DNA of 64,000 nucleotides from Myxococcota bacterium (GTDB lineage: Bacteria > Myxococcota_A > SURF-8 > G963663525), in NCBI GenBank assembly GCA_963676915.2, contig CAXXVK010000068.1, positions 1 through 64,000 on the forward strand, written 5' to 3'. Of this stretch, positions 1-64,000 are shown in pieces (position 1 is the stretch's first letter; each line of letters begins with the position of its first letter). The notes under the pieces were generated by a model. The model saw only the letters and a list, made by a program, of their open reading frames with translations. It searched no databases and was not told the DNA's origin. The translations under genes and the position numbers were made by a program.

Positions 1-555
1 AACGAAACCAACACGTCGGCTCTGGAAACCGGCCAGAACATCTATATCCCGATTCTCGACGCGATAAACGATGGCGAAATGTCGATTCACCGCACCATGC
101 ACGCCGGGGAACTGGGAGATATCCGTAACGTGCGCGACGCGATGATCATGGGAGCCGAAAGGGTAGGGCACGGCGTGTTGTTATGGCAAGATCCGATCGG
201 TCTGGAATACGCTCGGCGGGCGAGTTTGCCTATAGAAATCAACCTTTACAGCAATTATCGGCTTCAGGTGGAAGAGGACTTTTCCAAGCATCCCTTCCTG
301 AGTTACCTGCGGATGGGAATGCCGGTTAGTCTTTCGACCGACGACGAGGGCATGTTCGTTACCGACATCGTAAACGAATGCGTCGTTGCCGTGACTTATA
401 CCGATATCACGCATGCGGAGGTCAAGCAGATGGCGTACAATTCGCTCCAGACCTCCTTTGCCGATGATACGTTGAAAACCAGCCTGATCGAAAAACTCGA
501 CACGGATTTCACCCAGTTCGAGTCCGATTGGTCCCAGTATACAACCGTGAAATAA
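1..555 (+). CDS. Adenosine deaminase family protein, 5'-truncated by the window edge
   Basis: Frame is open from base 1 (NETNTSALE...) to TAA at 553-555. It carries the amidohydrolase/ADA motifs TMHAGE, AERVGHG and SLSTDDEG. Confidence 0.88.
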   Translation, partial: NETNTSALETGQNIYIPILDAINDGEMSIHRTMHAGELGDIRNVRDAMIMGAERVGHGVLLWQDPIGLEYARRASLPIEINLYSNYRLQVEEDFSKHPFLSYLRMGMPVSLSTDDEGMFVTDIVNECVVAVTYTDITHAEVKQMAYNSLQTSFADDTLKTSLIEKLDTDFTQFESDWSQYTTVK

Positions 556-567
556 AGCGTTTTATTC

Positions 568-600
568 GTAGATTGTCGGGTAAATTGTTTGCCCGACAAT
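568..600. repeat. REP-like palindrome (GTAG foot + 13-bp stem), possibly also a terminator
   Basis: GTAG-ATTGTCGGGTAAA-TTG-TTTGCCCGACAAT; one mismatch (G.U-compatible), 3-nt loop, immediately after the ADA stop. Confidence 0.6.
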
Positions 601-627
601 ACCAACGATGACCCACGGGGTCGATAG

Positions 628-723
628 GCGGGTGGCACGGTCTTTGCCCGGAGGGCAATGGCCGTGAGATTCAAATAAGTTGCACGGCCATCGATTCTTC
701 GAATCGAAGACCGTGGCACCCGC
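628..723. repeat. REPIN-like element: two inverted REP-like units
   Basis: CGGGTGGCACGGTCTT-[TGCCCGGAGGGCA]-ATGGCCGTG, then a 16-nt spacer, then the reverse complement of CGGGTGCCACGGTCTT-[CGATTCGAAGAATCG]-ATGGCCGTG. Confidence 0.7.
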
Positions 724-794
724 TAATAGGCTCTAAGTCAACTGCAATCCCCGTCCTTCGAGTTGGAGCAGGATAGAAAGCCCTATATCTTGTT

Positions 795-3072
795 TTACTC
801 TAATCCAGCCGGTTTTTCGTTCCGGTTGACGACCCAGATCAAGGCCGGAAGGACCAGCAGATCCCCGATCAATCCGAATACGATGGCGCTTCCCGTCAAC
901 ATGCCGAATTGCTCCAGTGGTGGGAAGTCGGCAAGGGCGAAGATCGAGAAACCGCAGAAAATCGTGGTTGTGGCCAGCACCAGCGCTCGACCGGTGATGT
1001 TCATTGTATGTCTCAAGGCATCTTCCATGCTGCTTTGTTTGTCGCGGCGCTTTTCGAGGAAGTGGTAGAGAAAGTGAATGGTGGCATCGACGCTGATCCC
1101 CAGCACGATGGTCGCCAGCAGAATCGTGCCGATCCCAAATTTCAATTGCATGACCCACATCTGGCAGAACATCAGGAAAATCGCGAACAACGATGGCACC
1201 ATCGCCAGCAGGCTCAAGCGTATCGACCGAAACTGGAACAAAAACAGCACGAAAACGATCAGTAGTGTTCCACCGAAGCTTTGTACGAGCGTATCGGACA
1301 TGTAGATGTTCACCTTGGCCAGCATGGGTGCGGTACCGGTGATCGTCGTTTTCACGTTTTTGAACGTTTCGTGTTGATCGGCGAACGCCTTCCATTCGTC
1401 CTCGAAACCTTTTTTGATTTTCATGAACGTTTGGAAATCCACCATTTTCGAAATCACGGATAATCGCAAGTGTGCGAAATCCTTGGTGACATAGGTTTTC
1501 CATACATCGCGCTGACTTAAGGCGGCGATCAGCGGGAACAGCCGGAAATTGGTAGTGGGAAACGTGTCTTTGCCATTGGCGATGTGGTTGGCGGTTTTGA
1601 TCAACGTTGAGACGCTCAAGGTTCCCTGAATGTGCTCGTAGGTTTCCAGCTTGGTTTCCAGTTCGTGCAGGGCGCGCAGGTTTTCGGGTTTGGAAAAGAA
1701 TCCTTCTTCCGCATCGAGCATCACTTCCAGGCTGCTCAGTCCCATCAAGTGTTCCTCGATGAACAACGAATCCTGTCGGGTGGCGCTTTTGGGACTGAGG
1801 TAGTTGATGGTGTTCGTCTCGATTTTCATGCCCTGAAACGCGACGATTCCCGCACCGACCAACACGGCTGCAACGGGTAGAATCACCCAGCGGTAACGAT
1901 ACGTGAACGAGGGAATGGCGTGCAAAACGGGGTCCATGGCGGTAAATCCCACCGTGGATTTGTCTTTGGCCGTCGGGGGATGCAAGCGGTCGATCAGAAC
2001 CGGGAAAAAGGTAAAAGCTACGATGAAGCCGATGGCCAGCCCCATGGTGACCTGAACTCCCAGATCGTGAATCGGTTGGATACCCGAAAAAGAAAAGCTG
2101 GCGAAACCGACCATCGTTGTGAAAACCGCCATGAAACAGGCGGTTGTTTTGTTGGAAAGTACTTGAATCAGGTGGGTTTTGGAATCGGTGCCTTCCGGTT
2201 GTCTCACGTAACCCGAGTAGATATGCATCAGGGTTTCGAGCGAGATGATCATGACCATCAGCGGTAGAATGTTGGATAGCATGTTGAGGAACGAGCCGGT
2301 CAGTTCGACCGTTGCGACCGAGAATGCGACGACGACGCCGAAGGTGAGCAACACGGCGATCATGCCTCGGAACGAACGGTACAGGATGACGATCAACAGC
2401 GCCGAAAACAGAACGTACAACGGGAAAAACTGCGCTCCGATCTGCACGGAAACCCGGTCGATTTCATAACTTACGTAGGGTTGCCCCACTTTGCGGATGG
2501 CTTGGAACGGTGAATTTTCCTGCTTTTCGTACGGAAGCAGGCTGGCGTTGACGAATTCGACCACTTCCACCCGTTCTTTGGGTTCTTTGAACGACAATTG
2601 CAACACCAGAGAAAACAGCTTGTCCGGGGCGATCAGACCTTGTTTTTGGAAAAAAGGCGTACTTTTGGCAAATGTTTCCAACTCTTTGCAATCCCCTGGG
2701 GCGTGGGGATTGAACATCGGGTGAACTTCCCGATAGATCGAAATCAGCGAGCGGCTGGCTTTGAGGTGCGGGGTTTGCTCCAGCTTGTGTTCGATTTCAT
2801 CGATAGTAGACAGAAAATCGGATGAAAACAGGTCTTTAGCCTCGAATCCGATCAGGATGAACTCGTCCGATCCGAAGCGCTCTTTGAGCAGATTCCAATC
2901 CTTGATCGCCGGATCGCTTTTTAGCAAAAGGCCCCCCTCCGTCGGTCGAATTGTCCACGCGTATTTGCGAGGCATAAAAGGCCGCAGGTCCGAGAAGGAC
3001 GACAAACAGCAAAAGAACCAGCCACCAAGAACGAAGCAGGTTCGAAAAGACGGCCTGAAGCCAGCGTTCCAT
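795..3072 (-). pseudogene. MMPL/RND-family (efflux RND permease-like) membrane transporter, interrupted by a frameshift at a G-tract near 2932-2937
   Basis: The body (ORF 795-3095) has two MMPL halves with FGSDE and LGISVDATIHF motifs and many TM helices. The natural N-terminal TM helix (MERWLQ...LLLFVVLLGPAAFYASQIRVDNST) is in another frame, starting at ATG 3072. The frames join at GGAGGGGGGC. This could be a sequencing error rather than a true pseudogene. Confidence 0.75.
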
Positions 3073-3201
3073 TCTTGCACCCTTTCCCTACCCAATCTTC
3101 TCTCTCGCCGCGTACCATATCGGATCGCAAGGGGAGAAGCAAGCTTCGGTCAAATCATCGAAAGAAATTTCGGAAGTGTGGATCATTGGTTGGAATTGCA
3201 T

Positions 3202-3240
3202 AAAAACGACCCGTTCATCTGGAACAATGAACGGGCCGTT
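3202..3240 (-). terminator. Intrinsic terminator downstream of the giant lipoprotein gene
   Basis: Minus strand AACGGCCCGTTCAT-TGTTCCAG-ATGAACGGGTCGTT followed by TTTA, about 30 bp after the stop. Confidence 0.65.
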
Positions 3241-3268
3241 GTGAGGCGTTTTCATTTGAAAACGTAGA

Positions 3269-6200
3269 CTATTCCGTACAAACGCCTTCTTCGCAGACTC
3301 CTGCCTCGTCGTTGCAAAGTGTCTGGTCGGGCAGAGAACAGGGTACACACTCCGAACCGTTGTAAAGATCTATCGTGCAATCGTTGTTGTCTTCGCAGAT
3401 GGGACCGATACCGGTTACCTGAATCTGATCCAGCCAGGCACGGTCACGACCATCGGAGTCTTCGTAGTCCTTGATGTATCCCCAATCCAGGCTGTGGAAG
3501 CCGGGTTCCAGGTCATATTGTTGAAGTGTCCATTCGAGGTATCCCGACCACTGACCTTTCAGTTCGCCGTCCAGATAGAAAACGAAGAAGTCGCAGTCCG
3601 GCTCGCTTTCCACTTTGAATTGGAAAGAAGCCTGTCCGCTTTCGTTCAACGTAACGTTGAATCCGAGCCAGGTGGTCTGGTTGTCTCCGATAACACCGCT
3701 TGCGGCGGAGTAGTTGCCTTCGAAGACTCGTTGAGAGGAGGCTTCCCATGCCACGTTGCCGCCGGATTGCCAATTTGGATCGATATAGCCCGATTCGAAG
3801 TCTTCTTGCACGTTCGAACCGAATCCTCCGCAAACTCCGCCCGCACAATAACCTCCGTTGTGGCAGGGAGAGCAATCGTCTACAGCCTGTGGCGTACAGG
3901 AGCCGGATAGGCAGATGTCGTTGGTGCAATCCGCTGCATCTTCGTCGCAGGTTGTGCCGTCTGTGACCGTGGGATGCTCGCAGACACCGCCGGAGCATTG
4001 ATCGGCGGTGCAGATGTTGCCGTCATCTTCGCAAGGTGTTTCGTCGGCGACGGGAGAGGTCTGGCAAAGACCGGAGCCGTCGCATTGGCCGGTCTGAGTG
4101 CAGGCGTTTCCATCTTCGCAGGCATGGCCTTGAGCGAAAGCGCAGAACACGCAGGTTTCGTCTCCGAGAAGATTGTCGGTGCAGGGGATCTCGTCATCGC
4201 AGGGAGACTCGGGAATTGCTTGAACCAGGATATCATCGATCCAGACCTTATCTCGTCCAACTGCTTCCACTTCGTCTTTGGAATAATTCCAATACAGGCT
4301 ATGACTTCCTTCCTCGATCGGGAATTCCACTCGTGTCCAGTCTGTATCACCGCTCCAAGCCATAAGTCCGTATCCGTCGATGGCAAAACCCAACTCGTCT
4401 TGATTGGCTTCTGTGTCCGTTTTTACATAGAACGATACCGTGCCCGGTGTCTCGAGATACACGGAGTAGAGACGGAATTCGCTTTCTCTGCCATCCAAAA
4501 GATCCGGGCTGGCAAAGGATTTCGTTCCCGTGTGGCTTTCGTCTTCTGTAATGATCCAATTGGCATCGCCGCTCCAACCATAGCTGGAATGGCGGATACC
4601 GCCGGATTCGAAGGTTTCGTCACAAACCGTTGAAAGACCGCTACAGGTTCCTCCCGCACAGAATCGTTCGGCATTGCCTCCGCAGGACTCGCAATCTTCC
4701 TTGGTTCGTTCCGCCGAGCAGTAACCGTATTCCGAGCAGGTTTTTACCGTACAGTCGGAGGGGTCATCGTCGCAATCGGTTCCTTGAGGAAGAGGAGTAT
4801 GCGAGCAGACTCCATCGAGGCAGGTATCCACCGTGCAGGGGTTGTCGTCATCGGTACAAGGCAGGTTGTTTTCCACCGGATTGTGGACACATTCTCCGTC
4901 CAGGCAGCTATCCGCCGTGCAGGGGTTGAAATCGTCTTCGCAGGCAAGGCCGTTGTCTAAGGGGTCGCCCGGTTGGCATTCGCCGTTCAGGCAGGTATCG
5001 TTTTGGGTGCATCCGCCGGATACGTTGCAGTCCCAGCCATCCGGCGAGACACATTCGACGCATTCTTCCTCACCTCCCCAGATGGACGTTCGGCAGTTGA
5101 TTTCGTTGGCACAATAGTTGTTGTATTCGATTCGAATGTCGTCGATCCACGCCTGGTTACCTTCGAACGTGCCTGCGTCGTCGTATTCGAAATACCAATT
5201 CAGCTCGTGGTGACCTTCGTCAAGAATGTAAGACGCCTGCTGCCAATCAATCGTTGTATACCACCAGTCCCATGGACCGTTGGAACTCCAGAACTCCATA
5301 TAGCTTTCCCGGTTCACGCTATCGACTTTGTACATGAAGGTGAGAGTCGCCTGATGTTCGAGATCGATAGTATAGGTCAATATACGGTATTCATACGTCT
5401 CTTCGGGAATAGCCGTTGCCGAGAAGCTTCCGCCATAGGCCAAATCTCCAGTGACGATCCAAGGGTACTCTTTACCGGTTTGCCATCCATCGGCCCATGC
5501 TCCGTTTTCGAAGCCGTACTCCAATATCGGAACACCGAAGCAGATGCCGTTTCCGCAAAGACCGCTTTCCTGGCAAACGGTGCAATTCGGCAGGTTTTGC
5601 GGCGTGCAGGTGTCTTCTACACAAGTGTCCGTGGTGCAGTCCGAAGCGTCCAGATCGCAGGATTGTCCGTCGCGGTCGCTGATCTGGCAGCTTCCTTGCT
5701 GGCATGTGCCGTCGGTGCATGGGTTATCTGCGTCGCATTCGGTGCCGTTTGCGGCAGGACAGGCAATGCAGGACGTGCCGTTGAACAGCGATGTGGCACA
5801 TTCTTCCAATTCGTGGCAAGACGTGCCCGATACGTAGATCGAATCGAGGAAGAGCGTAATGGGATAATCCTCGTGATAGGAATAGTCGTTGCGGATTTCC
5901 CAAGTGATTTCATGGAGTCCCCGGCCTTCGACAGAGTGGGAATTTCTCGACCAATACGAACGATTGTAGTTCGTATTGTACATATTCTCACCATCAATAT
6001 ATACACTGAACGTGCCTCGGTAATTATAGCTGGCACCACAGTAGTACATGTGACGATAGGAAATGCTGGTGTAGGTATTTGTCGTGTAGAACCGCAAGGA
6101 AATCGAGGTACTGCCGTTTTCTTCGTCTACCCTGGCGAACAGACCGTAGGTATCGTCGTATGCGGAATATCCATGGTCGTTTTCTCTTCGGATGGTCCAG

Positions 6201-9200
6201 GGATTCTCATCGTTGTTGATCCAGGCGTACGAAGAATTGAAGCAGCCGTAATCAGGTGCGCAGGATTCGAATCCTTCATCGATATCCGATTGGATGCCTC
6301 CGCATTCACCTCCGGCACAGAAGTTGGTACCATCTTCGCCACAAGTGCTGCAGTCCGGCAGATCCGCGTCGATGCAATGGCCGTTGTCGCAGTATTGTTC
6401 TGCACAGTCGTTTGGATCTTCGTCGCAACTTGTACCGTCGTTCAGGTACATTCCCGGTCGGCATCCGAGGTCTGGATGACAGGTTTCCTCACCGTTGCAT
6501 GGATCGCCATCGTTGCAGTAACTATTGTCCGCAACGTGTTCGATGGTGTCGGTTTCCTCGTTGCAGGTGTCGATGGTGCAGTCGTTGCCATCGCTCAGTT
6601 CCGGCGAGTCTCCACTCTGGCAGCCGTAATATTGGCTACAGGTTTCCACACCATTGCAGAACAATCCGTCGTCGCAATCGATCGGTGTGCCGAGACATTG
6701 CCCCAGTCCGTCGCATAGGTCGCTTTCGGTGCAATTGTCGTCGTCGTCGCACAGCGAGCCGAGATCCGTTGGAGGATGCGTGCAGGTGCCGGAGCCGTCG
6801 CAGATGTTCCGGGTGCAGTCGTTTCCGTCGCTGTTGCACGGAATTCCCGCTTCCAACATCACGTATTCGCAGGCGGGAACACCACGATCGTCGATGCAGA
6901 TGTCATCGGTGCATTCGTTTTCGTCATCGCAACTGAAGGCTTCGTGTACGCAGCCCTGAACTTCGTCGCAGGAGTCCACCGTGCAGGGGTCGCCATCGTC
7001 GCAATTTTGTAGCTGACCGGTGACACAGACGCCTGAGAGACAGAAATCGTTGACCGTACAACTAGAGCCGTCGGCGTCGCAAGCGGTGCCGTCCGCTACG
7101 ATGGTATTGCAAACACCGTCCAGGCATTCGTCCAGCGTGCATGGGTTGTCGTCTTGTTCGCAGGCGGTGCCGTTTTCGGAAGGTTCGATGTAGCATTCGC
7201 CGTTCCAGCCCTCTTTGGTACAGGGATCTTCATCCTTGCATTCGTCGTGGCGCTCGCAGGTATCTCCATTGCAGAAACCTCCGTGGCTGACACACAATGC
7301 AGCCCGATTGCACGAATAAATGTCGTCACCGCAACTCCAAAGGTTGTCGGGATCGCTATCTCCCGGCACCCAATAGTTTCCTACGCCATCCGGGCAGATG
7401 GACGTATTTACACCGGCGTTGGCGATGGTGTCGTACTGGTAATGAGGTTCGGTCCACCCGGCGGCGACAATGGCCAGGTATTCTTCATGCGTGATTAATT
7501 CCGCACCTTGGTCTTCGCACCATTGTTTGGCTGATTCACCGTAGCTAAGGCAGGGATCGGAAAGATGCGAGAGGCAGATGCCGCCATAGCTTCCCTCGGC
7601 GCATTCGTTCCATCCTCCGCATCGGGAGCCGAATGGTAGCGTTTCGTGCAGACATTCACCCGAACCGTTGCAGGTGTCACCGGTGCAGTCGTTGCCGTCA
7701 TCGTTACAAGCACTTCCTTGCGGCAGATTTTCGTGTACGCATTCTCCAAGACCGTTGCAGGCGTCCGAGGTGCATTCGTTATCGTCCTCGCTGCACGGAG
7801 TGCCCTCTTCGAAATGGTCTGCCTGACAGATTCCGTCCTGGCAGGTGCCTTCTCCCGTGCATTCGGAGCCGTCCCAGCAGGATTGCCCGTTAGCGACCTG
7901 TGAAGTGGCTACACATTCGCCGGATTGACAGGTCGAGGCGTTGGTGCAGGAGTTTCCGTCGTCGCAGGATGTGGACTCCGCAAGGTCGCAGTAGTTGCAT
8001 TCGCCATCGATGTCGAAATCGAGGGTGCAGCCGTTGCCGTCCGAGCAGGTGTCGTTCAGGAAAGTGATGTTGATGTCATCCAGCCAGATCCGGTTTTCCA
8101 CCCCATCTTCGGGAATGCCTCGATAGAACCAATCCAACCAGAAACTACCGGGTTCCAGGTAGTATTCATGCATGGTCCAGTCGCTGGTTCCGGTCCACGA
8201 AACGTCAATATCGTTGCCGTTTCCTGTGAAGAAGCTAAGCACCTGACCGTTTACAACGTCCTGGCCCTCTCCATATTCCGCTTCACGGGTCTCTAACTTC
8301 TGCCACCAACTGATTTTCGCCGGTTGATCGATTTCGACGTGCATCCAGATTTCGGCGAAGAACTCTTCATTGCTTTGTGAAGAGGCGGAAAGTGAATAGC
8401 TGCCCTCCACGAAAGCGGATTCGTCGAAGGTCCACTCAGCGTTATCAGCCCACGTGTCCAAGGCATCGTTCATGCTGTTTTCGAAACCATCATGGAAGAA
8501 TTTCAGCGGCAATTGACAGCTGCCATCGAAGCAGTAGCCCGATGTCAGGCCGCCGCCGTCGCAGGGGCTGCATTCTTCGACGTTGACCGTCTGGCAGGTG
8601 CCTTCGACACAGGTTCCCTCGATACAGTTGTTGGGGTCGTCGTCGCAGGATGCGCCCTCGTCGAGTGCTGTTCCCGGCTGACAGTCGAGAGTTGCGTCAC
8701 AGGTTTCGATGCCGTTGCATGGCTCATCGTCATTGCAGTAGTCATCCATAGGATCATGCTGGACGCCCATTTCGGAGTCGCACCAGTCGTTTGTGCAATC
8801 CACTCCGTCATCGATTTCCAGCGGTGTGCCTTCCAGGCAACCGAGTTGCGCGTCGCAGATTTCCTCGCCGTCACAAATATCGTAATTGTTGCATCGTTCG
8901 TTGTCGGGTGTATGCAGGATCGTATCGGTTTCTTCATCGCAGGTGTCTACAGTGCACCAGAAGTCGTCTTCCATATCCGGTGCGTTACCTTCAACACAAC
9001 CCAAGAATTCGTCGCAGGTTTCGATGCCGTTGCAATACAGGTCATCGTTGCAACGCTCGTCCATGGGATAGTGAACGGGCCTATCCAGTTCTTCGTCACA
9101 TGCATCGTCCGTGCAAGCCAAACCGTCGTCGATCAATGGCTCTCCACCCGGCTGGCATTCGCCTTGATCGTCGCAAAGTTCCAGGCCGTTGCAATACACA

Positions 9201-12200
9201 CCATCGCTGCAAGTTGTTCCTGCCGGAACCGGATCGTGGGTGCAGGTGTCGATCAGCCATGCATCGATGGTGCAGGGGTTGTCGTCGTCGCAGTCGGTTT
9301 CGATGCATTCACCGTCGAGGCAAACGAGGTCTTCTCCGCATGGCGTGTCGTTGGGTGCCAATTCCACTTCGCATTGGCCATTTACACAGCTTCCGATCGG
9401 CGCGGTGCAAGGATTGTCGTCGTCACAGGCAGAGCCGTCAGGGTAGGGACAATTGACGCAACTCGTACCACCTGAAAGGGTTTCGATGCAATCGACGGAA
9501 TCCACGTTGGTGCAGATATTTCCTGTGATGCGGATGTCGTCCAGATAGAAGATAGGGGCGCGGTTCGCATAATTGTTATAAGTGAACGACAGGTTGCAGC
9601 GGAATTCATGCTCGCCGACTCCATCCACCTGAACCGTTTGTTGATACCAGTAGGAACTGTCGTAATACGAGTAGAATACCTGCGAATCATCGAGGTAGCA
9701 GTAAATATAGGCTGCGTAGTCGGTTAGGTTGTATCTCAGTTCGCGGAAGGAAAGCTCGGAATTCGGGTCGTTGGTGAAGAAGGTGAAGGAGATTTCCGTG
9801 CTCTGGTTGTATTCGAACACCTGGCCTTTGAGGGCGTAGTTGCCTTCGGCCTGTCTAGTAAGTCCCTCGATGCCTTCTTCTTCAAGATTTACGATCTGCC
9901 ACGGAAGATTTTCGTCATTGTCCCAATTCGCAGCGGGATGGAAACAACCGTTTTGCGGACCGCAGAACTCGAATCCTTCGGCAAATTCTTCTCCGTAGCC
10001 TCCGCAGCTTCCGCCGGCACAAGTGAATTCCCCATCTTCTCCGCAAGCGCTGCAATCCGGTAGAGCTTCGGTATTGCATTGACCGTCCTGGCAGACCGAA
10101 AGCTTGCAATCGTAGGGATCGTCGTCACAGTCGCTGCCGTTGGGTTGATTGACGCCGCTGAGGCAGCCCAGAGTCAGGTGACAGCTTTCGACACCATTGC
10201 AAAACACGCCGTCGTCGCAGGCTTCATCCATCGGTGTGTGGAGAATGACATCGTTGTCTTCGTTGCAGGTGTCCTCGGTGCAATCCACGCCGTCATCAAG
10301 AGTTGGAGCTTCGCCCGTAACACATCCCACTCCCGATTCACAGACTTCCAGGCCGTTACAGAACAGGTCGTCGCTGCATTCCACGGCAGATCCCATACAG
10401 GTGCCGTTTCCGTCGCAGATGTCGTTTTCGGTGCAAATCTCTTCGTCGTCGCAGGAGGTTCCCAACGTTGCAAGTTCGTAGCGGCAGGCTCCGTCGCGCC
10501 ATGTGTCTATCGTACATGGGTTGCCGTCGTCGCAGGGAACGTGCGGGACGCAGATGCCACCATCGCATGCGCCGACATCGTTGACGCAAAGGATACCGCG
10601 TCGGTAATTGTAGGTGTCACCGCAAGCATATAAACTTGTGGGGTTGCTGTAGCCTGGAGCATACATGTTGCATACGCCATCGCTGCAGTTGCTTGGGCAA
10701 TTCTCGACGGGGACATTTCGATAATCCGTTGTCGGTCGGGTCCAACCGGCATCGGTGACGGCGATCCATTCGTCGTAAGTCAATAGACGGGAACCGCGTT
10801 CGGCGCACCAATCACGCGCACTACCGGAAATACCATATTCAGAAAGATCGGTCAGACAATATTCGGCGTACACACCTTCGTCACAGGATTCGGCGAAGCA
10901 GTTGGTGTCGTCGGGAGCTTCTTCCTCGGAGCATCCACCGGTACCATCGCAGGTGCCGATGAGGCATACATTGTCGGAGTCACCGCAGGGAGTGCCTTCA
11001 ACGTAAGCCGGATGTCCGCAAGAGCCTGTGCCGTCGCAGATATCCTCGGTGCACTCGTTGCCTTCGTCCGAACAGGGGGTACCTTCGACCAAGGCCGGAT
11101 GGACGCAGCTTCCCGAGTCGTTGCAGATGTCGTCGGTACATTCGAAGTCATCGTCCTGACAGGGAGTTCCTTCGAAAGAAGCTTCGTTGACCGTGCATTG
11201 TCCGGCAAGGCAGGTGTCGAAGGCCGAGCAGGCGTCGCCATCGTCGCATTCGGTACCATCGACGGCGTTGCAGGTAACGCAGCTTTCGGAGTCGAAAATC
11301 TCGGTGGTGCACATGTTGCCGTCATCTTCGCAAGGTTCTTCCAAACCGGTGATGCGTACGTCATCGACAAAGATGTAATAGTCGTAGTCGTAGTCATAAG
11401 TATGAGAAGCTACCCACCGGAAGGTATAGTGTCCTGGTTCAAGATTCACAAAGGAGCGTTCTTCCCATTGAGAAGAATAAGAGTCACTGAACTTCAAGGC
11501 GTCGTTGATGTAAAACAATAGGGTGTATGAATCACCGTAATTGTCGTGCCAGAAGGAAATCTCGCCTGTTTGTTTCAGATCCACTTCGAGTTCAAGCCAG
11601 GCACTCTGATACCCGGAGAATTGGCCAACGCCCACGGATTTTGTTCCTGAGCGTGAATAATCCGAATAAATCAACCATGGTTTATCCCCGCCGGTCTTCC
11701 AGGTTCCGTGAAGTACGCTGCCATCGAAACCCTCGTTGATTTCTGACGGATATCCGCCGCAAACACCGCCCACACACAGTTCGTTGTCTCCGCATTCGTC
11801 GCATTCATTGCGCTCGGTATTCTCGCAAGTGCCTGAAATGCATTGGTAATCCACACAATCGTGCTCGTTGCTGTCGCAAGAGGTGCCATCTACAAACGCA
11901 TCGTGCTGACAGACACCGCTAGAACAGATATCCGACGTGCAGGGATTGTCATCGTCTGAGCACTGGGTACCGTCGTCTACACTAGATCCGCCGAGGCATT
12001 CGCCGGACTGGCAAAGCGTTTCGCTGGTGCAGGAGTTTCCGTCGTCGCAGGTAGTGTCGTCGGGTTCATTGCAGGTGATGCATGAAACACCGTCGTAAAG
12101 ATCCGTTGTACAGTCGTTACCGTCGTTGCAACCGGAGGAAAGGTTGTTAATCGCTACATTGTCGATCCAAACGTACTCTTCCCCATTATAGACATATCGC

Positions 12201-15200
12201 TGGTAGTATCGCCACTCGATCGTTCGAATACCTGCATCCAGCGAGTAGTTGACTCGGGAATAAGAATCGGTATTGCCGTACCAGCTATTTACGATTTCTC
12301 CATCGATGAGGAGAAGGAAACGATTGTTGCTGTATTGCGTATGTATGCGGTAATCGAAACTCAGTGTTCCTGGTTTTTGCAATTCAACATTCAGTCGTAA
12401 CCAAGTTGTTTGTAAAGCTTCAATATCCCCGCTACGGATAGAGTAATTGTCTCCTTCATTGTCGATTACCCAAACGGCGTCGCCGCCAGTAGTCCAACCT
12501 TGAGGGAATTCACCCGATTCGAAATCTTCTTCAAGAGTGAGAACCGGACCGTCGCAGTATCCACCGGCGCACAAGCCCTCACCGTTTTCACCACAGGCCT
12601 GACAATCGGGGTGCGGGATCGCTTCGCAAGTGCCCATCTGGCAGGTGTCGAACGTGCAATCCTGTTCGCTTTCGTCACAACTCGTTCCATCTTCCACGGG
12701 TGGGTGCGAGCAAGTGCCCGAAGAACAGAGGTCCGAAGTACATGGATTCTCGTCATCCGCACAGAGCAAGCCGTCCTCTTCGGCGGGATGGGTGCAGACG
12801 CCATCCGAGCAAATGTCCTGCGTGCAGTCGTTTTCGTCGCTAGAGCAGGATTCGCCGTTGGGTCGGTCGGAGTGGACGCAGGTTGGAACATTATCCACCA
12901 ATTCGCAGCTATCGATGGTGCATTCTTTATCGTCGTCGCAATCGAGCGGTTCGTGGATGCAGCCTTGGTACAGGTCGCAGATATCCACGGTGCAGGGGTC
13001 GTCGTCGTCGCAATAGGTGTCGTCCGGGGTGTTGCTGCAACCTAGCACGGGATCGCATTCATCGATGGTGCATTCCACGGAATCGTTGCACGAAGAATGA
13101 TCGGGATCGTGAAGAATCGTGCCACTCGATTCGTCGCAGGAATCGACCGTGCAGCTTACGCCGTCGTCGGTCCAGGGAACGTCGCCGGTCTGGCAGTCTT
13201 GCAGGTAGTCGCAGGTTTCGACTCCGTTGCAGTACAGTCCGTCGTCGCAGTTCGCGTCGTTTTCGGTATGAAGAATGATGTCGTTTTCTTCGTCGCAGAG
13301 GTCGTCCGTGCAGTCGACGCCGTCGCTTAACCATGGCGGAGTTCCTGCAACACAGGTGCCGGAGCCATCGCAAGTGTCGGTGCCATTGCAGAACAATCCG
13401 TCGTCGCAATTGAAGCCAACCGGTGCGTCGTCATTCGAACATTTCGTGCCATTCCACGAATCGATGGTGCAGGGGTTGGCGTCGTCGCAGTCCTCGTATT
13501 GGGTGCAGGTGCCGCTCGAGCAATGTCCTCCCATGGAGCAGGGGGTGCCGTCCGGTAAGTCATTGGATTGACAGACGCCGAACTGACAGGAACCGTTGCC
13601 ATCGGTGCACTCGTTTCCATCGTTGCAAAGTGTGTCATCTTCAACCGGGCAGACGAGACATTGATCGCCGATGAATAACGTGTTCGTACAGTCTTCCGAA
13701 TCGGCGCAGTCGTTTCCGTTGTAGGTGACGCTTTCCAGTGCAAAACACGGCGTGTAACTTGTGTTGTTGCCGGTGTTCGTGATGCTCCAACTCAGGGTGT
13801 GGATGCCAGGCTCTTCGATCACGACATCATAGTTTCTCATGTAAGAATAGGAGTATACCTCGGTCATGTATTCGTTGTCATCGACCGTCAGGAGAACCTC
13901 GTTGTAGGTCGAGTAATAGCTTCCATCGTAGTAGGCGTAATCGAAGTCAATCGCTGTGTTCTCTTGTGTTGTGTGGACTTTCAGTTGAATCGTTTGAGTC
14001 TCGCCGACTTCTTCGGCGCAGGCCATGACCATCATGTTGGAGGTCGAGTAGTTCCACGGCGTCGTTTTCGAGAACGTCCAGTTGTCCTCGTTGATCCAGT
14101 AGTAATCCGGATTAAAACAGCCTTCCTCACAGGTGTCGAAGGTTTCGTTTACAGCGCTGGTATATCCGCCGCATTCACCCTGATAGCAGTGCTGGGTGTC
14201 GTTCGTTCCGCAGGGGGTGCAATCGGGAAGGTCGTTGGTTTGGCAACTGCCGCTCAGACAAACGCTTGTAGAACAGTCGTTTTCGTCATCGTCGCAACTG
14301 GTTCCATCGACAATGTTGATGCCGGGTACGCAACCCAGGGATAGATCGCAGACTTCCTCTCCGTTGCAGAATAGGTCGTCGTCGCAGAAAGAATGATTCG
14401 CTTCATGGACGATTTCGTCGGAAGCTTCATCGCAGCGGTCTTGCGTGCAGTCGATACCGTCATCCAATTGAAGCGGTTCGCCCGCGATGCAGCCTTGCTC
14501 GGAGTCGCAGATTTCGGCACCGTTGCAGAACAGTCCGTCTTCGCAATCGATTGGCGTACCGATGCACAGGCCGCTGCCGTTGCATTGGTCGCGCATCGTG
14601 CAGATATCCGTGTCATTGCAGCGCAATCCCGCTTCCGCCGGAGGATGCGTGCAGTTTCCTGCTCCATCACAGATATCCGCCGTACAGTCCTTGTTGTCGG
14701 AAGTGCAGGACGATCCTTCATCGAGGGGAGGATAATTGCAGCCGGGTTGGCCGTTGTCGTCGAAGCATTCGCTACCCGTGCACGGATTGCCGTCATCGCA
14801 GGTAAACGGCGTCGAGCCGCAGCCTTCCACCGGATCGCAAGCATCGATGGTGCAGGGATCGCCGTCGGTGCAGTCCAGGTCGTCACCGGGTACGCAGACT
14901 CCGGAGGCACAGGCGTCGTTGCTTGTGCAAACGCTGCCGTCGGCATCGCAGGATTGTCCGTTGGAGACCGGGACATTACACATACCCTGAATGCAGAAAT
15001 CATGGGTACATTCGTTGTCATCCGAAGGGCAGGGGGTGCCGTCCACATAGGTTTCGGTCTTGCATTCGCCTTCCCAGTAGTCGCGCGTGCAGGGATTGCC
15101 GTCATCGCAATCGTGGATGCCGCAGACGCCGGTTTCTTCGCAATAGCCGTCATCGCGGACGCAAAGAATTCCACGGCGGTAACTATACGTGTCGCCGCAG

Positions 15201-18200
15201 GCATAGACACTGGTGGGGCTTCCGTACGTCGGCGCGTACATGTTGCAGACTTCACCTTCCGAACAGGAAGAACAGCCCTCTACCGGTACGCTTCGATAGT
15301 AGGTGTTGGGTCGTATCCAGCCCGCATTCGTTACGGTTATCCATTCGTCGTAGGTCAGGAGGCGTGCGCCTCGTTCGGCGCAATACTCTCTTGCGCTACC
15401 TTCAAGGCTGTATTCGGACAGGTAAGCCAGGCAATACCCGGAATACGCTCCTTGATCGCAGGTTTCGAAACCGCGTGAGCAATCGAGTCCGAGTGTGTTT
15501 GGTACATGCTGGCAGGTTGCGGAGTCGTCGCATTGATCGATGGTGCAGTCGTTGTTGTCACTATCGCAGGCCAATCCTTCCGAAGCCGGAGGGTGATGGC
15601 AAATTCCAGAGGTGCCGCACAGATCCCTTGTGCAGGCGTTACCGTCGTCGGAGCAAGGCGTATTGACCGGCATTAACTCCGCATCGCACTGTCCAGAGTG
15701 GCAGATGCCCGTCGATTCGTGGCAATCCACTTCATCGTAACACGGAAGGTTTTCCATCGGTTCCTGACAGAAGACGCAACTTTCACTTCCCATATATCCG
15801 GCTGTACAGACGTTTCCGTCGTCGCAGGGGGAGACAGGCACAATAGAGAAGTCATCGATCCAGGCTTTGTCTTCTCCCGATGCGTTGGAGGAATTTTTAC
15901 TGTACTTCCATTCCAAAACGTGGGTTCCCTCAGAAACCGTGGTCGAGAACAGTTCCCAGTCGGCACCGCAATGCCAGTAATCCTGAGAAGAAGAGTCGAC
16001 GTAGAAATACATATAGTGATCCCAACAGTTTGTTGAGGCCGACACCCAGAACGAAACAGTGGATTCTCTGGGAAGATCGATTTCAAGACGCAGCCAGGTG
16101 TCGCTGCTGGAAGGAATGTTTCCTGAAACGGCTACAAACGAGCCGGACTGCGGATTGGTTTTTTCTTCGACGGTCCATGGAGCTGATCCGCCCGTGGACC
16201 ATGTGCCATAACCACCGAAAGTTTCTCCTGAAGGCAGGATTCCCGATTCGAAATTATCGGATAACTCCAAAGGTCGCCCGCCGCACATGCCGTCGGCACA
16301 GAAGTTGTCGTCGCCACAAGCGGTACAATCGGCGAGATTTTGCGGAGTGCAGACACCGCTTTGGCAGGTGTTTGAAGTGCAATCCGTCGCATCGGTATCG
16401 CAAGAGGTATTGTCGGCCAATTCGTTGTGTTCACAGACGCCGGAAAGGCATACGTCATCGGTACAGGGGTTCTCGTCCGTTGCGCAGGGAGTCAGATCGT
16501 CGAGAGCTGAAGCTTGGCAAACACCGCCTTGGCAGGTTCCTGAAGATTCGGTGCAGGAGTTTCCATCGTCGCAAGCGGTATTATCGTCACCGGCGCAGGC
16601 GATACAGGAATTACCGTCGAACAGATTGCTGGTACAGGCATTTCCATCATCGCATTCACCGACCGCATTGGTGATCGAAATGTTGTCGATCCAAACCGTA
16701 TCGTCATACGAGGAAGAACTTCCATCTTTGGTGTAGCGCCATTCGATGGTATGAATACCGGTGTCAAGCGATGTTTCGTAGTGAGTGTATTCGTTGAGAT
16801 AGCCGCTCCAGCTCTCGACAATTTCATCATCGAGAACAAGACGCAGATAGTCATATCCACTTTCCGTCAGTACCCGATAATCGAAGCTTAAAACACCGGG
16901 GGTTTTCAGTTCGATCGGAAGCTTGAGCCATGAAGATTGATAATCGCTGATATCCCCATTGCCGATGGAATAATTCGCTCCCTCATTGAAGATTACCCAC
17001 GAAGCGTCTCCTCCTGTAGTCCACCCTGCCGGAAATTCACCCGACTCGAAATCTTCAATTTTTATATAGTCTTTGCCGCCGCATGTTCCTCCAGCGCATA
17101 AATCCGTTCCGGTTTCACCACAGGCCGTGCAGTCATCGAAAGCTGTTTCTACACAAGTTCCTTCTTCGTTGCAGGCATAGGACAGGCAATCGTAGGGGTC
17201 ATCTTCTGTGCCACAGGTTGATCCAGTGTCTTTTTGTTGGGCCGTGCAAACCTGTTCCTGACAGGTGTGTACGTAGCAGTCTTCAGGATCGGTATCGCAG
17301 GTTTCGTCATTTGCAATCGGTGTTCCTGCCTGGCAGCCGTCTCCTGGGTCTCCTTCGGCAACGCAGATTTCCGTGCCGTTGCAAGGTTCGAGGTCGTCGC
17401 AGTACGAGTTCTGTACATCGTGAACGATTTCATCGTTTTCTTCGTCGCACCAGTCGTTGGTGCAGTCGTAGTCATCTGCAACGGTCGGAGCATCTCCGGC
17501 GTTGCAACCCAACGGAGTTTCGCCGGAATCATCCGCATTGCACCATTCCGCTCCGTCGCACCACAAACCGTTGTCACACCATTCATTGAATGGGGTATGG
17601 GTGACTTCCGCATAATTGTCCGATAAATCCAAACCTTCGTCGCAAAGATCCTCGGTGCAATCGATGCTGTCGTCCGGGTCGATGGCCGTGCCGGGCAGAC
17701 AACCGCGAACCGAATCGCAAGTTTCCGCGCCGTTGCAATAGAGGCCGTCCTGACAGAGATCATGATCGATTTCGTGAACGATACGGTCGTTTTCCTCGTC
17801 GCAGGAGTCGTTTGTACAAGAAACATTGTCCGAAAGGAACAAAGGAGTTCCCGCAACGCAAGTGCCCGTACCGTTGCAGACTTCCACACCGTTGCAGAAA
17901 AGCGCATCGGCGCAAGGCGTACCCTGGGCTAAAAACTCATACTGACATTCGCCGTTCCAGGTATCCACGGTGCAGGGGTTGCCGTCGTCACAGTCGGCAT
18001 GACCCGTGCAAACTCCGGAATCGCAGTACCTTCCGGCGCTGCAAGGTGTGCCGTCCGGCAGGTTTTCGACGATACAGGCGCCGCTACCGCAACTGCCTGT
18101 TGAAGCTTTGCATTCTTCCTCTACGATACAAGCCTGTCCGTCGGGAAGATCGCAGTGTACGCACGCCGTTCCGTTGAAGATATCCGAGGTGCAACTCGAT

Positions 18201-21200
18201 GTGTCGTCGCAATAGCCGTTCTCTCCGACGATGGTAACCGAGTCGATCCACACCCGGTGTTGTGCCGTGCTGCTGTCTTCCAGACGGGCGTAGGTCCATT
18301 TCAGTGAGTTCGAACCGGCAGAGAGCGGCCAGTTGACTTGTTGCCACATGCCGGGTTGACCGGTAAGGTCGTATACGAGTTCATCGTTGACATAAAAACG
18401 GAAAATCTCCTGCGGATCGTTCAAATCCACCAAAAGTTGGAACGAAATCGAAGCCGCACCTTCAAGCTCAACCGTTCTTTGCAAGGTCGAAACCTGTCCG
18501 ACGGCGAGGGCTCCGCTTGCTATCGATTTTCCACCCTCATAATACTGACTTGTATCGAGGAGCCATGCGGCATCGCCGGAAGAGGTCCAGCCTTGGGGAA
18601 CGTCTTCGGAGTCGAACCCTTCGTTTTCCACACTGGGTTCCAAACCATTGCAAGTGCTGGCGGCGCAGAAACTTCCATCGCCGCAGGCGGTGCATTCGGC
18701 GGCGGCGACATGGTCGCAGACGCCGGAGTCGTCGCATTGATCGACGGTACATTCGTTGCCATCGTCGGAACAGTCCGTTCCCGCAGGTTTGAATCCGCCT
18801 GAACATACACCTGACTGACACAGAGGCGTGCTGAGGCATTCGCCGCTTGGAGTGTCGCCGCACTCGGTGCCGTTTTCGACGTTGCAGCTTACACATCCGC
18901 CTCCACCATCTAGATTGAGTGTGCAGGGGTTGTCGTCGTTGCAGGCGCTGGAAGCGATACCCGAGACGCTTATGTCGTCGATCCATGCCGCATCGGTACC
19001 CGAATCTACGCTTTCATCCTTGGAATAGGTCCATACCAGTCTGTATTGACCTGCGGAAAGATCGGTGGAGTGTCTGGCCCAATTGACAGCACCACTCCAA
19101 CTTGCCATGGAAAAGGGAACGATGATTTCAAACCATTCACCCAACACCTCGGTACGGGAGAAGACACGGAATAAAAGCGAGTCGGCATTGCGTTCGCTGT
19201 CGATTTTGTATGAAAAGGCAACGCCGCCGTCTTCTTGCAACGTGACGATAGTGCTTAAGGTCGTGCTTTCACCGGCTTCGATGCTTCCCGATTGTGCGGA
19301 GTACGTTCCCGTCGAAGCTTGATCCGAAGTAATCAGCCACTCTCGTTCACCTTCCGTGATCCAGAGCGCCGAGAGCGCGCCGGTTTCAAATCCTTCTTGC
19401 AGATCGGGCATTTGACAGGAGCCGTTGGCGCAAAGGCCGAACTCCGAAGCGCAGGTGGTGCAGTCGGAGAACACGTTATCCGTACAGATGCCGGATTGGC
19501 AGGTCGACTCTACGCAGTCTTGCGGATCGTCATCGCAGGAGGAACCTTCGTCCGGGACATCTCCGGCCAGACAGCCCGTGGTGCCGTCTGCTCCGAGGGA
19601 GGACGGTGAGCAGCTTTCCACGCCGTTGCATGGTTCGTCATCGAGACAGAGCGAATCGTCCGCATCGTTTTGACAACCCAACTCTATGTTGCAGGTATCC
19701 ACCGTGCAGGAAAACGAATCGTTGCAGAGCGTGTCGTTCGGCGTGTACGTACAACCCGCTTCGGTGTCGCAGATATCTTCTGTACAATCGATGCCATCCG
19801 TGCAGACGGTATTATCGGGCGTATGGGTAACTCCGTCTGTTTCGTTGCATGCATCCACCGTACATGGAATTCCATCGTCGGTTTCCGGTGGTGTGCCGTT
19901 TTGGCAATCTTGCACCGGATCGCACCATTCCGCACCGTTGCAGAACTGGTTGTCGTCGCACTCGGCATCGAAAGCCAAATGCTCGACCGTGTCGTTTTCT
20001 TCGTTGCAGTAATCCAGCGTACAGGAAACGGCGTCATCGAGTACGGGGTCCGTGCCGTCGAGACAGTCGTTTGCAAGGTCGCAGGTTTCGGCACCTGTAC
20101 ACCACAATCCATCATCGCATACCGTGTCGTCGGCAGTATAGAGGCATCCACTTACAGGGTCGCCCGACAGCGGGTCGCAGGTGTCGATCGAGCAGGAGAT
20201 GCCATCGTCACAATACTGGTGATCGTTGGTGGTTTCACAACCGGATGCAGGATTGCAGGATTCTACCGTGCACGCTACACCGTCGTTCGCGCACAAGGAA
20301 TCGTTGGCTTCGTGAAGTACCTTGTCCTGGTCTTCGTCGCAGCTATCCTCGGTGCAGGCAATGCCGTCATCGATTTCGGGAGGCGTACCGGTAAGACAAC
20401 CATCTCCGCCTGCTTCCGGGTCGCAGGTTTCCTCTCCATCGCAAAACAGCAGATTGTCACAATAGGCATCGTTCGCGAAATGCTGACAATCCGTTGTCGG
20501 GTTACAAGTATCGATCGTGCAGGCTACATCATCATTGCAGACGGTATTGTCTGGCGTGTGTGTAACTTGACCGATATTGTCTGTAGTATCGGCACCTTCG
20601 TCGCAGGCATCTGTAGTGCAGCTAACGCTATCGTCGATGACCACGGCAGTACCGTTTTGGCAGTCGTTTACGGCGTCGCAAGTTTCTGCACCGTTGCAGA
20701 ATAGACCATCCTGACAGAGCGAGTCATCGGGTAGGAACTGGCAGTCGTTAACGAGATCGCATGTGTCTACCGTGCAACCTACGTTGTCATTGCAAACGGT
20801 ATGATCGGGCGTGTGTGTGACTTGACCGATGTTGTCTGTAGTGTCTGTACCTTCGTCACAAGCGTCGGTGGTGCAGCTTACGCTATCATCGATGACCACG
20901 GCAGTGCCGTCCTGGCAGTCGTTGACGGCATCGCATGTTTCTGCACCGTTACAGAACAGACCATCCTGGCAGAGCGAGTCGTCGGGTAGGAACTGGCAGT
21001 CGTTGACGAGATCGCAAGTGTCTACGGTACAACTCACGTTGTCGTTGCAAACGGTATGATTGGGTGTGTGTGTGACTTTATCGTTGATTTCATCGCAGGC
21101 ATCCGTGGTACACGCAACGTTATCGTCAATGACTGGCTCGTCGCCGTCTTTGCATCCAGTGGTAGCGTCGCCATTGGCCGGATCGCAGATTTCTTCTCCG

Positions 21201-24200
21201 TCACAGAACAAGTCATTGGAGCAGAGTCCATGATTCGGGGTAAACTGACAGTCGTTTGCTGTGTCGCAAGTATCCACGGTGCATCCCACGTTGTCGTTGC
21301 ATAGAGAATCTTGCGGCGTATGTGTGACTTCCCCGATGTTGTCAGTGGTATCCGTGCCTTCGTCACAGGCGTCTTCGGTACAGGATATTTCGTCGTCGGT
21401 TGCTACGGCGGTACCGTCCTGGCAGTCGTTCACAGCATCGCATGTTTCCGCTCCGTTGCAGTAAAGACCGTCCTGGCATAGCTCGTCGTTGGGTGTGAAC
21501 TGGCAGTCGTTTACGGCATCGCAGGTATCTACTGTGCAGCCTACGTTGTCGTTGCATAGGCTGTCTTGTGGCGTATGTGTGACTTCGCCGAGGTTGTCGG
21601 TGGTATCTGCGCCTTCATTGCAGGCGTCTTCGGTGCAGGAAATTTCGTCGTCGATGGCGATGGCTGTGCCGTCCTGGCAGTCGTTTACGGCGTCGCAGGT
21701 TTCTGCACCGTTGCAGTATAGACCGTCCTGGCATAGTTCGTCGTTGGGTGTGAACTGGCAGTCGTTCACGGCGTCGCAGGTATCTACCGTGCAACCCACG
21801 TTGTCGTTGCAGAGGGTATGATTGGGGTTGTGTGTGACTTTATCGTTGATTTCATCGCAGGCATCCGTGGTACACGCAACGTTATCGTCAATGACTGGCT
21901 CGTCGCCGTCTTTGCATCCGGTGGTAGCGTCGCCATTGGACGGATCGCAGATTTCTTCTCCGTCACAGAACAGGTCATTGGAGCAGAATCCATGATTTGG
22001 CGCGAACTGGCAGTCGTTCACGGCGTCGCAGGTATCTACGGTGCAGCCTACGTTATCGTTGCATAGACTGTCTTGAGGCGTGTGTGTGACTTCTCCAAGG
22101 TTATCGGTGGTATCCGTGCCTTCGTCGCAAACGTCCTCGGTGCAAGAGATTTCATCGTCGGTTGCCACGTCGGTGCCGTCCTGGCAGTCGTTTACGGCGT
22201 CGCATGTTTCTACACCGTTGCAGAATAGTCCATCCTGGCAGAGTTCGTCGTTGGGATTGAATTGGCAGTCGTTCACGGCGTCACAGGTATCCACGGTGCA
22301 ACCGACGTTGTCGTTGCATAAGCTGTCTTGTGGCGTATGTGTGACTTCGCCTAGGTTGTCCGTGGTGTCGGTTCCTTCGTCGCAAACATCCTCGGTGCAG
22401 GAGATTTCATCGTCGGTTGCCACGGCGGAACCGTTCTGGCAGTCGTTTACGGCGTCGCATGTTTCTGCACCGTTGCAGAATAGTCCGTCCTGGCAGAGTT
22501 CGTCGTTTGGCGTGAACTGGCAGTTGTTTACGGCATCGCAGGTATCCACGGTGCAACCCACGTTGTCGTTGCATAGACTGTCTTGAGGCGTGTGTGTGAC
22601 TTCTCCAAGGTTGTCGGTGGTATCCGTGCCTTCGTCGCAAACGTCCTCGGTGCAAGAGATTTCATCATCGGTTGCCACGGCGGAACCGTCCTGGCAGTCG
22701 TTTACGGCGTCGCATGTTTCTGCACCGTTGCAGAATAGTCCGTCCTGGCAGAGTTCGTCATTCGGCGTGAACTGGCAGTCGTTTACGAGATCGCAGGTGT
22801 CTACCGTGCAACTCACGTTGTCGTTACATAGGCTGTCTTGCGGCGTATGTGTGACTTCACCAATGTTGTCCGTGGTGTCGGTTCCTTCGTCGCAAAGGTC
22901 CTCGGTGCAAGAGATTTCGTCGTCGGTTGCCACGTCGGTGCCGTCCTGGCAGTCGTTTACGGCGTCGCATGTTTCTACACCGTTGCAGAATAGTCCGTCC
23001 TGGCATAGTTCGTCGTTTGGCGTGAACTGGCAGTCGTTAACGGCGTCGCAGGTATCCACGGTGCAGCCTACGTTGTCGTTGCATAGACTGTCTTGAGGCG
23101 TGTGTGTGACTTCTCCAAGGTTGTCGGTGGTATCCGTGCCTTCGTCGCAAACGTCCTCGGTGCAAGAGATTTCATCGTCGGTTGCCACGTCGGTGCCGTC
23201 CTGGCAGTCGTTTACGGCGTCGCAGGTTTCTGTGCCGTTGCAGTATAGTCCATCCTGGCATCGTTCGTCGTTTGGCGTGAACTGGCAGTCGTTGATGGCG
23301 TCGCAGGTATCCACGGTGCAGCCCACGTTGTCGTTGCATAGGCTGTCTTGCGGCGTATGTGTGACTTCACCAATGTTGTCCGTGGTGTCGGTTCCTTCGT
23401 CGCAAACGTCCTCGGTGCAAGAGATTTCATCGTCGGTTGCCACGTCGGTGCCGTCCTGGCAGTCGTTGACGGCGTCGCATGTTTCTACACCGTTGCAGAA
23501 TAGGCCATCCTGGCAGAGTTCGTCGTTGGGATTGAATTGGCAGTCGTTTACGGCGTCGCAGGTATCCACGGTGCAGCCTACGTTATCGTTGCATAGGCTG
23601 TCTTGCGGCGTATGTGTGACTTCGCCTAGGTTGTCCGTGGTGTCGGTTCCTTCGTCGCAAACGTCCTCGGTGCAGGAGATTTCATCATCGGTTGCCACGG
23701 GGGTACCATCCTGGCAGTCGTTTACTGCGTCGCATGTTTCTGCACCGTTGCAGAATAGTCCGTCCTGGCATAGCTCGTCGTTTGGCGTGAACTGGCAATC
23801 GTTAACGGCGTCGCAGGTATCCACGGTGCAGCCTACGTTGTCGTTGCATAGGCTGTCTTGCGGCGTATGTGTGACTTCGCCTAGGTTGTCCGTGGTGTCG
23901 GTTCCTTCGTCGCAAACGTCCTCGGTGCAGGAGATTTCATCGTCGGTTGTCACGACGGAACCGTCCTGGCAGTCGTTCACGGCGTCGCAGGTTTCTGCAC
24001 CGTTACAGTATAGACCATCCTGACAAAGTTCGTCGTTTGGTGTGAACTGGCAGTCGTTAACGGCGTCGCAGGTATCCAGGGTGCAACCCACGTTGTCGTT
24101 GCATAGGCTGTCTTGCGGTGTATGTGTGACTTCTCCGATGTTGTCCGTGGTGTCGGTTCCTTCGTCACAAACGTCCTCGGTGCAGGAGATTTCATCGTCG

Positions 24201-25717
24201 GTTGCCACGGGGGTACCGTCCTGGCAGTCGTTTACGGCGTCGCATGTTTCTGCACCGTTGCAGAATAGTCCGTCCTGGCATAGCTCGTCGTTTGGCGTAT
24301 GAAGGATTTCTCCTTGATTATCGGTGGTGTCCGTGCCCTCGTCACAGGAGTCCACGGTACAGCTAACGTTGTCTTCAAGGACAACGGCGGTTCCATTTTG
24401 ACAATCATTTACGGCATTGCAGGTTTCCACACCGTTGCAGTACAAGCCGTCCTGACAGAGTGAATCTGTTGGGACAAACTGGCAGTCGTTTACGACATCA
24501 CAGGAATCCACGGTGCAGCTAACGTTATCGTTGCACAGGGAATCATTGGGCGTGTGGGTGATTTCACCTTGGTTGTCGGTGGTGTCCGTGCCTTCGTCAC
24601 AGGTATCCACGGTACATCCGACGTTATCGGTTGTTGTCGGAGGTGTACCGGAGACGCATGTTCCTTCGCCATTGCATGTTTCCGCGCCATCGCAGAAAAG
24701 TCCGTTGTCGCAGGCGGTTCCTGCTTCCAATGGGCTTGCGACACAGGCTTCCTCATCTTCATCGCAGATGCCTTCGTTGCAAACGTCGTCGAAATCGCTG
24801 CAATCTCGTGCGGTTCCCGTACAGACGCCGCCTTGGCACTGATCGTTTTGAGTGCAGTACAGACCGTCGTTGCAGGTCGTTCCGTCTTCCACGGGCGGAT
24901 GGATCACGTCTTTCGTTTCCGAGTCGCACAGGTCTTGCGTGCAGGGATCGCCATCATCCAAACCGGTAAGGCCATTGTCCACTTCACCGCTACAGTCGTT
25001 GTCATGACCGTCGCAACTGACTTCTGTTTCCTCGTAAAAATCCAGAAAATCCGCGTAGTTCGGCTCTTTCCAGCCACCGGCGACATCACAGATTTTTCGG
25101 ATGCCTTCGCAGGGGCCGAGTTGCAGATCGGCCAGTGGCGCTTCGGGCAGGTTGTCGTCTACGATGCCGTTGCAGTCGTTGTCCTTGGCGTCGCAGGACT
25201 CGGAATTACCCGGGTACCTTTCCGCGTCGTCGTCCTGGCAGTCGGAGCCGCCGCAAGAGAGTTTCGCCACACCGTCGCGGTCTTGATCCACTTCGATCGT
25301 TACCGACTTCACCGGGTCGCTCACGCCGTTTTCGAATTCAGGATTCAAGGCGAGGATTTCGAAGGTGACGCTACCCACAAGGGTCTGTTCCGACAGTGGG
25401 AAGGTCAGTGTGCCTTGTTCTTCGATCTCGATGTCCCAGCGCTGGAGTTGTTCTCCCGCTTCATTGCGAGCGATGATCGCGTAGGACGCTGCGTTGATCT
25501 GGTTTCCGGCCTCGTATGTAGCGACGACGCCGTCTTCCGAGCAGACCAGTTCAAGGGTACCCTTGTCGATTTCGTCCTGTAGGATGTCGCTGACATCGGA
25601 TAGGTCGTCGAAACAGCCTGTCGATCCAAGACCCGCCAACAGGAAGGCCAGTAGACCCAATCGGGCGGCTTGGAAAACATGAAATAGGCTTTGCGAGTAA
25701 GTCGGTTTGGCAACCAT
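3269..25717 (-). CDS. Giant (7,482 aa) Cys/Asp-rich surface lipoprotein, putative adhesin
   Basis: Uninterrupted 22.4-kb ORF with RBS GAGG before ATG 25717 and a signal peptide ending in a lipobox-like LAGLGSTG-C. Two MopE-like 'putative metal-binding' motifs (DQDRDG...DCQDDD..RYPG..E.CD..DNDCNG.VD). Many CDDGNPCT.D.C (Dicty CTDC-like) and CxDGLFCNGxExC repeats. 13 beta-sandwich domains (E/DxFE...W...W(I/L)DDI) and 3 CLec-like modules. Confidence 0.93.
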   Translation of the reverse strand: MVAKPTYSQSLFHVFQAARLGLLAFLLAGLGSTGCFDDLSDVSDILQDEIDKGTLELVCSEDGVVATYEAGNQINAASYAIIARNEAGEQLQRWDIEIEEQGTLTFPLSEQTLVGSVTFEILALNPEFENGVSDPVKSVTIEVDQDRDGVAKLSCGGSDCQDDDAERYPGNSESCDAKDNDCNGIVDDNLPEAPLADLQLGPCEGIRKICDVAGGWKEPNYADFLDFYEETEVSCDGHDNDCSGEVDNGLTGLDDGDPCTQDLCDSETKDVIHPPVEDGTTCNDGLYCTQNDQCQGGVCTGTARDCSDFDDVCNEGICDEDEEACVASPLEAGTACDNGLFCDGAETCNGEGTCVSGTPPTTTDNVGCTVDTCDEGTDTTDNQGEITHTPNDSLCNDNVSCTVDSCDVVNDCQFVPTDSLCQDGLYCNGVETCNAVNDCQNGTAVVLEDNVSCTVDSCDEGTDTTDNQGEILHTPNDELCQDGLFCNGAETCDAVNDCQDGTPVATDDEISCTEDVCDEGTDTTDNIGEVTHTPQDSLCNDNVGCTLDTCDAVNDCQFTPNDELCQDGLYCNGAETCDAVNDCQDGSVVTTDDEISCTEDVCDEGTDTTDNLGEVTHTPQDSLCNDNVGCTVDTCDAVNDCQFTPNDELCQDGLFCNGAETCDAVNDCQDGTPVATDDEISCTEDVCDEGTDTTDNLGEVTHTPQDSLCNDNVGCTVDTCDAVNDCQFNPNDELCQDGLFCNGVETCDAVNDCQDGTDVATDDEISCTEDVCDEGTDTTDNIGEVTHTPQDSLCNDNVGCTVDTCDAINDCQFTPNDERCQDGLYCNGTETCDAVNDCQDGTDVATDDEISCTEDVCDEGTDTTDNLGEVTHTPQDSLCNDNVGCTVDTCDAVNDCQFTPNDELCQDGLFCNGVETCDAVNDCQDGTDVATDDEISCTEDLCDEGTDTTDNIGEVTHTPQDSLCNDNVSCTVDTCDLVNDCQFTPNDELCQDGLFCNGAETCDAVNDCQDGSAVATDDEISCTEDVCDEGTDTTDNLGEVTHTPQDSLCNDNVGCTVDTCDAVNNCQFTPNDELCQDGLFCNGAETCDAVNDCQNGSAVATDDEISCTEDVCDEGTDTTDNLGEVTHTPQDSLCNDNVGCTVDTCDAVNDCQFNPNDELCQDGLFCNGVETCDAVNDCQDGTDVATDDEISCTEDVCDEGTDTTDNLGEVTHTPQDSLCNDNVGCTVDTCDAVNDCQFAPNHGFCSNDLFCDGEEICDPSNGDATTGCKDGDEPVIDDNVACTTDACDEINDKVTHNPNHTLCNDNVGCTVDTCDAVNDCQFTPNDELCQDGLYCNGAETCDAVNDCQDGTAIAIDDEISCTEDACNEGADTTDNLGEVTHTPQDSLCNDNVGCTVDTCDAVNDCQFTPNDELCQDGLYCNGAETCDAVNDCQDGTAVATDDEISCTEDACDEGTDTTDNIGEVTHTPQDSLCNDNVGCTVDTCDTANDCQFTPNHGLCSNDLFCDGEEICDPANGDATTGCKDGDEPVIDDNVACTTDACDEINDKVTHTPNHTVCNDNVSCTVDTCDLVNDCQFLPDDSLCQDGLFCNGAETCDAVNDCQDGTAVVIDDSVSCTTDACDEGTDTTDNIGQVTHTPDHTVCNDNVGCTVDTCDLVNDCQFLPDDSLCQDGLFCNGAETCDAVNDCQNGTAVVIDDSVSCTTDACDEGADTTDNIGQVTHTPDNTVCNDDVACTIDTCNPTTDCQHFANDAYCDNLLFCDGEETCDPEAGGDGCLTGTPPEIDDGIACTEDSCDEDQDKVLHEANDSLCANDGVACTVESCNPASGCETTNDHQYCDDGISCSIDTCDPLSGDPVSGCLYTADDTVCDDGLWCTGAETCDLANDCLDGTDPVLDDAVSCTLDYCNEENDTVEHLAFDAECDDNQFCNGAEWCDPVQDCQNGTPPETDDGIPCTVDACNETDGVTHTPDNTVCTDGIDCTEDICDTEAGCTYTPNDTLCNDSFSCTVDTCNIELGCQNDADDSLCLDDEPCNGVESCSPSSLGADGTTGCLAGDVPDEGSSCDDDPQDCVESTCQSGICTDNVFSDCTTCASEFGLCANGSCQMPDLQEGFETGALSALWITEGEREWLITSDQASTGTYSAQSGSIEAGESTTLSTIVTLQEDGGVAFSYKIDSERNADSLLFRVFSRTEVLGEWFEIIVPFSMASWSGAVNWARHSTDLSAGQYRLVWTYSKDESVDSGTDAAWIDDISVSGIASSACNDDNPCTLNLDGGGGCVSCNVENGTECGDTPSGECLSTPLCQSGVCSGGFKPAGTDCSDDGNECTVDQCDDSGVCDHVAAAECTACGDGSFCAASTCNGLEPSVENEGFDSEDVPQGWTSSGDAAWLLDTSQYYEGGKSIASGALAVGQVSTLQRTVELEGAASISFQLLVDLNDPQEIFRFYVNDELVYDLTGQPGMWQQVNWPLSAGSNSLKWTYARLEDSSTAQHRVWIDSVTIVGENGYCDDTSSCTSDIFNGTACVHCDLPDGQACIVEEECKASTGSCGSGACIVENLPDGTPCSAGRYCDSGVCTGHADCDDGNPCTVDTWNGECQYEFLAQGTPCADALFCNGVEVCNGTGTCVAGTPLFLSDNVSCTNDSCDEENDRIVHEIDHDLCQDGLYCNGAETCDSVRGCLPGTAIDPDDSIDCTEDLCDEGLDLSDNYAEVTHTPFNEWCDNGLWCDGAEWCNADDSGETPLGCNAGDAPTVADDYDCTNDWCDEENDEIVHDVQNSYCDDLEPCNGTEICVAEGDPGDGCQAGTPIANDETCDTDPEDCYVHTCQEQVCTAQQKDTGSTCGTEDDPYDCLSYACNEEGTCVETAFDDCTACGETGTDLCAGGTCGGKDYIKIEDFESGEFPAGWTTGGDASWVIFNEGANYSIGNGDISDYQSSWLKLPIELKTPGVLSFDYRVLTESGYDYLRLVLDDEIVESWSGYLNEYTHYETSLDTGIHTIEWRYTKDGSSSSYDDTVWIDNISITNAVGECDDGNACTSNLFDGNSCIACAGDDNTACDDGNSCTESSGTCQGGVCQASALDDLTPCATDENPCTDDVCLSGVCEHNELADNTSCDTDATDCTSNTCQSGVCTPQNLADCTACGDDNFCADGMCGGRPLELSDNFESGILPSGETFGGYGTWSTGGSAPWTVEEKTNPQSGSFVAVSGNIPSSSDTWLRLEIDLPRESTVSFWVSASTNCWDHYMYFYVDSSSQDYWHCGADWELFSTTVSEGTHVLEWKYSKNSSNASGEDKAWIDDFSIVPVSPCDDGNVCTAGYMGSESCVFCQEPMENLPCYDEVDCHESTGICHSGQCDAELMPVNTPCSDDGNACTRDLCGTSGICHHPPASEGLACDSDNNDCTIDQCDDSATCQHVPNTLGLDCSRGFETCDQGAYSGYCLAYLSEYSLEGSAREYCAERGARLLTYDEWITVTNAGWIRPNTYYRSVPVEGCSSCSEGEVCNMYAPTYGSPTSVYACGDTYSYRRGILCVRDDGYCEETGVCGIHDCDDGNPCTRDYWEGECKTETYVDGTPCPSDDNECTHDFCIQGMCNVPVSNGQSCDADGSVCTSNDACASGVCVPGDDLDCTDGDPCTIDACDPVEGCGSTPFTCDDGNPCTGSECFDDNGQPGCNYPPLDEGSSCTSDNKDCTADICDGAGNCTHPPAEAGLRCNDTDICTMRDQCNGSGLCIGTPIDCEDGLFCNGAEICDSEQGCIAGEPLQLDDGIDCTQDRCDEASDEIVHEANHSFCDDDLFCNGEEVCDLSLGCVPGINIVDGTSCDDDENDCSTSVCLSGSCQTNDLPDCTPCGTNDTQHCYQGECGGYTSAVNETFDTCEEGCFNPDYYWINEDNWTFSKTTPWNYSTSNMMVMACAEEVGETQTIQLKVHTTQENTAIDFDYAYYDGSYYSTYNEVLLTVDDNEYMTEVYSYSYMRNYDVVIEEPGIHTLSWSITNTGNNTSYTPCFALESVTYNGNDCADSEDCTNTLFIGDQCLVCPVEDDTLCNDGNECTDGNGSCQFGVCQSNDLPDGTPCSMGGHCSSGTCTQYEDCDDANPCTIDSWNGTKCSNDDAPVGFNCDDGLFCNGTDTCDGSGTCVAGTPPWLSDGVDCTDDLCDEENDIILHTENDANCDDGLYCNGVETCDYLQDCQTGDVPWTDDGVSCTVDSCDESSGTILHDPDHSSCNDSVECTIDECDPVLGCSNTPDDTYCDDDDPCTVDICDLYQGCIHEPLDCDDDKECTIDSCELVDNVPTCVHSDRPNGESCSSDENDCTQDICSDGVCTHPAEEDGLLCADDENPCTSDLCSSGTCSHPPVEDGTSCDESEQDCTFDTCQMGTCEAIPHPDCQACGENGEGLCAGGYCDGPVLTLEEDFESGEFPQGWTTGGDAVWVIDNEGDNYSIRSGDIEALQTTWLRLNVELQKPGTLSFDYRIHTQYSNNRFLLLIDGEIVNSWYGNTDSYSRVNYSLDAGIRTIEWRYYQRYVYNGEEYVWIDNVAINNLSSGCNDGNDCTTDLYDGVSCITCNEPDDTTCDDGNSCTSETLCQSGECLGGSSVDDGTQCSDDDNPCTSDICSSGVCQHDAFVDGTSCDSNEHDCVDYQCISGTCENTERNECDECGDNELCVGGVCGGYPSEINEGFDGSVLHGTWKTGGDKPWLIYSDYSRSGTKSVGVGQFSGYQSAWLELEVDLKQTGEISFWHDNYGDSYTLLFYINDALKFSDSYSSQWEERSFVNLEPGHYTFRWVASHTYDYDYDYYIFVDDVRITGLEEPCEDDGNMCTTEIFDSESCVTCNAVDGTECDDGDACSAFDTCLAGQCTVNEASFEGTPCQDDDFECTDDICNDSGSCVHPALVEGTPCSDEGNECTEDICDGTGSCGHPAYVEGTPCGDSDNVCLIGTCDGTGGCSEEEAPDDTNCFAESCDEGVYAEYCLTDLSEYGISGSARDWCAERGSRLLTYDEWIAVTDAGWTRPTTDYRNVPVENCPSNCSDGVCNMYAPGYSNPTSLYACGDTYNYRRGILCVNDVGACDGGICVPHVPCDDGNPCTIDTWRDGACRYELATLGTSCDDEEICTENDICDGNGTCMGSAVECSDDLFCNGLEVCESGVGCVTGEAPTLDDGVDCTEDTCNEDNDVILHTPMDEACDDGVFCNGVESCHLTLGCLSGVNQPNGSDCDDDPYDCKLSVCQDGQCNTEALPDCSACGEDGEFTCAGGSCGGYGEEFAEGFEFCGPQNGCFHPAANWDNDENLPWQIVNLEEEGIEGLTRQAEGNYALKGQVFEYNQSTEISFTFFTNDPNSELSFRELRYNLTDYAAYIYCYLDDSQVFYSYYDSSYWYQQTVQVDGVGEHEFRCNLSFTYNNYANRAPIFYLDDIRITGNICTNVDSVDCIETLSGGTSCVNCPYPDGSACDDDNPCTAPIGSCVNGQCEVELAPNDTPCGEDLVCLDGECIETDCDDDNPCTIDAWLIDTCTHDPVPAGTTCSDGVYCNGLELCDDQGECQPGGEPLIDDGLACTDDACDEELDRPVHYPMDERCNDDLYCNGIETCDEFLGCVEGNAPDMEDDFWCTVDTCDEETDTILHTPDNERCNNYDICDGEEICDAQLGCLEGTPLEIDDGVDCTNDWCDSEMGVQHDPMDDYCNDDEPCNGIETCDATLDCQPGTALDEGASCDDDPNNCIEGTCVEGTCQTVNVEECSPCDGGGLTSGYCFDGSCQLPLKFFHDGFENSMNDALDTWADNAEWTFDESAFVEGSYSLSASSQSNEEFFAEIWMHVEIDQPAKISWWQKLETREAEYGEGQDVVNGQVLSFFTGNGNDIDVSWTGTSDWTMHEYYLEPGSFWLDWFYRGIPEDGVENRIWLDDINITFLNDTCSDGNGCTLDFDIDGECNYCDLAESTSCDDGNSCTNASTCQSGECVATSQVANGQSCWDGSECTGEGTCQDGICQADHFEEGTPCSEDDNECTSDACNGLGECVHENLPQGSACNDDGNDCTGDTCNGSGECLHETLPFGSRCGGWNECAEGSYGGICLSHLSDPCLSYGESAKQWCEDQGAELITHEEYLAIVAAGWTEPHYQYDTIANAGVNTSICPDGVGNYWVPGDSDPDNLWSCGDDIYSCNRAALCVSHGGFCNGDTCERHDECKDEDPCTKEGWNGECYIEPSENGTACEQDDNPCTLDECLDGVCNTIVADGTACDADGSSCTVNDFCLSGVCVTGQLQNCDDGDPCTVDSCDEVQGCVHEAFSCDDENECTDDICIDDRGVPACEYVMLEAGIPCNSDGNDCTRNICDGSGTCTHPPTDLGSLCDDDDNCTESDLCDGLGQCLGTPIDCDDGLFCNGVETCSQYYGCQSGDSPELSDGNDCTIDTCNEETDTIEHVADNSYCNDGDPCNGEETCHPDLGCRPGMYLNDGTSCDEDPNDCAEQYCDNGHCIDADLPDCSTCGEDGTNFCAGGECGGIQSDIDEGFESCAPDYGCFNSSYAWINNDENPWTIRRENDHGYSAYDDTYGLFARVDEENGSTSISLRFYTTNTYTSISYRHMYYCGASYNYRGTFSVYIDGENMYNTNYNRSYWSRNSHSVEGRGLHEITWEIRNDYSYHEDYPITLFLDSIYVSGTSCHELEECATSLFNGTSCIACPAANGTECDADNPCTDGTCQQGSCQISDRDGQSCDLDASDCTTDTCVEDTCTPQNLPNCTVCQESGLCGNGICFGVPILEYGFENGAWADGWQTGKEYPWIVTGDLAYGGSFSATAIPEETYEYRILTYTIDLEHQATLTFMYKVDSVNRESYMEFWSSNGPWDWWYTTIDWQQASYILDEGHHELNWYFEYDDAGTFEGNQAWIDDIRIEYNNYCANEINCRTSIWGGEEECVECVSPDGWDCNVSGGCTQNDTCLNGECQPGDPLDNGLACEDDFNPCTADSCLDGECVHNPVENNLPCTDDDNPCTVDTCLDGVCSHTPLPQGTDCDDDPSDCTVKTCSEYGYCSAERTKEDCESCGGNAERFCAGGTCSGLSTVCDETFESGGIRHSSYGWSGDANWIITEDESHTGTKSFASPDLLDGRESEFRLYSVYLETPGTVSFYVKTDTEANQDELGFAIDGYGLMAWSGDTDWTRVEFPIEEGSHSLYWNYSKDEVEAVGRDKVWIDDILVQAIPESPCDDEIPCTDNLLGDETCVFCAFAQGHACEDGNACTQTGQCDGSGLCQTSPVADETPCEDDGNICTADQCSGGVCEHPTVTDGTTCDEDAADCTNDICLSGSCTPQAVDDCSPCHNGGYCAGGVCGGFGSNVQEDFESGYIDPNWQSGGNVAWEASSQRVFEGNYSAASGVIGDNQTTWLGFNVTLNESGQASFQFKVESEPDCDFFVFYLDGELKGQWSGYLEWTLQQYDLEPGFHSLDWGYIKDYEDSDGRDRAWLDQIQVTGIGPICEDNNDCTIDLYNGSECVPCSLPDQTLCNDEAGVCEEGVCTE
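20540..24660 (-). repeat. Intragenic tandem array of about 16 units of 255 bp (85 aa)
   Basis: Unit CNDNVGCTVDTCDAVNDCQFTPNDEL-CQDGLFCNGAETCDAVNDCQDGTPVATDDEIS-CTEDVCDEGTDTTDNLGEVTHTPQDSL. The GTGTGACTT landmark recurs every 255 bp (about 24121, 23866, 23611, 23356, 23101, 22846, 22591, 22336, 22081...). Near-identical at DNA level. Confidence 0.95.
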
Positions 25718-25777
25718 CTTGTCCTCACGATGTCAAAGAATCCGTAACGGGAAACAAATTTGCTTGTTTGGTGGGAA

Positions 25778-28012
25778 TCAGAAGCGACCGCCGACACCCA
25801 CGAACGTTCCTTCTTGTGCGACATTCACAATCGGCGTGATCTGCGCCGATTCCTTTACCTGGATATCGGTTTCGACGCCGGGCCGATTGACCACCTCGTC
25901 GTAAATGATGTAGGCCACCGAACCGACAGCCATGCCGATGCCGACGTAACCGACGATATTCCAGGCCAAGGCGCTTTTCTCGTTTTTATCGCGTTCCGAA
26001 ATGTAATCTTCCCGGTCTGCGTCGCGTAGGGCGACATCGGCGCGGGCGTCGTTGGCGGCGGCTTTGTCTCCGTATTTGTCGCCAAGCACCAGACCCGTAA
26101 CGCCAACCGCGGTGCCGATTCCGGCTCCGGCTACCGCAACCCAGAAGGGGGCGCGGGAGGGACGCTCTTTGACTTCCACCGGAGTCACTACGTTAGCCAG
26201 TGATTCTTTCGCCAATTGCTGACGGATATAGGATTCGAACTCTTCCTGGCTGGTTTTACGGCTGACGAGATCGTCCACTTTTTCTTCACTGAGCTTTTCG
26301 TTGAAACGGCGAGCGATTTCGGTGGTCATCGTGGTCAACAGGGCCATGAAGTCGTCGTTTTTGTCCTCTACCGAGAGGGTGAAGATGATCATTCCCGTGC
26401 GGACCTCCACGAAGCGGAGATCCACGCGGATTTTGGGTTCCTGATGGATCATGCTGCCCATCACGAGAAAGTCGGCGCTGATCTGCTGGCCCATCTGCAA
26501 GGCAGACTCGGTATCGAGCACCTGGCCGACTTCGCGTTCTTTCAGCAGGGCGTCGATTTTCGAGCGTTCCACCACGTTGAAATTCATTTTCGGTAGGTCC
26601 GAAGCCAGCGCCTCGCTGATACCTACGACCATCCAGACATCTTCGTTGTCACCGGTAACGTTGACGAAGGGAATGACTGCCAGCGTTGCGGAAACGTCTT
26701 TGAACTCGGTTTTCAGATCTTCGAAGAGATTGGCGTATTTGGGATCTTCCCGAATGGCTTTGGCGAAGAGCGCTTTGGCCTCGTTGGATTTCGTGCCCAT
26801 CAACAGGCGAGCTTTCATAAGGTCGCGGACGGTTTCGGTTTTCGGGCTGTGAGCGACCACCATATCCTCATCGAACGACGTATCCGACCAGCCGAGGTCG
26901 TCGAACAGTTTCAGCATGAGTTTTCGGGCATCTTTGAACAGATTGTCGGGATGAACGTCTCCCGTTACCGAACCGAGAACTTTGGCATCCTGCGCATCGA
27001 CAAGGCGCATGGTCAACATGCCTTTTTCTTTGCCGACTTTGTACGAACCCATCAGCAGGGAACCGGCTTCCAGCATTTTGCCGACTTCCACGGCCTGGCG
27101 GTCTTCGGTCACGCCTGCTTGAGCCAGAGACACTTCCCCCAGCACTTTCGCCAGTTGAGAACGCTCGACGATGTAGAGGTCGGTGTACTGGATCAGGTCG
27201 GCGGTGAGAACTTCGGAGAAACCGCCGGACAGCCAGTCCGTTTCCTTGTTTTTTTCAAGGTTTTTGAAAGGCAGAACCGCCAAGGGACGGGTGCGAACGG
27301 CATCGAGACGGTCGTCTCGACTATCGGTTTTCTTTTCACCTTCCTGCTCGATCTTCTCTTTGAGCTTTTGCAGATCGGTATCGGCTTCGATGCGTGCGAA
27401 CCAGTCTACTGCCTGCGTATCATGACCCAATCGGTAGTGAGAGGCCGCCATGGTGTAGAAAAATTCGCGGTATAGATTCAAATAGTACGAACTTTTGGCA
27501 TCTTTCACTTTTCCGAGGTTCTCCCTCTCGTCGATGACCACTCGGTCACCGTATGTTACGGCGGAGGCGTAATCTTTCTTTTCGTACGCCTGAATCAGGT
27601 TCAACATGGCGATCAGGTTGAGGTAGACGCGGTATTTTTTCTCTTTACCTGGCATGGTGAAAGGCTTGCCCGATTCGTATCGAGGTTTTTGTTTGTGGAA
27701 TTTGTTCAACACCGGAAGGTTGGCTTTGGCGCGTTGTACCTCGCTTTTAAATTGTCGAGGTGTCAATTTTCGTAGTGTTTTCCCTTGTTTATTCAAGCGG
27801 ATGACATTGTTGAAATAGCTCTCGTCGTACTCCATTTTCGAGAAAATGAAGCCCTTGAGATCGCTCAACGTTTGCACGCGAACCGGAGCTTTTTCCTCGG
27901 TGGCGGCTGCGCTTGCCGATGCAGGGAAAAACGTGGCAACCAGCAACAGCGTCATGGCGATAGCGGGCAGAATCCGACAGATACTTTGGAGAGTTTGGAG
28001 TCGAGCGGACAT
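25778..28012 (-). CDS. Secreted TPR-containing protein with two CsgG/HfaB (FlgO/TolB-N)-like domains and a C-terminal hydrophobic tail ending GGRF
   Basis: Start reassigned to ATG 28012 (AAAGGAG RBS, signal peptide ending ASASA). Two LAV(L/I)PFxN...VERSx(L/I)xx(V/L)LxE...A..(V/M)G....A..L.MGS...(M/L)R(L/F)V domains, TPR-like helices, two Gly-rich hydrophobic segments and a terminal ITPIVNVAQEGTFVGVGGRF. Confidence 0.8.
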   Translation of the reverse strand: MSARLQTLQSICRILPAIAMTLLLVATFFPASASAAATEEKAPVRVQTLSDLKGFIFSKMEYDESYFNNVIRLNKQGKTLRKLTPRQFKSEVQRAKANLPVLNKFHKQKPRYESGKPFTMPGKEKKYRVYLNLIAMLNLIQAYEKKDYASAVTYGDRVVIDERENLGKVKDAKSSYYLNLYREFFYTMAASHYRLGHDTQAVDWFARIEADTDLQKLKEKIEQEGEKKTDSRDDRLDAVRTRPLAVLPFKNLEKNKETDWLSGGFSEVLTADLIQYTDLYIVERSQLAKVLGEVSLAQAGVTEDRQAVEVGKMLEAGSLLMGSYKVGKEKGMLTMRLVDAQDAKVLGSVTGDVHPDNLFKDARKLMLKLFDDLGWSDTSFDEDMVVAHSPKTETVRDLMKARLLMGTKSNEAKALFAKAIREDPKYANLFEDLKTEFKDVSATLAVIPFVNVTGDNEDVWMVVGISEALASDLPKMNFNVVERSKIDALLKEREVGQVLDTESALQMGQQISADFLVMGSMIHQEPKIRVDLRFVEVRTGMIIFTLSVEDKNDDFMALLTTMTTEIARRFNEKLSEEKVDDLVSRKTSQEEFESYIRQQLAKESLANVVTPVEVKERPSRAPFWVAVAGAGIGTAVGVTGLVLGDKYGDKAAANDARADVALRDADREDYISERDKNEKSALAWNIVGYVGIGMAVGSVAYIIYDEVVNRPGVETDIQVKESAQITPIVNVAQEGTFVGVGGRF

Positions 28013-28457
28013 GGGAATCTCCTTTGGAAACGGTATCGTACCGAAAATATCGAATGTTTTTGCGTCTGTTTTTCGAGCGAAAGCGTGCAGCATGTCAAGA
28101 ATAGATATCGTCCAACCGCATTCAAAACGATGGCTTTCGTCGAAATCGACGCATTTCATCAACTTTGAAGAGGTTAAAAATATCGCGCCCCTGTAAATTA
28201 TTTTTACCTGATAAACGAAGCACCTGTGGAGGAAGGATTCCAAGCCAAAAAAATCGAGAAAAAAGCGGCGGTGCCAGTATCCGAAGTCTCCTTAAAACAC
28301 GCGATGCGCATTTATCCTGTAAAAATACTTATATGATTGAAAATATAAGAAATGGCAGCAATTGTCAATTCGTTCCTCGACGAATATCGTTTCTGTTTCC
28401 TGAAAGGAGAAGGTGAGAAAAACACTGTGATTGCAAGTGTTTCGCCACAATTTGACG

Positions 28458-28485
28458 AAAAAACGGCGGCACAAGGCCGCCGTTT
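28458..28485 (-). terminator. Intrinsic terminator after gdhA
   Basis: Minus strand AAACGGCGGC-CTTGT-GCCGCCGTTT followed by TTT. Confidence 0.75.
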
Positions 28486-28514
28486 GAGAAGCAAAAAATC
28501 CGGAAAGCGAAGAA

Positions 28515-29861
<1,347 letters not shown>

Positions 29862-30061
29862 TCACTCCTTTTTCATTGAAAAAACAAACACTTCGAAAAA
29901 AAGCAAACCCTCTTGCCTCGAACGACTTCACCATACGAAATCCCTTGAAAAACACGTTCGAAACAAGCATTTACTATATGTTGACCAATTTACGAATCTG
30001 TCAACAAATTATTGATATGGTTTCACTTTTTGAGATGGAATTCTTTTTTCGAGAAATAGAC

Positions 30062-31435
30062 CTAAATGTAACGCTCCAGTATTTCGCGGGTGTCGATGCA
30101 GGCTTTCCAGCGATTTAGCGTTCCGTACATCCCGGCTACGGTACGGTTGACGAACAGGATGTCTCGTGGAGGCTGGAAGTTCATGGTTTCCTTGTAGTAT
30201 TTTCTCACCAGCTTTTGGATTCCCTCGTGTAGCGGGGTGGCTCCTATCGTATAGGGTTGGGGAGCCAATACGGGGTCTAAGATCAGCCTTGAGTATCCCT
30301 CGACCATTTCTTCGGGAAGTTCGTTTTTCCCTAGATAAACCAACCCCAGAGTTTCCACTGCTTCGATAATGGCTTTCGTGTCGAGTGTTAGAGAAACGCG
30401 CAGAGCGTTACGGGCGTTTTCCACAAACTCTTCGGGAAACGTTTTGACACAGCCGAAATCGTACATCACGATGGTGTCGTCACCACGAAAAGCGAAGTTG
30501 CCCAGATTCGGATCGGCGTGAAGCATTCTTTTGTTGAAGAATTGGTCGAACAACAACTCCACCCACATCGTTGCCAGACGATTGCGGCGTTCCTGGCTGA
30601 TTTCCGGTTGCAGGAGGATAGGGCCGTCGTCACCTTCTTCACGCGTCATAACCAGTAACCCGGAAGTGCAGAATTCCTCGATCGGTTCGGGGATTACCAC
30701 GTCGGGTCTGTCGGCGTAAGCCTTTGAATAAAGCTGGAGATTTCGCATTTCGTGCAGATAATCCAACTCTTCGGCCAGACGCTCGCGGACTTCTTCGAAC
30801 AAGGGCACGAAATCGGTGTTGGAAACGGCGCGTCCCAGGGTGGCGGCGATCGAACGGAGGTTGTTCATATCGCTATCGACGGCTTCGGCGACACCGGGAT
30901 ATCGGATTTTGATGACGACTTTTCGGCCATCCGCCAACATGGCTTTGTGTACCTGACCGATGGATGCGGAAGCGATAGGACGCCGATCGATAGTTTTGAG
31001 GATGCGGCGGTAATCGGTGCCCCATTCCTCTCGCAGGCGGGATTGAATCAGCTTGAACTTTACCGGGGGAGCCTGTTTTTGCAAATCTGCAAGAATATCG
31101 GCTAGTTCCGGGGGGAGCAAGTCGGCTTGAAGCGAAAGCATCTGTCCGACTTTCATAACCGCGCCTTTCATCTCTCCCAACGTTTCCACAACACGACGGA
31201 TGTTGGCGAGATTGCTGCGCTTCATGTCTTCATCGCGCTTTTCCTTGTTGGAAAACACGCCTTTGACTTTCGTTCCGAGATAGCTGGCGCTTACTTTTCC
31301 TGAAAGACCACCCAGCTTGGCCATACGTCCGGCGCGTCCCGTAACGAAATGTTTTTCTTCGGATTCTTCAGAGTGTTCCAACGTTTGTTCGGAAGTTTTT
31401 TTCTGTTTTGATTTGGAATCAGTATCTTTACTCAC
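30062..31435 (-). CDS. ABC1/AarF/UbiB-family atypical kinase
   Basis: GTG start; motifs KGAVMKVGQ, PIASASIGQVH, VIKIRYPG, EELDY, HADPNLGNF and DFGCVK. Confidence 0.92.
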   Translation of the reverse strand: MSKDTDSKSKQKKTSEQTLEHSEESEEKHFVTGRAGRMAKLGGLSGKVSASYLGTKVKGVFSNKEKRDEDMKRSNLANIRRVVETLGEMKGAVMKVGQMLSLQADLLPPELADILADLQKQAPPVKFKLIQSRLREEWGTDYRRILKTIDRRPIASASIGQVHKAMLADGRKVVIKIRYPGVAEAVDSDMNNLRSIAATLGRAVSNTDFVPLFEEVRERLAEELDYLHEMRNLQLYSKAYADRPDVVIPEPIEEFCTSGLLVMTREEGDDGPILLQPEISQERRNRLATMWVELLFDQFFNKRMLHADPNLGNFAFRGDDTIVMYDFGCVKTFPEEFVENARNALRVSLTLDTKAIIEAVETLGLVYLGKNELPEEMVEGYSRLILDPVLAPQPYTIGATPLHEGIQKLVRKYYKETMNFQPPRDILFVNRTVAGMYGTLNRWKACIDTREILERYI

Positions 31436-31688
31436 GTTGATCCACCTGTTTTAAAGATATGTTTTTTTACTATTGCCATTTCAGAGACAAACGCAAGGGA
31501 AGTCCAAGGATTGCTACGAATTTTTATCCACGATCTTGACCGGAAGACAAGAACGACTATAAAGACATCCGAAGTTGAGAGACGCATGGACTCTTCTCGA
31601 TAAACCATTGGGTGGCTTATCGGTTTGTAACACAGAATGAATGGGCAAGAGAGAATAAACGAAAATCCTAAATAACTCTTCAATAATA

Positions 31689-31717
31689 TTGACAATTTTC
31701 CAAAAGTTCGGTACAAT
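31689..31717 (+). promoter_or_regulatory. Sigma70-type promoter for the 31794 gene
   Basis: TTGACA (31689-31694), 17-nt spacer, TACAAT (31712-31717), 76 nt upstream of the ATG. Confidence 0.7.
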
Positions 31718-31793
31718 TCAAAAATATATTGAAAGTATTTATTCGCGGCGTCTTTCTTCCGCATTTCACATAATCTAAAAAGGCTGGTCAGGC

Positions 31794-33275
31794 ATGGATA
31801 ACAGGCACATTTTCCGGGTGACGATCGAGGATATCTCGGCTTGTGACATCAACGACGCCGCAGATAGCATCACGACACTGGAAAAAGAGGCCGATGAAGG
31901 TTCGTTTCGGGAAAATCATTTAGTATTCGACTGTTCCGAGATTGAAGAGGAAAAAGGAGCCAACTGGTTTACGGACCCACAAGTACGAGAGTTTTTCGAA
32001 GCACTTGACCGGGAATTTCCACATATTCCCGTTTTTTTCGGTTCTTCGAACCAGTATAAAACCTACACGATGATTTTCGTGCCGTTTCACCTGGAAGGCC
32101 GCAAACCTCGCTTCGAACGACAAGAGTTGGAACGTTTTGCTCTGAAAAAGATCGAAGCTATCCAATATTTCTGCAAACAGCACGGTTTGAACTGCAAAGA
32201 CGCGATTCGTGATTTTTGCAGTGAATTGGGATTGGACCTGCTCGTGGCCACCGAATCCAAAGGAACGGAGCAGGATTATCCATTCGATGCAGAGCGGGTT
32301 ACTTCGGAATTTCTGCTGGAATTTTTCAAAACGAATTACTACTGCCACATGATCGACTCGTCGGACGAGCCCGTGCTTTTTTCACTGGTCGATGATCCGG
32401 CTGCGGCTTATTATGCGGATACCGATATTGAAATCGAGTTGTTTAAAGGGGATACCGCACCGGTGATCCTGCTGAATTTGAACGTTTACGATATCCCGGA
32501 CAATCCGTTGAAAATGGCGTTTTTATACAATGTGGCCACTGATCGCCATATTGGAGAACTCAACGCTTACGCCGAGAAGAATTACATTACTCTCAATGTG
32601 CTGTTCAAAGATGAAAAAGAAGACCTCTGGTACGGATTTACTCGCATGATCGACCTGCCGGGGGCTTTGCGGGAACGCATTGGAGAAATTGTCAGCGAAG
32701 CATCGGAATACCTGTTGGAAATTCCGGAAGATAGCTTTGATTTCAATGCGGCGGTTCACCGGTATCTGATGGAAGAAGACGGCGAAGAATTCGACGACGA
32801 AGAGCCAGAAGATGAAAGCGACGTTCAAGAAGAGTTTTCTATAGTAGAAGAAGAAATCCCCGAAACTGCACCGGAAGATAGTGATGAAAAACCGGATCGG
32901 CCGGAACGTCCCGAGCGTCCTGAAAAACGGGAATCACAGGAATTCGAAGTCCGACGTAGCCCGAAGCCGACGAAACCCCGCCGGGACCGCTCTCAGCGGC
33001 TTAACCGGGTGTTGCTCAAACCGACACGTCGTCCTAGTCGCGATGTGACTGATCGGATGGCTGTCACCATGGGAGACAAACGTGTGGTGTCGCGGAACGA
33101 AGATCGCGTCGAGCGCCTCAGTCGTCGAGTGATTATTCTCGAAAATAAGCTGATGCAGAAAGAGCGGGAAAGCCTGCGTTTTCAAGAAGATTTACGCCTC
33201 GCCAAAGAACAGATCCGTTTTCTGGAGCAGGAAAATCTGGAGTTGGAAAAGCGCTGGTGGAAGTTCTGGAAATAA
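31794..33275 (+). CDS. Hypothetical protein: CRR6-like N-terminal domain, acidic linker, C-terminal coiled coil ending KRWWKFWK
   Basis: 493-aa ORF. WFTDPQVREFFEALDREFPHIPVFF resembles the CRR6/DUF1817 core as I recall it (PEVRxWFxxLDxxYPxxP). Heptad-rich C-terminus with an aromatic/basic tail. Confidence 0.7.
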   Translation: MDNRHIFRVTIEDISACDINDAADSITTLEKEADEGSFRENHLVFDCSEIEEEKGANWFTDPQVREFFEALDREFPHIPVFFGSSNQYKTYTMIFVPFHLEGRKPRFERQELERFALKKIEAIQYFCKQHGLNCKDAIRDFCSELGLDLLVATESKGTEQDYPFDAERVTSEFLLEFFKTNYYCHMIDSSDEPVLFSLVDDPAAAYYADTDIEIELFKGDTAPVILLNLNVYDIPDNPLKMAFLYNVATDRHIGELNAYAEKNYITLNVLFKDEKEDLWYGFTRMIDLPGALRERIGEIVSEASEYLLEIPEDSFDFNAAVHRYLMEEDGEEFDDEEPEDESDVQEEFSIVEEEIPETAPEDSDEKPDRPERPERPEKRESQEFEVRRSPKPTKPRRDRSQRLNRVLLKPTRRPSRDVTDRMAVTMGDKRVVSRNEDRVERLSRRVIILENKLMQKERESLRFQEDLRLAKEQIRFLEQENLELEKRWWKFWK

Positions 33276-33338
33276 GACTCAAAACGACTTCATTTTGTCG
33301 TTTTGACGCGAAAAATCTTTTTTAGAAAAAGTTCTCTC

Positions 33339-34138
33339 ATGAAACTCAAAGAATATACTGCGGCAAATCGTAAAGCCTGGAACGAGGTTATGCCGGTCCA
33401 TCGGAAGCACCGCAAGATCGATTACGACGAGTTTTTTTCCGAGTCGGGCGCTTCGGTGCTTGATGATCTCGTAACGGCCAAAATCCGAACCATTGGGATC
33501 GAAGGACGAAACGTTGCGCATTATTGTTGCAACAATGGCGTGGAGTTGCTTTCTCTCGTCAATCTAGGCGGACATAAAGGAACCGGTTTCGATATCAGCG
33601 ATGCAGCCATACAGGAGGCGCGGTCTTTTGCTGATAATGCCGGGATTGCCGCCGAATTCATCCGTACGGATCTTTATGATTTGGAACCCGGCCAATATCG
33701 CGGTTTCGACTTTGTATTTTTCACGATCGGTGGATTGTGCTGGCTGCCGGATCTTTCGAAAATCTTTGAAATCGTTGCGGAATCTATGGAAGAGGGTGGG
33801 GATCTGCTGATTTACGACATGCATCCCTTTCTCAATATGCTGGCGTTTCCCGATGAGGAGCTTTTCAAAGATCCGTATCGAGTGGAATATTCCTATTTCA
33901 AGCAAGATCCGTGGGTTTCGAGTGATGGAATCGATTACATCGGCGGCACGCGCTACGACGGTGAAACCCATTACGATTGGAGTCACAGCCTGTCCGATCT
34001 ATTGAACGCGGCTATCGGAGCGGGTTGAACTTGCGTTCATTCGATGAATTCTCCCACGATATCTCCAACCTGTTTTCACATCTGAAGCCGGAAGACAGAA
34101 TGATTCCAACGAGTTACATGGCGAATTTTCGGAAATAA
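33339..34138 (+). pseudogene. Class I SAM-dependent methyltransferase with a single-base frameshift near 34025
   Basis: Starts MKLKEYTAANRKAWNE; motifs VAHYCCNNG, GFDIS, FDFVFFTIGGLCWLPDL, GGDLLIYDMHP. It stops at GGT TGA (34026-34028), but the -1 frame continues LNLRSFDEFSHDISNLF...IPTSYMANFRK* to 34138, which reads like the expected C-terminus. Confidence 0.7.
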
Positions 34139-34144
34139 TACGGT

Positions 34145-35638
34145 TTACGGACGCACCGTGAAAATGTTGTATCCCCAAGCCTGTAATTCCAGATAAAGCC
34201 CACCGTTACGAATTTCCTCGCAGTCCCGGCGATAGTGTTCGAGGGACATCGTGTCCGTAAGTTGGACCGTTTCGCTTCGTCCCAGATCCCCAATTGCGAA
34301 AGCCTGCGATGGTGTGTCTGCTAGGTTGACCGCTACCAGCAGCCCGCCTCTGTGGTCGTTTTTCCAGAAATGCACGAACATTCGTCGGCAACTCTGATTG
34401 CCGGTCCACACCGGCTTGACTTCGAAGCGAATCCATTGTCCTTGTTGAAACGCCGGATTTTCCAGAGCGCGGAGGAGATCCGTGTAGAATTTTTCCACAT
34501 CTCGTTGAGGTTTCTCATCGGCCCAGCGATTGAGTTGAACGGGATACTGGATTCGTCTTCCTTCTAGTTGTCCGTGATGAAACAACGTTAGACCGGGAAT
34601 TGTGGATGTCAGGACCATCATGGCATTCTGACGTTCTCTTGGTTCTGCCATGGCGAGACGTGGTTCGTCGTGGTTTTCCAAAAAATGCACGCACCGTTCC
34701 AAGTAGTCCATGCTTCCGTTCAAGTGGGCGTCTATACCCTCGATATCGTTGGTAAATTGGCGATCGTACAACCGTTTGTCGTAAGCGTAGTTGAACCCCA
34801 TCTGCAACAGATCGTATTCGCGTTCCCAATAGGCTTCGGCAATGAAGAGAAACAGCGGATGGTTCAATTTCACGGCTTGCAAAGCTTCCGGCCAGAATTG
34901 ATAGCTGTCGGGGACCAGTCCAAGGCCGCTATTTTGTTCTCCCCAGGTTTTGTGAAAGACATCGGCCAGCAGCAGCATTGCCATATCGCAGCGCAATCCG
35001 TCACACATCTCTGCAATTTCACACAACTGCTTTTTCATGGCGGCGATGGCGCCCGGATGGCGGTAATTGATCTGAACCGTGTCGGTCCACGGGAGAAAAT
35101 GGGGATCTTTGCCATGCATCAATCGATGCGTTTTCGTGTCGGTTTCTACGGTGAAAAACGCACCCGGATCGCTGCTTTCGGTAGCTGGAATAAAGTACTC
35201 CGGGTGAGTTCGGGTCCATGGATGATCGACGGAAAGATGGTTGGGTACGAAATCGAGTATCAGGCCGATTCCTCTGCGGGCGAGGCGCTCTCGAAACTCG
35301 GCCAGAGCCGCAGGACCACCTAGAGACGGTTCGACCGTGTATTCCGCAATGGCATAAGGAGAGCCTCCGATGTCATCCTGCGTGAAATCGGGTAAAATTT
35401 CACGGCATGTATCGAGCATCTCGGGGCAGTTCTCCGCGATTTCCCTTGCCAGAGGGCCGGTTTTCCAGACACCCATCAGCCAGATGAGATCGAAACCCAG
35501 AGAGGCGAGCCGGTCGATTTCTTTCCCCGGAACCTGATCGAGCGTAATGGTTTTCCCGTAGGTTCGGCTCAGTTCGTTCATCCAGACGCGGGTGTTGATT
35601 TCGTAAAGAACCGGATGAACGGTTTCGAGATGTCGCAT
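34145..35638 (-). CDS. Alpha-amylase family (GH13) glycoside hydrolase
   Basis: ATG 35638 with GGGAG RBS; motifs YEINTRVW, GSPYAI, LDFVPNH, DGLRCDMAM, IAEAYW and FLENHDEPR. Confidence 0.92.
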   Translation of the reverse strand: MRHLETVHPVLYEINTRVWMNELSRTYGKTITLDQVPGKEIDRLASLGFDLIWLMGVWKTGPLAREIAENCPEMLDTCREILPDFTQDDIGGSPYAIAEYTVEPSLGGPAALAEFRERLARRGIGLILDFVPNHLSVDHPWTRTHPEYFIPATESSDPGAFFTVETDTKTHRLMHGKDPHFLPWTDTVQINYRHPGAIAAMKKQLCEIAEMCDGLRCDMAMLLLADVFHKTWGEQNSGLGLVPDSYQFWPEALQAVKLNHPLFLFIAEAYWEREYDLLQMGFNYAYDKRLYDRQFTNDIEGIDAHLNGSMDYLERCVHFLENHDEPRLAMAEPRERQNAMMVLTSTIPGLTLFHHGQLEGRRIQYPVQLNRWADEKPQRDVEKFYTDLLRALENPAFQQGQWIRFEVKPVWTGNQSCRRMFVHFWKNDHRGGLLVAVNLADTPSQAFAIGDLGRSETVQLTDTMSLEHYRRDCEEIRNGGLYLELQAWGYNIFTVRP

Positions 35639-35803
35639 AATTGGCTCCCAAAAGACTCGAAAATGCGAAAACAAACGTCACGGTACGAATCGAACTCGGT
35701 TAACTCGCTGTATACAACACATTTCCTTATCAGATTTCTCAAGCCATTGCCAATTTCCCATTTTGCAAATGACTTGGGATCTTATTCATGGCAATGACAA
35801 TTG

Positions 35804-35841
35804 AAAAAAGCCGCGTTAGAAAGGAAATTTCCTTTAACGCA
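35804..35841 (-). terminator. Probable intrinsic terminator after the 35869 lipoprotein gene
   Basis: Imperfect GCGTTA..AAAGGAAA/TTTCCTTTAACGC stem flanked by A6, which is U6 on the minus strand. Confidence 0.5.
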
Positions 35842-35868
35842 GTCAAGACTGACGTTGGATGTGGGGAT

Positions 35869-36732
35869 CTAATGTATTGTTAGATAGTAATCGATTTCCA
35901 GCGTGTTTCCGTCGATGGTGGTCGAGGCCGTCCCGTTGGTAGCCGTGCAACAAGGCAGATCTATGTTGATCGTACCACTGCCCACGGTGTCGTCTCCCCC
36001 TGTGAAAAGTCCATCGTCGTTTTCCCAGAATTTGAAACTGTATTGAAGCGGGAATGTTCCCGTGCATCTACAACTCCCATCAACCCAATTGCTGTGATAA
36101 ATATATCTTAGAGAACTGCCTGCCGAATCACTGAAACTATTTGAAATGGATGCCTCTACATACCCACCAGGAAAATAATCTTTTAGGATAGATTTTCCCG
36201 TGAATTCCATTTCATCAGGGCGGGAACCCCAAGGATCGTAGTCTTTGGTTTGTTTCCAGTAGATGTAACTATTTACATCAAATTGCACTCCGTTTTCCGG
36301 TGGATCGGAAATGTACTCAGGATCTTGGGTGATTGTAACTTCCTTTGCCTGGCTTTCTTTTCCTTCCGTATTGACCGCTTTGATGGAAAAAAGGTTTTCG
36401 CCTTCCATGAGATCAGCTTCGTAGTCCCATCGATAAAGGTCTTCGGAAATTTCCTCACCCAAATCTACGGTTTCTTCGTTAATGAGAACATGAGACGCCT
36501 GATAGGCCACTCCTGCAATCGTGAAGGTATCTTCCGCCGTCGTGGGTTGGTTATCCATGTCGATGTTGTCAATGTCCAAAATGGGAATGTTTTCAATTTC
36601 ACGTGGACCTGAATCGAAGGCAGCCGGATCGTTGGAGTGGTCCTCGTCATCCCCTCCACATCCGACAAATGAAAGCGACACAAAGCAAAGTAGGAATGTG
36701 TAAACAATAGTGTTTTTACGGCTGGTTTTCAT
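35869..36732 (-). CDS. Hypothetical lipoprotein with an Ig-like domain and a C2-like C-terminal domain
   Basis: Lipobox LSFVG-C; Ig-like segment (FTIAG...VLIN...W..EADLMEGENLFSIKAVN..G..S...VTIT); Asp-rich C-terminal motifs DYDPWG..PD and FWENDD...GDDTVGSGTINI. Confidence 0.75.
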   Translation of the reverse strand: MKTSRKNTIVYTFLLCFVSLSFVGCGGDDEDHSNDPAAFDSGPREIENIPILDIDNIDMDNQPTTAEDTFTIAGVAYQASHVLINEETVDLGEEISEDLYRWDYEADLMEGENLFSIKAVNTEGKESQAKEVTITQDPEYISDPPENGVQFDVNSYIYWKQTKDYDPWGSRPDEMEFTGKSILKDYFPGGYVEASISNSFSDSAGSSLRYIYHSNWVDGSCRCTGTFPLQYSFKFWENDDGLFTGGDDTVGSGTINIDLPCCTATNGTASTTIDGNTLEIDYYLTIH

Positions 36733-36762
36733 GAATTCTCCCCACGGATCGTAACCGTGATT

Positions 36763-36797
36763 AAAAAATCCTGTAAAAGCTTACTTTTACAGGATTT
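36763..36797 (-). terminator. Intrinsic terminator after the tkt-lipoprotein unit
   Basis: Perfect 14-bp stem AAATCCTGTAAAAG-CTTA-CTTTTACAGGATTT with an A-run on the left, giving a U-tail on the minus strand. Confidence 0.7.
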
Positions 36798-36845
36798 CCA
36801 AATGTTGTCAATACCTTACCGGTACTGGTCTTTTTATGTGGAAGC

Positions 36846-37481
36846 TCATTCCGTGGCTACGATCTTCCATTTTTTGTCGATTTTGCGGAATACGAAAAAA
36901 TAACTGTCGGGAAAATAGACCTTGGCTTTGGTGCCGGAGCGATCTACCTTGGCGATTCCCATCCAGTCTCCTTTTTTCACGAACGGCTTGATGTCTTCCG
37001 CTCCGGGGAAGAAGTTCCATACCGGAATTTTCTTTTGGAACTGTTCGTAGGTCAGAATGAAAAATCGGTTGGGACGTTCGAAATCGAAAATCTGTGCCGG
37101 TTCGACTTTTTCCAGCGGCTGAGATGCGAAGGTTTTCTTTACCTGTGCGAGGTATTCTTCTTTATTTACGTGGGGTTCCTTGAATTCCAGCGTTCTCCCG
37201 ACCAAATCCAGTTCATCGTCGAAATTCTTGGAGAATTTCTCCATATCTTCATCGAAATACTGCCCGATCACCTTTTGAAAATGCTTTTTCATTTTCTTGC
37301 GTTGACGCATTTTCCGATCGGCCTTGGTCAGCTTTCTTTTGGTTTTCTTTTTCTTGCCGATGCCGGTGAGAAGGTCGCGTTCGTGTTGTTCTTGTTCCAA
37401 GGCTTTTTGATTGCTCGAACATCCAAAAATCAGCATGGATGCGATGATCGAGATGGCCGCTACAAGTAAAAATCGCTTCAT
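36846..37481 (-). CDS. Hypothetical lipoprotein with a Lys/Arg-rich segment and an NTF2-like C-terminus
   Basis: ATG 37481 with GAGGAG RBS; lipobox MLIFG-C; ends FFVFRKIDKKWKIVATE. Confidence 0.75.
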   Translation of the reverse strand: MKRFLLVAAISIIASMLIFGCSSNQKALEQEQHERDLLTGIGKKKKTKRKLTKADRKMRQRKKMKKHFQKVIGQYFDEDMEKFSKNFDDELDLVGRTLEFKEPHVNKEEYLAQVKKTFASQPLEKVEPAQIFDFERPNRFFILTYEQFQKKIPVWNFFPGAEDIKPFVKKGDWMGIAKVDRSGTKAKVYFPDSYFFVFRKIDKKWKIVATE

Positions 37482-37528
37482 TCCAAGGCTCCTCGTATTG
37501 TAGATCGCTTTTCTATAATTTTGATATT

Positions 37529-39556
37529 TCAGGCTTTTCTCTCTTCTCGCTTGGTAAGCCAGGCAGAAACTTTCTCGGCGACGGCTTCTGCCGTGAAACC
37601 GAACTTTTCGGCCAGAACGTTTCCAGGGGCGGAGCGTCCGAAGCCGTCCATGCCGATGACCAGCCCGTGAGATCCGGCAATACGCCACCATCCGCCGGGA
37701 GAACCGGCTTCGACCACGGCTTTGGGCATTTTATGCGGAAGGACGCTGCGGCGGTATTCGGTGTCCTGTGCCATGAAAACTTCTCGGCAAGGCATGGAAA
37801 CCACTCGGAACTTTCGGCCTTCTTTTTCCAGTTTTTTCGCGGCTTCGATGGCGATATGCACTTCCGAGCCCGTCGCCACGATGACGGCTTCCGGTCCGCC
37901 TTCCGGTTCCCACGCCGTGTAAGCGCCTTTGGAAATCAGGCTTTCATTTACGGAGGAAGGAAGTTCCAGCGCCGGGACTTTCTGCCGGGAGAACACTAAG
38001 GCACAGGGTCCGTCTTGCCGACGCAAGGCATGGGCATAGGCGGCGGCGACTTCCTCGCCGCATGCCGGACGCCACAGTTCGAGGTTGGGAATCAGGCGCA
38101 TGGCCTCAAGGTGCTCGATCGGCTGGTGGGTGGGACCGTCTTCACCGACGTAGAACGAATCGTGGGTGTAGATGAACAGGCTGTTGAGTTTCATCAGAGC
38201 CGCGAGACGCACGGGAGGACGCATGAAGTCCGAAAACACGAAAAATGTGCCGCAATAACCGCGAAACGCTCCGTACAAATTGATACCGTTGGTGATGGCT
38301 CCCATTGCCAACTCACGAATGCCGAAACGCAGGTTGCGTCCAAGATAGCTTCCCGGACCGACATCCTCTGCCCCGGCGATTTCGGTTTTGTTCGAGGGTC
38401 CAAGATCAGCCGAACCACCAATGAGGCGCGGATGAAGTTTCGCCACAGCGTTAAGTGCTGCACCCGAAAGCTTTCGGGTCGGAGCTTCGGTTCCCGGCAT
38501 GGCGGCGAGAATCTTTTCATACAGATCTTCCGGCCAGGGTTCCGGTTCGACATGTTGTTTCCAGATCTCATACAGGTCAGGGTTGCGCTCTTTCCAGCTA
38601 TCGAATTGCGATTGCCAGATTTCATGTTCTCGCTGTCGTGGTTTAACGGCCTGACGGAAGAACTCCCGAACCTCGTCGGGAACGTGGAATTCGGGGTTGT
38701 CTTTCCAGCCGAGCACTTCTTTCGTCAGCGCGGCTTCTTCTTCTCCCAACGGAGCGCCGTGACAGTCAGGAGTATCCTGTTTGTTGGGGCTTCCCCAGCC
38801 GATATGCGTGCGTACCACGACGAGCTTGGGACGTTCCTCGTCTTCCATCACCTCTTGAATGGCCGCTTCCATCGAATCGTAGTCTCGACCGCTGCACTCG
38901 GCGACCTTCCATCCCAAAGCTTCGAAACGTTTGGGAATATCGTCGGAGAAGGTGAGGTTGGTGCTTCCTTCAATGGTGATGTCGTTGCTGTCGTAGAAGT
39001 AAAGGAGATTGTCGAGCTTGTGGTGTCCGGCAAACGAAGCGGCCTCTTCGGCGGCGCCTTCCATCAGATCCCCATCGCTGACGATACCGACGATTTTATG
39101 TCCTACGGGGTTCCATTCGTCATCCCGCTGAAGCCGTGCCTGGAGCATTTTCTCTGCCAACGCCATGCCGACACCATGGGCGAAACCCTGGCCAAGCGGA
39201 CCGGTGGTCGTTTCGACTCCTGCCGTTTCACCGTATTCCGGGTGACCCGGTGTGCGGCTGCCCCATTGACGGAAGTTCTTGATATCTTTGATGGAAACAT
39301 CGTATCCGCAAAGGTGCAGGAGGGAGTACAACAGCATGGAACCATGTCCTGCGGAGAGCACGAAGCGGTCCCGGTCACGCCAGGACGGGTCCGTCGGGTC
39401 GAAACGAAGATGGCGCGTGAAAAGATAGACGGCGGCCTTGGCCATACCCATCGGCATTCCCGGATGGCCCGAACGGGCTTTCTCGATAGCATCGATGGCG
39501 AGAAAACGAACCGTGTCGGCACTGAGATTGAGAAGTTGTTTGTTCAATGGCTTCAT
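37529..39556 (-). CDS. tkt: Transketolase
   Basis: ATG 39556 with GGAGG RBS; motifs [38 protein letters not shown] and [18 protein letters not shown]. Confidence 0.97.
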
Positions 39557-39914
39557 ACCGGGCCTCCATGGGCAAGACATAAATCTTAAGCAAAAAACGG
39601 AATGCGCTACTATTCCACAGGCTGTTTCTCATGGCAAGAAAGTTGAAGCGACTTTCTTAGTCTGTTGTACGATTTGGAGCTCTTGAAAAAGGATCCAGTT
39701 GCATTGTATATTGAAAAGTAAATTATTTTGTGCGATCTTTGGGATTCACTTTAAAAATCCGCACAAAAATAGGTACAATCCCTGGTTCCTTCATTGCAGC
39801 GTAGTCCAGGTTTTGATTGTATTTTTTCTGAAAATAATGGTACATTAAATTTGAGCATATGCTTGGATTTTCTTGGGATTCCCGGAAGCATATACCGACT
39901 GTAAAGGGGGACAA

Positions 39915-42900
39915 GTGAGCGACCAAAGGCATGATCAGCAACGCGAAAACGCAGACGCCTGGCTGAAAAAGGAACTAGAGCAAGCTCGACAACGTATCCG
40001 GGAGTTGGAAGCCAAGCTGGCAGGTATTGATAACGAGATCCCTCCTCACTCCTCTTCTGTTCAGGGTAAAGCAAAGCGTTTCTCGGATGAAGTTCTCGAC
40101 AATTTGCCGGGACTGGTATGCACCATTGATATGGGAAACCAGTTGGTTCGTTGGAACAAAGAAATGGAAACGGTTACTGGTTATTCGGCTGAAGAACTGG
40201 ACGGAATGAACGTGATCGAGTTTTTTCTTGATGAAACAGATCAGAAACGCATCCAAGAGAAAATCAAAGAAACCTACGAGAAGGGTTATTCGAACGTCGA
40301 AGCGCATTTGACGACGAAGACTGGTGAAGAAATTCCGTACGTTTTCAATGGAAACCTAAAGGAACTCAACGGAGTATCTTACATTGTCGCTCATGGTGTC
40401 AACGTTTCCAGGCTTACCAAAATTTTGGATGACTTGAAACGTAGCGAACAAAACTACCGTAATTTCATCACCCATGCCAGCGAGGGAATTTACCGGGTAG
40501 ACATTACGGAACCGATTCCAATTGATCTTCCGGACGAAAAAATTGTTGCATTGATCGATGAACGTTCCGTTGTCGGTGACGTCAATGCAGCTTTAGCAAA
40601 AATGTACGGTTTGACGCCGCTGGACATGATTGGCAAACCCACCATCAAGTTCGCACCGGGGTATGGTAAAAGAGCCTTGCTTGCTGTTCGAGCCGAACAT
40701 TTCCTGGTCAATGGCCAGGAAACAGTCGATATAGACAAAGACGGTAACCCGCTTTATTTGTCCGAGTCGTATTCGGCGGCTGTCGAAAACGGGTATTTGA
40801 CACGTATATGGGGAGCGCAACGCGATATTACTGCCACAAAGAAAGCAGACCAAAAGCTGAAAGAAAGTGAAGAGCACTACCGGATGCTTTTCGAGACAGC
40901 TCAGGATGCCATTATGGTGGCAGATCCTCATACCGGAATGATACTGGATTGCAATTCGAAAGCCGAAGAGTTGACAGGTTGGTCGAAAGCCGAACTGTTG
41001 ACTATGCACCAAAGTCAGATTCATCCTCCTCAAACAAAGGAAGTCAACCAAGAAGGCTTCCAGAAAGCTGTTCACACTCCCGGTGCTATATATACTGAAA
41101 TCGAAATTCAGTGTCGAGATGGAAGCATCATTCCGGTTGAAATCAGTTCCGGTGGAACAACTCGTATTGGGGAACAAGAATACCACATAGGTACTTTCCG
41201 TGATCTTTCGTACCGAAAAAGAGCAGATGAAGCTCTAAAGGAAAGTGAAGAAAAATATCGAACTTACGTTGAAAATGCACCTGAGGGGATTTTCATCGTC
41301 GATTCGGATGGTCACTATATCGATGTGAACACTAAAGCCTGTGAAATGACTGGATATTCAAGGAAAGAACTCCTGAATATGTCAGTTTCCAATCTCGCTC
41401 CACCCGATGCGCCTCCCGAAGCTACCCGTTCTTTTTCTGAATTGAAGAGTAATGGGCAGGTTCAAGCAGAAATAATACTGTGCAAAAAAGATGGTACCCG
41501 CTTTCCGGCATCTCTTAAAGCGGTGGAAATATCACCCAATCGATACATGGGATTCTGCGGAGATATCTCTGCGAAGAAGAAAGCCGAGGCGGAGTTACAT
41601 TTACAAAGTCTCCTTCTCGATCAGATTCAGGATATGATCACCGGCACCGATCTCAATGGTATTATAACCTATGTCAATAAAGCGGAATGCTTGGCGTTTG
41701 ACAATACACCCGAAGAAATTATTGGAAAAACGATTCATTCTTTCGGTGAAGATGAAATCCGAGGTGCAAGTCAACAAGAAATTCTTGAATCCACTCGAAA
41801 AAACGGTTCATGGTCCGGGGAAGTCGTGAATTTCACGAAAGACGGCAAAGAGATCATTCTTCTAGCCCGAACTCAAATGGTTTACGATGACCATCAGGTT
41901 CCCATTGGAATGGTTGGTATTTCTACGGATATCACAAAAAGAAAACGTACGGAAGAAGCCCTTCGTTTGAGTGAAGAACGGTTTCGTTTGCTTCTTAAAA
42001 ATTCCAGCGATATCGTTGCAGTTATCGACGAAAACGCCAATGAACTGTTTGTTAGTGACTCGGTTGAACGGGTGACTGGTTATACGGTTGAGCAATATCT
42101 CGGAACCAATGGGTTCGATCACGTTCACCCCGAGGATCGTGCTTCCATGGCTGAGTCGATGGAAGCAGTCCTTAGCACTCCCGGAGCACAAGCTACCAAT
42201 GTATACAGGCATCAAACCAAAAACGGAGAGTGGAGATACTTGGAAGCCATTGGCAGCAATTACCTCGATGATCCACGTATTGGTGGAATTATATTGAACA
42301 TTCGAGATATCACGGACCGAAAAAAAGCCGAGGAAGCGATTCGGCACAGTGAAAAAATATTCCGCAAAGTGTTCGATATCCTCCCCGTGGGGCTTTGGCT
42401 GGCCGATCAAGATGGAACGCTTAAAAAAGGGAACATCGCTGGGGTGAAAATCTGGGGTGGTTCACCTTTGGTCCCACAGGAGAACTATGGTGTTTTCAAA
42501 GCAAGGAAGCTTCCCTCAGGCGAAGAAATCGCCCCTGAAGATTGGGCACTTGCCCATACTGTCAATGAAGGGGTTACCATTCTCAACGAGTTGTTGGAAA
42601 TCGATGCTTTCGATGGCGTAAAACGTACGATTCTCAATTCGACGGCTCCCGTGCTGGACGATAACGGGGAAGTCATGGCTGCGATTGTCGTCAATAATGA
42701 TATTACCCAACAGAAAGCTACAGAACAAAAGCTTGCCGAAGCCCTGGAAAAAACTCAAAAACTAGCCGAAGAAACTCATGTCTTTTTCAGTGCGGCCAAA
42801 AGTGTTCTGGAAGACAAAACCTTTGAAGAAACCGCTCGAAAACTTTTCGATGCCTGTCGCCAATTGACTGGAGCCGTGTCCGGGTATGTTGCCTTGACGA

Positions 42901-45491
42901 CCAAAGGTGGAAAAGAATACGAAATTTTGTTTATAGAAGACGGTGGTTTGTCCTGTACGGTCAATCCCGATCTCCCCATGCCCGTTCGTGGCTTGAGAAA
43001 AGAAGCTTACGACACGAGAAAAACCGTATGGGACAACAATTTCAGCAATAGCGAGTGGATTAAATATCTGCCTGAAGGTCATGTTGCTTTGAAAAACGTG
43101 ATGTTCGTTCCACTCAACGTGCAGGGAAAAGCCATAGGTTTGATCGGTTTAGCGAACAAACCCACGGATTTTGACGAGCACGATGCGCAACTGGCCCAAA
43201 CTCTAGGGGATTTAGCCTCCATCGCTTTGGAAAGTTCTCGGACTAGAGAAACATTGGAGATCAGCGAAGCAAAAGCACGCAGTTATATAGAAAATGCGCC
43301 TTATGGTGTGCTGATTGTCAATCAAGAAGGCCAATGCATAGAGGCGAACAAAGCTGCCAGTACGATGTCCGGATACAGCAATGATGAGCTTTTAGAGCGC
43401 TCAATCCAGGATATAATGGCACCGGAATCGATAGAAGCCGGCAAGAAACAATTCATGGGTGTTCTTGAAAAAGGTCATTCCAGGGGTGAAGTGGCTTTCC
43501 TGACAAAAAACGGCGAGAAACGATACTGGTCCATTGATGCTGTCAAAATTTCAGACACCCGCTTTCTGGGCTTTGCTTCGGATGTAACGCAACGCATGGA
43601 AATTGAAAATGCGCTTCGTGAAAGTGAGGAAACGTTCCGAGCGCTGGCGGAGAATTCCATCGACACCATCATGCGTTTCGACCCTCAATTACGTCACTTG
43701 TACGTCAATCCCATCGTAAAAACTCTCACTGGTATCGATCATTGGGACTTTATCGGAAAAACGCACGAAGAGTTGGGGTTTCCCTCCGAGATGTGCGAAT
43801 TCTGGGCGGAAGCGATTCAGTACGTTTTCGATACGGGAAAGGTGAATCGCGTGGAATTTTCTCTTCCGCACGGTTATTGGTTGGACTGGTTGTTGATGCC
43901 CGAGCTTGACAGCATGGGAAATGTCAAAGCCGTGATTACTTCGTCTCGTGATATCACCGAGCGTGTCGAATCCGAAAAACGATTGAAACTGGTAACCGAA
44001 GCCACTGCGGATCTGATTTATGAATGGGATATCGAAACTGGAAGTCTGACTTGGTTCGGCGATATCGACAAGCAATTGGGATATAAGACAGGAACGATAA
44101 AACCCACGATTGAAGCATGGGTCGAGTTGATTCACGAAAAAGATCGTGCTCAACTTGAAGACGCCATAGAACTTCACAAAAGATCCACGGAACCAATTCA
44201 CTATGAATACCGCATCCGACGTGAAAACGGTACGTGGCGGTATTGGTCCGATTTCGGACAGCCGATTTTAGGAGACGATGGCAAGCCCATTAAATGGATT
44301 GGCGCTTGTACAGATATTACGGAGAAAAAGCATATCGAAGCTCAGCTCCGGCAATCCCAGAAAATGGAGTCCATCGGACGGCTGGCGGGTGGAGTGGCTC
44401 ATGACTTCAACAACCTGTTGACGGGTATACAGGGTAATGTTTCGTTGGGTATGCTGGATATTTCTCCCGATCATCCACTTTATGACACGTTGGAAGAAAT
44501 TTCATCCGCTGCCAAACGTGCCACCAAGTTGACCAAACAGTTGCTTGCATTTAGTCGAAAACAGATCATCGAGCCGAAGATCGTCAATGTTAACGAAATG
44601 ATCGAGAGCTTAAGGAAACTATTGGAAAGGCTTATCGGCGAAGATATTTCCATTGTCTGGAAATTGGCGGAAAATCTTGGACATATTCGCGCCGATTCAG
44701 GTCAAATCGAGCAGGTTGTTGTCAATATGGTTGTCAACGCTCGCGACGCCATGTCTGATGGCGGCAAACTGACCATTGAAACAGATAATGTTCGACTGGA
44801 TGAATCATATGTTGAGCAGCATATCCAAGTCGCTACAGGCGATTATGTGATGATCGCTGTCAGCGACAACGGTATCGGTATGGATGCGGATACCATAAGC
44901 AAAATCTTCGAGCCGTTTTTCACGACCAAGGATAAGGATCAAGGGACAGGACTCGGATTGGCCACCGCCTTCGGAATTATCAAGCAACATGGTGGAAATA
45001 TTGAAGTTTATTCGGAGATCGACAAGGGGTCTACGTTCAAAGTTTTCCTGCCGATGGTCAAAGAAAAGGTGAAAGCCAAACGGAAACGAAAGATCCATAA
45101 AAATCTTCCGAGAGGTAGTGAAACCATTCTCGTCGTGGAAGACGAACCGATGGTACGAAACGTTGCCACACGTTTGCTGACTCGTCAGGGATACAAGGTC
45201 TTCGATGCCAATACCGGTCCCGAAGCGATCGAACTTGTTGAAAAGGAAAACCTACATCTCGATCTATTGATGACCGATATCGTCATGCCGAAAATGAATG
45301 GTCGTGAACTATCGGAGATTCTAACGGCGCGGCAGTCCAACTTGAAAACGCTGTTTACCTCTGGGTATACGGAAGAAGTGATCGCCCACCACGGGATTCT
45401 CGACAGCGGCCTTCAATTCATTGGCAAACCCTATGTGCCGGAAACATTGGCGATTAAAGTTCGCAAAGTTCTTGACGGCGAGGATGAGTAA
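39915..45491 (+). CDS. Soluble hybrid histidine kinase: 10 PAS + GAF + HisKA + HATPase_c + REC
   Basis: GTG 39915 after AAGGGGG. Repeated PAS/PAC units ending DIT.RK, H-box GVAHDFNN, N-box NMVVNARDA, DNGIG, FEPFFTTK, GTGLGL; REC motifs VEDE...TDIVMP...KP. No TM helix seen. Confidence 0.92.
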   Translation: MSDQRHDQQRENADAWLKKELEQARQRIRELEAKLAGIDNEIPPHSSSVQGKAKRFSDEVLDNLPGLVCTIDMGNQLVRWNKEMETVTGYSAEELDGMNVIEFFLDETDQKRIQEKIKETYEKGYSNVEAHLTTKTGEEIPYVFNGNLKELNGVSYIVAHGVNVSRLTKILDDLKRSEQNYRNFITHASEGIYRVDITEPIPIDLPDEKIVALIDERSVVGDVNAALAKMYGLTPLDMIGKPTIKFAPGYGKRALLAVRAEHFLVNGQETVDIDKDGNPLYLSESYSAAVENGYLTRIWGAQRDITATKKADQKLKESEEHYRMLFETAQDAIMVADPHTGMILDCNSKAEELTGWSKAELLTMHQSQIHPPQTKEVNQEGFQKAVHTPGAIYTEIEIQCRDGSIIPVEISSGGTTRIGEQEYHIGTFRDLSYRKRADEALKESEEKYRTYVENAPEGIFIVDSDGHYIDVNTKACEMTGYSRKELLNMSVSNLAPPDAPPEATRSFSELKSNGQVQAEIILCKKDGTRFPASLKAVEISPNRYMGFCGDISAKKKAEAELHLQSLLLDQIQDMITGTDLNGIITYVNKAECLAFDNTPEEIIGKTIHSFGEDEIRGASQQEILESTRKNGSWSGEVVNFTKDGKEIILLARTQMVYDDHQVPIGMVGISTDITKRKRTEEALRLSEERFRLLLKNSSDIVAVIDENANELFVSDSVERVTGYTVEQYLGTNGFDHVHPEDRASMAESMEAVLSTPGAQATNVYRHQTKNGEWRYLEAIGSNYLDDPRIGGIILNIRDITDRKKAEEAIRHSEKIFRKVFDILPVGLWLADQDGTLKKGNIAGVKIWGGSPLVPQENYGVFKARKLPSGEEIAPEDWALAHTVNEGVTILNELLEIDAFDGVKRTILNSTAPVLDDNGEVMAAIVVNNDITQQKATEQKLAEALEKTQKLAEETHVFFSAAKSVLEDKTFEETARKLFDACRQLTGAVSGYVALTTKGGKEYEILFIEDGGLSCTVNPDLPMPVRGLRKEAYDTRKTVWDNNFSNSEWIKYLPEGHVALKNVMFVPLNVQGKAIGLIGLANKPTDFDEHDAQLAQTLGDLASIALESSRTRETLEISEAKARSYIENAPYGVLIVNQEGQCIEANKAASTMSGYSNDELLERSIQDIMAPESIEAGKKQFMGVLEKGHSRGEVAFLTKNGEKRYWSIDAVKISDTRFLGFASDVTQRMEIENALRESEETFRALAENSIDTIMRFDPQLRHLYVNPIVKTLTGIDHWDFIGKTHEELGFPSEMCEFWAEAIQYVFDTGKVNRVEFSLPHGYWLDWLLMPELDSMGNVKAVITSSRDITERVESEKRLKLVTEATADLIYEWDIETGSLTWFGDIDKQLGYKTGTIKPTIEAWVELIHEKDRAQLEDAIELHKRSTEPIHYEYRIRRENGTWRYWSDFGQPILGDDGKPIKWIGACTDITEKKHIEAQLRQSQKMESIGRLAGGVAHDFNNLLTGIQGNVSLGMLDISPDHPLYDTLEEISSAAKRATKLTKQLLAFSRKQIIEPKIVNVNEMIESLRKLLERLIGEDISIVWKLAENLGHIRADSGQIEQVVVNMVVNARDAMSDGGKLTIETDNVRLDESYVEQHIQVATGDYVMIAVSDNGIGMDADTISKIFEPFFTTKDKDQGTGLGLATAFGIIKQHGGNIEVYSEIDKGSTFKVFLPMVKEKVKAKRKRKIHKNLPRGSETILVVEDEPMVRNVATRLLTRQGYKVFDANTGPEAIELVEKENLHLDLLMTDIVMPKMNGRELSEILTARQSNLKTLFTSGYTEEVIAHHGILDSGLQFIGKPYVPETLAIKVRKVLDGEDE

Positions 45492-45548
45492 TTTGACAGA
45501 ATTTTTTCGATCCTTGAGTGTTTTTCTCTCACTCGGGATTCCGTAATG

Positions 45549-46844
45549 TTAGGACAAGCCTCGTTGAATGCGAATGAATTTTCCTTCTCCATGTACTCGG
45601 GGAAGTTCCGCCACCTCGCGAACGGCGTCGCGAATCGCTTTCTCCTTCGATTGATGGACGATGATATCCAGGCGTCCGAGATCTTCGGCATTGGGAATCA
45701 ACTCGGCGGTGATCGAAGAGACGGAGATTTTGTGCTTTCCTAAAATCGTAGCGATTTCTCCGATGATTCCGGGTTTGTCATCGATCGTGAAACAGATGTA
45801 ATATTCGCTGGTTACTTCCATGGGATGCACGATGTTCAATGCTTCCTGACTGATTTCCGGTTCTGCCGAAGGATTTTGCGTGCGGGTGCAGATGTCAACG
45901 ATATCGGCATAAACCGCGCTGGCGGTGGGGAAGGAACCGGCTCCACGTCCTGCGAGCATGATCTCCCCGACGGCATCCCCATTGAGAAATACGGCATTGA
46001 ATTCATTGCGTACGCTGGCCAGCGGATGCAGTTTGGAGATCAGAGTCGGATGTACTCGCAATTCGATATCGTTTTCAAAACGTTGAGCCAGAGCCAGCAG
46101 TTTGATGGCGTAGTTGTGTTTTTTTGCAAACGTGAAATCGTGTTCATCGAGTCGGGTAATGCCTTCGCAGAGAATTTCGCCCTTCGGATATGTTCCACCG
46201 AGGATGTGTGCCGCAAGAATGCGTAGTTTCTGTTGGGCGTCGATGCCTTCTACATCCAGCGTGGGATCGGCTTCGGCAAATCCCATTTCTCCCGCCAGTT
46301 TCAGGGCTTCGTAATAACTCAAGCCTTCTTCCGCCATTTTGGTCAGAATGAAGTTCGTCGTTCCGTTGATGATTGCGGCAAGCGAGGTGATGCGGTTCGC
46401 CACCATGCTTTCTCGTAGCGTTTTCAGGATCGGCATTCCACCCCCGACGGCGGCTTCTGCGAAAAATGCCTGGTTGTGGGTTCGCGCCAGGGTCGTCAAT
46501 TCCTGTCCGTGCTCCGCCAAAAGGGCTTTGTTGGCGCTGACGACCGGTCGGCCACTCTCCAAAGAACGACGTACGATGCGGTAAGCGTCCTCGGTGCCGC
46601 CGATCAGTTCCACCACAATGTCGATTTCTTTGTCTTCCAGGATCGATTCGTAACTCGTGGATACGTGAATGCCTTCGGTTTCACAGGAACGTTTTTTTGT
46701 AGGATTGCGCACGACGGCTTTCACCACGGACAACTCGATTCCGGCGCTTTGCATCAATCGCTGTTTCCGACGTTCGATGATGTTAACGAGTCCGCTACCG
46801 ACAGTTCCCAGGCCGAAAAGCCCGATTCGGATCGATTTCCCCAT
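45549..46844 (-). CDS. hom: Homoserine dehydrogenase with C-terminal ACT domain
   Basis: Motifs GLGTVGSG, VVELIGG, SANKALLA, EAAVGGGMP, INGTTNFIL, GFAEADPTLDVEGID; ACT motif DKPGII. Confidence 0.95.
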   Translation of the reverse strand: MGKSIRIGLFGLGTVGSGLVNIIERRKQRLMQSAGIELSVVKAVVRNPTKKRSCETEGIHVSTSYESILEDKEIDIVVELIGGTEDAYRIVRRSLESGRPVVSANKALLAEHGQELTTLARTHNQAFFAEAAVGGGMPILKTLRESMVANRITSLAAIINGTTNFILTKMAEEGLSYYEALKLAGEMGFAEADPTLDVEGIDAQQKLRILAAHILGGTYPKGEILCEGITRLDEHDFTFAKKHNYAIKLLALAQRFENDIELRVHPTLISKLHPLASVRNEFNAVFLNGDAVGEIMLAGRGAGSFPTASAVYADIVDICTRTQNPSAEPEISQEALNIVHPMEVTSEYYICFTIDDKPGIIGEIATILGKHKISVSSITAELIPNAEDLGRLDIIVHQSKEKAIRDAVREVAELPRVHGEGKFIRIQRGLS

Positions 46845-46859
46845 GATGTTGTTTCCTCT

Positions 46860-48008
46860 CTATCGAAAAAAGTGATGCAGAATCGCGTTCAACGATTCGA
46901 ATTCAATCAAAAAGCCGTCGTGGCCGTATTTGGAATGCAAACAGTCGTATTGTGCCGAAACACCATTCTTTTGAAATAGACGATAGGTTTGCTCGACTTC
47001 CTCGGCTGTGTACAAAATATCCGAATCAATGCCGAGAAACAGCATTTTTGCACGAATTTGTCGGATCGTTTTCGGCAGGTCCGGTCGATTGCGTGCAATA
47101 TCGTGCTCGTTGAGTACCTGAAGCAGTTTTAGATAACAATTTGGATCGAAACGAAGCAGAAGTTTTTCGCCCTGATGATCCAGGTAGCTTTGCATTTCAT
47201 AGTAGCGGTCGTCTTTTTCCAGGCTGAATGCCGTTTGACGCCCGAAACGCTCGGAGAATTCCGCCGGGCTGCGATAGGTGACCATCGCGACTTGACGAGC
47301 CAATGACAACGCTAGTTTGGGTTTCGGTCCCCCATAGTAGTGTCCACCTTTGAATTGCGGATCGAGATCGAAACAGCGTCGTTGAATGTGGTTGAAGGCG
47401 ATGGCCTGGGCGCTCCCTGCCGCCGGTGCGGCGATCACCACGCAGTTTTCCGTAGGAATTTCATCAAGCAACGCCCATTCGAGAGCGATCATTCCTCCCA
47501 TCGAACCGCCGATTACGCAAAACAGACGTTCGATTCCCAGGGCTTTGATCAAATCGGCGTGAATTCGAGCAAGATCACGAGAGGTGAGGGGAGGGAAATC
47601 CGGTCCCAATGGCTGGTTTTCTCCCACAGCTACCGATGTGGGACCGCTTGAGCCGTAGCAGCTTAACGGGTGGTTGGGGCAGATGACGCAGTATTTAGAC
47701 ACGTCGAGTGCACTACCGGACTGAAAGATGCCTTCCCACCAGCCCGAAGACCATCCGTCGCCGCTTCGATATCCCGCGCAGTTGGCGTCTCCCGTCAGAG
47801 CGTGAAAGACCAGCACGATGTTGTCACGTTGGGGATTGGGTCGCCCGAACACCCGGTAAGCTACCGTCAAGTTGGCGATGGTTTCTCCTGCGTCCGAAAC
47901 GAATCGGTCGAAGACGTGTTTATGCAGGCAGTCGGGAGCGGTCTTTTGAGCAAATCCCAGTTTTTTTCCGGCTTTTTCAGCCGTCAGAACAAAATTACTC
48001 CGATGCAT
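46860..48008 (-). CDS. metX: Homoserine O-acetyltransferase
   Basis: Motifs HALTG, GSSGP, IGGSMGG (nucleophile Ser), DSDILY and GHDGFL; lies between metY and hom. Confidence 0.9.
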   Translation of the reverse strand: MHRSNFVLTAEKAGKKLGFAQKTAPDCLHKHVFDRFVSDAGETIANLTVAYRVFGRPNPQRDNIVLVFHALTGDANCAGYRSGDGWSSGWWEGIFQSGSALDVSKYCVICPNHPLSCYGSSGPTSVAVGENQPLGPDFPPLTSRDLARIHADLIKALGIERLFCVIGGSMGGMIALEWALLDEIPTENCVVIAAPAAGSAQAIAFNHIQRRCFDLDPQFKGGHYYGGPKPKLALSLARQVAMVTYRSPAEFSERFGRQTAFSLEKDDRYYEMQSYLDHQGEKLLLRFDPNCYLKLLQVLNEHDIARNRPDLPKTIRQIRAKMLFLGIDSDILYTAEEVEQTYRLFQKNGVSAQYDCLHSKYGHDGFLIEFESLNAILHHFFR

Positions 48009-49254
48009 CGGTTAGACCCCGTTCGAGATCGGCCACGATATCCTCGAAATTCTCCAAACCTACGCTCATACGAATCAGTTCATCCGGAGCACCTGCCGCC
48101 AACCGTTGTTCGGGCGTCAAGGGTTCGTGGGACGTAGAGGCCGGATGGAGAATCAGAGTCTTCGTGTCTCCCAGATTGGCCAGATGATGAATCATCCGGC
48201 AGCCATCCACCAACCGTTTTCCGGCTGCGAAACCGCCTTTAAGGCCGAAGGAGAGCAAGGAGGAATATCCTGCTGGCAGGTATTTTTCGGCATTGTTTCG
48301 GCAGGGATAACCCGAAACCGTCGGATAATTCACGTATTCTACAGCCGGGTGACTGCTTAGAAAAGCCGCCAGCCTGGAAGCGTTGTCGCAATGGCGTTCC
48401 ATTCGCAAGGCAAGTGTTTCCAGACCTTGTGCAAGCAAAAAGGCATTCATAGGGGCGAGGGCGCCGCCGAAGTCACGCAGGGTTTCCGCACGAATGGCCG
48501 AAATCACCGGAGATTCACCCTCTACGGCATAGGATTCCAGTGCGGGAAAACTTCGGGGCCAATCCAGCGATCCCCCGGATATCACGACACCTCCCAATGC
48601 CGCTCCGTGACCGCCGATATACTTGCTTGCCGAATGCACCACAAGATCGGCTCCATGCTCGAAAGGTCTGCACAGACAGGGAGTCGCCACGGTATTGTCC
48701 ACGACGAGCGGAAGATTTCGGGCGTGGGCGATGTCGGCAAGCGCTTCAAGGTCCGGGACATCGATTTTCGGGTTCCCGATCGTCTCTACGTACAGCACTC
48801 GGGTTTTGTCTGTTATTGCCTTTTCGAAGGATTCGTAGTCCGTGCTTTCGACAAAATGCGTTCGGATGCCGAACCGGGCCAACGTTGTCGAAAACAGGTT
48901 GAATGTTCCGCCATACAACGAAGCTGAGGAGACGATTTCGTCTCCGGCGTGAACCAGGGCAAGCAGTGTCGAAGAAATCGCCGACATTCCTGACGCGAAG
49001 GCAACGGCGCAATCTCCCCCTTCGAGATTCGCCATGCGACGCTCGAAAACGTCAACTGTCGGATTGTTCAGGCGGGTGTAAATGTATCCAGGTTCTTCCA
49101 TCTTGAACAGGCGGGCGGCGTGATCCGTATCGTTAAAGGTGTAGGCCGTCGTCTGGTAAATGGGAACGGCACGAGCGTTCCGATGCTGGTCGCTAGAAAA
49201 ACCTGCATGGATGGCACGTGTATAAAATCCCCAGTTGGTAGATTTTCTGGACAT
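47995..49254 (-). CDS. metY: O-acetylhomoserine aminocarboxypropyltransferase (sulfhydrylase)
   Basis: ATG 49254 with GAGG RBS; motifs PIYQTT, YTRLNNPT, SGMSA, DNTVAT, HSASKYIGGHG (PLP Lys), ANLGD and RMSVGLE. Confidence 0.9.
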   Translation of the reverse strand: MSRKSTNWGFYTRAIHAGFSSDQHRNARAVPIYQTTAYTFNDTDHAARLFKMEEPGYIYTRLNNPTVDVFERRMANLEGGDCAVAFASGMSAISSTLLALVHAGDEIVSSASLYGGTFNLFSTTLARFGIRTHFVESTDYESFEKAITDKTRVLYVETIGNPKIDVPDLEALADIAHARNLPLVVDNTVATPCLCRPFEHGADLVVHSASKYIGGHGAALGGVVISGGSLDWPRSFPALESYAVEGESPVISAIRAETLRDFGGALAPMNAFLLAQGLETLALRMERHCDNASRLAAFLSSHPAVEYVNYPTVSGYPCRNNAEKYLPAGYSSLLSFGLKGGFAAGKRLVDGCRMIHHLANLGDTKTLILHPASTSHEPLTPEQRLAAGAPDELIRMSVGLENFEDIVADLERGLTDASE

Positions 49255-49444
49255 TTGCAACCTCTACGATTGAACTTTGCAAAAGGATGCTGTATTCTAT
49301 TCTTCGTGGCGTCTATCTTCCTTGACGGGATGATTCGACCCATTGAACCACAAAATTTCAAGGGAGGAAATCCGACGGTACGCCCCCGGTCGAATTTTTT
49401 TCGGACATTCGACCTTATTGAAGCGATTTTTCTACCAGAAAGCA

Positions 49445-51847
49445 ATGATGAATTCAAGCAACGATACAACCGATATCCTGGATATCTTCAGTAATTTGGA
49501 CGATGCGGTGATTACGACCGACGAGCGCTTCGTTGTGACATCGTGGAATCGTGCGGCGGAACGTTTGTATCGGTTGCCGTTCGATAAGGCTATGGGAGAA
49601 ACGTTGCTGCATCTAATCGAAATTCCCGGCATGGACATACCATCGGATAGCTTGAGCTTTCTGTTGGAAGACAAAGGGAGTTGGCGTGGAGAAAGCCTCC
49701 ATCATTGTATCAGTGGAGTGAGCATCTGGGTGGATTGGTCTCTGAGTCTGCTGGTTCTTCCCGGCGAAGGGCTTTCGGGAACGATTTCGATCATCAAAGA
49801 TATTTCCGAAAGAAAAGAGGCAGAAGAAGCTTTGCGAGAAAGCGAGGAACGCTTTCGGAAACTCTCCCAGGCCGCTTTTGATGGGATACTGATCCACGAA
49901 AACGGTTATCTCATCGATGTAAACGAGCGATTTGCCACGATGTATGGTTTGGATAAAAGCCAGTTTCTCGGCAAGTCGATGTACGAAATGATTGCACCGG
50001 AATATCACGGTGTTTTTGCAAAAAAATGCAATACGATCGAAGAAGTTCCTTTCGAAGTCTCGGGAATTACTCCACAAGGTCAAAACCTATCCCTCGAGCT
50101 GGTTCAAAAGCGTTGTCGATATCACGGGCGGGACGTTTTCATTGCAGCCGTGCGTGATTTGACGGATCACAAAATCCACGAAAAAACCATTTTGGAAAAC
50201 CAGCACCGCCTGAAAAAGCAAAACCGAGAACTTTTCGGGCTTGCGCAGCGCAACATTCACAACTTGGGGGATCTTGAATCGACGTTCAGCGATCTTACGC
50301 GGATGGTGGCGCATACTCTGGAAGTTCACCGAACCGGTGTGTGGATGTTCGAACAGGATGATTTCGTTCTAAAATGTGCAAAATGCTACAATCGTCAAGA
50401 GGCTCGTTTTTCAAGTGGAGAGACGATCCAATATTCCGATTGTCCCCGCTATTTCAAAGCATTGACCAATCAACGAACCCTCGCGGTGGATCAGGTGGAT
50501 AACGACTCCCGGACGAGCGATCTCCAATCTTTCCGAGGAAACAATCCTACGCCGCTTTTTTCGATTCTCGATGCCCCCGTATATCTTCGGGGAAAGCAAG
50601 TAGGCATCGTTCACAACGAGTTTTACGGCTTCATCCGCAAATGGACCCTCGACGAGCAGAATTTCCTCGGGTCGGTGGCGGATTTCGTGGCGCTGTCGAT
50701 CGAGACGATGGAACGGGATCAGTTCGAGCAATCCCTGAGGGAAAACCGCAAGTGGCTCTCTACGATATTGCACAGCGTCAGCGACGCGGTTTTAGCGACC
50801 GACAAAAACGGTATTTTGGTCTTTTTCAACCGTTCTGCACAGAACCTTCTTGAAAAAGAAACCGGTGAGCTGACTGGATCCAATGTAGAGAAAGTATTTG
50901 AAGTCGTTGATGAATTGACACTTGACCCGTTGGAAAACCCGGCCATGCAGGTGTTGAAGTCGTCCGATCCCTGTTTGATTGAAGAGGAAACCTTTTTCCG
51001 GCCCAATCGAAGCGAAGACCGCATTTTACCCGTTTCAATAATCTGCGCTCCGATGATTCCGGTAGAAGGAACCATCGAAGGATGTGTGCTCGTTTTGCGC
51101 GATCTTTCACAAAAGCGCGTGTTCGATGCTCGATTGCGGCAGCAGCAGAAACTGGAATCTTTGGGTACGTTAGCCAGTGGCGTTGCACATGAGATCAACA
51201 ACCCGATCAATAGCATCATGAATTATGCGGAGTTGATACGGGAACGAGCCAAGGAAGATGACAGCGACTTTGAATATTCTACCGAAATCATTTCGGAAAC
51301 CGAACGCGTGGCCGACATCGTTCGCAACCTTCTGGCCTTTGCCCGCCAGGAAAAAGAAACTTACGACGACTATCCCATTCAGGAATTGTTGACTTCAGTC
51401 CTAAAACTGATTGCCTCCAATTTGAAAAAGGACCGAATACAGGTCGAATTGGATTTTCCCGACAAAACGCTTTACGTCTATTGTCGTCGTCAACAGATCC
51501 AGCAGGTATTGCTCAATTTAATCACCAACGCCAAGGATGCATTGAATGAGCGGTACCCGGAAAGTCACGAAAACAAAAAGCTTACCATTCAAGCCCGATC
51601 TTTCGAAAAAGGTGAACAGGTTTGGGTTCGAATGACGTTTACGGATCACGGTGTGGGGATATCACCTAAACATCTCGGAAGAATATTTGACCCGTTTTTC
51701 ACGACGAAACCGAAAGATGTGGGAACCGGGCTGGGATTATCGCTGAGTCATGGAATCGTTTCGGAACATGGGGGAGAATTGAGAGTGGAAAGCCGGATAA
51801 ATGATTATACTCGTTTCATCCTGGAATTGCGAAATGGTGAAAAATAA
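49445..51847 (+). CDS. PAS-PAS-GAF-PAS sensor histidine kinase
   Basis: ATG 49445 or 49448; H-box GVAHEINNP, N-box NLITNAKDA, DHGVG, FDPFFTTK and GTGLGL. Confidence 0.9.
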   Translation: MMNSSNDTTDILDIFSNLDDAVITTDERFVVTSWNRAAERLYRLPFDKAMGETLLHLIEIPGMDIPSDSLSFLLEDKGSWRGESLHHCISGVSIWVDWSLSLLVLPGEGLSGTISIIKDISERKEAEEALRESEERFRKLSQAAFDGILIHENGYLIDVNERFATMYGLDKSQFLGKSMYEMIAPEYHGVFAKKCNTIEEVPFEVSGITPQGQNLSLELVQKRCRYHGRDVFIAAVRDLTDHKIHEKTILENQHRLKKQNRELFGLAQRNIHNLGDLESTFSDLTRMVAHTLEVHRTGVWMFEQDDFVLKCAKCYNRQEARFSSGETIQYSDCPRYFKALTNQRTLAVDQVDNDSRTSDLQSFRGNNPTPLFSILDAPVYLRGKQVGIVHNEFYGFIRKWTLDEQNFLGSVADFVALSIETMERDQFEQSLRENRKWLSTILHSVSDAVLATDKNGILVFFNRSAQNLLEKETGELTGSNVEKVFEVVDELTLDPLENPAMQVLKSSDPCLIEEETFFRPNRSEDRILPVSIICAPMIPVEGTIEGCVLVLRDLSQKRVFDARLRQQQKLESLGTLASGVAHEINNPINSIMNYAELIRERAKEDDSDFEYSTEIISETERVADIVRNLLAFARQEKETYDDYPIQELLTSVLKLIASNLKKDRIQVELDFPDKTLYVYCRRQQIQQVLLNLITNAKDALNERYPESHENKKLTIQARSFEKGEQVWVRMTFTDHGVGISPKHLGRIFDPFFTTKPKDVGTGLGLSLSHGIVSEHGGELRVESRINDYTRFILELRNGEK

Positions 51848-51888
51848 ATTATTCTGATTTTACTTGGATTTTCGAAAGTACCGCATTC

Positions 51889-54261
51889 ATGGCCAGAATT
51901 TTTATCATCGACGACGAAAAAGGTATTCGTTTCACACTCCGCGAATTTTTGGTGGACGAGGGCCATGATGTCTCTACAGCGGAGGATGGAAAAGATGCCC
52001 TGGAGCAAATTAAAGACAAAACCTTCGATGTTGTCGTAACGGACCTGATTCTTCCCGATATCCATGGCGTGGACCTGCTCCGAAAAATTCGTGTGACCCA
52101 ACCGGACGTTCAGGCGATCATCATAACGGGCGAACCCAATGTGGATACCGCCGTCGAGGCAGTACGTTTCAACGCTTTCGACTATCTTTACAAGCCGGTT
52201 ACTCGACAAGCGATTTGCCGGGTGGTGCAAAATGCCGCAGAAGTCAAGCACTTAAGCGACGAAAACAAACGTCTGTTCGAGGAAAACGAGCGTCATCGAC
52301 ATGCATTGGAAGATCAGGTCAAGGATCGTACTCAAAAGCTTCATTATAGTGAAGAAATGTACCGGAATCTCGTCGAACTTGCCGACGACGGGATTTGTAT
52401 CGTTCAAAACGGTGTAATTAGGTATGCCAATAGTTGTCTTTGTGAGATGCTTGGTTGTCCCATCGACGAACTGTTGGGTCGCTTTTATGTCGATTTCATT
52501 CATCCGGATCATCGCCACGCTGTTTCAAATATGCTGGAAAAACACCTTTCCGGTGAAAGAAATCTTGGGATTGTCGAACTGGAAATTGTAAGGGATGACG
52601 ATTCGGTGGTTTACGCCGAATTGAGTTCGAGTCTCGTTCACCATGAAGGGAAAGAGGCCGAGCTTGTCATCGTTCGTGATATTTCCTTGCGGGTGATGTC
52701 TGACAACGCTCTTAGGGAAAGTGAAGAACGATACCGACAGCTTGTCATTAATGCTCCGGTAGGAATTTTATCCACGGACGTTCGCGGCGATATTGTCAGC
52801 CTGAACCCGAGGTTGCTTAAATTACTTGGCTCTCCTTCGGCTCATGCCACTCGAAACATCAATATGTTGACGTTCGAGCCGTTGGTGCAAGCCGGTATTT
52901 CGGCGGATTTCAAGCGTTGTCTCGATACCGGGGAGTCTTTTGTTGCCGAAAATCCCTATATCACGAAATGGGGGAAACGTACCCATTTGCGTTACCACAT
53001 AACTCCGGTGAAAGATTCGGAAAATCAGATTGCCGGTATTCAAGCCATCGTCGAAGATATCTCCCAACAAAAAGAATCCGAATTGGAGCAAATCCGCCTG
53101 GAAAAACAACTGCGAAAAATCCAGAATTTCAAGGAAATCGGTAACATGGCGGCGGATGTGGCTCACGAATTCAACAACATTCTAACCAGTATCGCCGGGC
53201 ATACGGAAATTCTTCAAATTTCCCTGGAAAGCGGTGACGATGTGCAGGGTGAGATCGATGAAATCAACCGTGCGCTTCGTCGAGCCATTTCTTTGACTCG
53301 CCAACTTCAAAGCTTCAATGTCCGTCCATCGTCTGAAAACGAAGACTCCATCGAAATCAACGAGAATCTTCTTGCCATGAAGCCTTCTCTTCGTAGCACT
53401 CTTGGGAGTCGTTGCGAACTGGAAATGGAACTCGATCCGCGTCCCTGTCACGTTGCTGTGGATGAAGGACAATTCAGCCAATTTCTTCTCAATATTGCCG
53501 GTACGGTAGCTAAAAGTATCTCGAAGAATGGAACATTCTGGATTCAAACAAGAATTCGGGATTTGTCCATCAAAAACAGTGAAGACGAAGATGTCATCGA
53601 AAACAAACCTGTTCCCGAATATCGGGTAGCGATTACATTGCGTGACAATGGAAAAGGGTTCTCCCCCAAGGAACTAAACAGTCTGTTCGATACCGATTCG
53701 TCAAAACCCGATCCGAAACGTCTTCGTGGTCTTGGGTTAGCTACGGCGAAATGGATCGTGCAGCACAACCACGGAGAGTTCGACGTTCAATCGATACCGA
53801 ATGAAGGAACGACGGTAACTGTTTCATTTCCCTTGGTTTTTAAGGATGTCGAGTCTCTGCAACCTTTGGATTCTCCTGTTAAGGCTGAACGTCCGAAGAC
53901 GATTCTGATGGTGGAGGATGACCCCACTGTGAGTAATCTTGTGAACCACGTTCTGGTAGATAGAGGATACAAAGTGCTGTTTGCGGACAATTCCCCTGAC
54001 GCATTGGAACTCTCCGAAACGACAGAAGAAACCATTGACCTCTTGTTGACGGACGTGATGCTTCCGAATATCAACGGTATTGAACTCGCGAAAAAAATTC
54101 GTGAACGGCATCAAAAGATCAGTATCGTTTACATGTCCGGGTACAGTATTGAAAAATTCTTCGGAGATGAAGCGATTGGTAACGATGTTGATTTTTTGCA
54201 AAAACCCTTTTCTATCGAAAACCTCACTTCCACGATCCACCGTCTTCTTTTAAGTGCCTGA
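51889..54261 (+). CDS. REC-PAS-PAS-HisKA-HATPase(degenerate)-REC hybrid signalling protein
   Basis: N-terminal REC (IDDE, TDLILP, KP), two PAS domains, AHEFNN, DNGKG, GLGLA and a C-terminal REC (VEDD, TDVMLP, KP). Starts 41 bp after the preceding kinase. Confidence 0.88.
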   Translation: MARIFIIDDEKGIRFTLREFLVDEGHDVSTAEDGKDALEQIKDKTFDVVVTDLILPDIHGVDLLRKIRVTQPDVQAIIITGEPNVDTAVEAVRFNAFDYLYKPVTRQAICRVVQNAAEVKHLSDENKRLFEENERHRHALEDQVKDRTQKLHYSEEMYRNLVELADDGICIVQNGVIRYANSCLCEMLGCPIDELLGRFYVDFIHPDHRHAVSNMLEKHLSGERNLGIVELEIVRDDDSVVYAELSSSLVHHEGKEAELVIVRDISLRVMSDNALRESEERYRQLVINAPVGILSTDVRGDIVSLNPRLLKLLGSPSAHATRNINMLTFEPLVQAGISADFKRCLDTGESFVAENPYITKWGKRTHLRYHITPVKDSENQIAGIQAIVEDISQQKESELEQIRLEKQLRKIQNFKEIGNMAADVAHEFNNILTSIAGHTEILQISLESGDDVQGEIDEINRALRRAISLTRQLQSFNVRPSSENEDSIEINENLLAMKPSLRSTLGSRCELEMELDPRPCHVAVDEGQFSQFLLNIAGTVAKSISKNGTFWIQTRIRDLSIKNSEDEDVIENKPVPEYRVAITLRDNGKGFSPKELNSLFDTDSSKPDPKRLRGLGLATAKWIVQHNHGEFDVQSIPNEGTTVTVSFPLVFKDVESLQPLDSPVKAERPKTILMVEDDPTVSNLVNHVLVDRGYKVLFADNSPDALELSETTEETIDLLLTDVMLPNINGIELAKKIRERHQKISIVYMSGYSIEKFFGDEAIGNDVDFLQKPFSIENLTSTIHRLLLSA

Positions 54262-54440
54262 TTTCTTCGATGGATTCTGTGAGGTAACCCGTCCAAATTC
54301 CCGAAAACAAAATCTGTAGGGATTGAAAAAAATCCCGAAACACGATAAAACGTGCAAAATAGAAGCACTTGGCCTATAATACATACTCTGTACATTATAT
54401 TCGATTCGTTTTTACCTCATTCTTTCGGACGACAACGTTA

Positions 54441-56726
54441 ATGAAGCCCCTTTTTATACTTGTGCTTTCCGTGCCGCATTTGTTGTTGGGAGCGATCACG
54501 CTTTTCGCGCTGTTCGACATGCCCGGCGTGCGTGCGGCCGATGGGCACACTGCGATCAATGAAAAAGTCATCGAAGAACCTGCAACCGTGGATCGTCTGG
54601 CTTCTGTTTCCGTACAGCAGGAAACACCCAACATCCCGAAATCTATAACGAAACGGGAAGCGATTACGCTTCCGTTGTCGCAGATTTCCACCCAGGCCGA
54701 TTTTCATGACCGAGGGTTGTGGATCAAAGGTGGGACGGAAGAATTCGAAGCCCACATTCGTGGTGGCTGGAAAAACGGTTGGTCCTCGCCTAGAAAAGAT
54801 AATGATGGAACGCTTTTCCATTCGACGACCGAGCATCATGCCATCATGGATGTTCACCTGCCTTGGCAGGAAACCCTACATGTGCGGATTCGTGCCCGAT
54901 TGACTCGTGGCTATACCTCCGTAACTTTGAAGCTAAGAGGGGAAGATCCTGTAAAACTGTCCGCTCCGGCCGGAGAGGGCTGGCATATTCTGGAAGGTAC
55001 ACTGACCCCGGCTAATCGCCAATTGTACACTTCACTTTATGTTCAGACCCCAGGAGTGGAAGTGGATTGGTTGCATATCTATCCCGAATCGGAAAGCTCG
55101 ATGAAAGAAGAGTTTCCCGATCATCCTCCTGTCTTTTTCCAGGACCGCCACGGAAGTCCCGCGCTCGAAATGCGTCCTGGCCGCAAAGCCGTATATTGGT
55201 TGGAACCGACCGAAAAATCTTTCTTGCGATGGTTACCGGTTTTCGAAGCCGATCCGAGTCACGAACCGGGAGCGTTGACGTTTTCCATTCGTATCGCTCC
55301 GATGGGTGGCGAAGAAACCTGGATTCTCTACTCATATGATCGTGGACAAGCCTCCCTGCCGTTTGCCCATCCGGAGGAAATCGATCTTTCCGGTTATGCC
55401 AACGACCTCGTTCGGGTGGAATTATCGATTGAAGGGGGTCATTCCAGGGATCGTCTATGGCTGGAAAAACCCGAATTCGGTCGTTACGAACCGGAACGTT
55501 TGGTATCGAAGTCCTGGGAACCGCCCAAACACGTTTTGGTTTATATTTCCGATACGTTACGGTGGGATAAAGTCCGAAGCTACAATCCCGATTCCAGGGT
55601 AAAAAGCGAGTTTTTCGACCAAACCGTTCGGAATGGAATTCTTTTCAAGCATGCCTATGTACAGGGGAATTCCTCGAAACCCAGCCAGGCCACACTTTTG
55701 ACGGGCGGGTATCCCCAAAGCCTCAAAATGATTCGCCATGGCGATGTGCTGGATGACCGGCAGTTCCCGACGTTTCCGATGCTTGTGAAAGAGAAAAAGC
55801 CTGAAATCGTCACGACGATGCTTTCCAGCAACGGCTATGTGAGTACCCGCTTCGGTTTCGGAGGAGGGTGGAATTACAACGTCAATACGATTCGCGAAAG
55901 CCTTTGCAGTGATACGGAAAACCTCATCGATATTCTCGAAAACCGCTGGGATTCCTTGAAAATCAACGAAAGCGGCTCGATCAACTGGATGGTTACCATC
56001 GATCCACACGTGCCTTACAAGCCACCGACAGACATTCTGGCTCGCTACGATACGTTGGATTACAACGGGGCGATCAACCCGAATCGGACGGCCTGGTATC
56101 TATTGGATATCAAACGGAAAAAAGTGCATCCTTCCCCGCGTGACATGCGGCGTCTGACCGCTCTGTACGATGGTGAAGTGGATTACAACATCGAACAATA
56201 CGGGCGTCTGCTCGATTACTATCGCAATCGGGAAATGCTGGACGATACGATGATCGTCATCACCTCGGATCATGGGGACGAGTTCCTCGAACACGGCAGT
56301 GCCGGGCACGGACATAGCCTTTATAACGAACTGGTGCGAGTGCCGTTGATCGTTTCCTATCCCAAATGCCTGCCCAAGGGTAAAGTTGTGGAAGAAGCGA
56401 CCGAATTGGCAGGTTTAGTGCCTACGCTTTTGGAAGCTATGGGACTGCCGGTGCCCGCTTCGGTGGAGGGAAAAAGCTGGCTACCAAGGCTTCAAGGACA
56501 AATTGCGGAGCCTTTGAACGCACCTATTGCTCATTCGGCATTCATGGGTACGATGCGCATGGGAGCCTCGGCGCGTTGGAAGCTTATCGAACGCTCGAAA
56601 CGTGATCCGTACCTGTTCGATATTGCTAACGATAAATATGAAGCACAAAACCTGATAAATGAGCGGCAAGATGCCGTCTACTATCTTAGAAAACGGATGG
56701 CTAAATGGCTGCGAGAAGAACATTGA
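54441..56726 (+). CDS. Exported sulfatase-like hydrolase/transferase (alkaline phosphatase superfamily) with a large N-terminal beta-rich region
   Basis: Hydrophobic N-terminus MKPLFILVL...; motifs ISDTLRWD, SKPSQATLLTG, DPHVPY, YDGEV, TSDHGDEF, GHGHSLYNE and VPLI. Confidence 0.85.
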   Translation: MKPLFILVLSVPHLLLGAITLFALFDMPGVRAADGHTAINEKVIEEPATVDRLASVSVQQETPNIPKSITKREAITLPLSQISTQADFHDRGLWIKGGTEEFEAHIRGGWKNGWSSPRKDNDGTLFHSTTEHHAIMDVHLPWQETLHVRIRARLTRGYTSVTLKLRGEDPVKLSAPAGEGWHILEGTLTPANRQLYTSLYVQTPGVEVDWLHIYPESESSMKEEFPDHPPVFFQDRHGSPALEMRPGRKAVYWLEPTEKSFLRWLPVFEADPSHEPGALTFSIRIAPMGGEETWILYSYDRGQASLPFAHPEEIDLSGYANDLVRVELSIEGGHSRDRLWLEKPEFGRYEPERLVSKSWEPPKHVLVYISDTLRWDKVRSYNPDSRVKSEFFDQTVRNGILFKHAYVQGNSSKPSQATLLTGGYPQSLKMIRHGDVLDDRQFPTFPMLVKEKKPEIVTTMLSSNGYVSTRFGFGGGWNYNVNTIRESLCSDTENLIDILENRWDSLKINESGSINWMVTIDPHVPYKPPTDILARYDTLDYNGAINPNRTAWYLLDIKRKKVHPSPRDMRRLTALYDGEVDYNIEQYGRLLDYYRNREMLDDTMIVITSDHGDEFLEHGSAGHGHSLYNELVRVPLIVSYPKCLPKGKVVEEATELAGLVPTLLEAMGLPVPASVEGKSWLPRLQGQIAEPLNAPIAHSAFMGTMRMGASARWKLIERSKRDPYLFDIANDKYEAQNLINERQDAVYYLRKRMAKWLREEH

Positions 56727-56874
56727 CGTTATGCGAAAACTAAAAGTCAGTGTAAAGATGGCGTTTTTTCGCGTTGATTTCAAATAGAACCTTGTTTATT
56801 GAATCGAACTGGTGCTAGGTTGAAAAAGTTAGAGTGGAAATGCTTCGTTAACCGTGAGTTGTGAACTGTAATCC

Positions 56875-58152
56875 ATGAACGAGAAACTTGAAAAAACTCA
56901 ATCCCTGGTCAGTCAGGGAAAAACCAGCGAAGCTATTCATTTGCTCAAAGAATGCGATACGGATTCCTGGACCGATCAGGAAATGATCGAGCGGTACAAT
57001 CTTTGGGGAAATACTTTGCTCGACATGGACAAATCTCAGGAAGCTGTCAACGTTTTCAAGAGATCGATCGAGCTTTTTCCTGACGAACCGATTTTGCTTT
57101 CCAATTTCGGACTGGCGTTGTTGAACATCAAGGAATTTGATGAATCTCTTAAGCAATTACGGCAAGCCCAGCGTCTTGAGCCGAAAAATCCCAATTTTCA
57201 GTACAATTTAGGTTTTTATTTCGAAACGACAAACAATTGGGGAAGTGCAAGAGAGCGATACGAAGCCGCCATTCGTCGGGATAAAAATTTCGCTGCCGCT
57301 CATTACGGTGTTGCCCGTTGTGAAGAAGAACTTGGCGATTATGATGCCGCTTCAAAATCCTATGATCGTTATCTCGAACTCGATCCGAAACGGCTGAACA
57401 TCTTGTTGGCTGCTGCCCGCGCTCATCATTTGGCGGGACATTCCGATACGGTCCGTTACTATCTGGACAAAGCCCTTGAAATCGCACCGGAGCGGCAGGA
57501 CGTCCATTTCCATCGGATGGTCGGTTCCTATTACACCCATGATGTGGATCGTTTCGACGAAGAATTCGAATGGTTTCGCAAGCACGCACCGAATTCTCCA
57601 GACTACTTCATCGCTGCCAGTGCGTCTTCCATGCTCAGGGATGATTCGAAGCAAAGCATCGCCATGGGCTGGCAAGCGGTCAAGAACGTGATGGAAGTTA
57701 CGGAAATCGATTGGGAAAAAGCAAATTTCGTACTTTGCTGGACCATGAGCCTCTGTACCCATTTAAAGGCCGATGACGAAGTGCAGGCATTGTACGAATA
57801 CACGCTTCCTTACGGATTTCTTCCCGAAGCCTTTTTAAGCGATTACCGACATGCGACCAATGCACGAATGGATGAAGCTGTACAGGTCCATCTCGTGCTC
57901 GACGCTGCCGATTCGAAGTATTCAATCCGCTTTAGTCCTCGCTCGTCAAACGAAGAGGAACGCTATCTCAGATCCTATGTAATCAATGCCCGTGACGAAC
58001 AGGAAGCTCGACTGATCGCGATTCGCACCGAATGGGAAATGCAGGGACGTGATGTAAGGGTGGAACGTGTCGTCAGCAATCGTGCCATGGTCAAAATCCA
58101 TCCCGGATTGGTATACATTTCGGGAAAAATCCTCTACAACGAACAAAACTGA
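56875..58152 (+). CDS. Tetratricopeptide repeat protein
   Basis: Several consecutive 34-aa TPR-like units (e.g. NFGLALL...QAQRLEP..P...YNLG; YGVARCEEELGDYDAA...Y.RYLELDP). Confidence 0.85.
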   Translation: MNEKLEKTQSLVSQGKTSEAIHLLKECDTDSWTDQEMIERYNLWGNTLLDMDKSQEAVNVFKRSIELFPDEPILLSNFGLALLNIKEFDESLKQLRQAQRLEPKNPNFQYNLGFYFETTNNWGSARERYEAAIRRDKNFAAAHYGVARCEEELGDYDAASKSYDRYLELDPKRLNILLAAARAHHLAGHSDTVRYYLDKALEIAPERQDVHFHRMVGSYYTHDVDRFDEEFEWFRKHAPNSPDYFIAASASSMLRDDSKQSIAMGWQAVKNVMEVTEIDWEKANFVLCWTMSLCTHLKADDEVQALYEYTLPYGFLPEAFLSDYRHATNARMDEAVQVHLVLDAADSKYSIRFSPRSSNEEERYLRSYVINARDEQEARLIAIRTEWEMQGRDVRVERVVSNRAMVKIHPGLVYISGKILYNEQN

Positions 58153-58249
58153 GCGTTTCGAATCGTCTTTTCGTTGCTTTGCATGTTACCCGCATCAAAA
58201 CGTTACGATGATTCAAAACCCGATCGACATTCGAAAAGGAGTTCTCCCC

Positions 58250-60271
58250 ATGGGTCGTTCGAACCTATTTTTGACCGTAGGAATCGTTTTTTTACTCTTT
58301 GCAGTGTTTATCGAGCCGGCTTTTGCTTTAACGGTCGGTGTTGCTCCTGCGACACGGAAAATCCTCTACGATACGCCGATGCCCGATGTTGCCGAAGCCG
58401 ACCTTAAGGCTGCGCGCAACGAATGGGAAGGGTTTCAAATCGTCGTGCGGTCGGACGGACCCATTCAGGGGGTCAACGTTACGGTAAGTTCGCTCGAAGG
58501 TCCGAACGGTGCGACGATCCCCAGTGAAAACGCCACGTTATACCGAGAATGGTACGTCGAGATCGTCAACGATTCTCCGACTTCTTTGGAGGAGGATTAC
58601 CCCCGCGACCTCGGTTTTTACCCGGACCCGCTGGTGCCGTTTTTCGATCCGTATTCCACAGAGACGAAAGCCGTCGGTGCGCCTTTCAACGTGGGGGATG
58701 GCGAAACCGGATTGGTTTTCGTGGACTGGCATGTACCGCTGGATGCCGCACCGGGAACTTATACCGGAAAAGCCACACTGACTGCCGAAGGTGAAACCGC
58801 AGTGGAGATTCCGATAACGCTGCTGGTTTGGGATTTCGATATCCCCCAGGAGCGCAGTTTCGGCACGGCGTTCGGTTTCTCGGATAACCTGCGCGATCAC
58901 CACGGCGGTCCCAACGAAGAAGCAACCGATAATTATGAAGAAATCGTCAAACGTTACCATTGGGCGATGCATGATCATCGAATGGACCTTACGCACATCA
59001 AAGGTCAGGTAAGTTTCGAATTCGACGAAAACGGCGATCTGCTCCCCATCGACTGGACCGCCTACGACGCCTATGTCGGGCCGTTTCTTTCGGGTGAATA
59101 CTTCCCGGACGGCATCCCAGTGGCTCGGTTCAACGTCGGTTATTTTCGTCCAGGTCGTGGATTGGGATCGATGACGGAGGACCAGTACGTCGAAGCTTCA
59201 CAGGCTTTTGCAAAGCATTTGCAGGAAAAAGGATGGTTGGAAAAGGCGTACAACTATGCTGCGGACGAGCCTTGGATGGAAGAAGACGACCATGAGTACC
59301 AGCAGATTCGCACGGACGGAGAATTGTTGCTGAGAGAAAACGATCTATGGAAAGGGCGAATTCTCGTGACCAGCCCTTGGAACGAAATCATTCAGGATGT
59401 CATCGGTATCTGGTGCCCGGTGACGCCGATGTACGAAGAATGGTGGTGGCTGGAAAGCGGTATGGCCGGACGGGAAAAATACGCGGAATGCTTGGACGAT
59501 GGTCAGAAGTTGTGGTTTTACGCCTGCAATGCCAACGTGCCGCCTTATGCCGGGTACGATATGGATACGAAGATCGGATACGAGCCGCGTATCATGAAAT
59601 GGGGAACCTGGTATGAAAAAGCCAGCGGATTCCTGTATTGGCGGGTAAACTACTGGGTCAACGACGATCCGTGGAAAGAGTTTCTCAACGTCGAATCCTT
59701 CGGTGAGACCTTCGCTCGCAACGGTGACGGAAATCTTCTGTATCCCGGCGATCACAACGGCATCGCGGACGGCAAAGGCTCGCCCGATGGTATCGAAATC
59801 GATGGTCCTATCGTGTCCTACCGCATGAAGCAGATCCGCGATGGATTCGAAGACTGGGAAATGTTCATCCTGGCGTCCCAACTGGGAGCGGAGGATTTCG
59901 TTCGCGAGCAGGTGGAAAGAGCCTATACGAAGTTCGGTACCTGGTTGTTGGAAGACTGCAGTAATCCCGGTATGTATTGCGCCGATCATCCCCCATGGAC
60001 TCGTGACGAAGACGTGTTGCTGGATGCCCGTGAGCAGGTGGCTTTGAAAGTCCAATACCTGTTGCATCCCGAAACCTACACCGATCCGGAAGGCGGAACG
60101 GTGACGGACGGCGATGTGGACGACGAAACCGGTACGGACACGGAAACTCCGGTTGTGTCGAAAAAGGACGACAGCGGTAGTTGCCGATCGGTTCCGATTG
60201 CCGGTTTGGGTGGAGCCGCATGGTTGTTGGCGGTTTTGGGGGTTCTACGGGTTCGGCGGCAACGACAGTAA
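58250..60271 (+). CDS. DUF4091 / GH123-like secreted glycoside hydrolase with a MYXO-CTERM-like sorting tail
   Basis: ATG 58250 with AAAGGAG RBS; signal peptide ending AFA; motifs AARNEWEGFQ, YPDPLVP, ADEP, GFLYW, GDGNLLYPG and SYRMKQIRDGFEDWE; C-terminus DDSGSCRSV...AWLLAVLGVLRVRRQRQ. Confidence 0.82.
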   Translation: MGRSNLFLTVGIVFLLFAVFIEPAFALTVGVAPATRKILYDTPMPDVAEADLKAARNEWEGFQIVVRSDGPIQGVNVTVSSLEGPNGATIPSENATLYREWYVEIVNDSPTSLEEDYPRDLGFYPDPLVPFFDPYSTETKAVGAPFNVGDGETGLVFVDWHVPLDAAPGTYTGKATLTAEGETAVEIPITLLVWDFDIPQERSFGTAFGFSDNLRDHHGGPNEEATDNYEEIVKRYHWAMHDHRMDLTHIKGQVSFEFDENGDLLPIDWTAYDAYVGPFLSGEYFPDGIPVARFNVGYFRPGRGLGSMTEDQYVEASQAFAKHLQEKGWLEKAYNYAADEPWMEEDDHEYQQIRTDGELLLRENDLWKGRILVTSPWNEIIQDVIGIWCPVTPMYEEWWWLESGMAGREKYAECLDDGQKLWFYACNANVPPYAGYDMDTKIGYEPRIMKWGTWYEKASGFLYWRVNYWVNDDPWKEFLNVESFGETFARNGDGNLLYPGDHNGIADGKGSPDGIEIDGPIVSYRMKQIRDGFEDWEMFILASQLGAEDFVREQVERAYTKFGTWLLEDCSNPGMYCADHPPWTRDEDVLLDAREQVALKVQYLLHPETYTDPEGGTVTDGDVDDETGTDTETPVVSKKDDSGSCRSVPIAGLGGAAWLLAVLGVLRVRRQRQ

Positions 60272-60295
60272 AATCACGGAACGAATAGTGAAATT

Positions 60296-60347
60296 TACCC
60301 CGGAACATTCATGAAAAATCGAGAGTTTTCATGAATGTTCCGGGGTA
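60296..60347. repeat. Perfect 22-bp inverted repeat between convergent genes
   Basis: TACCCCGGAACATTCATGAAAA-ATCGAGAG-TTTTCATGAATGTTCCGGGGTA. Confidence 0.9.
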
Positions 60348-60354
60348 GCGGGTG

Positions 60355-62133
60355 TTAATCTGGCACTTTGGTCCACCGACCCATCCAATAAGCCGACATG
60401 AAGCTAACGGCGGGAAGCATCTGGCTTCCGTCTCCACCACCGTTGGGAGTGTAGGGACAGCTTCGCCAATAGTAGTTGCTCGTCGGTCGTATATCGATCG
60501 GTACAGGTTTGTCACAGATAATCGTTCCTTTTCTACCGACATCTCCAAGATACGTGACCTGAGTGCCATCGTTCAATGTACAATCACCGGATTCCTGTTC
60601 TTGTTCATCGCAGTTTTCCACATAGAAATCGTACAGGGGTGCTTCAGGAATCTTTGTCAAGGTTTCCGTTCCACGCGATAAAGCCCCCGAATCCGGTGCT
60701 ATTGTGGGTTCTGTAAATGCATTTCCCCCTGTTTTCGAGTAAGCATACACGTAGTCGAAGAAGCTCTGTTTTTGTTCGATTGGCTGTTGCATTACGGGAG
60801 AAGCGATCTCGGCAGGGGTGTCGTAGAGTTGAATTTCGATGGCCTGACGAATCGTATCGAGAGCATCGGCGTCGTTGATATAGCGTAAAGCAGCCCAGGC
60901 CGTTGTGAACGCCATGCTGTAGTTGGAGTAGTTCGTTTGTTCGAACATGTTGATGTAGATCATGTCTTCAAGAGCGATTTCAGGGAGTTTCCGCTTGTCG
61001 ATCAATTCATCGTAAAGGTAGGATTGGTCGTCCGGGTTTCCTGAAGCATAGGCGAAAGAGGCGACGATTCCCAGCGCCATAATTGCATGGAAACCATTCT
61101 TGAATTCGGCGGTGTAGAAGGCTCGTTCCACACAATGTTCATTGAGATACCCATGGTAAGTGGTGCGACCGTCTGCGTCGGGAAATTCCAGATCGTATCC
61201 CCAAGGTTCACGGATTTTACGAAATTCGACGATCACATTATGAGAATCATCACGGATGCGTTGCTTGAGGTCGTCGGAAAAATTGGGGTCGTTTTCGATG
61301 ACTTCCATGGATATCGCTGCTGCGACGGCCCAGCCACTCATCATGTCGCGACTGCAAGAATCTTCCCAGATGATATCCGGATGTTTGCCGGAGAAATCTT
61401 CACGCCACACGCCGTTGTTTTTTTCTTCCGGCAGGGGAGAGCCGTTTTCATCCGTCAGCGGAACGATTCTGGAGATATAATCCTGGCCATTTCCGGGGAA
61501 ATTCTTTGCGGCAAATCCACGCGCAACCACACCAGGGACTCCAGGGAGTTCGAATGCCAGGTGCAGGGCATCGAGAGATTTTTTGGCATGATCCAAGGCC
61601 ACTTCGATTTCTTCGCAATCCGCGCCCTGGTCACGCAGTACGGCGTAACGCATGAGATCGGATGCAATGCCCATGCCTCCGTAGAGACCTGCGACCTTTT
61701 CCCATCTATTGATGACATCCGTCACCTTCTTGCCTGCAAACTCTTCAAAATCCCAACCTTCCTGCTCCTGAATAAACTGGCGAATGAGTTCACGATCTTC
61801 ACTCGCTTCCGGGTCCACGAAGCAGTCCATGCTAATGTTCAGTGGATAGGCATTGAACGTGTGCCACTGCCGTTCATAGGCCATGATGCGGTCTTCCAAG
61901 TCCTGGTCGAAGCCTGTTTCTCCCGGACCGGGTAGCATGTATTTTCCACGGTATACGCCACTGCCGCATTCAGGAAACGTCTCATCGAGTTCGTTTTCCG
62001 ACTGTTCCGTCTGGTCCTCGTCACCGTTACTCGTACTGTCATCCGAGCTGCCACAACCCCACATGCAGTTCGCGAATAAAAACAATCCCGTAAAAAGAAA
62101 AAAATCCAATCGACGATGTTTGCCCAATCCCAT
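60355..62133 (-). CDS. Hypothetical lipoprotein, predicted mostly alpha-helical enzyme-like fold
   Basis: 592 aa; GGAGG RBS; lipobox CMWG-C followed by an acidic linker; motifs GVVARG, SRDMMSGW, Y.WRS.PY and AYWMGRW. Confidence 0.8.
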   Translation of the reverse strand: MGLGKHRRLDFFLFTGLFLFANCMWGCGSSDDSTSNGDEDQTEQSENELDETFPECGSGVYRGKYMLPGPGETGFDQDLEDRIMAYERQWHTFNAYPLNISMDCFVDPEASEDRELIRQFIQEQEGWDFEEFAGKKVTDVINRWEKVAGLYGGMGIASDLMRYAVLRDQGADCEEIEVALDHAKKSLDALHLAFELPGVPGVVARGFAAKNFPGNGQDYISRIVPLTDENGSPLPEEKNNGVWREDFSGKHPDIIWEDSCSRDMMSGWAVAAAISMEVIENDPNFSDDLKQRIRDDSHNVIVEFRKIREPWGYDLEFPDADGRTTYHGYLNEHCVERAFYTAEFKNGFHAIMALGIVASFAYASGNPDDQSYLYDELIDKRKLPEIALEDMIYINMFEQTNYSNYSMAFTTAWAALRYINDADALDTIRQAIEIQLYDTPAEIASPVMQQPIEQKQSFFDYVYAYSKTGGNAFTEPTIAPDSGALSRGTETLTKIPEAPLYDFYVENCDEQEQESGDCTLNDGTQVTYLGDVGRKGTIICDKPVPIDIRPTSNYYWRSCPYTPNGGGDGSQMLPAVSFMSAYWMGRWTKVPD

Positions 62134-62418
62134 GATGCCTCCTGATGTGAGCCAAAAAAAATTAGATCAGAAATGCAATGCAATTTTTCGAAGAATACTA
62201 TGGTTTGCGGAAGGTAAGCTAGGATTATGCGCTTTTTTCTACTATTTCAATCGATTAACTCACCTTTGGGGGTGGTCGGGATATAGTCGTTCTGTACTTT
62301 TGCGATAGAAAGCCGAAGCCAGGGGTTGCCAAGGGGTTACCTACGACTAGTCTATGACACCTACCCCAAATACTGTTTATTCGTATGGTTTGTGTTTATC
62401 CATCATTCTTTGAAGTGC

Positions 62419-62447
62419 TTGTATTATGAGAAAAATGATCATATAAT
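62419..62447 (+). promoter_or_regulatory. Sigma70 promoter of vapBC with an overlapping inverted repeat (putative autorepression operator)
   Basis: TTGTAT (62419-62424), 17 nt, TATAAT (62442-62447); a TATGA...TCATA inverted repeat spans the spacer. Confidence 0.6.
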
Positions 62448-62475
62448 AGACTTCTACTTGATGATGGAGGTAGTC

Positions 62476-62697
62476 ATGAGAACGACCATCAATGTGGATG
62501 AAGAAATCTTTCGGGACCTGATGAGCTTCACCAATGCCAAAACGAAAACAGAAGCCGTCAATCACGCTATAGTGGAATGGGTGCGGCGTAAGCGAATCGA
62601 CCGTTTCCGGGCCAGGCGCGGCAAAATCGCCTGGGAGGGAGATCTGACCGAAATGCGTGCCATGGAAGACGAGGAAAGCGAGATCACCCATGGCTGA
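62476..62697 (+). CDS. vapB: Type II TA antitoxin, VapB family (RHH-type)
   Basis: GGAGG RBS; MRTTINVDEE...KTKTEAVNHAI...WEGDLTEMR; overlaps the PIN gene start (ATGGCTGA). Confidence 0.88.
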   Translation: MRTTINVDEEIFRDLMSFTNAKTKTEAVNHAIVEWVRRKRIDRFRARRGKIAWEGDLTEMRAMEDEESEITHG

Positions 62698-63067
62698 CGT
62701 TCTTGTCGATACCTCGGTCTGGATCGATTTTTTTCGAAACGATAAGGGATCTGCGGGCGATAAACTGGACAGACTGTTAGCAGAAGATCGCGTATTACTG
62801 TGCGGAGTTATCGAGATGGAGATTTTCCAGGGCTTACGAAAAAATGAGTTGAAAGCCGTTCAATCCATTTTTCGCCTGATTCCATATGTCGATACCACTC
62901 GTGAAGATTTCATCGGAGCCGGAAAGCTTTGGCAGACTCTTCGCAAAAAAGGGAAGACCATCCCTTCCACGGATTGCTTGATCGCTGAGGTATGCCTAAA
63001 GCGAGATGTGTTTCTGTTTTCCCTTGATGCCCATTTCGATGAAATTCGTTCGCTGAAGCGAATTTAA
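62690..63067 (+). CDS. vapC: Type II TA toxin, VapC PIN-domain ribonuclease
   Basis: Acidic PIN residues in VLVDTSVWIDFF, EIFQG, STDCLIA and SLDAHF. Confidence 0.92.
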   Translation: MADVLVDTSVWIDFFRNDKGSAGDKLDRLLAEDRVLLCGVIEMEIFQGLRKNELKAVQSIFRLIPYVDTTREDFIGAGKLWQTLRKKGKTIPSTDCLIAEVCLKRDVFLFSLDAHFDEIRSLKRI

Positions 63068-63209
63068 ACGAACTTGATCGATAAGGGGGGGGATTTTTTG
63101 TAGGGATACATCCTATTCCTGTTTCTTGCATTTTCGGTGCAATAATTGGCAGGATTCATCATTGAAAACAGATAATGTTGTGATTCTAAATAGTTACACG
63201 AAATATGAT

Positions 63210-63265
63210 GGGGCAGGATTGTATCCTGCCCCCAAACGTTTCGGTTCAGGTTGAAAACCTGAACC
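63210..63265. repeat. Pair of REP-like 10-bp hairpins
   Basis: GGGGCAGGAT-TGT-ATCCTGCCCC (63210-63232) and GGTTCAGGTT-GAA-AACCTGAACC (63243-63265). Confidence 0.7.
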
Positions 63266-63304
63266 AACGGATTTCGTGCGAGAAGTGCCATTCTTCCATT
63301 CTCG

Positions 63305-64000
63305 TCAGAATTTTCCTTCGAAGGTTTTCGCCGCGACTTCACCAATGGTCGTTGGCGAAAGCGCCGTAGGAACGCCACATTCGTTGAAGGTCGCGATTTT
63401 CTCTTTGGCGCTGCCGCCTTTTCCGGCGACGATGGCCCCGGCGTGTCCCATGCGTTTGCCCGGAGGTGCGTTTACACCTGTGACGTAAGCGACGAGCGGT
63501 TTCGTCATATGGTCACGGAAATAATACGCCGCTCGCTGTTCGGCGTCGCCGCCGATCTCGCCGATCAGCACCACGCCTTTCGTTTCGGGATCGTTCTCGA
63601 ATTCTTCCAGAACGTCGATAAAGCCCATGCCCACCACCGGATCACCGCCGATACCCAGGCATGTCGAAGGGTAATAGCCGTTGGCGGCCAATTGAGCCAC
63701 CGTTTCATAGGTCAGCGTTCCCGAACGGGAAATCACGCCTACGTTGCCCGGCTGGAAAATCGCCGGTGGTAGAATCCCCACACGAACTTTTGCCGCTGGG
63801 GAAATCACGCCGGGACAGTTGGGACCTACGAGGCGCGTATTGTTTCCAAGAGCTTTGATTGCCTGCTTGGTCTTGACCATATCCGCCGGGGGGATGCCCT
63901 CGGTAATCGTGACAACCAGTTCGACACCTGCCGCCGCCGCTTCGGTGATGGCATCCGCCGCCGCAGGAGGTGGAACGAAAACCACCGAGACGTTTCCGCC
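63305..64000 (-). CDS. sucD: Succinyl-CoA synthetase alpha subunit, 5'-truncated by the window edge
   Basis: Frame open to base 64000; motifs [38 protein letters not shown] and GKRMGHAGA (phospho-His). Confidence 0.96.

Follow-up and report, generated by a model that had tools for sequence, protein, structure and literature searches.

A rare envelope-protein family of uncultured Myxococcota mostly encoded directly upstream of large lipoproteins, one of 7,482 residues

In the window analysed here (the whole 64,000-nucleotide stretch of a Myxococcota contig), the gene for an exported envelope protein (gene 1) lies directly ahead of that for a giant predicted lipoprotein (gene 2; Table 1), and relatives of gene 1 are, at most of their loci, followed by genes for large lipoproteins of varied types. 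We favour, with roughly even confidence, the reading that the gene-1 product is a periplasmic scaffold or helper, anchored at a membrane, that serves large lipoproteins. It would be exported by the Sec route and stay non-lipidated, its helical N-terminal part and two alpha/beta domains of FlgO/LpoB/TolB-N type would reside in the periplasm, and a portable C-terminal module would hold it at a membrane. There it most likely serves, perhaps through direct contact, as an accessory factor that scaffolds, holds or tethers large lipoproteins expressed from the same transcript, gene 2 providing a giant, acidic, presumably disulfide-rich example built of adhesin-type modules.

Table 1. Features of the two-gene locus, in coordinates of the window.
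Feature	Position	Strand	Description
Gene 1	25778..28012	-	744-aa exported envelope protein; rare Myxococcota family with FlgO/CsgG-type domains
Gene 2 (giant)	3269..25717	-	7482 aa, acidic Cys-rich predicted lipoprotein
Intergenic spacer	25718..25777	-	60 nt, GAGGA ~6 nt ahead of ATG, no terminator
Upstream intrinsic terminator, hairpin and U-run	~28462..28481	-	Ends glutamate dehydrogenase gene; upstream limit of operon
Intrinsic terminator 3' of giant gene	3202..3240	-	-24.1 kcal/mol, z -6.7, then U5 (UUUUU)
Sigma-70-like promoter match	28340..28368	-	TTGACA, 17 nt spacer, TATTTT; 10/12
Gene-1 signal peptide	27893..28012	-	Residues 1-40, ...PASASA/AAT, SPase I type; read from translation
Gene-1 conserved N-terminal helical region	27308..27880	-	~Residues 45-235; conserved columns in alignment A1
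Gene-1 domain 1, FlgO/CsgG/TolB-N-like	26954..27295	-	FlgO model 18-125 of 130, 27.7 bits
Gene-1 domain 2, FlgO/CsgG/LpoB-like	26384..26728	-	FlgO model 7-118 of 130, 32.3 bits
Gene-1 C-terminal tail	25781..26170	-	Last 130 residues; alignment A2
Gene-2 Cys35 codon, predicted lipidation site	25613..25615	-	Lipobox S-T-G-C, non-canonical
Gene-2 N-terminal region	24968..25612	-	Residues 36-250; ~110-aa domain, then MopE-type Cys motifs
Gene-2 tandem array	20630..24298	-	255-nt (85-aa) Cys-rich unit, 14.4 copies, 81% matches
Gene-2 module region	3404..19405	-	10 to 12 copies of ~150-aa Cys-free module ending W-I-D-D-I, Cys-rich stretches between

A preliminary description of this DNA had placed the two genes 60 bp apart with a terminator on either side, and both the ORF calls and RNA folding bear this out. 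The spacer forms no stable hairpin (folding z -0.45), while the upstream hairpin, located by terminator scan and folding, reaches -17.4 kcal/mol (z -4.2) and leads into a U6 run (UUUUUU). Since the short gap carries a ribosome-binding site but no hairpin, and a terminator stands at each end, the genes are read as a single operon. The candidate promoter is a consensus match only, from a region with two such sites found against 2.9 expected; if used, it would yield a leader of ~330 nt, in which no Rfam family was detected at gathering score. By Pfam, the neighbours of the pair in the window are housekeeping genes (glutamate dehydrogenase, an MMPL-type transporter), and flagellar, CsgE/F, HfaA/D-like, Tol-Pal and PBP genes are absent among them.

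The gene-1 family is rare, being present in 6 of the 401 genomes sampled from the phylum, and its relatives were collected from 17 loci, 16 of them informative. The earlier proposal of a functional pair depended on linkage in other genomes, and such linkage was found: at 13 of the 16 informative loci at least one large lipoprotein gene lies directly 3' of the gene-1 relative on the same strand, the exceptions being L011, G038 and G283. Complete downstream lipoproteins range from ~920 to 7,482 aa, some others being cut by contig ends. Gaps to the next gene, measured in nine loci, run from -10 to +129 nt (~60 nt in the window and the sister species), with stop/start overlaps in several and, at most of these loci, an overlap or a gap not exceeding 17 nt. 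These cargos comprise at least five domain types, namely giant Cys-rich; RCC1 with MopE; DUF7151 with or without Kelch or collagen; DUF7107 with CarboxypepD_reg; and FG-GAP with Stig1. Cargo type switches several times along the gene-1 tree, and flanking genes vary (judged by Pfam in the window and by eye at other loci); with so many lipoprotein types and such differing flanks, it is the linkage itself that is conserved. Given a base rate in the window's own genome of 214 ORFs of at least 900 aa against 2,804 of at least 300 aa, every mechanical ORF counted, adjacency at 13 of 16 loci is far above chance, although the loci are related rather than independent.

The same survey argues against a strict one-to-one system, since gene 1 occurs in one copy per genome and comparable lipoproteins are encoded elsewhere by several to dozens of genes. 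The window's own genome holds dozens of other large Cys-rich lipoproteins, none with a gene-1-like neighbour, and among 12 full-length cargo-type paralogues in related genomes (five in G191, five in G038, two in G181) only two adjoin gene 1, one in G191 and one in G181. These counts speak against the pair being self-contained and dedicated. Nor did the mature N-termini of the cargos show anything obvious in common beyond the lipobox, or a docking motif. This imbalance, with the missing neighbour at three of 16 loci, lends some weight to the idea that gene 1 encodes a general envelope scaffold, such as a peptidoglycan-membrane tether or an organiser of the periplasm, unrelated to the lipoprotein next to it, the adjacency being an inherited arrangement at a site where large lipoprotein genes tend to insert. 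We regard this as unlikely, if still deserving of serious consideration: the overlaps and gaps of at most 17 nt point to co-translation, the adjacency persists across the cargo types and flanks, and the rarity of the family is easier to reconcile with a specialised than with a housekeeping role. A second idea, that gene 1 forms the sensing or regulatory arm of a signalling module monitoring the state of the surface lipoprotein, draws on the G191 operon, which runs on into a CHASE2 adenylate/guanylate cyclase gene. As sigma/anti-sigma factor, kinase and cyclase genes are absent beside the pair in the window and at most other loci, and Pfam finds no recognisable output domain in gene 1, we consider it very improbable.

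The cargo in the window is unusual in size and composition. Starting from ATG, gene 2 encodes a protein with 13.6% Asp, 9.6% Cys and only 2.2% Lys plus Arg, whose signal-like N-terminus ends ...LLAGLGSTGC; the lipobox, non-canonical for its Ser at -3, is identical in the sister species (G018), where the orthologue has 7412 aa and is 65% identical over the part compared, the first ~2,900 residues. The layout of residues 36-250 recurs in RCC1 lipoproteins 3' of gene-1 relatives in G181 and G191 (BLASTP, 34-36% identity, E ~1e-36), a score due mostly to the MopE part; taken by itself, the 110-aa domain shows just 17-20% identity. Repeats of the tandem array are also visible in the translation. 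Copies of the ~150-aa module, recovered by self-search and aligned (A3), gave a profile matching the extracellular region of ELAPOR1 (9vqm, E 8.4e-7); Pfam gave no more than CBM_35 and MAM traces below threshold. A galactose-binding-like beta sandwich is the probable fold of this module. A second module, LLTYDEW, occurs three times (residues 3453, 4978 and 6074), and neither module has a further copy elsewhere in the genome. Pfam otherwise yielded just traces of Dicty_CTDC, DUF5975 and CshA_repeat. In agreement with the preliminary description, Pfam and NCBIfam searches with both halves of the giant matched no autotransporter, RTX, TPS or MYXO-CTERM model, and its C-terminus (...EEGVCTE) has no hydrophobic tail. 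Such a lipoprotein may be displayed at the cell surface.

The gene-1 reading frame is open from 28243, and the ATG at 28012 matches the position at which orthologues begin (A1). The Sec signal noted earlier is indeed present; its hydrophobic core (residues 11-29) resembles a membrane helix in score, and the translation contains no lipobox Cys. The TPR-like helices also noted for the N-terminal part are weak in this protein (TPR_2 E 0.052, TPR_6 E 0.081, both below threshold) and clearer in its relatives; the nearest Atlas cluster is a Myxococcota TPR family (score 0.91). Pfam supports the two CsgG/HfaB/FlgO-like domains, matching CsgG (PF03783, E 2.4e-18) and FlgO (PF17680, E 5.5e-14) over two stretches each, and both domains exceed the curated FlgO cut-off of 22.6 bits. 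Domain 1 also has a weak match to the TolB N-terminal domain (residues 240-382, E 2.6e-4, below cut-off), while in domain 2 the FlgO match (residues 429-543) coincides largely with one to LpoB (residues 442-544, E 1e-3; 19.5 bits, cut-off 22.3). The sole solved relatives found by profile were the Vibrio FlgO chains 9yds and 9yfg (E 1e-4); the Atlas prediction for orthologue P0009 is of poor quality (pTM 0.33). The CsgG match spans just ~positions 39-102 of a 210-position model, whereas the 130-position FlgO model fits both domains almost one-to-one. There is thus no room for the transmembrane hairpins of CsgG, as the preliminary description had cautioned.

CsgG is the secretion channel of curli (type VIII secretion), and HfaB anchors the Caulobacter holdfast. 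Gene 1 resembles them in its Pfam match to CsgG and its linkage to a surface or adhesive product. It differs in lacking a lipobox and pore-forming hairpins, in its FlgO-sized domains, in having no CsgE/F or HfaA/D-like genes beside it and, relative to CsgG, in a cargo that is a huge disulfide-rich lipoprotein rather than small amyloid subunits. A CsgG-type channel or curli-type pore is therefore unlikely. In its proposed scaffold role gene 1 resembles FlgO, FlgP and FlgT, which form a pore-free ring tethered to a membrane. Excerpts of a preprint on the Vibrio motor (bioRxiv 10.64898/2025.12.02.691832) describe FlgO as a C58 ring with an outer-membrane tether, FlgO and FlgP as the builders of large rings tethered in this way, and the motor as one that anchors without a pore. 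The FlgO-level scores of both domains fit this likeness, as does the FlgT_N-domain gene lying between gene 1 and cargo at four loci (L001, L004, L005 and L010). Gene 1 departs from this H-ring model (9yds, 9yfg) in being no lipoprotein, in its tandem FlgO-type domains, helical N-terminal part and hydrophobic tail, and in lacking flagellar genes nearby, its partner being a giant lipoprotein and not a motor. The LpoB and TolB-N likenesses fall below curated cut-offs and come without a beta propeller, a lipobox, or Tol-Pal or PBP genes nearby; as domains of these types and of FlgO type are periplasmic scaffolds or activators elsewhere, according to the family descriptions and the excerpted FlgO preprint, they are also compatible with a scaffold unconnected to its neighbour.

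A parallel in genetic logic is offered by Slam, the surface lipoprotein assembly modulator of the DUF560 family, which, in the sections of PMC5449769 and PMC7857515 drawn on here, is likewise an envelope protein with a TPR-type part in the periplasm, encoded beside the lipoprotein it handles, with varying cargos. Longer gene-1 relatives match TPR_Slam, above cut-off in P0082 (E 1.7e-17) and below it in G283 and P0028 (E 2.8e-4). Unlike Slam, neither gene 1 nor any of its relatives carries a DUF560 barrel, and the TPR signal of the window protein is sub-threshold.

The C-terminal tail runs from a Gly-rich hydrophobic segment (residues 625-643) through a ~40-residue charged linker to a second such segment (686-704), then a ~30-residue linker and a terminal strand ending in Phe (...TFVGVGGRF), much as first described; the strand's beta character is supported by a hydrophobic periodicity peak of 170 degrees over the last 23 alignment columns. 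Neither a Pfam family (glycine-zipper, OMP or other) nor a solved structure matched it. The tail recurs at E<=1e-3 in 83 representative proteins, where it is attached to CsgG/FlgO, PEGA or TPR parts; among 61 scanned, 12 had CsgG/FlgO, 12 PEGA, 13 TPR only and 20 no family, and four were probably false. Since it also forms the C-terminus of TPR, PEGA and CsgG-like proteins, the tail looks like a portable anchor, and its presence on many small TPR or PEGA proteins is a further point for a general scaffold role.

Which membrane receives this anchor bears on the remaining alternative, the boldest form of the preliminary proposal, in which gene 1 forms an outer-membrane portal: many tails would insert together as a channel or dock that takes the lipoprotein to the surface, with hairpins or a glycine-zipper bundle formed by the Gly-rich segments and a BAM signal supplied by the Phe-ending strand. 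Consistent with it are the aromatic residue that ends 11 of the 16 family members examined, the beta-periodic last strand, the extracellular type of the cargo domains, and Gly-rich segments on average less hydrophobic than the inner-membrane helices of the window's MMPL protein. In orthologue P0015, moreover, the tail is replaced by a ~200-aa beta-rich, aromatic-rich region ending ...TARF, in which OMP_b-brl_2 scores weakly and below threshold (E 0.036). Alpha-helical glycine-zipper anchors of the outer membrane are also on record in the lipoproteins SlyB and YfgH, as portrayed in excerpts of two preprints (bioRxiv 10.64898/2025.12.22.696046 and 10.64898/2026.06.08.730324). Measured against those accounts, the gene-1 tail similarly contains two moderately hydrophobic, Gly-rich segments by which a periplasmic domain could be fixed to a membrane; it differs in having no glycine-zipper Pfam match, no tight hairpin (the segments being ~40 residues apart), no lipid anchor and an added terminal beta strand ending in Phe. 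We nevertheless judge a portal distinctly improbable. The tail matches no Pfam family or solved structure, and P0017 to P0019 have a single hydrophobic segment and no terminal strand. Its hydrophobicity range overlaps that of the MMPL helices, so that an inner-membrane helical hairpin appears equally possible, and a folded, multi-disulfide protein of 7,482 aa would probably be too big for a CsgG-sized pore.

A membrane-anchored periplasmic helper for large lipoproteins thus remains our preferred reading of gene 1. On this reading, the pairing of a hitherto undescribed envelope scaffold with a 7,482-residue lipoprotein would be one that recurs in related uncultured Myxococcota.

At 13 of 16 informative loci, the gene or genes that follow a relative of gene 1 (the gene for the 744-aa exported protein) on the same strand encode a large lipoprotein, although these loci are not independent trials because they are related to one another. 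The comparison covered 17 loci, comprising the window, five from the phylum sample, eight from genome contigs and three from metagenomes; L007 was left out of the count since its contig is cut at the gene and its downstream side is uninformative. The preliminary description, which proposed a two-gene surface-display operon, stood or fell with a conserved linkage of the two families, which these loci provide, and we regard the linkage as solid. Where the distance from the gene-1 stop to the next start was measured (nine loci, with starts in high-GC loci picked by eye at signal peptides), it ranges from -10 to +129 nt, and four loci have overlaps of 1 to 10 nt. There are three exceptions. L011 has a Cys-rich protein and one of 1,014 aa upstream instead, the downstream genes in genome G038 are convergent and unrelated, and genome G283 contains a distant, longer homologue that has a divergently oriented Dicty_CTDC Cys-rich giant upstream and a secreted protein of 986 aa downstream.

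The relatives of gene 1 form 21 clusters (36-100% identity) in a collection of 5.8 billion proteins, and all family members come from uncultured genomes. Six of the 401 sampled genomes of the phylum carry a match at E≤1e-30, a single one in each, and the gene is likewise single-copy in the window's genome (5.18 Mb, 91% complete). Both the lipoproteins and the flanking genes vary between loci. In a maximum-likelihood phylogeny of gene 1 (15 rows, with L004 and L007 omitted as partial), the type of lipoprotein cargo switches several times: the FG-GAP locus is nested within the DUF7107 clade, and MopE-headed cargos occur in two distant clades. The window operon lies among housekeeping genes, namely glutamate dehydrogenase (GDH) and an MMPL-type transporter by Pfam, while elsewhere we noted ribosomal protein S2 with EF-Ts, topoisomerase I and malic enzyme by eye. 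That adjacency survives these changes of cargo and context argues for a functional tie. Inspection by eye revealed no conserved outer-membrane barrel gene beside the operons.

Features of the predicted operon of the window, cargo genes at related loci (L001 to L010; G018, G181 and G191 are sampled genomes) and genes linked to gene-1 relatives
Feature	Location	Strand	Details
Giant ORF (gene 2)	3269-25717	minus	7,482 codons
Upstream ORF (gene 1)	25778-28243	minus	60 nt upstream of giant
Terminator 1	just 3' of upstream GDH gene		hairpin -17.4 kcal/mol, z -4.2, with U6
Terminator 2	just 3' of giant gene		hairpin -24.1 kcal/mol, z -6.7, with U5
Sigma-70-like promoter match	28340-28368		would imply a leader of ~330 nt
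FlgO domain 1 of gene 1	26954-27295		model positions 18-125 of 130; 27.7 bits (curated cut-off 22.6)
FlgO domain 2 of gene 1	26384-26728		model positions 7-118 of 130; 32.3 bits (curated cut-off 22.6)
Tail element 1			Gly-rich hydrophobic segment VAVAGAGIGTAVGVTGLVL
Tail element 2			charged stretch, ~40 residues
Tail element 3			second Gly-rich hydrophobic segment IVGYVGIGMAVGSVAYIIY
Tail element 4			linker, ~30 residues
Tail element 5			final strand ...TFVGVGGRF
Giant, N-terminal part			~110-aa domain, then MopE-type Cys motifs
Giant, tandem array	20630-24298		14.4 copies of a 255-nt (85-aa) Cys-rich unit, 81% matches
Giant, long region			Cys-rich stretches alternating with a Cys-free ~150-aa module (10 to 12 copies)
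Cargo	window		7,482 aa
Cargo	G018 (sister species)		7,412 aa; gap ~60 nt
Cargo	G181, G191		RCC1 + MopE; 1,274 and 1,287 aa
Cargo	L002, L003, L006, L009		DUF7151 with or without Kelch or collagen repeats; three in a row at L002 and L003
Cargo	L001, L004, L005, L010		FlgT_N-domain gene, then ~2,000-aa DUF7107 + CarboxypepD_reg lipoprotein
Cargo	L008		FG-GAP + Stig1; 2,004 aa
FlgT_N-domain secreted protein	L001:12178-13413, L004:863-2518, L005:11164-13353, L010:12091-13305		~400 aa, between gene-1 relative and cargo
Second secreted family	L024:5913-8588	minus	890 to 1,014 aa across the family
Second secreted family	L011:2244-5285	plus
Second secreted family	L025:10388-13345	plus

Within the window, the likely start of gene 1 is the ATG at 28012, giving 744 aa, since a typical signal peptide follows (ending ...LLLVATFFPASASA/AAT as read from the translation) and the orthologues aligned in A1 begin there too. 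The spacer between the two genes places GAGGA ahead of the ATG of the giant and folds no better than shuffled sequence (z -0.45). Both terminators said to bracket the pair proved to be real hairpins with U-tracts, and the putative leader matched no Rfam family, riboswitches included, at gathering score. The giant, a predicted lipoprotein, is the only operon partner of gene 1 here. Elsewhere in the window, a 493-aa ORF at 31794-33275 (+) scores 27.6 bits with Pfam Crr6 (chlororespiratory reduction 6; cut-off 25, E 2.7e-6), which looks odd for this genome, the family being of plant or cyanobacterial type judging by its Pfam name. Downstream of the studied region, 39873-45491 and 49343-54261 hold a cluster of large multi-PAS/GAF hybrid histidine kinases (1,872, 834 and 790 aa), and no link between this cluster and the operon was seen.

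The 7,482-aa product is strongly acidic and rich in Cys (D 13.6%, C 9.6%, K+R 2.2%). Its signal-like N-terminal stretch runs to LGSTGC, and the S-T-G-C after the hydrophobic core, shared with the sister species, is non-canonical at -3 when judged by our criterion of a signal peptide followed by [LVI][ASTVI][GAS]C. At most other loci the lipobox of the cargo follows the canonical pattern or comes near it (LAAC, LAGC, LSGC and LASC, for example). A profile of the ~150-aa module (A3) matches the extracellular region of human ELAPOR1 (E 8.4e-7), and on this basis the module is probably a galactose-binding-like sandwich; a second module, LLTYDEW (three copies), matched no family or structure. Neither module was found elsewhere in the window's genome. 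The tandem array of 255-nt units is probably prone to changes in length and to assembly error. The giant had been described as having no autotransporter barrel, RTX signal, TPS domain or MYXO-CTERM tail, and Pfam and NCBIfam indeed returned no autotransporter, RTX, TPS, T9SS or MYXO-CTERM match. The genome as a whole is unusually rich in very large, acidic, Cys-rich, lipoprotein-like ORFs, several exceeding 3,000 aa with 5-14% Cys, on many contigs (e.g. C35, C43, C1, C62, C19, C53 and C57).

Several observations limit how exclusive the pairing can be. Firstly, the window's genome contains 214 mechanically called ORFs of at least 900 aa, including spurious ones; dozens have a visibly Cys-rich, lipoprotein-like sequence, and none of these has a gene-1 neighbour. 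Secondly, full-length paralogues of the RCC1/MopE cargo number five in G191, five in G038 and two in G181 (loci L032-L037), while gene 1 is single in each; only two of the 12 adjoin it, one in G191, one in G181 and none in G038, and four paralogue loci inspected by eye have other neighbours within ~1.5 kb. Gene 1 thus either also works in trans or serves only its neighbour, and large lipoproteins of this kind do not generally require it. Thirdly, no shared motif was found in the mature N-termini of the cargos. The N-termini of the window giant and the G181 and G191 cargos match at E ~1e-36, mostly owing to their MopE motifs, and a shared ~110-aa docking domain was dropped as a candidate at only 17-20% identity between them. 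Gene 1 might be an envelope scaffold of general use, with no role specific to a cargo, for which the many lipoproteins lacking such a neighbour could speak; set against the adjacency at most loci, we hold this to be unlikely.

Two further secreted families accompany gene-1 relatives. The FlgT_N-domain family has one copy in the window's genome, away from the operon (C4:18437-19642, equivalent to L029:1384-2589) where its neighbours encode a secreted protein of unknown kind and one with a FecR domain. The second family, which has no Pfam domain and a mutual identity of 28-35%, is linked to three of the more distant gene-1 loci, and a tblastn search of the window's genome detected none. In G191, the member of this family is followed by a gene for a CHASE2 cyclase. 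Could gene 1 be part of a signalling module? The cyclase gene at G191 would fit, but no kinase or cyclase gene adjoins the pair in the window or at most loci, and we consider the idea very improbable.

The domain content of gene 1 bears on how it may act. Pfam reports CsgG (E 2.4e-18) and FlgO (E 5.5e-14), each in two stretches, together with a weak LpoB match, and the sole NCBIfam match is a weak one to the TolB N-terminal part. Of the 210 positions in the CsgG model, the best stretch spans just 39-102, whereas both domains cover nearly the full FlgO model with no large insertion (a statement of profile coverage, not of structure) and are thus FlgO-sized. The CsgG pore has 36 strands, built by two transmembrane beta-hairpin insertions in an alpha/beta core. 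Domains of the size seen in gene 1 would leave no room for both, which bears out the earlier suspicion that the pore hairpins are missing. CsgG is, moreover, an outer-membrane lipoprotein with an N-terminal lipobox Cys, working with CsgE, CsgF and amyloid subunits, as HfaB does with HfaA and HfaD. Gene 1 differs on each count: its signal peptide has no Cys, no canonical lipobox was seen by eye among the A1 orthologues, and none of those partners is encoded beside it, its neighbours being GDH and the MMPL transporter. Judged from sequence, the lack of hairpin room and of a lipobox makes a CsgG-type channel improbable.

Profile searching identified solved relatives only in the FlgO chains of Vibrio cholerae (9yds and 9yfg, E 1e-4). 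A preprint describes V. cholerae FlgO and FlgP as C58 rings, lipid-anchored to the outer membrane and adjoining an FlgT ring, and states that the motor anchors "without forming a membrane pore" (bioRxiv 10.64898/2025.12.02.691832). Both FlgO-fold domains of gene 1 exceed the Pfam cut-off. However, flagellar FlgO is a small lipoprotein encoded with flgP and flgT, while gene 1 is far longer and has no lipobox, and no flagellar genes lie near it within the window. The N-terminal ~190 residues are conserved and helical-looking; TPR models match them only below threshold (E 0.05-0.08), although longer relatives have clear TPR arrays. Slam, the DUF560 lipoprotein translocon, combines a C-terminal 14-strand barrel with a periplasmic TPR part and is encoded next to its cargo. 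Gene-1 relatives adjoin lipoprotein genes at 13 of 16 loci, but Pfam finds no DUF560 in gene 1 or its tail, and TPR_Slam exceeds its cut-off only in the long relative P0082. The ESM Atlas model of orthologue P0009 is poor (pTM 0.33, pLDDT 0.59), with all structural neighbours at TM <0.5, and a complex prediction of gene-1 residues 40-600 (A1) with giant residues 36-200 (A4) gave an ipSAE of 0.00 in both runs, which carries no weight for or against contact.

The last 130 residues of gene 1 form a tail that had been suspected to be a portable module of periplasmic proteins, and its distribution agrees. A profile of 13 tails (A2), searched against 1.84 billion representative proteins, matched 83 at E≤1e-3, of which 18 reach E≤1e-10 and two E≤1e-30; the match is almost always C-terminal. 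We scanned 61 of the 83 with Pfam, the other 22 being known members of the family or short fragments. The variety of attached domains (12 CsgG/FlgO, 12 PEGA, 13 TPR only and 20 with no family, the remaining four being probable false matches of eukaryote-type families) is what identifies the tail as portable. It has no match in Pfam or among solved structures in the PDB and, unlike the SlyB-like glycine zipper 2TM, none of the 13 tails matches a glycine-zipper family even at E≤10.

Hydrophobicity does not discriminate between the two membranes as the site of the tail: on the Hessa biological scale, used alongside Kyte-Doolittle, its segments range from +0.5 to +5.1 within the family, those of the window protein being at 1.93 and 2.32, and overlap nine helices of the MMPL protein in the window (-1.35 to +1.76). 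An outer-membrane location is favoured by an aromatic last residue in 11 of 16 members, by the beta-type periodicity of the final strand and by orthologue P0015 (818 aa), in which residues ~620-818 replace the tail with a beta-rich, aromatic-rich region of ~200 aa ending ...LLRVTARF and bearing a sub-threshold OMP_b-brl_2 trace, hinting that at least this member may be anchored in the outer membrane. Against it, orthologues P0017 to P0019 have one hydrophobic segment and no terminal strand, and the Gly-rich segments have a periodicity that would suit a helix as well as a strand. Pfam detected no beta-barrel domain in gene 1 or the tail, and only P0015 has a barrel-like C-terminus. These data bear on a more ambitious model, in which many copies of gene 1 would form a ring of FlgO-type domains under the outer membrane, with their tails jointly making a dock or portal that mounts very large lipoproteins on the surface. 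We judge it decidedly unlikely.

Instead, we infer, at about an even chance, that gene 1 encodes a periplasmic scaffold or helper, anchored in a membrane and serving large lipoproteins that are translated from the same message, and not a CsgG-type channel. Such a helper would use its FlgO-type domains, FlgO in the one solved case polymerising into a membrane-tethered ring, and its helical N-terminal part could hold an extended polypeptide. Accessory envelope proteins encoded with their lipoprotein cargo are an already known kind, of which this operon may be a variant; within the literature and terms searched, we found no paper on the pairing of gene 1 with a giant lipoprotein or on the tail module.

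To our knowledge, the handling, anchoring and surface delivery of very large lipoproteins are unknown beyond a few model groups (Neisseria with Slam, Bacteroidota and spirochaetes), and the locus offers a concrete, conserved candidate helper for them. It also illustrates that a "CsgG/HfaB family" label can mask a FlgO-type scaffold with no pore, and gene 1 defines an uncharacterised C-terminal module, a putative anchor, on many TPR, PEGA and CsgG-like proteins of the Myxococcota. Were the portal model true, it would constitute a route of lipoprotein surface display distinct from Slam, BAM-coupled export and type IX secretion. If the pairing is functional, it would give access to the way in which these bacteria assemble a coat so unusually rich in giant Cys-rich lipoproteins.
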